Positions 1 to 64,000 of a DNA stretch of 64,000 nucleotides are shown here, piece by piece (within the stretch, counting starts at the first letter, position 1; each line of letters starts with the position of its first letter). The notes beneath the pieces are model-generated. The model had not been told where the DNA came from and made no database searches. It was given only the letters and a program-made list of their open reading frames with translations. The position numbers and the translations under genes were made by a program. The DNA is from Asterias rubens (taxonomy: Eukaryota), in the NCBI RefSeq assembly GCF_902459465.1, contig NC_047082.1, positions 8,246,001 through 8,310,000 of the forward strand, given 5' to 3'.

Positions 1-237
1 GTTGCGTTCAGGTACTGTTTGTGCTTAACGCAGCTCTACTAAATTAAACTCTTGTTGCAATTGTACAGTAATGTCTAAGAAGAAAATCTCTGCTAGGGTC
101 GAAACGTCAGGCCATTATCTATTTTTTGCATTTATACCATCGGTCCATTTGGTTGGTAAGTTGTTTGCAACAGCTAATTCTATTTTCTCTTATACTTTCA
201 GAAAATAAATCAGCAAAAAGAAAGAAAAAAAACTTAC

Positions 238-3200
238 CTTTCCCAGTTGATCAGAGCATTGGGACCCTCATCATAATCCTCCTAAAATATAAAATAATGG
301 ACACAGAAACAATTGATAAAAGCCCATAAGTTTAATGACATGCAGCAAAATTGAAGAAAAAAAAACATGGTTTATTATTTCCCATATGAAACAGAATTAA
401 TTTGACTGATATCGACTGATTGGACATGAAAAATTTACAAACATTATTGAAAACAAACAATGTAATGAACTTTAAAAAGACGGCCAATCCTGAACAAGAC
501 TCGGTCACTTTTGACCCTCTCTAGATCGTTCTTGGCTGCCTCTTGTTCTATTTTTTAGGAAAAACGCAGAAGCCACTCATCATGGAAAAACTAGAAAAGG
601 AAAACTTACAGCCAATCCTGAATGAGCTCGGACACGCTTGACCCCTTCTCGTTCTTTCTGGGCTGCTTCTCGTTGGACCCTTTGAAACTGATTAAGAGCC
701 GCTGTGAAGTCGCTGGTGAATCTTTCTTTCTGCATTCTCTGCTGTCTCTGTGAGCGATAAATGATAATAAATAATTATAAGTTCTTCAGCCCCACCAACC
801 AGGTTCTTATAGTAGATGATACACAAATGCCTTCATCCTTGCGGACAGTGAAGGGGGTTACCCTGTTTCAGCCCCAGAAGATGATGTAGTAATGTGCCCC
901 TGATGGCAGTTGATTCAGGTTGATAGCCCAAATCAGTAAAGTATTGCCTTGGCGATATCTCATAAAAAAACAAAAATAATAATAACAAATAATAATATTG
1001 TTACGTCATCGGTAACTTACCTGATCAGATGGAGAAATTGGAGGAGGGGCGGAGCTTAAATCCTTCAACATTCTATTGGTGTCCTTTGCCAACTGGTTGG
1101 TGTAATGCTGTACCTCATCACTGAAAATCAAATTTAAACAAAATAAAAAATAAAAAGTTTGCTTAAACAAATGCCTTTCCCGATCTTTCTCACATGCTGC
1201 CCGGCGCCTATGAAACAAATTGCCAGCGCTAATAAAATCATCTGGTGTCGATTTCACAAAGAGTTAGGACTAGTCCTAGGAGATATACACATTGCATGGA
1301 TAGTCCTAAGTTAGGACGAGTAACTCGTCCTAACTCGAGATAAGACTAGTCCTAACTCTTGGTGAAATCCACCCCAGTTTCTTTAACCAAATCAAGTATT
1401 TGAGTAAATAGTTTTTGTTTTACTTTTTTTTTTTTTTTTTTAGAAATTGTATTTTGTATTTCTCTACCATATGTACCACATGTTCTGTGTTCTGGATTTC
1501 ATCTTAGCTCAGAGTTTTTAGTTATTGTCCACGAACACTTACGGATTTATATGCGCTTTATAAGTTTTCATTATTAATGTTATATTCTTTAATATTAAGA
1601 GTGAGTACTGATCATCTACTCAAAGATATTTTTAAGCAAAAATGTTAAAACTTACAGCTTTGCTCGAAGGCTTTTATTATCGTCAGATGTGCCAAGTCTG
1701 GTTATTATTCTTTCAATTTCCCTCACTGGAAAAAAAGAGGAAAAACAGAAGAAAAAAATAACTACCAAAATAATAAATTTACAAAAACACAAATCGCAAC
1801 AATAACAAATCAAGTTTGCTGGTGCACTAGTAAAAGTTAAAGGAATACATCCTCCAGAGCCGAAGTCATATTCAGGCTTGTGTATGAAAATAAAACAAAA
1901 CAAAAACTGAATCAGTTGACTGCGGTTTTTACAACCAAAATTAAAGACAACGTATTTTGAACTTCCCTCTTGAAGGAGCACAGCAATTTTGCTCCGGTTA
2001 AAGGGGTACTTCCTTGAGGGAAATGTATGTCTTGGAACTTTGCAAAGGGCACCACAGTAAAAGCACAGGGCACCATGGCAAATGCTGAGAGTGCTGTGAA
2101 TTATTTTGCGACCTGCATACTTTTTTTGATCATCATTGGTAGATCAGATATTTGCAAAACTCTATATCTATTGTACAATTTGAGCAAATACTATCTATTT
2201 TGAACTCACCATTTTGAGATATTTTTTGTATGTTAGAACCTATACTCTGTGTCAACCTGTTGTAGTCTGCGGTGGAGCTGTTTCTGCCTGTTCAACAAAC
2301 CAAAAAATACAAAATAATAATAAAGAGGCTTCGTATATAAAGCGCTCATATCCATCACTCAGTGACGCTCAAGGCACTTTAACATTCAGTATTTTCCTGC
2401 AAGGTATGTAGGACTACGTTTGAATTATGAGACCTACTCCTTTCACACAGCACGATGGAATGGTTACAAGTTGCAGTGGCGTAATATGCAGCCATTCAAA
2501 CCAGGAACACTGGGGCGAACCCCATTAAGTGCACTGTGCATTACACAACACACACGATCAATGGCTTCACGTCTCATCCGAAGGACAAAGCATAATGGTT
2601 TTGAAAGTGTTTTGCTTATTGACACAGGTGTCACGACTGGGACTCGAACCCACACTCTGCTGATCACAAACACTAGATCTTGAGTTCGATACCCTAAACT
2701 AAGCTTGGGCGATATCACAACATTATCGAATATCGCGATATTAATTTGGAAACGATTTTGATATCGGATGGATTTGGTTTTAATCGAAATATCGCGATAT
2801 ATCGCGATATATCGCAGTAATCGCGATAATCGCGATATATCGCAATATCGATTAAATATCGCGATGTATTTGCTAGCTGAGACATCTTGCACCCCATAGG
2901 TTTGGAGTAAAAGCAGAAGAATAGGTCATTAGAACACCTCTCTTAAGCTATGACTGTCTCTTCTACAACTTTCACTTGGAGTTTGAAGACTGATGATGTC
3001 AAATTTCATTAATCGCGATTATATCGAATATCGCGATATATTGTCGGCGATATATCGTGAATAAAATAAATCGATATCGCCCAAGCTTACTCTAAACCAC
3101 TAGGCCATGACACACCACACGTGAACCACAATTGGACTGATGATTGGTATAGAGCTACAAGGAGTTATACAAAGGGAAAGATAAGCTGTAATTCAACAAA

Positions 3201-3605
3201 GTGTCATGCAGGGGTCCGTACAAAAATTAATGACAATTGAACATGAAAATAACAAACATTTAGTAGATGTAGATCATGCAGAGATGCAGAAAAAGACTAA
3301 AATACATTTGACAGTTAGCCAAAGATGAAAGAAAACAAGAACGTCAGCTGCTCAACTGACAAGGTGCATGTCTGAAATTGCAAACTGAGTTTCCTAAGAT
3401 TCTTCATTTTAGTTTTTCAACTAATTGTATTAGCTAACAACAATTAGTATAATGTTTGACATCACAAAACTTCTAAAGACAGTTAGCCCAAGGATTGTCT
3501 ACCTGCTGATCCAGATGAGTACGTGGAATAACCTCCATCATTGTACCCACCTCCACCTACTCCTCCTCCTCCAGTTCCTCCGAAGTCCCCCTTACCAAAC
3601 GACAT
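238..3605 (-). CDS. STX7/STX12: Syntaxin-7/12-like endosomal Qa-SNARE, 5' part (Habc region); gene continues beyond window start
   Basis: Exons 3605-3503, 2287-2210, 1725-1656, 1120-1021, 747-610 and 281-238 have GT-AG sites and consistent phases. They give MSFGKGDFGG...DYNRLTQSIGSNIQKISQNVREIERIITRLGTSDDNKSLRAKLDEVQHYTNQLAKDTNRMLKDLSS...RQQRMQKERFTSDFTAALNQFQRVQREAAQKERE...EDYDEGPNALINWE, matching recalled STX7/STX12 motifs (SNIQKI, TNQLAKET, RQQR.QKER). A probable non-coding exon donor lies at 4440. Confidence 0.92.
1247..1375. mobile_element. Short palindromic MITE (gatttcacaaagagttaggactagtc)
   Basis: Inverted termini. A related element lies at about 31580-31748. Confidence 0.65.
2420..3113 (-). 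mobile_element. tRNA-derived SINE interrupted by the hAT-like MITE
   Basis: On the minus strand, A box TGGCCTAGTGG (3107-3097) and B box GGGTTCGAGTCCC (2651-2639). Related heads or cores occur at about 60840-60960, 41765-41880 and 18530-18590. Confidence 0.65.
2700..3089. mobile_element. hAT-like MITE, 390 bp
   Basis: Perfect 17-bp TIR (taagcttgggcgatatc / gatatcgcccaagctta) and a near-perfect 8-bp TSD (ccctaaac / ctctaaac). The interior is rich in atatcgcg palindromes. Confidence 0.8.
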
Positions 3606-5116
3606 CTTCTCTCTCTCTCTCTCTCGCTGCCTTCTTCAAGAAAGATTCCTTCGACGCTGATTGGGGTTAATAACTTGCGATGGTCCAACTTCAGGATTGG
3701 TCCAATGTATCTTTTTCTCTTTGCCGCTTGACTAAAAGGTCATCCTAGGTCGTCATGATTTGAATCGAGATTTGAAAACTGCAAACTGAAAGAAACGAAA
3801 CAAATTTTGTCAATTATCAGGGCACGATTTTGCGGGGAACACCAACAAGAAATGTTGACAATCACTGGCCTCGGACCCTGACCACGGATCACATTACATG
3901 TAAATCAAAGCGTATGACACTGATGAGAAGAAGTTTTAATTTTGGTTGATTTTTTTAACATGGATGGAGGAAGAAATAGAAATGTGAACATGATCATGAT
4001 CAAGTGTACTCACTGTTACATGTTTAGTGTATGCATGGAGGTAGGGGTGTATGTAAGATTTGTTTTACTTGTGACAAGGCCAGGTATGGTATTAATTAGT
4101 TCTTGAAGTTAACAGTGCACACACCCGACCCCAGGTGAGAGGAAGTACGTGAGGGATCGATGACGTCATGTCACAAAAATCCGCATTGTTGTTTTGTGGC
4201 CACAGTCACACTGTTCTCTGACTCAGTCACTTGATGATGATCGTGACTTGTCGAAATAATATGTCAAATTCAACACCCAGAATTTCGGCGACCCAGTCAA
4301 TACAATATTCTCATTTTATTTCACTGGAAAACTTGCCCAGTGGTTCAGACGATGACACAATAGTTTACCAAATAAAAATCCGATCTTTGAAGATCACCTT
4401 AGAAAGGTAATTATAACGACCAGATAGAAAACAACTTACCGTACACGCAGGAGTGGGAGTGTTTGCACAATAAAATCTGTACAGATCTCTGACGAAAGAG
4501 GGCGCCCTAAAGATCATTTAATTCATAACTCTTGAGGGCCCCTTGGAGAGTTCGAGATGTTCCTGTTTACTTCTTCTGCAAGTTCTCATGGTTTTGCCGT
4601 TCTCTGGAGTACCATGGTCTCTGGAGTCTGGTTCGTTTCAATTTCTACATTCAATGGATTGAGTATGTCAAATACCATTTTCTACCAAAAGAATATTGTC
4701 ATTATTTGTAACTTAAATTAAATCGGTTCATTCATCATAAAACTGCTATTAATTATCAACACGGACCAGATCAACTCGAGTCAAACCGTAGGGAAACCAA
4801 ACTCTCAGTCTCACTAGAAAATCTTCAACAATTTCGTTCACCCACCCTTCAACCAATAAGGACTGTTACAAATTGTCCTTTGTTCCAAGATCACTTGTTG
4901 AATGGAAAAGAGAAACTCCTTCAATAGACTCATTCAAGACGAGGCTAGATAAAATCCAAAAAACCACTTTCATAAGCCAAGGGGAGCTCACCACGTTTTG
5001 TAGAGATACGTATATCTATATTATAGATAAATCATGACATATTTTTCCTAAAAAGTTAATAAAAAGTGTAGGCCTATTACTATACCAATTAATTATTAAT
5101 TAAAAAAAAGGAAAAG

Positions 5117-5224
5117 TTTCCGTATGGCGCCACCACTTTTTCATTCGATATGAAATAATATAGTATCTAATTTACCTCAATGAGATATCCCTTTTTGTAA
5201 AAAGGTGGTGGCGCCATACGGAAA
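5117..5224. mobile_element. About 110-bp MITE
   Basis: 19-bp perfect inverted repeat tttccgtatggcgccacca / tggtggcgccatacggaaa. Confidence 0.65.
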
Positions 5225-5613
5225 GTTATCCCCCCAAAAAAATAATAGTTTCAGCGTGTCTTTATGAATGAGTTGATTGTGCTTACACTTGTATTGTAAC
5301 TTGTTCCAACGAACTTGGAGAAAAAATCGGTCGTCCATAACTACACAAGTAGCCAGTACTACTACCAGTACTTGTCTGTTGTCAATTGTAATTGTATCAC
5401 TTCTTTATAAATTTATTGATCATTCATTAACTTTTGATTGACAAATAATTTGATACTAATTTAGTAACTGCTAATCATTGAACTGCCGTTTAGGTTGGAC
5501 TGGACGTCAATGTGTCAACTTGGAATCATCGCTGTGGCAGAGGTACGTCCATCTTGTCATCTGTCGCCCTCGTGAGATTATGATTAGAACTGAAGATTAA
5601 ACCCATCAGTGCA

Positions 5614-6208
5614 ATGTCGGAACAGCGACTTGGGCATCAGATGCCGGATGGGACCATGAGGTTTGTCAGCGCTTCACGTCGGCGTTGCTGCTCATGGGTC
5701 TTGGTCGGCTGTGGTAGTGTGCTGTTGCTGATAGGTGTTACTCTCTTTGTGTTTGGTTTGGCACCGAGTGGTCGTGCCTTGTGGAGTCAAATAAAATGGC
5801 TCGGTGTTGCATGCGGAGGTGAGTTGAAACTTCAGAACTTTATCATCAAAATCTTGGCTCTTTATAGTCGTTTGTGAACGCTCCTAACGCTTTCATTTCT
5901 TTACCCCTTTCTGAATTTGTTCTTGTATAAAAAAGAGCTAAGACTGAATGACAATTGAACTGTTGTTAAAATTGCATCTCTGTAGTGAAGAGCATTTTGG
6001 TTTCATAGACAGTGGCAAATACAAAGTCAGAGGGTGGGAAGGTGAGGGGCTTAAGCTGAGAGCTCTTGCCCCTCTCACCCAATCCCCCTCCCCCCTAAAA
6101 AAAACCTCCAAACCACCCCCAAACTAAAACATGAGATTGAAAAAATGACCAATTGATGACTTCAAGTTCATCAAATAGCCCCATGTCTTTTCCCCCACTT
6201 CCCCCCCC

Positions 6209-6239
<31 letters not shown>

Positions 6240-6875
6240 AACATGTGTGGTCACATTCTTCCTTTAGAGTAATGATACTTTTTCTGTCAACAGGGACTTT
6301 TCTGTATGGTTCAAAAACTAAAATAAAAAACTAAAATATGATGTGTAAATTTATGTTGCAATACACTTTGTTGTTTTGACCCTCAGTTATTGGACTGGTT
6401 CTGCTGGTTGGATCTGTAGTGTTATACTTCAAAGCTACTGGAACCAAGGATGCCAGACAGTATCCAGTGGAAAGGGTTCATTCAAAAAGAATAGGCAAGT
6501 CAAATAATGTTACTCTGCTTGCTTGCTTGCTTAAAAGGCACTGGACACTACTGGTAATTACTCAAAATAATTGTTCGCATAAAAAGCTACTTTAGACGAG
6601 CAAGGGAGAGCTATTGATAGTTGTGTATAATACATCAATTGAGAAAACTGGTCTTTGACAATTGCCTTTAGAGGCACAGTATAGATTGATAACTATTCAA
6701 AAATTGTTGACAACAAAAACTTACCATTAGGGAAGCACTGCTGCTGTTGACAGGGAAACAAATGAACTTTATCTGCTTTTGTCCTCCAATAGGTGAGCAC
6801 AGAAAGTCCACTTCAAGCAACAAACATAAAGAGAGTGTCAACAGACGTCAGGAGACGGTCAACAGCTGTAATTAG
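5614..6875 (+). CDS. Small (about 131 aa) two-pass transmembrane protein of unknown family
   Basis: Exons 5614-5818 (G|GTGAGT), 6387-6494 (AG|GCAAGT, GC donor) and 6793-6875 (stop), all phase 1. Two hydrophobic segments (VLVGCGSVLLLIGVTLFVFGL and WLGVACGVIGLVLLVGSVVLYF) are separated by a short loop and followed by a basic tail. Exon 3 is the least certain. Confidence 0.55.
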
Positions 6876-7921
6876 AGTGTCAACGCCGTCAATAGACTGT
6901 CAAGGGTCGTCCAGAGAGTGTCAACGGCCGTCAAGAGATTGTCAACAGCCGTCAAGAGAGTTTAAACAGACATCAAGAGACTGTCAAAGGGTCATTCTTT
7001 CTGGTAATTTTCAGACCATCTTCAGGGGATTCCGATATCTTTTTCTACAGTCCTACCCATAAAGGAGACGATTAAGAGCTGTAATGCATTGATTGAGATG
7101 TGTGCCTTTTTAACTGTTTATTTGCAGAAATGTTTGATTACAAGACGTTTTAAAAAGAAACTATTTATGACCTTCCTTAAGGCCTTGTACTCAACAGTAC
7201 CTATCCTACATCTTACAAGAGTCCAGTACCTATCCTACATCTTACAAGGGTCCAAATGTTATGCCTCAAAGGCACTGGACACTATTGGTAATTATTCAAA
7301 ATGGTTGTTAGCATAAAATATTACGTGGTAACGAGCAATGGAGAGCTGTTGATAGTATAAAACACTGTGAGAAATGGCTTCCTCTGAAATGTAGTCTTTT
7401 AGAGAGAGGTAATTTCAGCTGAAAACCTTCTTTCATTAATCTCTTGCAGATTCGATTTTATTTTATGCATACGCTGGGATACACCAAATGAGAGTACATG
7501 TACTGGTCTTGACAATTACGAAAGGTGTCCCGACCAGTGCCTTTAAGTAAAATCAAAGGTTCCTTATTGATATTGTTATCTTATAATTGCCTTCGTTCAT
7601 TAATGAAATAATATATTTTTTCATCGGGTGATGTATTTTTGTAAAAGATATTTATATTTGTATACACATTAATATTTATGTTATACTACAGATCGCCAAG
7701 AGTAACAATACATTATTCTGTATTCTTGTAAGATTCGATGCTGTTTTGTTGTACCCCATTTTAATAAAAGATCACTGAAGTCTTTCCAAATTTTGTTTGG
7801 TTTCCAACTTTTTGTCTGCAGTTTTGTTTGTAAAAGCTGGAGTTAGAACATAAGTTCATGGTGCACCATCAAAACTGTAGTCGAATAAATTGCTCTATTC
7901 TTGCCTGGTCAGTCGCGAAAA

Positions 7922-9920
7922 CTGTGTCCTCGAGCAAGACACTTTATCCCTTTATCATAAATGCTTCTCTCCACACAGGAGTACAATAGGGTACTAGCAA
8001 GGCACTTTATTGGGTTTCAGCTAGGCATTGGAGCTATGCGCTTTTTCATAAATGGTTCTCTCCACACAGGAGTACAATCGGGTACTAGCAAGGCACTTTA
8101 TTGGGTTTCAGCAAGGCATTGGAGCAAGTCACTTTATCATTAATGCTTCTCTCCACACAGGATTACAATAGGGTACTAGCAAGGCACTTTTTGGTTACCA
8201 GCAAGGCACTCGAGCAAGACACTTTATCATAAATGCTTCTCTCCACACAGGAGTACAATAGGATACTAGCAAGGCACTTTTTGGTTACCAGCAAGGCATT
8301 CGAGCAAGTCACTTTATCATAAATGCTTCTCTCCGCACAAGAGTACAATAGGGTACTAGCAAGGCACTTTTTGGTTACCAACAAGGCACTCGAGCAAGAC
8401 ACTTTATCATAAATGCTTCTCTCCACACAGGAGTACAATTGGGTACTAGCAAGGCACTTTATTGGGTTTCAGCAAGGCATTGGAGCTATGCGCTTTTCAT
8501 AAATGCTTCTCTCCACACAGGAGTACAATAGGGTATTAGCAAGGCACTTTATTGGGTTTCAGCAAGGCATTGGAGCTATGCGCTTTTTCATAAATGCTTC
8601 TCTCCACACAGGAGTACAATAGGGTACCAGCAAGGCACTTTATTGGGTTTCAGCAAGGCATTGGAGCTATGCGCTTTTTCATAATGCTTCTCTCCGCACA
8701 GGAGTACAATTGGGTACTAGCAAGGCACTTTATTGGTTTCAGCAAGGCATTCGGAGCTATGCTTTTCATAAATGCTTCTCTCCACACAGGAGTACAATAG
8801 GGTACTAGCAAGGCACTTTATTGGGTTTCAGCAAGGCATTGGAGCTATGCGCTTTATCATAAATGCTTCTCTCCGCACAAGAGTACAATAGGGTACTAGC
8901 AAGGCACTTTTTGGTTACCAACAAGGCACTCGAGCAAGACACTTTATCATAAATGCTTCTCTCCACACAGGAGTACAATTGGGTACTAGCAAGGCACTTT
9001 ATTGGGTTTCAGCAAGGCATTGGAGCTATGCGCTTTTCATAAATGCTTCTCTCCACACAGGAGTACAATAGGGTATTAGCAAGGCACTTTATTGGGTTTC
9101 AGCAAGGCATTGGAGCTATGCGCTTTTTCATAAATGCTTCTCTCCACACAGGAGTACAATAGGGTACCAGCAAGGCACTTTATTGGGTTTCAGCAAGGCA
9201 TTGGAGCTATGCGCTTTTTCATAAATGCTTCTCTCCGCACAGGAGTACAATTGGGTACTAGCAAGGCACTTTATTGGGTTTCAGCAAGGCATTGGAGCTA
9301 TGCGCTTTTTCATAAATGCTTCTCTCCACACAGGAGTACAATAGGGTACCAGCAAGGCACTTTATTGGGTTTCAGCAAGGCATTGGAGCTATGCGCTTTT
9401 TCATAAATGCTTCTCTCCGCACAGGAGTACAATAGGGTATTAGCAAGGCACTTTATTGGGTTTCAGCAAGGCATTGGAGCTATGCGCTTTTTCATAAATG
9501 CTAGGGTATTAGCAAGGCACTTTATTGGGTTTCAGCAAGGCATTGGAGCTATGCGCTTTTTCATAAATGCTTCTCTCCACACAGGAGTACAATAGGGTAT
9601 TAGCAAGGCACTTTATTGGGTTTCAGCAAGGCATTGGAGCTATGCGCTTTTTCATAAATGCTTCTCTCCACACAGGAGTACAATAGGGTACCAGCAAGGC
9701 ACTTTATTGGGTTTCAGCAAGGCATTGGAGCTATGCGCTTTTTCATAAATGCTTCTCTCCGCACAGGAGTACAATTGGGTACTAGCAAGGCACTTTATTG
9801 GGTTTCAGCAAGGCATTGGAGCAAGTCACTTTATCATAAATGCTTCTCTCCGCACAGGAGTACAACATAGCGAGTAGTGAGAGTAACGTGCGATGGACTG
9901 GCATCCTGTGCAGGGGGAAT
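7922..9920 (+). repeat. About 22 x 90 bp tandem satellite embedded in SINE-like sequence
   Basis: Unit aaatgcttctctccacacaggagtacaatagggtactagcaaggcacttt... occurs in two variants, with a near-identical block repeated at 540 bp spacing (8321 vs 8861). Confidence 0.9.
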
Positions 9921-10261
9921 AAAAATATTCTCAATCTTTTAATGCCAATGAAAACGAATATCAACTGTATCATGACCATATTATTTTTATAGCCTACCCC
10001 TGATACAGTTTATTTCTGTTCTGGCGGATTACGTGTAATAAACCAACCAGACAACAATCTATGATAACCAAATAAATAATTCCAACCTTGGTAATAGATA
10101 TGACCAAATCTCCAAACAATGTCAATAAATCCACAGAGATAGTGTCCAGGTTGGCTTACAGAGAACTACACTTATTTGGTTAATTCTTTGATATTATGTT
10201 GTTGGAAATGAGACGTCACATAATTGTTCGTGCAATCCTGCCTGCTTATTAACTGCTACAG

Positions 10262-10409
10262 GGGCGGAAGGTAGAAAATAGGCCGGAACGACTACTGTAG
10301 CTGTAGTGGACAGGGGAGACCTCTCGTTATAAACTTCGATCACTACCGCGGAGTGAGTTCTCATCCGGACTCAACGTTTCGAGCTTGCTCTAGTCATCGT
10401 CAGGAGACT
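10262..10409 (-). mobile_element. Second Penelope-like terminus with degenerate hammerhead-like core
   Basis: Minus strand reads agtctc-CTGACGA-tgactagagcaagctc-GAAA-CGTT-gagtcc. Stem II has lost 3 nt relative to the copy near 59100. Confidence 0.5.
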
Positions 10410-10730
10410 TGGTGGTCGGTGTTCTCCAACAATCAGTAGGTCTACATGCCTACTCTGGCATCACGCGATAATGTAGGGTAACGATTGGTATCTACTTGCC
10501 AGGTACATTGAGTTCTTTTAAGAGCTTGTCTGGATTACTGAGTGTTTGAAATCTTCAAAATAATCTCAGTTATTTGAACTCGATTGCCAAACTATGAATT
10601 CAAATCGTAGAAAAGTGTAACCGTTTCCAGTTGATTTGGCAAGGCCGTAGTGTTGGAGCTCCTGTGATGGAAACGGGTTAGTGTTAATGAGATGACGACA
10701 CTTCACTTTGACTTGGTTTAGGTTTTCAAG

Positions 10731-13700
10731 ATGAGCAACCGAAGGAAACTCACGTGTATTGTTTCAGTTGTATGTGTCGTCGTTTTGTCTCAGGTGAAGT
10801 TATTTACGGGTAAGTCGCTTAATTAACTTTTTTTTAATTGTTATTAATTTGTTTGTAGGGAGGGGGTGGGGTAATGATTGAAGAAAGCAAGAGAGTCTAG
10901 GGAAAAACGAAATGTATGCTTGTATGCTTGTCACACTTTTTTAAAATATCATTTGGCATTATTGATGTACTTTTGGTAGAAAATAAACATGTTTATTTAA
11001 AAGATAAAATGGATTGTGTGGTATTAACATTTGCCCTTCCGGTCCTGTGGGAAAAAGTCGGGGGGGGGGCTGTTGCCACGCCCTTATAGGTTAGCTAAAT
11101 AGAGAAATAAAATGAATCCAAATAATTCTAGACGTGGGCAGGTAAATAAGTCACTAAGATGTTGGGAAATGCAAAGAAAATGTTAAGTATAACCATGGTG
11201 TCAGGATTAGATGGACTGTTTTAAGCCTTGACATACAGCTAATGACTTTCATAAAATCAAAATCAAAAGTTGTTTTATCCATTTTAATACTTATCAAATT
11301 AATTTCCTTTGGCATTCAGCTTCACCAGCTTGTGGTTTACCTGCGGTATTTCCACATGCTCAATGTGATCAGCTAGCCATTGGTAGTGAAACCTACTCTA
11401 ACTGCTCATGTATTCCCGGATATGAGCTTACTGGAACTACTGCAGTACCCGTAGGCTTACTGAGATGCAGTAACAACGGGTCATGGGATGGAGTGAGCCC
11501 AGTGTGTATTGGTAAGCAGAAAACCCTAGCTATAAGTAAATAATAAATGCAGTATTACTTGCTTAGTCAATTTATAATCAGAAGCATTTATATAGCGCCA
11601 AAATCCGTCTCAAAAGACGCTCAATGCGCTTTAAAGACACAGGACACTATTGGTAATTGTCAAAGACTAGTCTTCTTACTCGGTGTAATTCAACATATGC
11701 ATAAAATAAAAACCTGTGAAAATTTGAGCCCTTTGGTTGTCGAAGATGCGAGAAAAATAATGAAAGAAGAAACACCCTTGACACACGAAGTTGTGTGCTT
11801 TCAGATGCTTGATTTCGAGACCTCAAAAAATGTATAAACTTGAGGTCTCGAAATCAAATTCGTGGAAAATTATTTCTTTCTTGAAAACTACGTCACTTTA
11901 GATATTTTATACTATCAACCTCTCCCCATTACTCTATACCAAGTAAGGTTTTATGCTAATAATTATTCTGAGTAATTACCAATAGTGACAACTGCCTAAT
12001 CAGCAAGCAGAGGATTCTGGGTGAAATCTGAAATAGTTTACACAATGAACACTTTCATCTCAACTATTATCTAGGTTTTATTCAAGCAATTTAAACATTA
12101 TTTTATTTGAAGGTTCTTTAAGTGCGATCAATAATACAAAGCAAATTAATAAATAACAGATAATGTGTGCAATTTAAAAGTTAATTAAAAATGTGAAAAT
12201 AATGACAAAATATACAATTTTATACAAGCAACCATCTTAAGAATTAAGTTTCAAATTTTAGAGGTAATCCTAAATATTTCTACGAAGTAAAACAAAAATG
12301 AGGCAATATAGGCATGTGATGGTAAGCCTGACGTGAAGGCTGATTTTTTTTATCATAATCAATTTTTATGAATCCTACTTTGAATTAATTATTTTAATTT
12401 TTAGTTCGGGTCCGGAAATAATTGTAGGTGCTTGAAAACAAAATCTATTCAACAGATAGGAATGTTGATGTATTTGATTAATTGTTTTGTTTCAGTTGAA
12501 AAGACCAACGATCTTGTCATGAATTTGACCAGGACATATTTTATAAACAGTTCAACAAATAATGTGCTTCTACCGTTTCTTCTAATTATTAATTCTGTTT
12601 GTGCATAAAATGTACAGCTAAAATACACCGAACAAGCGTCGCTCTCAATCACAATATCTCTTATCTCATCTATGCAGGCCTGGGTCCAATTTCATAGAGG
12701 TGCTATAGGCACAAAAATCTGCTTAGCACGAAATTTGTGCCTTGATAAAAGCAGGATTACCAACCAAATTTCCACGCGATTTTCAGGATAAGCAAACAAC
12801 AGGTGAATATACAAGTAACAAGCAAGATGCAACAAGTGGAAATTTGGTTGGTAATTCTGTTTTTATCATGGGAGAAATTTCGTGCTTAGCAAATTTTTGT
12901 GCTTAGCAGCTCTATGAAGTTGGGCCCTGATGCTTCACGGAAGCAACGAAGGCGATTGCCTTCATGCCCCTTGGTCATTGTTTTGGTGCCCTCAGTGTGA
13001 CCTAATTAAAACGAAGCACACAGGCTTGCATCTATCTAGAACTGAGTCAAAAACACACTGAAAATTGTGTCTCAAAGGATCAAACTGTAGACGTTCCACG
13101 TCATGATGAGAATAATCTGAAAAACCAAATATATTTCAAGTCTAAATGAACTTATTAAATTATTAAATGTCTAGAAATTGACGAATTGTTAGTTAGAATT
13201 GATCACAGTTCCATATGTACGCCTCGAGTCAGGATTGAAACAGTTTCAAGACGTGATGCGTCGCGATGATCGGAACATCTTACGGCTGATAGAAGTGACA
13301 AATCTCCCTGAGGATGAAACAGTTTCAAGACGTGATGCGTCGATATAATCGAATTATATTACGGCTCATAGAAGTAAAAGTTCTCCTTGAGTCAGGATTT
13401 GAACAGTTTCAAGACGTGATGCGTCGCGATAATCTGAACATCTTACGGCTCATAGAAGTAACAGTTCTCCTCGTACTTGATATCAGTGACGTCAGCCTCC
13501 TTGAGACTGGCATGGTTGAGCTGGCAGCTCGTCTTGTTATCAGCTTGCTTCCAGAGATTGAAGGAGCGGCAAAGAGGCTCCGCCCAGCACGCCAGACCAC
13601 ACCCAATGGACTCCTTGACCGGATAGCTCTTGATCTGATGGTTGAGCAGACACTGCTGTGGTACGTGAGAGTAACGACGGCTTTGCTGACGGCACCCGTA

Positions 13701-16700
13701 AGCAAGTGCCGACATTTCACAGGCGACAAAATAATTGTAACGACAATAAATGTCTGCCCATTTGCCTTCTGCACTGCCTACCATTCTGACGCAGTCCTCG
13801 TTGGGCTGATTACTGTTAGTGTCCCAATTTCCAAAACTCGAAGTTCCCTCATTATCCGAGCATAAGAAATTCTCGTTATCATGTCTGTAGCAGTTGATCC
13901 ACAACTGTAGCTCATCTGAACTGGTGGCGCCTAATTCTCTCATCCATGCACTCATTTCTTCCCATACAAAGATCTGCTCTTCGATCGAGTTTGGAAAAAC
14001 AAGACTAACTCCGGGCAAGTCACAAGCCTTCTTAGCAATGGTCCCATTCATCTTCTGAGGCAGTAAGATGTAGCAGGAGTCGTGCCAAGTCAACCAGCCG
14101 GGAGGACACGCTGCTTGGAGTGCCCGTAAGATGCTGACCATCAGAATCAGAACAAAGATCACCTCACTAAATGGTGTCATTTTGATTTCAATATGTTATT
14201 GTTTTCGTAGTGAAAGTTACTCGTGTTCTGGAGTACACTGAGTAATAATTTCAGAATGCACGGCTCGTAGATTAGTCACTTTTCTTGTTTCTACACAAGA
14301 ACAAAACTGCTTCGCATGGTCTTTGGTAAAAGCATCAGTACCTACATCAGAACACGCTTTCTAAATATACACTAACCACAGCTGATTCTGATTTTGAAAA
14401 TTGACAATTCAGGAACGCAATATCTTTCTATGGCAGAAATCTTGTAATGTCAACCATCCATGAGGACACACAGCTTCAGGAGAAGCCAAGACGGACACAA
14501 TGAAATCAAAAAGAAATTCTTCAACGAAGTCAATACTGCAGTCTTGACCACCACTCTGTGCCGATTCAGTGACGACTGTGACTCAACAAGTGAAATGTGT
14601 GGGCTTTTTAACCCAAGAATAAACGCTGTTGTTGCCTATGGAAACGATTAGTTTTTGCCCTGAAGTGTGCAATTAACCACAAAATTTATTATATTTAAAA
14701 TACCAGCATGGTTCCTAATTAACCCAGTTTGCGTGGTAAACCCATTGTTTAGAGGCAAATAATCAAATAGGCCTACTTCAAGGGCCGATTTAACAACTTA
14801 TGAATAAGGCTTGCGTTATTGATCCACTGCTGTTGACTAGAAACGAAGTATTTTTACCTGAAAGTGTGCATTTTACCGTGAGATTGATCTAATTTTCACC
14901 ACCGGAGTCCCTGTGCTGAAATCCCGTACAATTTAGAAACCTTTGCCGAAGAAACAAGGCTAATTTCCTGCATTGTAAGTGAAGCGCAAAAGTCCTTTGT
15001 GGTAGGGAAATAATGGACTTTTAATTTGTGGGTCAATTTAGGAAACTCGGTTTACGTCATGCCATTTCCAATAGCGCAGTTTCTGTTTCGCAACTCCTTG
15101 CCAATACTATACAAGCCGCTGAGTCTCTTCCAGCCACAACGAGTGACGCAGTAACAGAACCAGAAAATCACAGGGCTTTATAAAACAACAATATCTCATC
15201 CCTTTCTCTTGGGGGCAGGCCAATTTGTTATTGACATGAATTGCAACGAGAGTACAAAGCTACGTCTTGAAGCAATATCCAATAGCTTTGAAACTTGAAG
15301 AGTTTTCATCTTGTGAAAAACTGCTCTCTTGACTAATTAGTTGAAGGTGCAAAGATGATAAAGTGTGGTAAATAAGGAATAAAGCAGACATTCTTTCCAT
15401 AAACGTATTTTTTGCAAGCGCAGGTATGTCATTTTAGGTCAGTGTAAAACTAAGAAGTGGCTATAGTGTTCATCTACTAATTCAGTCAACGACTTACGTC
15501 TGTTCTGGTATTTGCTATATGCTAAAGAATAACCAAATGGCACATCTTTAATTTCTTTCTTTTCACAAATATTTCCAGTGATTTTTCTAAAAACATTTCC
15601 TCTAAAACATTCTGTAAAAACTTTAAACAGTGCTCTTAAAGTGCTTCGTGATATCGGCCATTGCTGTTTTTGGTAGTGATGTAGAAAACAGTTGGAATAA
15701 AGTACAGAAGTGGACCCACTATAGATTTGTATTTTTCTATACATTTTGGTTCCTTTTAAAATGTAAACTATTCATTAATCATAAAATTGGGGTTTTAAGG
15801 TTAATGACTGATCGAGCTTACAAGAAAGAAAAGTATTCAACCAGTAAAATGTTTCCTAACGTAGAAACACATGCATGGCTCTATCAGCTCTTTACAAACA
15901 AAACTATTCCAAGTACTATAATGTAGTCCTATATAAAAAATGTCAAACCAAGAAACTGTCAAACTTATCAAGTGGAACTTGTGCTCAGTTTGCATCGATC
16001 GCGATTTTATGCAGGCCCTATGTCTTGGGTCACGATTGAAACAGTTCCAAGACGTAATACGTCGAGACGATCGAATAATCTTACGGCTCAAAAAAATAAC
16101 AGTTCTCCTTGAGTCATGATTGAAACAGTTTCAAGACGTGATGCGTCGCGATGATCTGAACATCTTATGGCTCATGGTTGAAGTAAACCGCTTTTGAAAT
16201 TTCTGAATCTATCTGTACAAGCTTCCTGTAAACTCTTCAGTTTAGTCTGCAGCAACGTAACTTTAGCATATGAGATCTTTTGTAAACATGGAAGTGTTGC
16301 TTGGAGATGGACGATCAAAATAATTATACATAATTAAAATTGCCGCTCTGTATCGATTTTGATTATTATTTCCTCTTCAAAATCAAGGTTGATCAATAGA
16401 AACTGACAATGGCTCTCGTCTCTTGGCGTTGGGTATTAAATTATCATTCTAGAGATTTGTTCAACCTTTTTTTTTATAGATTTTTTGAAATGAGTCTAAG
16501 CGTATCTGTTGATAGTTATGAAATGTAACGAGAAGGATAAAAGTTACCAAAGGAACCTTGGCCACTGCAAAAATGCTTGTTCCTTCCAACGCGTTGCATT
16601 TTGTAACGTTTCGCAACCTTGCTAAAATTCAGCAAGGAACCCTTACTAAATTGCTCTTGTGTAATAAGGGCTTCATACAACTTAAATTTACACTCAGGCT

Positions 16701-19700
16701 AAAATGTGGCGTCGAGGAAATCACTTAAAAACAAAAATATGGTGAGAATTTAGAATGTAATCACATCTTCTAAAAGACAACAAAGGTATAGTATGCAATT
16801 TTATACAAGCAACTATTTATAAATAACTTTCAAATTTTTGAGAACACTTCTTCCATAACAAAACAAAAACGAGGCAAATGTATAAAATCTGTGTTTTTTG
16901 GTTGATGATAATGTGTAGGTGGAGTTCGAAATCTAACTAATTTTGCTATTTTTAATAATAAATCCTATGCAATGATGATCTGAACATCTTACGGCTCGTA
17001 GAAGTAACAGTTCTCCCTGCGTCAGGATAGAAACTGTTTCAAGACGTGATGCGTCGCGATGATCTGAACTTCTTACGGCACATAGAAGTAACAGTTCTCC
17101 TCGTACTTGATATCAGTGACGTCAGACTCCTTGAGACTGGCATGGTTGAGCTGGCAGCTCGTCTTGTTATCAGCTTGCTTCCAGAGATTAAAGGAGCGGC
17201 AGAGAGGCTCCGCCCAGCACGCCTGACCACAACCAATGGACTCATTGACCGGGTAGCTCTTGATCTGATGGTTGAGCAGACACTGCTGTGGTACATGAAT
17301 GTAACGGCGGCTTGGCTGACGGCACCCGTACGCAAGAGCCGACATTTCACAAGCGACAAAATAATTGTTAGAACATACTTGGTCTGCCCATCTGCCTGCT
17401 GCACTGCCTACCATTCTTGCGCAGAGTTCCCTAGGACCATTACTTCTAAAGACCCAGTTACTGAAACTCGAAGTTCCCTCATAATCCGAGCATACGAAAT
17501 GCTGCTCGTGATCTTGTCTGTAGCAGTTGATCCACAGCTGCAGCTCATCCGAACTGGCGCCTAATTCTTTCATCCATGTGCTCATTACTTCCCATACAAA
17601 GTTTTGTTCTTGCATCGAGTTTGGGAAAACAAGACTTACTCCGGGCCGGTCACAAGCCTTCTTAGCATTGGTCCCATTCATCTTCTGAGGCAGTAAGATG
17701 TAGCAAGAGTCTTGCCAAGTCAACCAGCCGGGAGGACAGACTGCTTGGAGAACCCGTAAGATGCAAACCATCAAAATAATCATCTCGTATACGCCAAGTG
17801 TCGCCATCTTAATATTAATTGGAACCACAATTAATCGTTGACAGTGAAAATATCTTGGGTATGGTAGTATTTACGAGTTTGAAATATTCAGAGATTTCGG
17901 TTACATCAAGTCTTGCTTCTACAAGGATCAGAAAGCTTTTTGTGATTTCTGATTAAAAGAGCTCAGCATAAAGTCGTCTGTTCAGTCCAGCTGTAAGACA
18001 ACTTGTGGCGAACTAGATGTTTGGTAAACACCGAATCCTTCCTTCATAAAGCAAAGACGGGAAATCGTTTATTTCAAGTATTTTCCGTTCATTGATTTTC
18101 TCGACCCCGCCACTTTAATTATTTTCAAATTAGGACCGACTATTCCGAAAGTCGAGGTTAATAAACAAACAACACGGCCGTGAATATTTTTTTTTGATTC
18201 ATTTTTTTCACATGACGTCACTATTTTTGTTGCTGTGATTTAAAAATATTTTGGTCAAAGAATAATTTCAATATAAACCACAAGGGGAACCTTTTGCGTT
18301 GTTCTACCCCAAAATCATTAACTTATTACCCAGTCAGTTTCCCTTGTGGTTTATATTGATATCTGAAACAAAAAGTCAAATGGTAGTCCCCTGGTTGATG
18401 TTACCCAGGTTGTTTGGTAGTTAAGGTGCGGTCCTTGGCAGTTAACAGTAATACTGGGGTTCTGACTGGCACCCAAACAAAGATATTGACAAAATAGGCA
18501 GACCGCCAACAGGGATAAATAGCTTGAGTTGGTATAGTGCCGGCACGCCCGGAGGTCGTTGGTTCGAGTAAACTTTTTTTTTGTTCAACCCCAGAATCTG
18601 AAAATAAGTTTTCAAACTTGAGACGGTACAAAAATCAATTTTTTGTATTTTTGTTTTTTTGTTTTTTGGGGGGGGCTTTTGGTTTAATTTTGTAATGCCT
18701 ACTGCATGCCCTTTAAACACAGAGGGTGGGGGTTGGGGATGGGGTTGAAAATAGATAAACGTGTTTTTTAAAATGTTATGATCATCCTTTCATTCAGAGA
18801 TTCGTTGCCCAGATCCTCCAGTGCCTCCCCACAGTGTTCTTAGCACGCCCTCTAGCGTTGTCTATACGGCAGGCAGTGTGGTGACGTTTGCATGCAATGC
18901 TGGCTATGGAGTTGAAGGAGATACCACACGTACCTGTAATGCCAATGGATCATGGAGTGAGCTTAGCCTCTACTGTAGACGTAAGAACAATCGTTTCATG
19001 AACTCTCAAAACAACAGTATACGTGTTTTGTGTAAAGGATGTTTTAATCTATTGAAACTGTTCACCGTATTGACAAAAATGGGTTTTGATTGTCTGGGAA
19101 CTCACTTCTGTGGATACCAGTAGTATATTGGCTGTAGAGGGTTTCAAGTCCATGTCTAGACTTGATTCAAGTCCTTATCCCGCGGCACGGCACTGGTTAG
19201 GAGAGTTTGTTGACGTTGGGTATTCAATGGGACTGAAAATAAAAGGATTCTCACGGAATTTGGACTTGAGTCAAGTGTAATTACTGTCAGTCTTGGGATC
19301 ATTCGGGATCTTAGGCTTGTTTTTTAATTCTTCCTCCTGTGTTTTTTCCAGTGACATAAAGGTTGTTTATGTCTGTGTTTTTTTCTCCTTAAGGGTACTG
19401 TTTTTGCGAAGTTCTGTATTTGCTTTTGGTTTACTACTGTGTAGTTCTTCAAGCCCTTTGTGTGCAATTTCAATTTTTGATAATATTTCCATCATTGGCA
19501 GAGATCTGGTTGTACACACATTTAAACTAAATCTTATACTTCTATACATAAAACAATCGAACGGTTTCGAAAAAAAAAATTCTTTAAGATGGCGTCAATG
19601 TTATATTACTCAGCCCCATGTCCCACCGACAGTCTCCAATACCAGACGAGTTGCTTCTTCATCAAAGAAGACGAGTTGCTGGGATGGGACTTCGCTAGGC

Positions 19701-22700
19701 TAAAGTGTGAGGAGACGTCCGGACATTCACTGGTCAAAATAGACAGCGTGGGTTTGCAATCATTCCTCGAGACAGAATTACTGAAGAGGACGAGCAGTAG
19801 TAATTTCTGGATTGGTGGCAAAGAGGCAAGACCATGGGTCTGGGAGAACAGTAAGTTTGAGCTCTGCTATGTGGGCCGCTGTCAACACATGCTAACGTTT
19901 CCATTTTATATTATATTTTGTACTACTATATTTTATACTATCCATTTAACCACACCGTTCACACTGGGCCAAACTTCATAAAGCCTGTGAGCACAACAAA
20001 ACTTGCTAAGCACAGGATAATAATAATTGAGTGCTTCTGAAATTATCATAATAGCTGTTTATATACGTGTAGTCTGTGGTGTGCCAGGAAGTGACCTCCC
20101 ACTATTATTTCTTTCTCTCATTTCAGGCAAACAGTTCCCAAACTTCTTACCCTGGGCTCCTGGTGAACCTAACAACCTGGGAACTGAACAATGCATCCAT
20201 CTCAGCTCATTCACCGACGCAAACGGCAACTCTCATGGCTACCAATGGAATGACGTCGACTGCGCATCTAGTATGAATTCTATATGCCAATTTAGTGAGT
20301 TTTATAATTCAATTCAATTTCAATTCAAACTCACATTTGTTTCCATACGTCATGAAAATAGTACAAAGCCAAAACACTAATTTCTGAAGGAGTAACCAAT
20401 AGGCAGGGTTATTTCACAAGGCAGTGATTAATACAAAAGTAATACAATACCTATATATAGGCCGAGCCTATAAAACAAAATACAAAATTAGCGTCCGGAA
20501 TTCCTAAAAAACAAACACAAAAATTGTGTGTGTGTGTGGGGGGGGGGGGGGGGGGACATTTATCTTTATAATGTTTAATACTAACTGTATATCATTAAAG
20601 GAACACGTTGCCTTGGATCGGACGAGTTGGTCTATAAAATGCGTTTGAAACCGTTTGTTATGAAATGTAAATGGCTAGAAAGATGTTTTGACTCCCATAA
20701 ATGGCCGACCGTGTTATTGGACGAGGTAAAAAGAAAAACACGCAATTTCGAGGCATATTTGTGTAGATCATTGTATTCTACTTTTACATCATCTTTCTAA
20801 CCATATGCATTTTATAACAAACGGTCACAAACTGCTTTTCAAAGACCAACTCGACCAATCCAAGGCAACGTGTTCCTTTCATTAACTTGCTTTCTTACCT
20901 TCCTATAATTTCAACAGGCTCTATGTGCGAAATCGCATCTCTAGACAACTACAGCCAGTATGACTACCGTGGTTTCTGCCTCGTTTTCATCGACCATTCA
21001 AGAACTTGGTCGAGCGCCCTGAGTCTGTGCACACATCACGGCGGATGGTTGATGGAAATCCAGGACCAGAGCACCCAAGATTTTCTCGTAGACACGTTGA
21101 ACAGTGACTTTGCAAAGGCACAATGGTGGATCGGGGCTAAGGTTGATGAGACGGTCACTGAACGAGCATGGCGATGGGTTGATGGTAAGATTTATATTTT
21201 TATTTTAATTTACAATTTTTTCTTCTTTTTAAAGGCACTAGACACCTTTGGTTATTGTCAAAGACCATTGTTCTCAATGGGTGTATTCCTACATATGCAT
21301 AAAATAACCAGCTTCCAGTCATCAACCGAAATTAATTCAAGTAAAGTGCGCCCTCTGTCGGGTTATCACGCTACGTATGTTACGTTACATTACGTTATGT
21401 TACGTTACGCTACGTCACGAATATGGGATAGTAAATTCTCAGACCAAGACTAGGATATGACAAGCTTCAATTTCTTTCCTGATCTAAGTTTGTATATATC
21501 TATCTAAGTACCTTTTTGTTTTCTCATAACGATGTTTTTCCCCCCTCATAATTGTCTTAGACGACTTAGTTACCGTGCCAGGATGGTTCCCGGGTGAACC
21601 CAATTCGGAACAAGAAACCTGTATGGAATCACCCTATATTACCAGCTATAAGTGGAACAACCAGGAATGCGTCCAGGAAAACCACTTCATTTGTCGCTAT
21701 GGTGAGAGCTTCTTTTTCATTGTTGACTCCTTTTGGGCTCCTTTGGCCCGAATCCTAATGGTGTGCTTTACAGAACCCCGAGATTCTCTTTAAGGCAGTG
21801 GACACTATTTGTAATTAGTCAAAATAACTATTAGCATAAAACCTTACTTAGTAACGAGTAATGGGGAGAGGTTGATAGTATAAAACATTGTGAGAAACGG
21901 CTCCCCCTGAAGTGACGTAGTTTTCGAGAAAGAAGTAATTTTCCACGAATCTGAAAGCACACAACTTCGTGTGACAAGGGTGTTTTTTCTTTTATGGTTA
22001 TCTCGCAACTTCGACGACCATTTGAGCTAAAATTCTCACAGGTTTGTTATTTTATGCATTTGTTGAGATACACTAAGTGAGAAGACTGGTCTTTGACAAT
22101 TACCAATAGTGTCCATTGTCTTTAACACAATGCAGAAACCCCGAAGTTGTACGAAATTCCTCCATAACGAATTGTGTCTCGTGATGAGAAGGGGTACGAA
22201 GTGTTCAAGGTACGCAGTGTCCAAAGTCACTTCGTACCTTGCAAAAGGTATGAATCAGGAAAAACATACACCAGCACAAACTTCCCATAACCTTGACCTA
22301 TCATTCTGTCCACAGATATCCCTCACACTGCGTGTGGTGACCCAGGTCAACCATTACACGGACAGAGGACGGCAGATAATGGCACTTTCAACGTAGATGG
22401 CGTGGTTGTGTTCGGGTGTGACGACGGGTACGAACTAGAAGGGTCTGCGACTAGGACGTGTCTGTTGAGTGGACAATGGAGTGGGGAGAAAACCACCTGC
22501 AGAGGTATAGTTTTAATGAAAGTTGTGATCAATGTATTGTCGGTGTTGTGTTGTTGCTATTGTTGTTGTTGTTGTTCTTGTTTTTGCTGCTTCTTTTGGT
22601 GATGATGTTTTTGTTGTTGTTGTTGCTATTGTTGATGTTGCTGTAGTCGTTGTTGTCGTTATCGTCGTCGTCGTTGTCGTGGGAGTTTCCTTGACGGGAA

Positions 22701-25700
22701 GATCATCTAAACAAACAGTGTTAATTTTTCTAGTTTATAATTGTCTGAATTTATTCTCAGTCATTTCTTGCAGTCAACCGTCACCCATACCGAATGCTGA
22801 CGTCACAGTTGTCTCCAGCGAGTACAGGGGAGTAGCCATCTTGTCATGCGCAGAAGGGTACCAACCAGAGGGCGATGAACTCATTGTATGTTTACACAGC
22901 GCCTTGTGGAGTCCGACCAACTTCTCGTGCACTGGTAACTTTTAAATTTTTCGTTTTGCATTTTAAAGTCACAGTTAATGATAAGGTACAACCTAACGCC
23001 AGAGTAGTTCACACTAAAGATTCACTGGTCAGTCATGACTCCTTTCCGGGTGCCAGGCTGACCACCGGGAAATTGGTTGGAAAATGTGAGCTTGACTTGG
23101 GTTCTGCATCAGTTCGACCCATTCATGGGTCTTTTTGACACTAATTCCGGGTCATCTGACCCAGAAAAGTGCCAGGCCCAACGTGAACCGGACCCGAGTC
23201 AATTAGTCTGCTCTACATTTAGTGTACGGGGTTCTTTAGAAAGATACTTAAAATTGCCATCCATCAAATTGATAAAATCACACTAGTTTTTAATGTAAAA
23301 ATACCCAAGACAAGATCAAACTGTATGGTGAATTATTCATTTACTTATAATTAAATAATTATTTGTTCTTCCTGTATTCAGAAATTCTGATTACGACAAA
23401 CAAAGCCATTACAGCTATGCTATCACCTGACATCATTACTATTAACGAGCCTTCAGTAACTACGGATTTAACAAATGCACCAACTCTCTTTACAACTGCG
23501 CCCTGGAAGACAAGCAGCGGTGTTGATGAGACTACACTCAACACATTGACAACATCTACAGTTGTCTCGACGACCGGTGACGAAGCTTCAACTGAACTCC
23601 AGACCACACACATTCATTCAAGGGAGTCCCCAACTACAGTGTCAACATCGTCTGATTCAACTACTTTTGGAGTTGAATCAACTACATCCACTACATCGGA
23701 TGATGTTATTAGTGGAACTAGCCAATTACAAACTTCAGATTATGTTTCGTCGTCCTCTGACACTGTGTCAACATCGTCACACTACGACCAAACGGAGTCA
23801 ACTACTTTTGGAGTTGAATCAACTACATCCACTACATCGGATGATGTTATTAGTGGAACTAGCCACCTACAAACTTCAGATTATGTTTCGTCGTCCTCTG
23901 ACACCGTGTCAACATCGTCACACTACGACCAAACGGATTCAACTACTTTTGGAGTTGAATCAACTACATCAACAACATCGGATGATGTTATTAGTGGAAC
24001 GAGCCACCTACAAACTTCAGATTATGTTTCGTCGTCCTCTGACACCGTGTCAACGTCGTCACACTACGACCAAACGGAGTCAACTACTTTTGGAGTTGAC
24101 TCAACTACATCCATTACATCGGTGGTTGTTAGTGGAACTAGCCAACAACAAACCTCAGATTATGTTTCGTCAGTTTCAGATATAGTGTCAACATCGTCAC
24201 ACTACGACCAAACGGATTCGACTACTTTTGGAGTTGAACCAACTACATCAACAACATCGGATGATGTTCATAGTGGAGCTACCGAACTACAAACTTCAGA
24301 CTATGTTTCTTCGGCTTCAACTATACTATCAACATCGTTACACTACGACCAAACCGATTCAGCTACTTTTGGAGTTGACTCTACTACATCAACTACATCG
24401 GTGGTTGTTAGCGGAACTAGCCAACAGCAAACATCAGATTTGGTTTCGTCGGCTTCAGATAGTGTATCAACATCGTTACACTACGACCAGAAATCTACTA
24501 CTTTTGAAGTTGACTCAACTGCACCAGATGATGTTATTAGTGGAACTAGCCTAACACTAACTTCAGATTATGTTTCATTGGCGTCAGAAGGTGCGACGTC
24601 CAGCCTAGTTTCAAATGCACCGAGTATTTTTGACAAAATGAGTGAGTATAAAATAGATAGGTCTTCGATAGGCTTAGTCAAGTTAAACCATTACTACATT
24701 TAAAAGGTGTACTGTATTAGTGTGCGACATGCACAAGTCTACTCTAGTTGTGACGTCAGGTAGTCCACCCTCTGGGCGCCGCCATGCTTTTTGTTCAAGT
24801 TTACATGACAGTGACACGCAAGGTAGCTCAGCTCACAGGAGTCTTAAATTACAAATACTATCATAATGAGTAGTATAGTTACAGATATAGGAGTAATTAC
24901 TTTATACAATAGGATATCTTTTAAACTTCAATGCACACACAAATGCAGAAACAATTTCTATTTCTTCGAAGTTCAAACTTTAACATTGATATTTATTTGT
25001 TATTTTTTATCTGAGGCAAATAACGAACATTGTTTATTCTTTTATTTTTTTCCAGCCGTTGTTGCATCTTTGAGTTTGATGACGTTCTTTGTAGTGGTGC
25101 TGTGCGTTCTCCTATTGATGCTCTTCTGCCACAGTAAAAGGTTAAAATATATCAACCTCTTTCTCTCCTTTGTTCATTTAGCTCATGGGCCATTTTACCG
25201 TGTGGCAAAGTTTCGTTTGAACCTTTTTATTCAAACTTGAATCACAAAAACGAAATTTGTAAAATTCATTGACTTGTATCATTTATTCCCATTATGAGAA
25301 AAGGCAATGTATAAAACAGACACTATTTAATATTTCTCCATAATAGTATTAGAGTTCATTGCACAAAAACAAAATGACGTTCATTTTTTGAAGAAAAAAG
25401 TAAGCAATTTGAATATAAAAATCGGTAACAAATTATAAAATTTATAAATATTTTTTATTTATTTTTATTTGTATAGTTCAGTTAACAAGATCTACCCAAC
25501 GCAGGATACTGAAATGATGGATATAATATCACGTGCGCTCTCAGAAAACAATGCACTATCTGAAGAAGTTGTACCTAAGGAGTTTGTAGGAACGAAAGGT
25601 GGTTACCAGCAGCGGGCATCAGCAGCCACCCTACCGGAAAACGGAGCCACGTCACCGGAGAGGCGACTCGAATCTCCCGGTAGAAACGGAAAGCAGAATA

Positions 25701-25726
25701 CCCCTCAACAGGCATGGGTTGCATAA
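10731..25726 (+). CDS. Type I membrane lectin/complement-control receptor: SP-Sushi x2-C-type lectin x2-Sushi x2-mucin-like S/T repeats-TM-cytoplasmic tail (about 1074 aa)
   Basis: Exons 10731-10809, 11320-11511, 18798-18980, 19614-19850, 20127-20294, 20918-21184, 21561-21701, 22316-22504, 22761-22934, 23382-24641, 25056-25140 and 25477-25726 total 3225 nt and are open throughout. The Sushi exons show C-P-P...C..GY.L.G...C...G.W...C patterns. CTL1 has EPN and WND; CTL2 has EPN and WNN. Confidence 0.85.
12677..12929. mobile_element. MITE with gggtccaatttcatagag / ctctatgaagttgggccc termini
   Basis: Long internal inverted symmetry. Related copies lie at about 19970, 41150, 46375, 49240, 54640 and 58400. 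Confidence 0.75.
13443..14180 (-). CDS. Intronless secreted C-type lectin + PAN/apple domain protein (copy A, 245 aa), nested in intron 2 of the receptor gene
   Basis: Single ORF with a signal peptide, a CTL domain (CPPGW...SCY...C...LWI...QPN..C...WAD..C...C) and a C-terminal PAN-like motif (CGLACWAEPLCRSFNL...CQLN). Confidence 0.88.
   Translation of the reverse strand: MTPFSEVIFVLILMVSILRALQAACPPGWLTWHDSCYILLPQKMNGTIAKKACDLPGVSLVFPNSIEEQIFVWEEMSAWMRELGATSSDELQLWINCYRHDNENFLCSDNEGTSSFGNWDTNSNQPNEDCVRMVGSAEGKWADIYCRYNYFVACEMSALAYGCRQQSRRYSHVPQQCLLNHQIKSYPVKESIGCGLACWAEPLCRSFNLWKQADNKTSCQLNHASLKEADVTDIKYEENCYFYEP
16020..16175 (-). pseudogene. Orphan fragments of the CTL-PAN lectin gene 3' end
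   Basis: Two copies of the stop-codon/3'UTR cassette, with no upstream lectin CDS attached. Confidence 0.6.
17073..17828 (-). CDS. Intronless secreted C-type lectin + PAN/apple domain protein (copy B, 251 aa), nested in intron 2 of the receptor gene
   Basis: Clear paralogue of 13443-14180 with an intact ORF and signal peptide. The sugar-binding loop reads NGPRE instead of NQPNE. Confidence 0.88.
   Translation of the reverse strand: MVPINIKMATLGVYEMIILMVCILRVLQAVCPPGWLTWQDSCYILLPQKMNGTNAKKACDRPGVSLVFPNSMQEQNFVWEVMSTWMKELGASSDELQLWINCYRQDHEQHFVCSDYEGTSSFSNWVFRSNGPRELCARMVGSAAGRWADQVCSNNYFVACEMSALAYGCRQPSRRYIHVPQQCLLNHQIKSYPVNESIGCGQACWAEPLCRSFNLWKQADNKTSCQLNHASLKESDVTDIKYEENCYFYVP
22530..22680. 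repeat. (GTT)n/(GTC)n microsatellite in an intron of the large receptor gene
   Basis: Direct inspection. Confidence 0.85.
23660..24560 (+). repeat. Coding tandem repeat, about 6.5 x 141 bp (47-aa Ser/Thr-rich mucin-like unit)
   Basis: The unit TTFGVESTTSTTSDDVISGTSQLQTSDYVSSSSDTVSTSSHYDQTES repeats at 23660, 23801, 23942, 24083 and onward inside the 1260-nt exon. Confidence 0.9.
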
Positions 25727-27094
25727 ATACATACCCTTAGCAACGAAAGTGGTTTATTGTACAATATTATTAACTAATATGCATTTTTTTGTATTTACAT
25801 ACCGAAAGGACATGGAACTGATTTTGGGTTGAACTATAAGGAAAATGTGTGATAGGGAAATCTGTTCTCGTGGGAATTTTAATAACATGGGCTGGAGGAA
25901 GATGGTTCAAAAGAGTTGTTTCTGTACAGTTAGCCGACTTCATTTTGTCTGCACCACCACTGTCGTGTAATGCTTTTCAATGGGGAAATTTTTGTCTTTC
26001 TAAGTCGATTCGAAAAAAAGAACCCTTAACAAGAAAGCAGGACATTTTTCAGGATGGCAATTTCCATTATCCGGGAATGTCCTGGGGTAGAAAGATGACA
26101 TTTCTCCCTCAAATAATTTGAATCTGCGAACCTTCTTTAGGCATCTGAAAGCACACAATTTAATTGTGCAAACAAGTGTTTGTTTTTTCTTTCATAATTT
26201 TTTTGCAAATTTGATAGCCAATTGAGCCAAATGTTCACAGACTTGTTATTTTATACATTAATTTTCTTGTTCGAATACACCAAGTGAGACTACTGCTATT
26301 TGACAATTTTATCAAACGTGTCCACTGGCTTAAAGATAAACTGTAAATGGTACCATTGATTTGTAGGCCTACTGTGGCGTCACACTTTGCTTGCAGTTAA
26401 GATTGATTCAAAGTTAAGATCGAACCTTAATTAGCTCTCTGATGTGAAATCGGCCTCTCGATTTCACGAAACACTATAGATCTATCTTAAACTGCACGAG
26501 GTTGTTTCGAAAAGGCCGATACAACCATAAATCTATAAATACCGCCCTCTAATTTTTTTTAACGATCAAAACATTGTTACCAAAAAGGCGCTTTATTGTA
26601 GGAGCCATACTCACATTACCATATAAGGTCACTAAATGGAAGTTATAAATAAATACAACTTTTTCTAACTTGAGCTATTACACATTGTTTACAACGTAAC
26701 ACTCGATCTACAAACTCAAGTCGAGTAGAATCATTAGAATTAATTAAATACAAATAAACACAAGAAACTTTCGTTAGTTTTGAGACATTCTTGTCATCAC
26801 ACCCGCAAGTGAATATTGTCCCCCTTTATTTATTACTTTAGACCTGTTGTTTGTGATTGCTTTGATCGTGGCATGTAGCCATTCCTCCATGAATCAGTGA
26901 CGCATAGGTCTTCTACGGGTAGATGGATTTCCAATAGCCTTGACAAAAACACAATGCTGTATACTTTCACAATGGACTACGTCACAATAGGGTGGCAAAC
27001 AGCTATGTGTAAACACGGGCAGTGCGATTGAACTTATTTTGAGACGGAAAGGGTTGAGGGAAGGTTCCCGTCGATCTGTGGGAATCAGAGAGAT

Positions 27095-30000
27095 ATGTTT
27101 CGATTGTTTCGTCTTTGGGGAGGAAGGTGTTGCCCTTTGTCCGTACCAAGTATCAGGGCAGTTATTTACGTTGCGGTGTGCTCATACTTCTTTACAGGTA
27201 AGATTGTATTTATTGGTAATGTAGGAATTATGGTATAATATAAATTATAATTCGGTAAAACTTTAATGGTTATAATCATTGTCAAAAAGGCCGAATTGCT
27301 TGCACCTACGGTATTCATTTTCACGTATGAGAAACAATAATGACTTTCATTATACAACTTTTAGAACCAAACAAATGTCATTGGCTGTGATAACCTTTTA
27401 GCAAGTGTTAGTGAAATATGACCGGCTGATCATTGATGCCTCTCAAATGTTTTGTTTTAAACACTTATAAATCCGAATGTTTTTTTTTTTTTTTTTACAA
27501 TCCACACAATGCTCAGTTTTAAACACATCCAGTCCATTGATTTAAAATGTAGTTTATTTTGATATTTACATATTAAGACATTTGTTACTTTCCAGACCAA
27601 ATACAGGTGTAAAGGGGGCTGACAGGGGTAGGCCAACATAAGAATACCCCACAATCAATATAAAGAGACGTAGTAGTCAGACCACTGAATGATTGTTAGA
27701 GATTGAAACCTATAAAGTATAATACAAATTATAAAATAGTTGACTTGATATTGTAAACAATAAGAACAAATTAATGCTTTAGGAAAAAACAGAGTATTAA
27801 ACAAATCCATGTTTAACAATGGTAGAAAGATTGTCAATCTATGACCCGAATTTGACTCGACCCCTCGGTTGAATTGGACAAGGTCAAAGATTGTGGACGA
27901 TTTAATGGTTTAAGGGCAGGTCGCTTGCGGCAGAATGTTTTCAAAAGAATGAAAGTGAGTCGTATCCCAAAGACCCAATGTGTGTGATTGTGCATGGGAT
28001 TAAACTTTAGTAGGCTGAATACATACACACATAATAGTTTTCTTTTATTTGCTGAACTTTATTAAATACAATTTGAATATGAGGTTGGGTGTGGAAAGGT
28101 TATATCCTCCATTTGTTTATTGTCTTCAAGAAATCTTTAAATGGGGTCTTGATCAATCAAGAACATACCACGCTAATACGACATGTATGGGTGAGGTTGT
28201 GCCTCTGATGTTCACAATACAAGCATTTCATGGAATTTGGCACACAGAGAGAGAAAGTCACGAGTTGGGTATTTTGGATATTGTGTGCTTCAAATTGATT
28301 GCAAAGTACATAGCCATCACCTGAAACAGCTTACAGCCAGTATTATCATACCAAAGCTTGTCTTCATTTGAAGAAGAAAAAAAAACACACAAAAGTTCAG
28401 CATTTTCCAGTTTCAACACAATAATGCATACCTTTATTTGAGTCGCACTATTAGTAAAGATTTTGAAATCGTTCCTAAAAATAAATATACTTTATGCTCT
28501 CACAACTACTCGGCTTATATTGATCAACGGTGTGTTAAATGTGCGCAATATTTAAACTTGTTAAAGTAAAAAATTCAACCAACTGATTTTTTCCCCTGCC
28601 GGTTCAGGATTGGCTGATGCTCATTGCACTGGTGGCTTATTTTGCGAGAGTCCATCCTACAGCTATAGAGCTCGTCATGACGGTAAACCAGGCGACTGCT
28701 ACGATAACACAACGGTGCTGACTTACACGTGCACACAGGGTTTCCAACAAAATGGCGCCAGTTTTTTATCAACGTGTAATAGCACGTCAGGCGAGTGGAG
28801 CAACAAGGGATCTTGTGATATAGGTTCGTTTTTGAGAACTAAAACAACTTTAAGTGATGTTTGAAACTTTACATGGTGTGAATGATGAAAAGACATATAG
28901 ATTATAGTAAAATTGCAGGTACAACCGTGTCTCTTTTGGAGGAAGTGTTGGCTCTGAAAAAAAACAGATTTTGTAAACTTTTATTGCTCCTTTCAGAGCC
29001 AACACCCCCTCAAAAGATAAGTATTACATGATTGTCCCAGCAAGTTTACTAAAACCTATAGTTTATTGTTAAAACAGCTTTGTTGGTAACCAGACAATAG
29101 GGCGCCCGTGGATGTTATGTTAACACTTGCATACAACATGGAGGAGTCTAACCTCCATGCATGCAACACCCACTTACTAACAAAAGTTGTCTGGTACATT
29201 ATGAAAAAAAACCTCATCAACATCAACGTTTATGAACTATGCAAACCCATAACCAAAAGGAGTGAAAATATACTCTTTCCTCTTTTTAATAACAACTTTC
29301 AGAACAGCATATATAAACAACACTCTTACTGTTGACCCTCCATTATTTGCAGTAAGCACACAATAACGGTAAGCAATGGTTTTTGTATTAACTGTTTAAT
29401 TTGAATTTGATATTTTTAGGAACTTTATTTTGTTGTGATATTTTCCAGATTTGCTGTCAATTGTGGTTGCGACTAGTCTCTCACTTACTGTTTTACTTGT
29501 CACTGTTACAATGATCTATATGGTACGAAGAAGTCGAAGGTAGGAACCGATTATAAATTCCACCATTTGGTTTGATAAAAGTGTTCGGGGCTGTCATGAA
29601 TATGGTCTGGTTCAATGACTTTATTACTGTTTTAAAATTATCGTCACCAAACAAAATGGCTGCTTACGCGTGACGTCAATACATTTTTCGTTCATACAAA
29701 CCGAATGTTCATTATTGATGTGCTATGACATTTTGTTTGAGTCTCTGAACGTATGTTACTGTGCTGTAGACTTGATTTCGAGTCGCTGGGTTCATTAACT
29801 GCTCCTCAGGGCTCATTTTCGTATGCAGTTAGAGGGCGCTATTTCAGATTAAGGTGATACAAATGTCAGACTAAGAAATCAGAATAACCCAGTAAATGAT
29901 CTGCAATAATTATGTTAACGCTCTCTGTTTTTAATATCTAAATCACATTGACACCTTGTGTTAACAGGACGAGGCTGTACGACACCAATGACGACGTACC

Positions 30001-30606
30001 TGCGCAGGCGCAGACTTCATCTGTCACTCTCGTGAACGCAGCATTCTCCTATGACCAGTCGGATATCCCAGAACCAATCTATGCAAATAACATATGGTTT
30101 GAACAGGACGCCAGACCATCGCTACCATCCAACCAAGATACCAGTCGGTATGAATTAAAACCAGTTGAATTTCTTGTGTTGTTATATTGTGGCATTTTTG
30201 GGGCTTGTGAATCTACCAGGGAAGTAACAACAACCTCAGTCAAATTGACACTGCTATAATTAAGCCGTCAAACTTGAAGTACTTATACAACTTCGATTTC
30301 GTTTTTTTCTTCAGGGATTCTTCAAAGAAACCAGTTCGAGCAATGAAGCCCAATCCAAAGGGGAAGCAAGCACCACGTCCCCCTGTCCACAAAGTAAGAC
30401 CGACCATCGAGCACGGATCTATACATGGGAAGGAAATTGCAAACGGGCACAACAATGATTATGATTTTGACGACGATTTTACAGACGAGGATGATTTCAC
30501 TGATGGTGAATACGAAATTCCTAATCCGTTCCCAATTGCGAACTATGACTACCCGCATGAGCAGATATACATGAACCAATCTCACTTTCTACAACAAGAT
30601 GGCTGA
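27095..30606 (+). CDS. Single Sushi-like domain type I TM receptor, paralogue 1 (about 293 aa), with long acidic Tyr-rich tail
   Basis: Exons 27095-27197 (SP), 28608-28823 (6-Cys Sushi-like, C..GFQQNGAS....C...SGEW...GSCDI), 29449-29539 (TM), 29968-30147 and 30315-30606. Phases are 1,1,2,2 and the 882 nt are open. Confidence 0.8.
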
Positions 30607-33348
30607 CAAACTACAGATTGCTTTCGTTAAAGGCATTGGTAATTACTCAAAATAATTTTTAAGCATAACAACTTACTTGGTAACGAGCAATGGAGAGCCG
30701 TTGATAGAAAACATTGTGAGAAACGGCTCCTTCTGAAGTAATGTAGTTTTTGAGAAAGAGGTTATTTCTCACTCGAAATAAGACTTCAGAAGACTATTGC
30801 TGAAGCCTTTTATTATGCATCTGAAAGCACACAAAGTAATGCAACAAGGGTGTTTTTGCTTTCGTATTACTCTCCTACAAAATCGACCAATTGAACCCAA
30901 GTTTTCACAGGTGTGGTATTTTATGCATATGTTGGGATGCACCTACAAAGTGAGAATATGGTCTTTGACAATCAATACCTAACGTGTCCAGTGCCTTTCA
31001 AGCAGCTTGTTGTTGTTTGTGTGTTTGTTTGCTTAGTTGGGTGTTTGTATGGTTGTTTTTCTGTGTTGTCGTTCGTTGTTTTTTTCTTCTTCTGGTTGGG
31101 CTCATGCAATGTGTCTTAACAACTCTGATAATCAATCCTAGTTTAAAATATATGTATATATTTTTTTAATTAATAATAATTTTGTATTCAAATTTGTATA
31201 TATTTTGTGTACAATTTACCTGAACTATTTCCCCACCAAGCATAACGGTAAACAACGAAATGGTTCTATACTTTAACTCATAAAAAATGTGGATAAGTTT
31301 AAAGAGGTCTGACTTGTTATGCTCAGCCATTTAAATTCCGATTGTGAAAATAATAAATATTTAATCTGTATTGATCAAACCCAAATTGCTTTTTAAACCG
31401 CTCATTGTTTTTACGACTGATGTAATGCAGAGATTTGTTTCAAGTACATTTTTAAATTTATTTATTATTAGTCCACAGTATCAAGCTCAGTCTATGATAA
31501 GCAAATATTACTATAATCTACAAAAAGACTACATTCGATGTTCAAACTAAATACTACAAGGGAGTCCAGTGAGGAACAGCCGTCGATTTCACCAATAACT
31601 TAGGATTAATCTTAGGACTTAATAGGACGAGTTAAGTTCCGTATCCGATCCGAAGGGGTAGGACGCATTGAACCCATCCCAAGTTAGGGCGGGTTACTAG
31701 TTCTAACTCGAGATAGGATTAATCCTAGCGTTTTGTGAAATCGGCTGCAGGAGCCGTAAGAGAACAACGTAATAGAATGGGACAAAATTACATGGCACTA
31801 GGTGGACTCAATGAGCAAGCTATTTTTAACCTAATTATGCAGAAGAACATACGTAAACACAACACACATAATACACACATACAAAGCACAAACACTACCG
31901 AATAATCAGGTCAGCAAGGGTGAATAAATAAGAAGAGTAAACCATTGGCATGAATTAACAGCAAATTTGAAATTATCAGACACGTGTTCTTTGTGCAAGG
32001 GTTTACAAGGTGAACCGACGCAATCTGCGGCCAACTTAGGGCAGAATTACCGGGCGAACTCCCACGCTTAAAGGGACACGTTGCATTGGATTAAGCGATA
32101 TGGGCTCTGAAAAGCGTTTGTTATAAAATTGATATGGGTGAAGAAAAAAAAATGTTTAAAAAAGTAAAACGAGATTCATCTAAATGTGACTCGAATTTAT
32201 TTATTTTTTTCACTTGGGGAACAAACATATATGGTTTCTTAATTTGGAATGACCAAATGTTTGACTCCAATAAATGAAAAGAAACCACACTAGTCCATCT
32301 AAGCACGGTTATTTACCATGCATGACAAAGCACACGGAACGAACGTCCGCAGTGCAGATGTCCCATGATGATCTTTTCCTGGAGATTCTGTCCCCGATTC
32401 TATGGGAAATAACTTGGGCTGGAGGAAGATGATTAAAAGAGGGCGTTATCAGAAGAAGTTTGTACACAGTTTGCCTATATATATAAATAATAAAACAAAT
32501 TATGTTGTGTAAAAAGTGCTATATTGTGCAGAAACGTATGTACTTTTTAAAGGTTTTCTTTGTTCTAGTTGTACCCCAAAGAGAATTTCTTAATAAAGGG
32601 GAATAATAAGACAACATTGGGAAAAAGCCCACCTACCGCATCCGTAAGGATGTGTGCTATTGTCTTCTTTTTCTTCGTGATAAGCGCGTGCATCTCAGTG
32701 TATACTAAAGTCTAGTCGACAAAATAGTTACCAGCAGCATTATCATTTATAACCGATTCCAACTGTGATACTGAAGTTACAAGATTTATACAAAAAGCTT
32801 TGTTTGAGGGCGCTATTAATTACGTATAATGACGTCATTGATTTCCTTACAAATGTTTATTACTTTTTAAAATACGCACAAGTTTAACTATTGTCAGTTT
32901 GAGAGATGTGTCCTATAAACAAGTACAACCAAAACATTTGGCACCATAAGTTAGCATTTGGCAAAGTAAAGGTATACCATTCAGCAATGTCACTATAGGG
33001 TATCTGGGTCATTTTACGGCAAGTGAATTTCATTACAAAGGTAGTTAGATTATGCAAATTGATGCGTGTCCTTTTTTTGGCCTTTTTATAACTGAAATGT
33101 GTATGTAATTTTTTACGACTATTGTGTGATAGTATTAAACGCCTCAAACTCGATCATCCGCGAACATCGTACCAGGAAACGACATACTCATGGTTTATAA
33201 GACTGCATATAACAACAACATTTTTGACCAAATGCAGGTGTCAAAGTTGACAGTTTGTAGCTTATATTTAGGAAATTAACGAGGTTTGGTTTTCAGGTGA
33301 GATTTACAAAGAACTTTCTGTCGTGTAGTTGGCTTCGAAAAGGACTTG

Positions 33349-36300
33349 ATGGGATCTAGATTCCCGTTGATGACTGCGGTTCATATAGCGGTTTTGGCGT
33401 TCCACTATGGTGCAGGTAATCTTCAATTCTTTTAAATCATTATTTGCTTAGTTTTGGTATAACACAGAAGTAGTTTTTGTTTACCATAAATTATCTTTGG
33501 GACTGAATTAACTACAGTAAGAATCATCTTTTGAATGGGTAAAGAGATAAGTTATTTTATTTTTTGAAACTACTCAGGAGAAATATTTAAAACATAACAA
33601 CCGAAAAGTGTCATTGAAAACAAGAATGTTGACGAACATACGAACCACCGTTGCTTATTTCAATAGACTGTTATCATGCTGCCACCATTTTGGTCATGTT
33701 CCCTGTATCCCATAACAGTAATGTATGCTAATACAGGATGCCTTCAGGATGCCTTCAGATAAATGTTGTCAAGCTGATCATAGCATACTAATCGAATCGT
33801 CGACGCTTCAAAATTAACACCCATATTAATGCTTAATAAAAACCATTTAATTCGCTCTTCTTCGAAGAAAAAGCGTAAAATTTACACTTTTGCTCATTTT
33901 GAAAAGAAATTTGAATAAATTATACTTAATGTTTATACGGCCAAAGGGCTCGTCCACTGGTGGGCCTCCTTTTTGCTAGCTCTTTTAGCCTTTGCAAAAG
34001 TTATGTGCAATAGATTTGGGATTTCCCCCATGATCAAAAGGCGGTCCATGCACATAGCAAATGTTTGCGCAATAAATTGGGAATTCCCATTAAAAAGGGA
34101 ACCATTTAGACATACCCATTGTAATAAAAGTTGGTGACGTTGATCTCTGTAATTAAAGCTGCCGCGGTAAATATTTTAAGTTCTTCTTTGCAAAGACCCG
34201 TAAAAGTAGAAATATCGCTGCATCTTGTAGATCTTGTGGTAAAGGGATCCGCAGCCGCCAAAACGCTCAAGGATTTATCCGTTCTCGAGTTAGGACGAGT
34301 TAAAGCCATTGGACACTTTCGATAAACAGTATTGTCCAAGGCCCACACTTCGTGTATCCATGGAGATTCCTCCATGGTGTATCACAACTTATATATAAAA
34401 CAACAAACCTGTGAAAATTTAGGCTTAATTGGTCGTCGAAGTCGGGAAAAAATAACGGGAAAACCTACCCTTGTTTCCGCACGTTTCGCCGTGTCATGAC
34501 ATGTGTTTAAAATAAATCCGTAATTCTCGTTATCGAGAATTGATATTGTTTTAATGGTTTCTCAAAAAGTAAAGCATTTCATGGATTAATATTTCAAGAG
34601 GAGTCTTTCACCATTACCTTCTGTAAACCCTGTCAGTTATTTGTAAATCTGTGAACTTTTTGGTTTGTTTCTGTACCGAAAGTGTCCAATGGCTTTAAAC
34701 CCGTCTATACTTAGGATGGGTTTAATGCGTCCAAACGTGTTCGAATACGGGACTTAGGGACTTAGGAGCTTACATTGGGGTGTGAAACGGCTCCTAGAGG
34801 TATAGCGGTCTAGAACCCGAGAAGTGCCCCATAAACACAACAAGTTATCCAGAAACCCTATTGTTCATACTACTCATGCACCCCAAGAAATAATAAAGTT
34901 GAAGGAACACGTTGCCTTGGATCGGTCGAGTTGGTCTTTGAAAAGCGTGTGAAACCGTTTGCTATAAAATGCATATGGTTAGAAAGATATTTTAAAAGTA
35001 GAATACAATGATCCACACAAACTTACCTCGAAATTGCTTTCCTTTTCCTTTGCGAACTAACACGGTCGGCCATTTATGGGAGCCACAAATTTGACTCCCA
35101 TATTATGGCCGACCATGTTAGTCGACGAGGTAAAAGGAAAACCACGCCATTTCGAGTGATACTTGTCTGGATCATTATATTCTACTTTTAAAATATCTCT
35201 CTAAGCATATGCTTTTTTTGACAAACGGTTACAAACGCTTTTCAAAGACCAACTCGACCGATCCATTGTAACGTGTTCCTTTAATAGTGTAGCGACGGTG
35301 ATCTTATCACTGGTTCCCTGTGTGGCTTGCTTTTCAGACTTGGTAACCGCCTACTGTTATGTACCAATGTGCCCACGACCCCATGTTACATACCCAGAGA
35401 GCATTGTTGAGGCAGAGGATTGCTACAAAAAAGCTACAGTCATCTCGATCGGGTGTGCTGCTGGATTCCGGAAAAATGGCGCCAGTTACTCCGTAAAGTG
35501 TGATGGTCAGTCCGGCGAGTGGATCCCGGTTGGATCTTGTAGTATAGGTCGGTTAAATTTAGATTTCCATTTGATTCATGAAAATCTTCCCCTATCCAAT
35601 ATTATAGCAGTTAAAGGCAGTGGACACTATTGGTAATTACTCAAAATAATTATTGGCATAAAACCTTTCTTGGTGATGAGTAATGGAGAGAGGTGGATGG
35701 TATAAAACATTGTGAGAAACGGCTCCCTCTGAAGTTCCGTAGTTTTCGAGAAAGAAGTAATTTTCCACGAGTTTGATTTCGAGACCTCAGATTTAAAACT
35801 TGAGGTCTCGAAATCAACAATTAAACCGTACAACTTCATGAGACAAGGGTGTTTTTTCTTTCATTATTATCTCGCAAGTTCGATGACCGATTGAGCTAAA
35901 ATTTTCACAGGTTTATTATTTTATTCATATGTTAAGATACACAAACTGTGAAGGCTAGTCTTTGACAATTACCAATAGTGTCCATTGCCTTTAAACTTCT
36001 AATTGTTTTAATAATTTCTGTTTCTATGGCTGTCCCTATTTTGCAGAATTGTCTTCTTTCATCTTGGGCACTGTGGCGTTTGTACTGGTCGTACTATCGG
36101 CTGCTTTCTTGATCTTTACTTTTCGAAGAAATCGCAGGTACATTTGACGCTTTGGTTAAATTAAAATTGTTATATTGGGATAAAGGCAATCCCAAAAGAT
36201 TCACTCTGCATCTATTTCTGGGTTTAATTTGTATACTGTTTGTAGACGAGAAAAACTATAACAGACATGCCATTTTATAACAGAATGTCCGAAAATGTCA

Positions 36301-38741
36301 AAATATGAAGAAAGAACCGCATGGCAAAGTAATCGCTATTTTGGAACTTAAGTTTATTTGAAGTGAAACACTTGCACTGTCCTAAAAGATAAAACAAAGA
36401 GCTGTTTGTGACCGAATAATGTGTGTGAACCTCACATGACATGGAGGTGCTAATGAATCATTATCATTATGGAGGTGCCAATGAATCATAAGTTTATGTT
36501 TGGGCTAATGAATCATTATTATTTTACTCAATTCATCACAGCATGCAAAAGAAATAACTATTATATTGCCTTTGTGCCCGGGTGGCAGGAGATTCTTTCC
36601 CCCACAGATACCCCCCCGTCCCCACCCCACCCCACCCCACCCCCACATTACGGCTAGTTAGTCTTACTACTTTTACAAAATAAAGTCGCTGAAGTCGACC
36701 AGCAGAAATGTGTGTTTTTTCTTCCTGCAATACTTTCCCCTCAATTCGGATTGTTGAACTGCTAAGTGTTAAGAAAGCATCTAATCTGAATTGGTATTTT
36801 TTCTGTGTGTTTAGTAGAAGAACTATGCAGGTGACCAATGTTTCTCGAAGAGCAGGCCAGAATGAAAGGTACATAAAATAATCACACAGAGTTAGCACGT
36901 GTACTGACAGTACTGCATCAGCTGCAGTAAGAGTGAATTGCAACTGACGAAAATCATATTCCAATATTCAGTTTAGAAAAAACAATTGAGACAAGTGTTA
37001 TGATAATTATTTTAAAACCATCCTTTGAAATTATGTAAAGTGCAACATAATTGTACATGTATGGAAGGTTGTGTTAAATAAATAAAGATGTATAAAGATT
37101 TATGCACGAATTAGTGTTTTGCTGAGACAGCTACAGTACACGTGCTTCCCCGGTGGGTTTTTAATAGGGAGGATGAATAACGTCCTCAACAAGCTGACAG
37201 ACAAGGAGTTCCAGATGGCCACAATGAAGAGTGAACAAAAAGTGCAGTCTTGGGTTTTTTTCTGTGTCTGTAAATACCCTTTTTCGACATAATTCTTTTG
37301 GCTCTCATAATGCACTGACAAACATGTAACATTATTATTGGGCTCTTACCAGTGGAAACTTTGGAACGCTAGGTGGCAGCAGACTTACTAGGTAAATGTC
37401 AATTGTTTACGTAGTTCTGAGCATGCGCACGTTACTGAGAATAATGGAATAAACCTGGTAAGTCTGCTGCCACCTAGCGTTCCAAATTATTGTGCCCAAT
37501 TGAAATTACCCGTACTGATGCACTTCAGTCTCCTACCCTTTATCCCACCTCTTGAAAACCTTAATTGACGTCATCAACGCCGCCATTTTAGAGACAAACC
37601 AATATTGAAACAATGATCGGTTTTGTATGCGCAAGGCACATAATGGGGGCTTTTATGAACTCTATGTGGCAGGGTAAATCAATTGTCAATTGGTTTTGTG
37701 CGCGTGCTCAGAACAACGTTACCTGGTAAGACTGCTGTCACCAAGCGTTCCAAAGTCTCCCATTGCCCAATAAACAACCTCTTTTGACTTCTAGGCGCCG
37801 TGCCTTACTCATAAGCCTAAAATGCATGTCAAGTGTCTCTAGGATGTTCTCTACTCAACCCAACCTCTGTTTTCTGGCGTCGGGCCAGCATAAAATCTTA
37901 TTTTACCTATTGTTTCTAATACAGAACCGAACACGTCGAATCACGTCGAACATGTCGAATCACGAGGGTAGTCAACATAGGGTACGACCCGCGGGGGCCG
38001 TCCAACGACATTCACCTCGCTGAGATCCACCCCGACCCACCCTCCCGCATCCGAGGACTTATAAATCCTAATTGTACAAACAATCAGCAAGAATTTAGTT
38101 TCACTAGCAGTGACATGTACGGGTAAATATTACATTAATCCAAGGCTACTTAAAATTCATAAAGTTTTGTTTTGTACAAGGTTAAAGCCTGGTTCAAACT
38201 TCCTGCGACTGAATGCGAATGCGATATGAAACTTTGACGTCACGGGGCCGTTTTTGTTTTGCAGGAGTAGAGCACAGTCAACTGCTGCGAATTTTTCGTT
38301 GCGAATTTTTGACGTCAAAGTTCGTATCACATTCGCATTTGCAGGAAGTATGAACCGGGATTCAATCCGGCTTTTGATGAAACCAAAGCCTACAGATACG
38401 GATTTAAAAAGGCACTCGATAAACATAAATTTGGGTGTTTAAAACCCAAAGTTTAAGAGCTTATTATTTTATTAAAATTTACTCCCGAAATACGATTATT
38501 ATTTCAAGTTACGGATAATTATTAGCATAAGTTATTGTTGTTAGCATTACGGATTAATTACCCGTAGAGTACTTCAGGTTAAAAGGTCATGCATCATGCT
38601 GTCCAGTTACGTCTTTCCTTAACCACAAATTTAATACTTTTTGCCCTGTCGTACGTAACCACCAACTTTCCATCTGTTGATCTATCACTCAGGCCACCTC
38701 CAAATAGCCAAGTACCTGACGTCACACTTCGAGGCTCATAG
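33349..38741 (+). CDS. Single Sushi-like domain type I TM receptor, paralogue 2 (about 204 aa)
   Basis: Exons 33349-33415 (SP), 35338-35547 (6-Cys Sushi-like, C..GFRKNGAS....C...SGEW...GSCSI), 36047-36137 (TM, 91 nt as in paralogue 1), 37925-38122 and a tentative last exon at 38693-38741. The phases are the same as in paralogue 1. Confidence 0.7.
34018..34088. promoter_or_regulatory. Candidate inflammatory enhancer: NF-kB site, C/EBP palindrome, NF-kB site
   Basis: GGGATTTCCC (34018-34027), TTGCGCAA (34065-34072) and GGGAATTCCC (34079-34088) lie in intron 1 of receptor paralogue 2. Motif match only. Confidence 0.45.
34300..34698. mobile_element. TTAA-flanked MITE family 3
   Basis: ttaaagccattggacactttcg ... 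cgaaagtgtccaatggctttaa. A structurally similar element lies at about 47425-47803. Confidence 0.75.
34901..35284. mobile_element. TTAA-flanked MITE family 2
   Basis: TIR aaggaacacgttgccttggatcgg ... ccgatcc...acgtgttcctttaa. Other copies at about 20595-20880, 32068-32330 and 48836-49152. Confidence 0.8.
35611..35994. mobile_element. TTAA-flanked MITE family 1 (Kolobok/T2-like), full-length copy; the most abundant repeat in the window
   Basis: TIR ttaa|aggcagtggacactattggtaatt ... aattaccaatagtgtccattgcct|ttaa. Other copies or fragments lie at about 6533, 7266, 11631, 21232, 21790, 30627, 51983, 53951, 58591, 60380, 62022, 62151 and 62550. The superfamily call rests on the TTAA target and AGG termini. 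Confidence 0.85.
38182..38360. mobile_element. Short MITE (ggttcaaacttcctgcg ... gcaggaagtatgaaccgg)
   Basis: Inverted termini. A related copy lies at about 51395-51541. Confidence 0.65.
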
Positions 38742-41700
38742 TTAACGGCAGATACTAGCCTGACCCGATGGCCGGACCTTGCAGTATACCTTTGACCGAC
38801 TGACCTTTGATCTCGCACTCATTTCAACCGGAGATTCGCAGTCGGTTCTCATGTTATATAGGCTATACATAACTTGAATAATTAGCATACATAGCGAGTA
38901 TAACTCTACATGAGCATTGTGCACTTGTACGCTGCATGCAGACGGTCAAAAGTACAAACTTATACATCACCTCGGAACAATCATAACACTCATATGGAAA
39001 GCTTAATATACGTCACAGCACAACCATCCAATGAAATCATTGTATTTAAATGCAATAATTAGGCCTGTAAGAACCCGTGTATTGTCTAAAGGCCGAGTCA
39101 CACTGCAGCGATAACGAAACATAGTTGTGATTCTGTCATTATTTTGGTTTAGTTCTATCGTCGTGGCCGTCTTGTGGTAATTGTATTGTTTGTTTGTTTG
39201 GTTTTGTTTGAGGAGTTAGTTTGAGGTGTTTGTTTTTCTGGTTGGGTGTTTTGTTTTTGCGTTTCGTTTATCCGTCTCGTTTTGATGTTATTGTTGTTAC
39301 TATACGCTTTGTTTTATAATTTAAATGATCTTATTACCTTCCTTTGTTTTGTAAAAGGCATCCCAGCTTACAAGCTTTGCTTTAATAGGCCATGCCTCCA
39401 TACAGTTTTCAGTCTTGTAACATCCTATTGTTTGTATTTGTATATTGTGTTTGTATGGAAATAAATGTTGATTGATTGAAAACGACAACGATAACAGCGC
39501 AAACATTCTATTGGTTGTATTGCTCCACTCAGAATCCGCCCATGCGCTTAATCAACCAATCAAGGGCGTGCATTTTTAACGTTCTCTTTTTCGTTTTCGT
39601 TCTCGCTATCGAGGCTTGTGTGACCAGTTTAGAACCGTTGTTGACCCTCCAGACCTTACCTTCATCTCACGGACGCCACCAACTTTGAAATGGTGTGTGT
39701 GCAGTTCAACCATCATACTCGGGGGAATTTGAGAGACGGAAGCTTGATGCAGCCGTAAGCAACGTCTCAATGACAAATCCGTATTGTACTCCCAACAATA
39801 TTTAACATAAAACAGCAGTGGAAATACTATCTACTTGCCGACTTGAAACTAACCTTACAATTTGGCTTATGTAACTCGATGTCAAAAGAACTTCAACCTT
39901 TTAAAAAAAGTATATATATTTTCTGTAATAAATAAAAGAAACAACCAAAATAACATGTTTTGTGTGGGTCCCTCTTCTGGTCACTCAAATTCCCTCGGGG
40001 AATAGACGTACACTAGTATAAAACCTCATTGTCGGTCATTATGTGTATACTAATATTTTGTCTTTGCTCATTATTATTCCAGAAAGTTATAACTTTAAAG
40101 GCTGATATAATCATTGTGGCCAGCCTCATGTTGGTATTATTATTAAAATAAAAGTGTATTGAGTTCATTATTCAATAAAGTCATTGTTTTCAGATTATTA
40201 AAATTGATAAGTCAGTCTGCTCGTAAATAATGGTTTATTCATTAAAAACACAGTAATAGTTGGGAAAAACTTGGACTTTCTGGGGGGGGGGGGAGGGACC
40301 TCACAGGATTTTCCCGCCAGGAACCACCACAAGTTTTCCCAGGAACCCCCACAGGGTTTCCCCAGGGATCCCACAGGGTTTCAACATACACCCCAAAAGA
40401 TGGTCTCATCAGGAATACCGACAGGATTTCCACGGGATCGCACAGGCACACCTCATGATTCCATAAGGAACCCTTCAGGGTTTTCACAGGAACCCCACAA
40501 GAACACCATATGGGTTCCATAGGAGCCCCCCACAAGGTTTCCACAGGGACCCCCACAGATACCCCACAAGGACACCATATGGTTTCCACTTAGGTTGTGA
40601 TAGTACTCGCAAATCTCATTGATTCAGGCGTAGAGTACTCGTTTCATACCTCAACTACCCAAGGGATAGTAGAGAGTAGTGTGATGTTAGCTCTTTCAAA
40701 CAGTTGTGAGCAACATGCATTGGCACCATGAATTCAGTCATGCTGAATCAGGAGTCATTTAGCTACGCAGATCATTCCAATGACCCACTCTCAGGGTTAA
40801 ACTCAATACCCACGGTATGTATTTTTTGGAACTAAATATAATAGTTTTTCAATTGAACATCCTCGGCCGGCCTAAGCCATATGAGGTCACACACATTAAT
40901 TAAGTGTGAACTACTGCGCATGACAGGTTGTTGAATGAACAATTGATATTGAATAAATATCAAGTTTTATATGTATGCATAATAAATTAGATTACGACCG
41001 AGCTGCTTTGGCACAAAAAGTTGATTTAGCATTAAAATATCTCGCTGTTTTGCACATGTTACTGTCAAAAGTGTCAAGCCATTATTGAGTTTGACTGGTA
41101 TTTAGCTGCTGTTTCCTTAATCATAACAATTTTTGAGTGGTAATCTGATTTTACTAAAGCAAGATTTTTTTTAGCAATTCTTTTTGCTTAGCAGCTCTCT
41201 GAAACGAGGCCCAAGTCATAAGGTGTGCCCACACTTTGTTCACACTGTGGGCCAGGAGATAACAGTTTGTTCACAATTTGGATTGACAGACAATCCCACG
41301 TACTGTCATAAGGTGTGCCCACATTGTGGGCCAATAGAGGGAAATATGAAAATATAACAGTAGCACACTGTCGTAAGGTGTGTCCACACTGTGTTCCCAC
41401 TGTGGGCAAAAAGAGGATTATCATAGTGTGTCCACACTGTGGATTGACAAACAATCACACTGTCATAAGGTCCGCCACATTGTGCTCACATTTATGGGCC
41501 AGTAGAGGAAATAATGAACATTATGTGTGGATAATTAATCACAAGGTGTCATAAGGTGTGTCCACACTTGTCCACACTGTGTACATAGTTGGCATTCAAA
41601 TGGTTTCCCTCTTAAACCTTTGAGTCCATTTATAACGAGTTATTATATGTTAATATTTTAGTCAACTTGCATTTTCTTTATTTATGATGAAACGTAATAA

Positions 41701-44509
41701 TAAGCTGTTGTCAACCAAAATGACCCATCGCACAAACAACAACATTTGTCATTTTGTTTTTTGGGGTCGTGGGTTCGAATCCCATCCGAGTAATTTGCCT
41801 GTGATATATGACTCAGGAAAGTACTGAGTATGCAGTGCAAACACACATCGGTTTTGGGTAAAACAGCCCAACACCCGAACAAAGAAACACACACAATGTA
41901 CAGTGGGTGACTACCCGATCCCCGTCAACAGAAAAAGCATTCTCGAAAAGCTCTTTGGAGTTTTTTCTCTATAGTTAGGCAAATAAATTCCCGCCATCTG
42001 TTTTCGTCTGGTATACAACAAATATGCAGTCATCGGCCAATCGGGATTGAGAACTTTACTAAACAAGTGACCAGCTAAACATTCCTAAGACTGGGGTGTG
42101 AATGTGGAGTGAAAATCCTCGCTGTTATGCAAATGAGGATGATTGCGTTGTTTTCAAAGTACTTATAGTGGCGAATTCGCCCTCTGAATGGCCAGTCATT
42201 GTGTGTAGATCCTCCAACGCTGGACAGCAGTGATTAGAGGCATTATATAACTCTGTATTGTAACGGTAAAATATCGGTAATGACTTATCCATTCATCGAA
42301 ACAGACAAGTACAATACATATGAAGCCCGAAGTCGAGGCTCTACACGTGCAAGCCTTGCTGCTTGGTGCATGCAAGGCAGGGCATCGTTCACTTTGGACC
42401 AAGTCGCGCTGGAGCACAGCCGTATCTCTCGGCTCGTCGTGGGATCTTCGCCTTTTCTTGTGAACTTTAAATTGATTAACATTCTAACTGTGGCCAACCT
42501 TGTCACACACGATGTGCATTGGTCAACAATAAATTGTGCACTTTTGAGCCAATTATGACATTATTTATCTGAGGTTTTGACGAAAGTTAGGTCGGTCTAT
42601 ATACACGAGCCCGGTCGAATCGCCGCGAACCGGAGTGTGAACCTTCACGGGTGCCGCCCGTTAAGCGGTGAGCCGTGCAGACCCAGCAGCCAGCTCCAAT
42701 CCAGCCAGCTCCCATCCAGCCAGACTTCAATGAACATTGATATGACTTTTTGTGTGAGATGCTGACAATTCTTAAGAGGCTGGATGGGACCACAAGATGG
42801 GAGTGTGTTATCTATGGATATGTGGTTTGTGGACGAGGGAGTCTTCGCTGGAGTCATCGCCGGATTCAGGTAAGGAAAACTTGGCACCATCCGACCTCCA
42901 CTTTGTAACTGGCTGGAAAAAATACCACTTTGATAGTAATGTTTAATGGGGGGTTTGTACAAGTTTTACTATAGTGGGAAAACACATGAGTTGAATATTG
43001 AAAACTCTCTCTTATGAGTCGCGATAGTTTGGGTGAAAAACTCGTAAATGGTAGAATCATGGACTTTTTAAAGTTTGTTTTAATTATTTGTAAATTTCTC
43101 AAGCAAACAACAGTAGATAAAACCTGGTGGGGTGTGCAGATACACAATTGACTGTTCGAAAAAAGGGGTGCAATTATTTTGAAACACATGATGAATACAC
43201 AAGTTTAGTTGAATTCAGGCTACTCAAGAACCCGTGGTTAATAGGTTTTAAGTCAAATACAATAATCATTAAAACAAGTTAAAAAAAATATTGATTGTAA
43301 AATTATTGATAGAGGGCAATAGCGGAGGTCGGATAACGCAAGTTATCCAAAATCAAGATCAAGACAAGACGAAGACTCCGAAGTGTAAGAGAAGATCTAA
43401 CCCGTTCTCTTGCAGGGTCCCACCCCTCGTACCGCCCCTCCCCCAAGACATTCTGCGATCTTGTTGATGTTGTCCTTACTTGTACTTATGCAGCTTTCAA
43501 GGTGACGTCACACTTTCCTGGCATTTCTTGAGTTGCATATTGGTCGAAGCCAATGATGCTTTTAGTTAGTAGACTGGTCTTACTGGAAATTTCTGTCGGG
43601 GTCGATACTTCAAGTCGTCCGTTGTCATGTTTATTTATAATTGTAAATAATAATTAAAAATATTGTGATTAAATTGTCAAGAAAGATGAGTAATATTCTT
43701 CTGGGGATAAAACATAAATAGTATTAATAACTGAAGATGATAATAAACTTCTCACCCATTCCACTAACTGTGTTTTGTCATGTTTGTACCGTAGACACAA
43801 AACCCTCCCCATAAAATGTGTTTTCTAAAGTAATTATTTAGGGCTTAGTCAAATATTTCACTCCCGTCACCATTCATTTTGATGCCTAATGCTTGATTAA
43901 GGAGTAAATTAAATATATTATTTAGACCATCTAAATAAATATTTACATATTCCTTATGACATCATTACATCAACTTTGAATGTTGAATATTTTAAACGTA
44001 ATATTAAATCTTCGAGAAGTTCTTAACCGACATCTAGCTAGAAATTTGTAGCAAACTTATCTTTAAAAAAAAAATCAAACATCAACTGAAAGCTTTTAGG
44101 GGCATCACAAATAAATGACCTTAATCTCGTAGCCTATTTATTATTAACGCTGCGCGAAAACATAAATGCGCGAAAACATAAATGCGCGAAAAGATAACTC
44201 AAAGAAAAAGAGAAAAGAGGAGACAAGATAGAAGAAAAGAGGGCGAAAGTAGCAGCTAATCCACGGAGGAAGACATCACTGAAGCCTGGGTATGTATGGG
44301 TGGTAAGATAGTGTTGGCCTAGAAATAAGACTAACTCTCTACTTATTCAGCATAATCTAATGGCAAAAGGTTAAGTATAAGGGTTGACTGGCGTAGTGCT
44401 TAGTCTTGTTTCTAAAACGCCATTGAACCAAAACTAAGAACTACGCCATCAAAAGTAAACAAACGAGGTCGGCTGTTTAGAGCGAAGGTTAAGTAGAACG
44501 GGTAAAGTA

Positions 44510-46282
44510 TCTAACAACCGCTTCCTCCACAGGGATTCTAACAACCGCTTCCTCCACATAACAACCGCTTCCTCCAAATAACAACCGCTTCCTCCATATA
44601 ACAACCGCTTCCTCAACAGGGATTCTAACCACCGCTTCCTCCACAGGGATTCTAACCACCGCTTCCTCCACAGGGATTCTAACAACCGCTTCCTCCCCAG
44701 TGATTTTAATAACCGCTTCCTCCACATAACAACCGCTTCCTCCAAATAACAACCGCTTCTTCCACAGGGATTCTAACAACCGCTTCCTCCACAGTGATTC
44801 TAACCACCGTTTCCTCCACAGGGATTCTAACAACCGCTTCCTCCACAGGGATTCTTACAACCGCTTCCTCCCCAGTGATTTTAATAACCGCTTCCTCCAC
44901 ATAACAACCGCTTCCTCCAAATAACAACCGCTTCCTCCACAGTGATTCTAACCACCGCTTCCTCCACAGGGATTCTAACCACCGCTTCCTCCACAGGGAT
45001 TCTAACCACCGCTTCCTCCCCAGTGATTTTAACAACCGCTTCCTCCACAGGGATTTTAACAAGCGCTTCCTCCACATAACAACCGCTTCCTCCAAATAAC
45101 AACCGCTTTCTCCACAGGGATTCTAACCACCGCTTCCTCCATATAACAACCGCTTCCTCCACATAACAACCGCTTCCTCCACATAACAACCGCTTCCTCC
45201 ACATAACAACCGCTTCCTCCACAGGGATTCTAACCACCGCTTCCTCCATATAACAACCGCTTCCTCCACATAACAACCGTTTCCTCCACAGGGATTCTAA
45301 CAGCCGCTTCCTCCATTTGTATAACAACCGCTTCCTCCACAGGAATTCTAACAACCGCTTCCTCAACAGGGATTCTAACAACCGCTTCCTCAACAGGGAT
45401 TCTAACATCCGCTTCCTCCCCAGTGATTTTAACAACTGCTTCCTCCACATAACAACCGCTTCCTCCAAATAACAACCGCTTCCTCCACAGGGATTCTAAC
45501 CACCGCTTCCTCCACAGGGATTCTAACCACCGCTTCCTCCACAGGGATTCTAACAACCGCTTCCTCCACAGGGATTCTAACCACCGCTTCCTCCCCAGTG
45601 ATTTTAATAACCGCTTCCTCCACATAACAACCGCTTCCTCCAAATAACAACCGCTTCTTCCACAGGGATTCTAACAACCGCTTCCTCAACAGGGATTCTA
45701 ACATCCGCTTCCTCCCCAGTGATTTTAACAACTGCTTCCTCCACATAACAACCGCTTCCTCCAAATAACAACCGCTTCCTCCACAGGGATTCTAACCACC
45801 GCTTCCTCCACAGGGATTCTAACCACCGCTTCCTCCACAGGGATTCTAACAACCGCTTCCTCCACAGGGATTGTAACAACCGCTTCCTCCACAGGGATTA
45901 TAACAACCGCTTCCTCCACAGGGATTATAACAACCGCTTCCTCCACAGGGATTTTAACAACCGCTTCCTCCACATAACAACCGCTTCCTCCACATAACAA
46001 CCGCTTCCTCCACATAACAACCGCTTCCTCCACATAACAACCGCTTCCTCCACATAACAACCGCTTCCTCCACATAACAACCGCTTCCTCCACATAACAA
46101 CCGCTTCCTCCACATAACAACCGCTTCCTCCACATAACAACCGTTTCCTCCACAGGGATTCTAACCACCGCTTCCTCCACAGGGATTTTAACAACCGCTT
46201 CCTCCACATAACAACCGTTTCCTCCACAGGGATTCTAACCACCGCTTTCTCCACAGGAATTCTAATAACCGCTTCCTCCAGT
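44510..46282. repeat. Mixed 27-bp/20-bp minisatellite (core ccgcttcctcca), roughly 70 units
   Basis: Units ccgcttcctccacagggattctaacaa, ccgcttcctccccagtgattttaataa and ccgcttcctccacataacaa are interleaved. Confidence 0.92.
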
Positions 46283-48278
46283 AACCTTTTCTTCCCAGTT
46301 TTAACATTAACTATAACATTGCTCTCCGCAGCTTCTAACTTCTTTCCCCAACAGGCTAACCTTGCTTTTTATACGTGGGCCCAATTTCAGCCTGTAAGCA
46401 AAAACATTTGCTTAGCATGAAATTTTGTCCTTACTAAAAATAAGGATTACCAATTGGGCCCAGTCATTGCCAAAGTGGGTGTTGTGGCAAGCAATTGTGC
46501 ACAGGTACCAGTTCTAGGAAACCGCATGGGTAACGAGGGGGACTTTTATGGACGCTAGGTGGCAGCAGACTTACAAGGTTAATTCTTTGTACTTGGTAAC
46601 CACGAGAAGACAAAAAGTACAAATTAAGTTTGCTGCCACCTAGCGTGCCAAAGTCTTCCATTTCAGGTATTGAACCTGAATCTGGCTAAATATTGTGACT
46701 CCAAATTGCTAACCATTCCAGAATGTTTGTTCTTTCAAAACAGATTTTGCTTTCTTCTTGACGATGATGAAGTATCTTGTGCTGAAATCTCCACTGAACT
46801 GAGTTGATGTCTACCAGGAGGGACTGGGAATATGCAGAAGCTGTGGTGATGTATCAGTTTATTATCATTAAAGTAACAAGTGAAGAAACTACCCAGATGG
46901 AAGGACAAATATCTCAGACAAGTAGTTTGAAGGATCGTGAACAATTCTTAGCATCAGTTGATTAATAAAACCAGTTTCTTAATCTCAAAAACAAATCTCT
47001 TAAGACAATTTTAATTGGCGGTCAAATTACTGTCATTTGAGTTTTAAAACCGAGCTTGGACGACCAGCCAACCACCGTGGTGAAACAAGTTGAGAATCAT
47101 GATAACAATACCTTTAAGATTTGTAGTTATGTACATCCAAAATAGATTCTTCCTGAAAGAATTGGCGTGGGCTCTTCTTGCAATTTTTTTTTCATAAAGA
47201 TATGTGAATCCCTACTAAATTTCCCTCAGTTTTTAGCAGTACCTTGAAGTGGCTTTCTGGACCTGTTTGGATGAGCATCAATTGAAGGTGAAGGGAGTGG
47301 TGACTACAACTGGACCTGTCTGGATGAGATGAACATCATTGAAGGACACCCGCGCAAAGAGTCAACAACTGACAGCTAATAGTAAGTTTTGGCGAAGGAG
47401 TTCATGTCTGGTGAAGTGACAGTTTTAAAGGATTTGGGTACTTTCTGTAACACAAAACACAATATCCACAGATTTACATTAAACTTACACCGTTTGAAGA
47501 TAATGCTAGTAGAAAGCGTACCTTAAAATATTAGTTGCTGAGGTGCTGTAGTTTTTGAGAAATGAGTAAACAAACGTCATGAAAAAAAACGTTTTTCCAT
47601 GCCAAAATAATTTTCGTCTCATGATCACTGAAACGAAAATTATTTTCATGACATTGTTTTACTTATTTCTAAAAAACTTCACGCTTCAGCAAGTAATATT
47701 TTCAGGGAAGCGTTCTACTATTATTATCTTCAAACGGTGAACGTTTAGTGTAAATCTGTAGACATTGTGTTTTTTGTCCTACAAAAAGTACATAGACCCT
47801 TTAATTTCAGAATTAGCAGATTAGTAAGTCAAATTGAACACTTTGACTGGATACATCCAGTAGTTCTAATTTTGTGATAAACACACCATGAAAACCAACT
47901 GGTTGAAAACTTTATCAAAACAAGGGGCCAAATTATTCAGGAACAATGTTTTGGAAAAAAACACACAAAAACGCGGAAAGGAAACAACATTAATGTTCTA
48001 TCATGTTCAATGGGTTGAAGGACTGATTGGACCTGAATGGTAATTCCCTGCTCAGGATAGCAATTTCATTTTTACCATTCCTTGAAGCAACTGTTCTTGA
48101 GGAAGCATCATTTTCAAATTGATCTTTAAAACTCTTTTTTTTTTTACCACAGATTTAAGAGATGACCTACGTTGAGATGACGTAATCCCAATCGTGAGAC
48201 TACCTACTCGATGCTTGTTGCCATCATCCGACGAGGGAATGTATCAAGTCTACCCTGATGACGCTCGTCTACAAGCTC

Positions 48279-48670
48279 AACTAACACTTTTGGACACTCA
48301 CCAGCTGAAGAGAGACTATGTGTCAAGTCTAACCAGACGATTGCTACAAACACTTTTGGACTGCCACCAGCTGCATGAAGAGAGACTACTGCATCAAGTT
48401 TAGCCAGATCAGATGACTATTTGCTACTATGTTCAGTGAGGTAATAGTGCAACTAACACTTTTGGACACTCACCAGCTGAAGAGAGACTATGTGTCAAGT
48501 CTAACCAGACGATTGCTACAAACACTTTGGACTGCCACCAGCTGCATGAAGAGAGACTACTGCATCAAGTTTAGCCAGATCAGATGACTATTTGCTACTA
48601 TGTTCAGTGAGGTAACAGTGCAACTAACACTTTTGGACTGTCACCGGCTAAAGAGAGACTATGTCAAGTC
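48279..48670. repeat. About 172-bp tandem duplication (about 2.3 copies)
   Basis: aactaacacttttggacactcaccagctgaagagagac... starts at 48279, 48451 and 48622. Confidence 0.85.
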
Positions 48671-51600
48671 CATCCAATGGGTGCCTGCTAAACTTTAGCT
48701 GTTCACCTAATGTAGTGACTTTAAAGCTAATGGTGTTACTAAACGCTTTTGATGAACTTTCCACAATTGAAGAAACATCGGATGCGTTCAACTACTCAAA
48801 CAAGCTGCTGGAGGGCGCCCTACTGCTGAAGCCACTTAAAGGGGCACGTTGCCTTGGTTTGGTAAGGTCGGTCTATGAAAACAAATTGAAACCGTTTGTC
48901 ATGAAATGCATGGTTAGAAAGATGTTTTAAAAGTACAATATAATGATCAAGACAAGTGTGCCTCGGAAATGCGAGGTTATTACTTTGCGAACTACCACGA
49001 TCGGCCATTTTGTTGAGGCGAAAATTTGGAAAAAACCTCAAATCTTTGAAAAACTGTTTAAACATCTTTCTAATAGTAGCATTTTACAACAAACGGTTTG
49101 AAACGGTTTTCAAAGACCAACTCGCCCGATCCAAGGCAACGTGTCCCTTTAATAAGGGGGGGGGGGCATCTTAAGGCCATGTCCGAGTTTGCGGCTGAGG
49201 TTATGGCTATGGCTTAGCTAAACTGAATTGCTATTGACCAGGACCCAATTTCATAAAGCTGCTAAGCACAGAAATTGGCTAAGCATGAAATTTCTTCCTC
49301 AATAAAAACAAAATCACCAACCAAATTTCCATTTGTTGCATATTGCTTGTACTGGTATTCAGCTGTTGTTTGCTTATACCGAAAATCACATTGAAATTTG
49401 GTTGGTAATCCTGTTTCATTTCTCAGGTTATCAAAATGCTACTCTCTGAATGTAAAAGAGTGAAAAAGCACTCTTTGAAGAGCCATATGAAGGACAACTC
49501 TTTTTCGAGTGGTCTTCCACTCTTTTAGATTAAAGTTTGCATCTTTTTAAGTGATTTTTCACTCTGTCCTGGACAGCTCGAAAGGTAAAGAGCGGTGTTG
49601 TTCACTCTTTTAGTGCAAGCAAAACTTTTAAAAGAAATGCTTGCTTGCCAACACTTTATGAACTTTGAAATTTATAGTCCAAAAAGTGTTTGCTTGCCAT
49701 CACTTTTTGTTTAAAGATCATTGTGTCAAAATTTGTTGATATTAAAATCACTAAACCTGACAAGAATTTTGCCACGAATTGTCACATGTTTGAGACGAAA
49801 TTCGATGACTTTAGTTTGATGAGTGAAAATGTCAACAATAACAAGTTTGATTACAGGGGAAGATTTATAACAAAATTTAACTTAAGTCATCTAATTTTGT
49901 CTGATACATGTGACAATTCGTGGCAAGAAAAGTTCAGGTTTAGTGATTTAAATAACAATAAGTTTTGACACAATAGAACATTGTAAATTATAGTAGAACA
50001 TTAAGTTATTGCCCTTGCAGTACATTTCTCTACATTTCTTGTATTGTTTATTTACAATAGTTTATTTGACACTATAGCAAACCCCAAGTTAGCATTATTT
50101 ATAAAACTAAGAGAGGATTGCGGCAGCACCATGTGAATATCTCTTTTGAGTTTCGCGGTGGTTTTTCAAACACCAAAAAAAAAAACTGGTTAACAACTCA
50201 ACTTTTTTTCGATCAATGTTATGCTCTGTTTGTCCTCTCTTCAGTTTTAAATTAAAACTACAACAACAAAACAAAGCCAAGACAAAAACAAAATCAAGAA
50301 CTCATCGAATTTGTTGCATTATAATTTTAATTTATTCTAATTTATTTATTTTAATTTATCCACTGACACCAATATTTAAATACCTCCACCTTTGAATTTT
50401 TATTTAATTAGTTTAAATAAAGTTCTACAAATGCAAATGTTTGATCGCAGTCATTATTGACACATGATTACTGTGTTTACTTGTTTCGCATTTTGTGTAA
50501 TGTAATATTGTGTTAATAGTAATTAAAATACATCATTTGTAAGGCACAAGATTGTTAATATTTTGTTTTTCTAACATTCTGGTCTAACCATAACATATTT
50601 AATCTTGATGAAACACAGGCGATGTATTAGATGGTTCTTTCTATTTATTTATAAATCTTTAAAACACTTTGAGGCTGTTTTCCAATTTGTATCCTGATTC
50701 GTATAATTGTAAATTTACTATTAAAATAAAGGCGTGGTTTTCTTTGATTATTACTCCACAAATTAATGAGTGTGAAAATTCACTTAATAATGAGCACATG
50801 AAAGCTGTTATTAATAAAACATAGAAACGACTACTTGAAGTAATGTAGTTTTTTAGAATAAGGGGTAAGTGTTAAACCCCCCCCCCAAAAAAAAATAAAA
50901 AAATAAAATATGAATCTCAAATAAAGGAATGAGACACGAAGCCTTTTGTAAGGCATCTAGAAGCACACATTCTCTGTAACATTTTGGTTTTTGTTTCCTT
51001 TTTAAATTTGGTGGCAAAATGGTATGACCAAATGAGCCCAAATTTTACAGGTTTTTTATAATCTGTTTTCATGTTGCGATACATCAAGTGAGGACTGGTC
51101 TGTTGCCATTTAATACTTAAAGTATATCCTGTCTTTAAATGGGGCTGTATAGTCTGCTTCATGTTAAATAAGACCGCGATAACCTAAGGAAAATAAATGC
51201 TAGAGCTTTTAAGGACTACAGAACCAAAACAAAAATTAATTATCTCACATATTGAAGTCGGAATCAATAAGCAAGGATCCGTAGAATCTCGTAGCGAAGA
51301 TAACCTTCATGTTTAATCATCATACACAGTTGTTTCGCTGATGAGAATCAAAGAAATATTTAATATTAAAAATAATGTCTTAAATAAATCACTCTTGAGC
51401 CCGGTTCATATCATACTTCACGCAAAGCGAATGCAGAGCAACTGTTGGTGATTTAACTAACAATCAATACGCGCTGTTTTGGTCGCCAAGTAAAATTCGC
51501 TTCTTATTCCGATTTCGCTTGAAGTATGAACCGGACTTTAATCGCCATCAAAAATCGGGGAAAAAACAACTAATTTTGAACAGATCTATGAGTGGAAAGG

Positions 51601-52382
51601 TACATAAATAAATAAAACTTTTTTACCATTAGCAACCCCCTCCCTTTGTCTCTTTGCGCCATGTGATACTTTGAAACACTAGGTGTCAGCAGACTGACGG
51701 GTTAATTTCCATTGTTTACGCAGTTCAAAGCATGCGCACATTACCGAGAAAAATGAATATACCTGGCAAGTCTGCTGCCACCTAGCGTCCCAGAAGTCTC
51801 CCATGTGATCGGTCAGACTAAGGCCAATTTATAGTGGCTACATCAGCTATCAGCTGTGGCTAGTGCTATGGCTTTGACAATTACCAATAGTGTCCACTGC
51901 CTTTTAAAGCCTCATTACTCACCCCATTCTGGTGTCGAATTCAGCTTTGCTACAGGTCGACCATTCCGTAGCTCCTAGCTCGGCAGTGGACACTATTGGT
52001 AACTACTCAAAATAATTATTAGCATAAAACCTATCTTGTTGACGAGTAATGGGGATAGATTGATGGTATAAAACATTGTGAGAAACGGCTCCCTCTGAAG
52101 TGCCATAGTTTTCGAGAAAGAAGTAATTTTCCACGAATTTGATTTCGAGACCTCAGATTTAGAACTTGAGGTCTCGAAATCAACCATCTAAACGCACACA
52201 ACTTCGTGTGACAAGGGTGTTTTTTTCTTCTTTCGTTATTATCTCGCAATATCGATGACCGATTGAGCTCAAATTTTAACAGGTTAGTTATTTTATGCAT
52301 ATGTTGAGATACACCAAGTGAGAAGACTGGTCTTTGACAATTACCAATAGTGTCCACTGCCTTTTAAAGCCTCATTACTCAC

Positions 52383-55300
52383 CCCATTCTGGTGTCGAAT
52401 TCAGCTTTGCTACAGGTCGACCATTCCGTAGCTCCTAGCTCGCCCCCTACCGTCATGATAAAGCCACTCCTTGGGCAAGTGTTGTCCGCTCCATCGTGTC
52501 TCATGCCAAGACTAGAAGTAAATAAAGATCATTACTTTTTCCCTTTTAGAGGAATTTTATAGAGTGGATAAGATAAAAACTCGTCTAAGATCACAGATTC
52601 ACACTTAAACGGTCTAATGACATCCATATTTGGGCGGCTGACATTGAAACTGAAGATGATAATATTTTTTAAACTGGTTCGTTATCAAAAGGACACTTAT
52701 AGGCTATCACCTTATAATTGCTTCGTAAAAGTATGTGACGTACTGCTTTCGGCTCTACCAGCCTGGCTTCTGATGGATGATACCCAAGCCTACATCCGTT
52801 GGCCTACATCCGTTTGGACTCAAACGGGGTAACCATGTTTCAGCCTCAGGAGTACATGTAGGTGGCAGCGGGGCCTGTAATTGATTATAGCCCACACTTT
52901 GGCCTTCAGGCTTTGTGTGTCTGCTGGAGACTTGCATATAAAAAAGAAAATATATTAAAACAAATAATTATTTCTGGGTCATGTGACACACAAATGGGTC
53001 AAGCCAACCCGACCCATACCGGATCAATTCTGACCCGGTTGAAGTTTTCTGAGTGAACTTACTTGTGTCCCAATTCATGGGCAGCTACTTCTGCAACTCC
53101 AGTATCCCATGTAGCGATTGCAACCGCCTTCAGATCGTAACCTCCTGCATTTATATGGGCAATCCCTTGGACGTGTCTGTCGCGAGCATCGAACATCTTT
53201 TTCCTGCACAACAAAAACAAGTTGAAAAAGTTTTTTTTTGTATTTATTTAAATGTTTGCAAACAATGAGATACATTTCTATCGTCAAGCTTGATATCACT
53301 TCGTACGTTGCAGCGTGGTCGTGGAACCTCCAGCTGTCGAAAACAAAAATCAGTAACACAGAAACAAACAGAGCCCTAATTGTCCCGTAAAAAAAAGTAG
53401 AACTGCGTTAAACAACACTGGGGGACTTTGGGGACACTAAGCGTAAGTAGACTTACCAGGTGAATAAATTGTTCTCGATGATGTGCACATGCTCAGCACT
53501 ACATGAAATCATATGGAAGTTGGATGGTAAGTCTGCTGCCACCTAGCGTTCCAAAGTCTCCCATTGAGATGTCATGAAACATCATAGTTTTTGGTTAAAG
53601 CGATCAAAATTACAACGGTTTGAGAGTTTCGAGCGGAAACTTAAAGTAATTATTTTAAGATACTTACCCGACCAAGTAAAGCGCGTTGTCCCAATGTTTG
53701 GGGTCGGCGTCATCCTCTACATTGCGAGACAACTGGTCATTACCGAGTTCCCTTAATGCCTTGTATGGGTTTGCAGGAACAGCAGGGCCCTGTCACATAG
53801 GGAAGAAAATGATATTAGTATAATCAAACACTAAAAGCGTAGTAGTATACACTCGTCACTTTTTACTTGCTGTTCATATTTTCTGTCGTCCTACGTAAGC
53901 TACTCTATGACAGTGCTGGGTCACTTTTAACCCAAAACTGAAAAGACTTTTGAAAGACACTGGACACTATTGGTTGTTACTCAAAATAATTGTTAGCATA
54001 GTCACTTACTTAATGACGAGCAATGGAGAGCTTTTGGTGGTATAGAATATTAGGACAAACAGCTCCATCTGAAGTAGATTTTGAGAAAGGGGTAATGTCT
54101 CACTCAAACCATAAATACTGAAGTCTTTTTTTAGGCATCTGAAAGCACACAAATGTGTCCACTAAAGGTATTTTTCTTTCATTATTCTCTGGTCTCCTTA
54201 AAAAAGGAGTGATTTCTTAATTGGCATTCTTAAACCGTTCTTACGTCACCGCCAAAGATGATCAGAGACACACATTTGAGTTTCAAGGTCGTCCCGAGGG
54301 ATGGTTTCTCCATGAACACTTTGATCTGGGTGAAGTAATAGCAAAATAAGGATTTACAAACAAGCAAAACACTTTGCTCTTACATTTTAGGGTAATTGGT
54401 GTTTGAAAGGCAACTAAATTTCCCTTTCTATCATTTTGACTCTCAGGCTCATTAAGCTGTTGTTTTATAATGATGTTTTGGGCTTTTTTAAAGGGATGTG
54501 GAATTCTATAATTTTTTAAAGAACATACATGACTTTTTATACGACCTAGAAAGACTTAGTCAGCTCAGAGTAAAAACGACTAAGACCCTCGTTACATTTA
54601 AGATAAATAAAGTACCACAATAGGTGCCCAATTTTATATACTTGCTTAAGTACAACAAGAAGCTAAGCACACAAAAATGCTAACCAGAATAAGGTTATCA
54701 TCAGCTAAATTACCGATTCACGTGTACAACCTGTGACTGGTATCCCTTTTTTTTCTTAGCAGTAAATTGCTAGGCATGAAGTTGGCACCTGGTCAATTAA
54801 CAATGAAGCGTTTTTATGATCACGTGATTCTTACCGCTTGAATAACCGTGAGAGTTGCAGCTTCTGTCTTGTCGCTGTTGTCATCTGTGACGAAAACTCC
54901 AAGCTCCAGTGTTTTTTGAGCTTCTTGATGGACCGTATTCTTTTTAGATGGAGACCTTACCCCTTGACTAAAATCCACTGTTGGGATTAGAAAGTAATAT
55001 TATTGAAAGAGGGGTGAGTATGCGTCCTACCTCAACACTTTAATAAATTGTGGCATTTTATTTAAAGGGATCATATCAATATGAATATTCATGACATTAA
55101 TTAATACACGGTATCAGATACAAACCAGAAGTGCCACAGTTAAAGGTGCGTCCCGATCTTTGTTTGTAGGCAACGTGAGCACGCCCTCTACTGTTGTCTG
55201 TATCATGGGTGAGTGGCTCGATAACCGTTGGCCCATTGGCATGGTAAACTATCGCATTCTGCAGGTAATGTGAGACAAAAGTAAGAATTAGTTGCTCTTT

Positions 55301-56653
55301 TTTAATTCTTAGTTCACAAGTGTAGTTGTTGAAAAGAAACCAATAATGTGTGACATTGTAACGCTAAGTGACAACAACGGATTGCCTTGACAAGACTACT
55401 GCCACCTAGTGTTCAATTTACTCGTATGTTTTACTTACCAGGCCGGAGCAGGTTGACAGACTAATCATAGAGTCTGGTTCCGACTCCACCTCCCCCGTGT
55501 AAAAGCAATCTGTGCGAACTGACAAAGGAACCGGTTGTCCATTCTCCTGAATCTTCTCTGCGTAAAAGTCTTCGGAGAAGAGGCTGGAGTCTTGGTGCAC
55601 GACCAACTTGAGGTTGTTACCAAAGGCGTCTATGTTTATATTGAGTGAATCTCCAACAATAGCATCGCTGCATATGCCTCGTGTCACGTCATCAGTTACG
55701 TACTTTGGGTAAATAATTTCATACTCGGGAGCTACGGATAAACAAAAACAAATAAGTAAAACAAGCAACAACAAGCAAATAATGTACCGCAGAAAAAATT
55801 CTATAATCAAGGGATACGATCTCAAGACCGACCCGTTCGTAATCATCAGGCCCTTTTCGAATCAACGGCTTCGGCTTTGGATTCGTTTTCCGGATCCGTT
55901 GTCAATCGAGGCCAAGCTAGCCTGAGCCGAAGCCGTGGTTTCGAAAAGGGCCCGAGAATAGCCGAATCTTACCATCGTGGAGATTGTCCACTCCGAATAG
56001 TTGCTTCAGCTCCGAGTCATGAAAATTATCCGCCAACTGTATCCAAAAAGAAATTGAAAAAGGGGATGAAATTAAATCATTTTGTGCTAAAGTAAAAGAT
56101 TCCGCCGAGAATTTAAAACACGCTCATTGCGAACATTATTATCCTATACACCAAGGGACTTTTCCAAACAAATTGTTTAAAACCCTACGATACACTCAAC
56201 TGTAGAGTCGTACTAAACTTTGGATTCGTTCAACTAAAAGTGATACTGCTGGTTAAGTTAAAATGACTGTCTTTTGAACTGCAGGATGATATGCAGAACT
56301 CAGCTGAAAACATATCATCTTTCAATTTCCCAAAAGTAAAAAAGAAGAGAAACTAAAACATTTGTAAATTGATCAGAACATGGTACTCAGAATTGTTGCA
56401 AGTAATATGTTTGCCAATTTTGCAAAACATAATGTGACAACCGTTTTTTTGACAAGGTGCAAACTTTGGAGAAATTTAAGCCAAAGAATAGACTATAATG
56501 TGTAGATTCGTTCCTCCTATTCGAATCTAGACTTTCTTGTCCATTCTCCCGAAAAGTTTGTTCCTTCAGCACACTCACCATAGGAGTACCGGCGGCAAAC
56601 GCCACTGATAGAAGAAAACTCAGTGCAGAATACATCATTCTTGAGTTCGTCAT
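52383..56653 (-). CDS. ADAMTS-type M12B (reprolysin) zinc metalloprotease: signal peptide, prodomain and catalytic domain (at least 393 aa; 3' end unresolved)
   Basis: Exons 56653-56579, 56036-55973, 55731-55439, 55258-55126, 54977-54835, 54325-54245, 53789-53668, 53203-53063 and 52511-52383 have consistent phases. Motifs: PEYEIIYP, CFYTGEV, LSTCSGL, IEPL, NCG (cysteine switch), LELGVFV, PSLG, HWDNAL, AAHELGHNLGMRHD, GFIM (Met-turn), WSTCS. Confidence 0.88.
53420..53565. mobile_element. Short MITE family (ctaggtggcagcagacttaccagg ... cctggtaagtctgctgccacctagcg)
   Basis: Inverted termini. Copies at about 37350-37485, 37640-37765, 46535-46662 and 51670-51805. Confidence 0.7.
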
Positions 56654-58971
56654 TACTTCGAGAGAGGATTCGTCTTCAGAAACTTCAATCTTCCGAAACA
56701 ATTGATTTGTATCGCGAAGTTGCTTCTTTTTAAATACTCTACCTAGGTCACGTGTACAAACACACAAGGGGAGTATAGCTTTTCACTCCTCGTTTTAATT
56801 GGTTCATAATAAACTAGAGGCGTGGCTATGGTTAAATGAGACTTACTATTGGTTGATGGGTTATGAGCTGATAATGGAAACAACCAATAAAACTAAGCAA
56901 TGTTCTCGTAAGTATTCTCATGAAGGTTCTATATACCATTAATGGAAGCAGGATGTAGGGCAAAGAACGTCTGAGACTCTTGACGTTTTGGCGGATCATC
57001 AGCGAGACTAGTTTCTTATTATGCCTTTTTAGAGACAACATAAAATATGTCACAAGGATATTTTTATTGGCATCCTTACTTTAGGTGTTCATTTTTGTTT
57101 TTCGTAATTATGTTTTATGATGGTTTATTTGAGAGGTTTATTATTTAGAGAGCGAATTAATTTTTCACGGGTTCTAATGTAAACTTGTTTATGTAGTGTT
57201 TGTTTTTCATTGAAATGTAATTTTTTATATTTTTTTTTCGTTGTTATTGCTCAATAGATAAGGGTCCCAACCTCAAGGTTTTGAAAAACTAGAAGCACTT
57301 TTGCCGTTGACGGCGTGAGTCAAAAATCCAATTCTTAGACAATTAGCCACGATGTCCAGTGCCTTTAACTAAATGCACAACACACAGAAGAGAACTAAAT
57401 ATCTCTCCACCGGGAAGCGTCTGGTGTATACCAGCACAATGGGAAATGCTTGTTGACATACTTATTAACCTTTTGCCTTTTGTTGGAAAGTGGGTTACAA
57501 AAAACCCGATGGAGACAGAAGATGTCGCATTAAATATAACTATTGGTGAAGTAGGCTTTTGACTATCGGCACCTTAATAACAAAATTACTATTGGTGCCG
57601 GAGGCGACACAATAAAACCAAATCAACAACACATTCATCCACTTGTTTTTGCAATGGTCTTGCAGTACACTTGACACACATTTGAAAACTGAGCTGTGAA
57701 TTTTTTTGATAAAGCTGGTATCTTTTATTTTCTATTTATTTGTATTTGTTTTAGTGTACTTTGTTGTATAACCTCGTGGACAGTTAAAGATATTTTGTTG
57801 ACGAGCGGTGGACATGGAAGGGGATTCGAAAGGAGAAGGGAAAGCGTGTTGGGTTCCAGCCCGCTGCAGCAAATGTGTGAAAATTACAACCAGACTAGAG
57901 TCCTGTTCGAAACGTTGGGACTCTACCGTTTTGTTGATAGAAAAACCTCTTCTCAGCAAATAGATTTTCTCGCGTTGTCTGTTCGCCTTAAACTCAATTC
58001 GCTCCGTTCTAATTTTGTGTCAACTATCTTTTTTATTTTTTATTTAAATGTTGTTATCGCATATATGCAATATGTTTCCTTGTGTCTGTGATGAATTTCT
58101 AGCTTAAGTTCGTAATTTGCGAACCAAATCTTACTTGGTTCACTATAAAGTATGGCTCGAAGCTGTATGTTTGTTGTCTGGAATAAAAAAATATATATAC
58201 AAAAATAGAGCTGGATTTTTGCCTTTGTCCGAGATTCAATGTGTGAATTTTTAGGGACTTTTTCTGTATAGAAAATAATTACTCGTGCGGGTTTGAACTC
58301 AATTGTGAACCCGGAAACTGGACTGCCGCAAGAGAACAGCTTAGTGCGATTGAACGTAGCCCTGCTTCACTGCTTTCTGCAGCCAATACCTAGGGTACAG
58401 AACAGGGCCCTGTATTCTAGAGCTGCTTAAAAGCACAAAAAGTAGCTAAGCACAACACAATATGCTTACCAGAAGAGGGTTAAAAGCTTCACTGTCAAGA
58501 GAGCGCTTTTGAGCACCTCATGAGGTGGATATTGCGCAACATAAACATTCCTTATTATTATTTATTATTATTGAAAAGAACTGTCCTGCTTTTTAAGACA
58601 TTTTTGACACTGTTGGTATTTTGTCAAAGACTAGTCTTCTCACTTGGTGTATCTCAACATATGCATAAAATAACAAACCTGTGAACATTTGAGCTCAATC
58701 GGTCATATAAGTTGGGAGATAATGAAAGAAAAACACCCCTGTCACACGAAGTTGTGTGCTTTCAAATGCTTGATTTTGAGACCTTAAATTCTGAGGTCTT
58801 GATATCAAATTCGTGAACTTTCTCGAAAACTACTCCACTTCAGAGGGAGCCGTTTCTCACAAAGTTTTATACTACCAACCTCTCCCCATTACTCGTTACC
58901 AAGTAAGGTTTTATGCTAATAATTATTTTGAGTAATTAGCAATAGTGTCCACTGCCTTTAAACTTCTACCT

Positions 58972-59110
58972 GGGTCGAAGGTAGAAATCGGCTGGGACTA
59001 CTACTTTAGCTTTATATGATCGTTATTAACTGCAGTTGCACTACCGCGGAGTGAGTTCTGAATTGGTCTGAACGTTTCGACTAGCTTGCTCTAGTCATCG
59101 TCAGGAGACT
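58972..59110 (-). mobile_element. Penelope-like element terminus carrying a minimal hammerhead-ribozyme-like core
   Basis: Minus strand reads agtctc-CTGACGA-t-gactag agcaag ctagtc-GAAA-CGTT-cagacc. A homologous copy lies at 10262-10409. Confidence 0.55.
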
Positions 59111-59774
59111 GATGAGGAAGAGATCTGACAGAAGTGGGCCCAATTTTTTTTATTCTTTGGCAAAAGTAATTTTAATTACTCAAAAGTTTTATATACGCCC
59201 TGTATCTGTTGTATGTATAAAAAAAAAAATAATAATAATAATAAAAAAAAAAAAAAATAATAATAATAATAATAAAAATAGAAAAGAAAGTGTTTTCTGA
59301 CAACCATAGGGGAATGCGTCATACTTTAGTCTTACAAACACCCGTTTTTGCTCTGTTAAGGTACTTTATGTACACCCAGGCGATCCCATTGAAAGTGGGT
59401 CCCCTTTGTGACGTCATGCTCTGTAAACACACCTCCGAATGCAGTTCCATTGAAAGGCAACAGAGCATAACATTCTTTACCATGTAAATCTCTCTCGTGA
59501 CTAATAATAGACCCGTCCTTGTCAAGCAGCTATGGGCAGTCAAGTTATGAATAATGTTTTGATGATAGAATGACTAAATTACTCCGTCAAATTATGAGTT
59601 TGAACTTGGTACTGTTCCCGTTGGTAGTTTTCAGGACTAGATCTGTCGATAGCGATCGAATTCGATAAATAGCAACAAGGAATTTATACTGTCCTCCCTG
59701 TCGTCTGACTTGTTTGTGTTGTGAAGTGACTGAGTTGTGAGACTTAGCTCTGGTGTGGCATGAGAGCGTCCAAC

Positions 59775-62700
59775 ATGACCGGTGCGCGGAAGCAACGAGC
59801 GAGGATGGAATTGGCGTTGCTTTATGGTGTTTCATGTATCCTGATCATTACAGGTAAGTTAGTGGTTAATCCATTTGTCTTCAAAAGCAGTTGTTGGGGT
59901 AATTTGGGTCCGCAATTTGGGGGTGAGGATGGGGGTTTAGGGGATCGTTTTTGAGCGGGGAGAAGATTCCACAGCAAATAATTTACATATTTTGACTTGG
60001 ACATTATCCATTTTAACTTGGGTTTATTTAGAAGACAATATGAATGATATCAGAAGTGGCAAACCCACGTCACTTCGCACTCCAGTCTTTTCGTACCCAA
60101 GACATTTTGCACCAAAGTCATTTTGTATCCAAGTCATTCCGCACCAAAGTCACTTCGTACCTAAGTCACTTCGTACCCAAGTCATTTCGTTCGTACCCAA
60201 GTCACTTCGTACCTATAAAAGTCACTTCGTACCCAAGTCATTTCGTACCCAAGTCACTTCGTACCCAAGTCACTTCGTACCCAAGTCATTTCGTACCTAA
60301 GTCACTTCGTACCCAAGTCATTTCGTACCCAAGTCACTTCGTACCCAAGTTTCTTCGTACCAAAGTCACTTCGCACCCATACGGGGAGCTGTTGTGAAAC
60401 ATTGTGTGAAACGAGACTCCCTCTGAAGTAACGTAGTTTTTGAGACATGTAGTTTCTCTCCAATTGTTTTTATTTAACTATTTAAATATGAAAAAGACTT
60501 CGGGCCTGTGAGGCCTTTCTTCCTTCTGAAAGCACACATACATGTATACCGTTTTTTCTTCATTATTTTTGTGCAACTTTGATGACCAATAATGTGCTCA
60601 GTTCATGTATTTGCTATTTTATGGATATGTTGGGATTCACAAAGTGAGGGTACTGGTCTTTGACAACCACCTAGAGTATCCAGTGTATTTAAGCATGTTG
60701 GACACAGCGGTCGGTTAATATCCCTTTGCTTATTGTTACTTATTTGTACTTCATATTATTGATATTATGGCATATAGAATTGAGGAAATGCAAATTTCTT
60801 TCTATAACTTGAATTGATTGATGTTTTGGTTGAGTAGTCACACTCAGTCGGACTCGAAGTCTGGTGTCTGAGTCAGTAGGGGTTGGGCTGAAACACGGTC
60901 AGTACACCTGTGTCCTTAGGCAAGACACTTAACCATAATTGCTACTCACACCAAGGAATATGGGTGAAAAACAGTTGCAAATGTGTCCGAAAGCCTCCTA
61001 CCTTGAATACCGTTTGAGTTGACTATCAAAATATGTTCGAATTGTTTACTTTCTAAATACATGTACGTGACAGAAAGTATATGCGGATTGTATTTAATGG
61101 TCAAACAGTAGAAGGGTGTTAGACCAAACAAAGTTCGGGTTAGTTATCTGCGAGGTGATAGTTGGCCAGCAGGCCTGTATGCTTCATTTTTGAAAGTGCA
61201 ATGGCACCAATGCATCATCTCCTGGGCACATCAATAAAAGACATTTTTAAATTCTACTGGAGCATTTCATTAAGGGAATCAAAGCCAAAGGGCACGGAAT
61301 ATCAGGCCTGGTTGGTTTAATAACGCTTAAAAGAGCATTACAGAATTTGCTTTTGCTAAAAAAAACACTTGCTGGCAGTGTAAGCACTTTTATGTTATCC
61401 ACCATATTATACATAAACTGACAAAACCTAGAAATTTGAAATCGACAGGCCATCTTTGCCACAAGAAAATAGTGGAAACCGATTACTTTTACATCGATTA
61501 AAAAAAACACGAATGAAACACTCACTCAGCGATAAACTCAAACGGGATATTGTTTTATTTATTTCTCATCAGTATGACATTTCAGACAAAATATTTCAAG
61601 GGATGTTCTACTATCATCATCTTTAGACCGAGAGCTAAATGTAGGTTAGTCTGTGAACTTAGACGAGTTTTTTTTCCTACAAAATCTGTAATGTTCATTT
61701 CATGTATGTCTTAAGATTAAGATCTCTCAATTAACAGCTGAGGTATTACTTTTGTATGTCTACGTAATTGTATACAGGATCAGCAGATGCACTGTGTAAT
61801 GCTTGCAACTGCACGGCTCTTGGGAACTCAACTAGAGAAACAATCAAAGCAGACAACGACTCGAATGGTGATACATGTTCATGTACAATCACATGTTCTG
61901 CAGGTTTCCAACGAAATAGCGTCAGTTACATTGCAATGTGTGTGGAACAGGAATGGGACAGAGATGGATCATGTGACATAGGTAAGTTAACTGACATAAG
62001 TTAAAGGCACTGTACACTATTGGTATATACTCAATTGTCAGTGTTAAAACTTACTTGTGTATGCAACATTTTGAGAAATGGCTCCCTCTGAAGTAGGCCT
62101 ATTGTAGTTTTTGAGAAAGAGGTAATTTTTCACTCAAAATATCAAAAGACTTAAAGGCACTGGAAACTATTGGTAACTACTCAAAATAATTGTTAGCATT
62201 AAAACTTACTTGGTAACAATCAATGGAGAGCTGTTAATAGTATAAAACAATGTGAGAAACGGCTCCCTCTGAAGTAACGTAGTTTTCGAGAAAGAAGTAA
62301 TTTTCCACTAATATTATTTGAATTTGATTTCGAGATCTCAGAATAAGATTTTGAGGTCCTGAATTCAAGCATCTGAGAGCACACAGCTTCGTGTGGCAAA
62401 GGTGTTTTTTCTTCCATTATTATCTCGTAACTTTGGCGACCAATTGAGTTCAAATTGTCACATGTTTGTTATTTTATGCATATGTTGAGATAAACCAAGT
62501 GAGAAGACTGGTCTTTGACAATTACCAATAGTGTCCCGTGTCTTTAAGGTCTGAAGCCTTTCTAAGGCATCTGAAAGTACAACAATTTTTGGGGTGTTTT
62601 TTCTTGCTTTGTGCTCTTGCAATTTCGATGACCAATTGAGTCCAAATTTTCAAAGATTTGTTATTTTATGCATATTATGTTGGGATACACCAAGTGAGAA

Positions 62701-64000
62701 TACTGGTCTTTGACAATACGTTGGGGAGGTATGTGCTTTCTGCTCAACCAGCCAGGCTTCTGATGGATGATACCCAAGCCTTCATCCGCATGGACTATAA
62801 ACGGGGTAACCCAGGAGTAAGTGGCAACGACCCCTGAACCATAGTTGTTGTACCCCACGCCTGTATAAGGGGCCTTCAGGCCACAAAAGTAATAACCAAA
62901 AGTATCCTGACCAGTGCCTTTAAGAAATCATTTTTTCTTTTCTTTTTTTTTGGGGGGGGGGGGGGGGGGGGAGTCGGCTGGTTGCCGAGGTCTATCCTGC
63001 CAAGTATGAAAAGTGATCGCAGATTGAAGTTAATTAAATGGGTTGTTTGTGTGTTTATTGATTCCAGAATCTTCGGTTTTCATCGCCGCAGCTATTATGT
63101 TAGTCGTCATTTTAATCTTCGGTCTTTGCGTTATTCTCCTGTGTAAAAGGTGGGTACCACTGAAGCATAACACAATTTGTGCCAACCAGAAATCATTTAA
63201 CCAGTTAAAATACTATCAGGTAGCATTTGCAGCTGGTTTCTTGTTTATGCTTACAGACATACCTTTGGTTTTTGGAACCTTTCGATTTTCCAGGGGATTT
63301 TAGACATTTGCGTTCGATTGTCTATTATAGTAGTTGAATACAATGAAATCAATCCGGTGAAAAAGTTAATTTCTAAAGGTGGTCGCGTTTTTATGAGAGA
63401 AGAAACTACAGAGAAAAATGTCCATGCAGGAATTGGGACAATCGCCGTAGGATCACAACATCTGAGAAGCGTTACCGCTGTAACGCTTTTTATGTTCAGC
63501 ATTTTGATTTAAAGTGATGACTTTTCCACAACCGCAGCACTACGAAAAGAAATATGACCCAAAATGCATTATACATGGATTATAAATACCTCGTAAGTTT
63601 GCATTGATTTAGCAAGAACAAAAAGCAACTGGGCATGTTTCAGTCACTTGTTGAGGAGGGTGCCATTTGACATAAATATACTCAAGTTACGAAGAAATTT
63701 AAATTGTGTGTGTTTTCTTTGCGTTACAATTCGTTTTTCTTCTAAGATGGCGGCAGGGTGACGATGCTGTGTTATTTATTAAAGATTGTATGCCTATGTT
63801 TCAGAATACATTGTAGCCTACGCATAATAATAATCACACGTGTTTTTAAAATGAACTAAGGAAAGTCAGAATTATTGACGATTGTCATATACCCTTTCCG
63901 TTGTCAACTAATTACTGTCTATTAATTATTAGCTCCCTTTTATGTTTGCCTTTCAGGAGTAAACGCGAACGCAAAATGTATAACTATGACATATCCCTCG
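59775..64000 (+). CDS. Single Sushi-like domain type I TM receptor, paralogue 3 (3' end outside window)
   Basis: Exons 59775-59853 (SP), 61778-61981 (8-Cys Sushi-like, C..GFQRNSVS....C...EW...GSCDI), 63068-63149 (TM) and 63957 to the window end (RSKRERKMYNYDISL). The phases are the same as in the other paralogues. Confidence 0.75.
60065..60380. repeat. 16-bp minisatellite (aagtcacttcgtaccc)n
   Basis: About 18-20 visible units in intron 1 of receptor paralogue 3. Confidence 0.85.

What the first reader, a model, noticed from the sequence alone, without database searches (positions are those of the whole stretch)
27095..64000. Family of minimal single-Sushi-like receptors with extra cysteines and divergent signalling tails
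Seen: three genes (27095-30606, 33349-38741, 59775 onward) share exon layout and phases (SP, Sushi-like, TM, tail). They also share the motif C..GF..N..S....C...EW...GSC.I, which abuts the TM with essentially no stalk. The ectodomains are only about 70 aa, carry 6, 6 and 8 Cys rather than the canonical 4, and are highly divergent in their N-terminal half. Established: Sushi/CCP domains bind complement or cytokines (e.g. IL-15Ralpha and SUSD3 use a single Sushi). Inference: this is a lineage-specific, diversifying family of small immune-type receptors or co-receptors that automated annotation would fragment or miss.
Basis: partly seen in the sequence, partly recalled or inferred. Interest (0 to 1): 0.75.

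Follow-up and report, generated by a model that had tools for sequence, protein, structure and literature searches.

The report
Starfish single-Sushi membrane protein gene cluster
Three neighbouring starfish (Asterias rubens) genes encode small, expressed cell-surface proteins with one six-cysteine Sushi module sitting directly on the membrane and very different tails. They belong to an unstudied family found so far only in sea stars, they resemble vertebrate SUSD3/SUSD6 in build, and nothing yet shows an immune role.

Summary
Three + strand genes share one layout: a signal-peptide exon (phase 1), a 204-216 nt Sushi/CCP exon (phase 1-1), a TM exon (phase 1 to 2) and tail exons. The window is Asterias rubens.

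- **Gene models.** My G2 model is 100% identical to NCBI's "uncharacterized protein LOC117304330 isoform X2". A. amurensis has a 293-aa gene call at the G1 position, the same length as my G1 model. G3 exon 2 is covered exactly, and only to its exon edges, by a spliced RNA contig in two runs.
- **Domain.** It is a true CCP. The family profile hits CR2, CR1, factor H and DAF in the PDB. For the G2 AF2 model, the 50 listed PDB Foldseek hits (the best by E-value) are all CCP-containing proteins. An N-terminal Cys and a "DCY" Cys, probably paired, come on top of the four canonical ones.
- **Family.** Members lie in same-strand tandem arrays in Acanthaster (at least 5) and Patiria (at least 3). All named ones are "uncharacterized".
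- **Selection.** Between the two Asterias species, G1 is constrained (dN/dS 0.43). G2 is nearly neutral (0.83).
- **Tails.** No ITAM, ITIM or ITSM occurs. The G1-type tail keeps F-x-D-D-F-T-D and Y-x-N-Q across orders.

The nearest known kind is SUSD3/SUSD6-type proteins. The immune and "annotation misses it" claims are mostly unsupported.

The parts
27095..27197 (+). G1 exon 1: start codon and signal peptide, ends in phase 1
   Evidence: The orthologous exon in A. amurensis lies at L001:3563-3665.
28608..28823 (+). G1 exon 2: 6-Cys CCP/Sushi module (72 codons, phase 1-1), two N-x-S/T sites
   Evidence: Pfam Sushi scores E 0.015, 16.1 bits, below the 20.7 cut-off. The valvatid-only HMM gives E 5e-15.
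29449..29539 (+). G1 exon 3: D-L plus TM helix plus RRSRR stop-transfer, phase 1 to 2
29968..30147 (+). G1 exon 4: tail part 1, includes the Y-A-N motif
30315..30606 (+). G1 exon 5: tail part 2 with P-R-P-P, the acidic F-D-D-D-F-T-D repeat, Y-E-I-P, Y-M-N-Q and the stop codon
   Evidence: It is 98% identical to the A. amurensis exon. The motifs are shared with Acanthaster P0043 and Patiria P0077.
33349..33415 (+). G2 exon 1: signal peptide
   Evidence: 100% match to NCBI protein P0071.
35338..35547 (+). G2 exon 2: 6-Cys CCP module with the canonical C-P-R-P start
   Evidence: AF2 model with pLDDT 73.9. All 50 listed PDB Foldseek hits are CCP-containing proteins.
36047..36137 (+). G2 exon 3: TM helix plus RRNRR
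36818..36868 (+). G2 exon 4: short tail exon
   Evidence: The acceptor is shifted by 3 nt in A. amurensis.
37925..38122 (+). G2 exon 5: tail, with an in-frame 18-nt tandem duplication at 37928-37964
38693..38741 (+). G2 exon 6: last tail exon and stop codon
59760..59853 (+). G3 exon 1: signal peptide; possible start codons at 59760, 59775 and 59805
   Evidence: The RNA contig carries 39 nt that lie upstream of exon 2 and off the stretch that was laid.
61778..61981 (+). G3 exon 2: 8-Cys CCP-like module, three N-x-S/T sites
   Evidence: A 338-nt RNA contig in runs X1 and X2 covers 61773-61979 with 0 mismatches and stops at the exon edges. The AF2 model has pLDDT 71 and gives weaker hits, most of them to CCP-containing proteins.
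63068..63149 (+). G3 exon 3: TM helix plus C-K-R
   Evidence: RNA depth in this bin matches that of the exon-2 contig.
63957..64000 (+). G3 exon 4: start of the tail (contains Y-N-Y), runs off the window
   Evidence: RNA depth is present in the last bin.

Best explanation
**Shown**
- G1, G2 and G3 are three intact paralogues in Asterias rubens. Direct evidence of transcription and splicing exists for G3. For G1 and G2 it is indirect: RNA-run word shares and identical or equal-length gene models.
- They belong to a sea-star family of small (about 200-480 aa) type I membrane glycoproteins.
- Each has a signal peptide and one complement-control-protein (Sushi) module. That module is followed after only two residues by an acidic residue and the TM helix, then a basic stop-transfer and a cytoplasmic tail with no recognisable domain. 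From its composition and lack of matches I take the tail to be disordered; this was not tested.
- The module keeps the four canonical CCP cysteines and the Trp. It adds an invariant Cys five residues before Cys I and a near-invariant Cys in a D-C-Y motif.
- The family sits in same-strand tandem arrays in Asterias, Acanthaster and Patiria.

**Inferred**
- The two extra cysteines form a third disulfide. It would staple the N-terminal extension to the membrane-distal pole, next to the most variable part of the module. That part is the likely ligand surface.
- The module is flush with the bilayer, so it probably binds a partner on the same membrane or at very close cell contact.
- The tails do the work through short linear motifs. 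The G1 type keeps F-x-D-D-F-T-D plus acidic residues and a C-terminal Y-x-N-Q. From general knowledge, these look like a CK2/acidic-cluster or AP-2-ear type motif and a Grb2-SH2 type phosphotyrosine site.
- One Acanthaster member has four L/M-Y-A-x-V/I repeats plus a Y-A-N-I site, five Y-x-x-hydrophobic motifs in all.
- The most likely role is therefore a set of non-catalytic receptors or transmembrane adaptors. Paralogues with different ectodomains would couple to different tyrosine-based signalling or sorting outputs.
- This is a functional analogy to SUSD3/SUSD6-type proteins and transmembrane adaptors. Membership is not proven.
For: **Gene structure and expression**
- Exon layout, phases and open frames.
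- The G2 model is identical to NCBI XP isoform X2.
- A 293-aa gene is called at the G1 position in A. amurensis, and the locus is collinear.
- RNA(?) runs X1 and X2 hold 0.33-0.34 of the sampled words of 28560-30650; G1 exons 2-5 with 3' UTR fill about 0.39 of that stretch. They hold 0.14-0.25 of the words of G2's 35330-38800.
- A spliced contig covers G3 exon 2.

**CCP identity**
- The 3-sequence profile hits CR2-like, SVEP1 and E-selectin-like proteins.
- The 13-sequence profile hits PDB CR2 (7e-37) and DAF CCP4 as a single stretch (about 1e-10). The canonical cysteines align, and the family's C-x4-C aligns with a CCP-CCP junction.
- The G2 AF2 model gives only CCP-containing proteins among the 50 listed PDB hits and the 30 listed Swiss-Prot hits.
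- Patiria P0077 passes the Pfam Sushi cut-off with 24.7 bits.

**Family and conservation**
- Six-Cys signature.
- Tandem arrays.
- Tail motif conservation across orders.
- Motif census.
- Constraint on G1.
- Protein-language-model look-alikes are SUSD3-like and SUSD6 clusters, scoring 0.92-0.94.
Against: - No experiment or tissue-resolved expression was available.
- The disulfide pairing could not be read from the model, because coordinates are not exposed.
- The motif assignments (Grb2-SH2, AP-2/CK2) are pattern matches recalled from general knowledge. Such short motifs occur by chance.
- G2's tail has only two Tyr and evolves at or above the neutral rate, so it may have little sequence-specific function.
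- The G3 model is of modest confidence, and its fold hits are weak.
- The sea-star restriction rests on searches with limited sensitivity for a 70-aa domain.
Confidence: 0.55

Rival explanations
1. The family is the sea-star expansion of the SUSD3/SUSD6 lineage. It works like SUSD6 or SUSD4, as a cis-acting escort that steers other membrane proteins to degradation or trafficking, rather than as a signalling receptor.
For: The nearest protein-language-model clusters for P0071 and P0043 are "sushi domain-containing protein 3-like" and "sushi domain-containing protein 6", scoring 0.91-0.94 with 176-187 shared features. A membrane-flush CCP favours cis interactions. The acidic and F-x-D-x-F motifs fit sorting. 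Papers describe SUSD6 as a negative regulator of MHC-I and SUSD4 as a binder of GluA2 (PMC11968365, PMC9083331).
Against: No alignment-based link to SUSD3 or SUSD6 was obtained. They are absent from the 70 profile hits and from the 30 listed Swiss-Prot structure hits. From my reading of the tail sequences, no P-P-x-Y motif for NEDD4-type ligases is present; the motif census did not include that pattern. The extra Cys pair and the tails are not known from SUSD3/6. The look-alike search gives leads only.
Confidence: 0.22
2. They are immune receptors or co-receptors in the strict sense. They would be expressed on coelomocytes, and their variable ectodomains would be driven by pathogens or by complement-like ligands.
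For: The genes form a tandem, rapidly diverging family next to a lectin/CCP mosaic receptor gene (notes). The N-terminal half is much more variable than the C-terminal half. G2 evolves near neutrality. CCP modules commonly bind C3/C4 fragments (PDB hits).
Against: No ITAM, ITIM or ITSM occurs, and no charged TM residue is present. G1's ectodomain is conserved, with dN/dS 0.26. Known complement regulators need three or more tandem CCPs, from general knowledge. No tissue or challenge expression data exist. The A. rubens coelomocyte surface-proteome paper I checked does not mention these loci.
Confidence: 0.15
3. One or more of the three are decaying duplicates or prediction artefacts rather than functional genes.
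For: G2's tail has dN/dS above 1, an in-frame duplication and a shifted acceptor between species. G3 has lost the D-C-Y cysteine, sits on a long branch, and its 3' end is outside the window.
Against: All frames are open with canonical splice sites. G2 and its orthologue are annotated. RNA contigs hold G1 and G2 exon-sized shares and a spliced G3 contig. An even Cys count is retained in all three.
Confidence: 0.05

Closest known systems
Vertebrate SUSD3 and SUSD6 (single-Sushi type I membrane proteins)
   Same: They share the overall build: signal peptide, one Sushi module, one TM helix and a domain-less tail of about 100-200 aa. They are the nearest clusters by protein-language-model features.
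   Different: No alignment-level relation was shown. The sea-star module has six Cys rather than four and no stalk. The genes form a multi-copy tandem array with unrelated tails. Orthology was not tested, because no reference sequence was available to me without typing it from memory.
Regulators of complement activation and receptors (CR1, CR2, factor H, DAF/CD55, MCP/CD46)
   Same: These give the best sequence and structure matches to the module. Canonical Cys I-IV, the G-F/Y motif and the Trp all align.
   Different: Those proteins carry 4 to 30 tandem CCPs, and from general knowledge they need several for C3b/C4b binding. Here there is a single module with an extra Cys pair.
IL-2R alpha / IL-15R alpha Sushi receptors
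   Same: They use a single Sushi (IL-15R alpha) or two Sushi modules (IL-2R alpha) as the ligand-binding unit of a type I membrane protein. IL-2R alpha matches the C-terminal half of the profile at about 4e-5.
   Different: Those receptors have a long stalk and short tails and bind four-helix cytokines, which are not known in echinoderms (general knowledge). No specific similarity was found.
Transmembrane adaptor proteins (LAT, SIT, PAG type)
   Same: This is a functional analogy only: a tiny ectodomain, one TM helix and a disordered tail carrying Y-x-N and Y-x-x-hydrophobic motifs.
   Different: No homology was found. Pfam SIT gives only E 0.62 for P0040. Adaptors lack a folded ectodomain and usually have juxtamembrane palmitoylation cysteines. 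Among the three window genes only G3 has a Cys at that position; Acanthaster P0043 and Patiria P0077 also have Cys at or near the cytoplasmic end of the TM segment.
Sea-star WSC-Sushi receptors with phosphotyrosine tails (earlier scan note s1-150315, same chromosome)
   Same: They are also Asterias rubens tandem genes with a Sushi module near the membrane and tyrosine-motif tails.
   Different: Those carry a WSC domain and a mucin stalk. The relation to this family was not tested here.

Membership tests
CCP / Sushi / SCR module (Pfam PF00084) | Four cysteines in the I-III, II-IV pattern at canonical spacing | tested here: met
   Family columns C11, C39, C54 and C67 are invariant. They align with Cys I-IV of CR2 and DAF modules. 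The pairing itself was not observed.
CCP / Sushi / SCR module (Pfam PF00084) | Conserved Trp between Cys III and IV, and G-F/Y after Cys II | tested here: met
   G-F is invariant. E-W is present in G1-G3. Trp is replaced by Phe in three valvatid members.
CCP / Sushi / SCR module (Pfam PF00084) | Score above Pfam's gathering cut-off (20.7 bits) | tested here: inconclusive
   G1 scores 16.1 bits, and G2 and G3 give no hit. P0043 scores 18.7 bits and P0077 scores 24.7, which passes. The family profile does hit solved CCPs strongly.
CCP / Sushi / SCR module (Pfam PF00084) | Small beta-sandwich CCP fold | tested here: met
   The G2 AF2 model has pLDDT 73.9, and all 50 listed PDB hits and 30 listed Swiss-Prot hits are CCP-containing proteins, with TMq 0.50-0.70. 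The G3 model is weaker: its hits are mostly to CCP-containing proteins, at probability 0.84 or less.
CCP / Sushi / SCR module (Pfam PF00084) | One module per phase 1-1 exon | tested here: met
   The exons are 216, 210 and 204 nt, all phase 1-1.
SUSD3 / SUSD6 orthologue | Specific sequence relation beyond the generic CCP, with conserved tail and synteny | not tested
   Only feature-based look-alikes were found. SUSD3 and SUSD6 are not among the profile hits or the listed Swiss-Prot fold hits. No reference sequences were at hand.
ITAM/ITIM-type immunoreceptors | ITAM (YxxL/I x6-12 YxxL/I), ITIM ([SIVL]xYxx[IVL]) or ITSM in the tail, or a charged TM residue for adaptor pairing | tested here: not met
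   A regex census of eight family tails finds none. The TM segments have no charged core residue.
Regulators of complement activation | Three or more contiguous CCP modules | tested here: not met
   There is one CCP exon per gene. No further family or CCP exon lies between the signal-peptide and TM exons.

The most novel reading that the evidence does not exclude
Sea stars have evolved their own family of non-catalytic tyrosine-phosphorylated receptors. A six-cysteine, membrane-flush Sushi module acts as the variable sensing unit. Swappable motif tails (Y-x-N, Y-x-x-hydrophobic repeats, acidic F-x-D-x-F) act as the output. This would be an invertebrate-deuterostome counterpart of vertebrate immunoreceptor and adaptor systems, built on a different fold.
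Probability: 0.15. Interest if true: 0.55.

Novelty: new variant of a known kind. Interest (0 to 1): 0.3.

Why it matters
The result gives a name and a structural definition to a set of "uncharacterized" sea-star genes. They encode single Sushi modules with an extra cysteine pair, sit directly on the membrane, and are arranged in tandem arrays conserved across two asteroid orders.

If the tails prove to be phosphotyrosine or sorting platforms, the family would be a compact model for studying how one small ectodomain is coupled to different intracellular outputs by exon-level tail swapping. It could also supply cell-surface markers, which echinoderm cell biology lacks.

As it stands this is a modest annotation-level advance. 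It does not bear on any long-standing question.

Tried and rejected
- **Pfam on the three exons.** Only G1 gave a hit, and it was below threshold. The Sushi claim therefore had to be tested with family profiles against the PDB and by fold prediction.
- **Finding the A. rubens G1 and G3 protein records.** Word-indexed searches with P0005, a mixed alignment and P0043 returned only G2-type, P0043 and P0077. Known alignment members (P0032, P0065) were not returned either, so these blanks say nothing.
- **Exact look-up of P0071's locus.** It failed, because only the longest isoform is on record.
- **tBLASTn of the Asterias tails against the Acanthaster and Patiria loci.** Nothing significant came back. 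Motif-level conservation only appeared in a direct alignment.
- **Read laying on G3.** The output was swamped by a dispersed repeat in intron 2, so the splice joints themselves are not in the printed joint table. Splicing is inferred from one contig's piece coordinates and from bin depths.
- **Ectodomain tree.** It resolves three valvatid orthogroups but not where G1-G3 attach.
- **Literature.** I found nothing on these loci.
- **Rejected readings.** The complement-regulator and IL-15R-alpha-like readings fail, because there is a single module, no stalk and no specific similarity.
- **Origin by duplication.** Duplication from the neighbouring lectin/CCP receptor is not supported. That gene's CCP exon scores far lower with the family profile (2e-6 against 1e-14).


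Full report
**1. What is in the sequence**

They lie at 28730-28816, 35454-35540 and 61894-61974, all on the + strand.

Reading the DNA around them and assembling exons by script gives three genes with the same plan.

| Gene | Exons | Product |
|---|---|---|
| G1 | 27095-27197, 28608-28823, 29449-29539, 29968-30147, 30315-30606 | open 293 aa |
| G2 | 33349-33415, 35338-35547, 36047-36137, 36818-36868, 37925-38122, 38693-38741 | 221 aa |
| G3 | 59760 (or 59775/59805)-59853, 61778-61981, 63068-63149, 63957 onward | runs off the window |

- All internal exons have AG/GT borders.
- Intron phases are 1, 1, 2 in all three genes.

**2. Not chance**

I built an HMM from Acanthaster and Patiria relatives only. 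It finds the three exons at E = 5e-15, 1e-14 and 6e-9 among 1218 ORF pieces of the window. The only other hit is a CCP exon of the upstream lectin-type gene (18782-19120) at 2e-6.

**3. Organism and annotation**

- A profile of the three exons, searched against 1.84 billion representative proteins, gave 70 hits.
- The best single-domain hit, P0005, is an Asterias amurensis "uncharacterized protein".
- Its relative P0071 is [quoted passage not shown]. P0071 matches my G2 exons at 100% (98.6% for the exon-2 match, which runs four residues past the exon edge), and my assembled 221-aa G2 product has its exact sequence. The window is therefore A. rubens, and G2 is annotated correctly.
- The A. amurensis locus L001 is collinear with window 24000-49000 at about 80-95% nucleotide identity, mostly 87-95%.
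- L001 carries a called gene with a 293-aa product exactly where G1's orthologous exons map.
- I could not retrieve A. rubens protein records for G1 or G3. The word-indexed search also missed known family members, so that blank is uninformative.

**4. Expression**

- Two runs labelled RNA(?) of the same organism hold 0.33-0.34 of the sampled words of 28560-30650. G1 exons 2-5 with 3' UTR fill about 0.39 of that stretch. The same runs hold 0.14-0.25 of the words of the G2 stretch.
- In both runs a 338-nt contig covers 61773-61979 with no mismatch. A further 39 nt before and 92 nt after do not lie on the adjacent DNA.
- The five extra bases at the 5' edge are identical between the end of exon 1 and the end of intron 1. 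The two missing bases at the 3' edge are AG in both exon 2 and intron 2.
- The bins holding exons 3 and 4 have the same depth as this contig.
- This is what a spliced e1-e2-e3-e4 mRNA predicts. The joints themselves were crowded out of the printed table by a highly repeated element in intron 2, so this is an inference from coordinates.

**5. The domain**

- Pfam alone is nearly blind to it. G1 scores 16.1 bits, below the 20.7 cut-off, and G2 and G3 give nothing.
- Among relatives, only Patiria P0077 passes, with 24.7 bits.
- The multi-repeat hits of the first profile are classical CCP proteins: CR2-like, SVEP1 and E-selectin-like.
- A 13-sequence family profile hits solved CCP structures strongly. 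CR2 scores 7e-37 and factor H 9e-27. DAF CCP4 matches as a single stretch at about 1e-10, and IL-2R alpha matches at 4e-5.
- In those alignments the family's four invariant cysteines fall on Cys I-IV.
- An AF2 model of the G2 module has pLDDT 73.9. It matches only CCP-containing proteins among the 50 listed PDB hits and the 30 listed Swiss-Prot hits.
- The G3 model has pLDDT 71.2, and its matches are weaker and mostly to CCP-containing proteins.
- So "Sushi-like" is correct: these are real but divergent CCP modules.

**6. What is special about the module**

- Across 13 members the signature is C-x4-C-x(16-20)-C-[YF]-x10-C-x2-G-F-x(10-13)-C-x(10-12)-C-x-I.
- Two cysteines are extra. One is invariant and lies five residues before Cys I. 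The other, in D-C-Y, is present in 12 of the 13 members.
- In the CR2 alignment the N-terminal C-x4-C lines up with a Cys IV-linker-Cys I junction of tandem CCPs.
- With no preceding module, the first Cys most likely pairs with the D-C-Y Cys near the membrane-distal pole. This is an inference, because model coordinates are not exposed.
- G3 has lost the D-C-Y Cys and gained three others. Its total of eight is still even.
- The last Cys is followed by x-I, then D/E, then the TM helix, in every member. The module therefore sits on the bilayer.
- The N-terminal half is much more variable than the C-terminal half. Among the three window genes identity is 18-29% against 48-52%. Family-wide it is 26% against 42%.

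**7. The family**

- The four Acanthaster planci hits lie on one scaffold. They form a same-strand array of 232-aa (Pfam Sushi), 200, 234, 337 and 477-aa genes within about 35 kb.
- Patiria miniata has a 200-aa Sushi gene followed by P0077.
- Scanning those loci with the exon HMM finds three further family exons with matching TM exons but no called gene. They are at L002:7032-7247, L004:4637-4846 and L004:15675-15890.
- A tree of the modules recovers three valvatid orthogroups. It leaves G1-G3 unresolved, with G3 on a long branch.
- Every single-module member found comes from Asteroidea. For a 70-aa domain in a database of that size, this is weak evidence of absence elsewhere.

**8. Evolutionary rate**

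Nei-Gojobori estimates between A. rubens and A. amurensis:

| Region | dN | dS | dN/dS | Amino-acid changes |
|---|---|---|---|---|
| G1 whole | 0.025 | 0.056 | 0.43 | |
| G1 ectodomain | | | 0.26 | 3 in 73 |
| G1 tail | | | 0.57 | |
| G2 whole | 0.068 | 0.082 | 0.83 | |
| G2 ectodomain | | | 0.71 | 10 in 70 |
| G2 tail | | | 2.4 | |

- The G2 tail value rests on 16 non-synonymous against 2 synonymous changes.
- Intron divergence is 0.04-0.07.
- Counts are small. They show purifying selection on G1 and near-neutral change in G2. They do not demonstrate positive selection.
- G2 also differs between the species by an in-frame 18-nt duplication and a 3-nt acceptor shift.

**9. Tails**

- Pfam finds no domain in any tail.
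- No ITAM, ITIM or ITSM occurs in eight tails.
- G1's last exon is 98% identical between the Asterias species.
- That exon shares three islands with Acanthaster P0043 and Patiria P0077: E-x-A-N-G, F-x-D-D-F-T-D followed by acidic residues, and Y-x-N-Q-x-F at the C-terminus.
- These short motifs have been kept across two asteroid orders, in tails whose remaining sequence has diverged too far for tBLASTn to find.
- From general knowledge, Y-x-N is the Grb2-SH2 preference. F-x-D-x-F is an AP-2 alpha-ear motif. T-D-E-D is a CK2 site in an acidic cluster.
- Acanthaster P0040 carries four L/M-Y-A-x-V/I repeats plus a Y-A-N-I site, giving five Y-x-x-hydrophobic motifs, and three Y-x-N sites.
- G2's tail is basic and has only two Tyr.

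**10. Comparison with known kinds**

- By protein-language-model features, the nearest clusters for P0071 and P0043 are chordate "sushi domain-containing protein 3-like" (0.92 and 0.94). "Sushi domain-containing protein 6" follows for P0071 (0.91) and unnamed chordate Sushi-protein clusters for P0043 (0.92).
- G1's tail alone resembles nothing, with a best score of 0.60.
- Reviews describe the SUSD group as mostly transmembrane CCP proteins. SUSD6 is a negative regulator of MHC-I and SUSD4 a GluA2 binder (PMC9083331, PMC11968365).
- The family is therefore best filed as a sea-star variant of the single-Sushi type I membrane protein kind. Orthology to SUSD3/6 is untested.

**11. Verdict**

- It overreaches on "immune-type" and on annotation failure.
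- It is only partly right on diversification.
- The mechanism I commit to is a membrane-flush CCP acting as a binding unit, coupled to motif-bearing tails for tyrosine-based signalling or sorting. That mechanism is inferred, not shown.

Noticed in passing
window 55418-55846 (-): An ORF matches the Reprolysin/ADAM propeptide family (PF01562, E 8.8e-6, above the cut-off). An ADAM/ADAMTS-type gene therefore lies on the opposite strand between G2 and G3.
   Followed up: partly
window 44510-46280: A 1.8-kb minisatellite with a 27-nt unit and about 74 copies shows strong GC skew. It is also present at the orthologous place in A. amurensis (L001 about 20270-22140).
   Followed up: partly
window 30640-30772, 35620-35990, 60400-60700, 62000-62720: Copies of a dispersed SINE/MITE-like element lie in the G1 3' flank and in G2 and G3 introns. 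RNA-run contigs matching it reach summed depths in the millions, and they swamped the read-laying output.
   Followed up: no
window 37928-37964 and 36815-36818: G2 exon 5 carries an in-frame 18-nt tandem duplication, adding six residues relative to A. amurensis. The exon 4 acceptor is AG in A. rubens but AA at the same place in A. amurensis, which uses an AG 3 nt downstream.
   Followed up: yes
L002:7032-7247 and 7616-7696; L004:4637-4846 and 5825-5905; L004:15675-15890 and 16387-16485: Family CCP exons with matching TM exons occur in Acanthaster and Patiria but have no called gene in the collection queried. They are probably unannotated members. The first two form a well-supported orthologue pair.
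   Followed up: partly
window 60063-60379: A 16-nt tandem repeat of about 19 copies lies in G3 intron 1.
   Followed up: no
window 18782-19120 (+): A CCP exon of the upstream lectin/CCP mosaic gene is the only other window hit of the valvatid family profile (E 2e-6). Its A. amurensis counterpart is probably the gene with an 869-aa product that runs off the upstream end of locus L001; this correspondence was not checked.
   Followed up: partly
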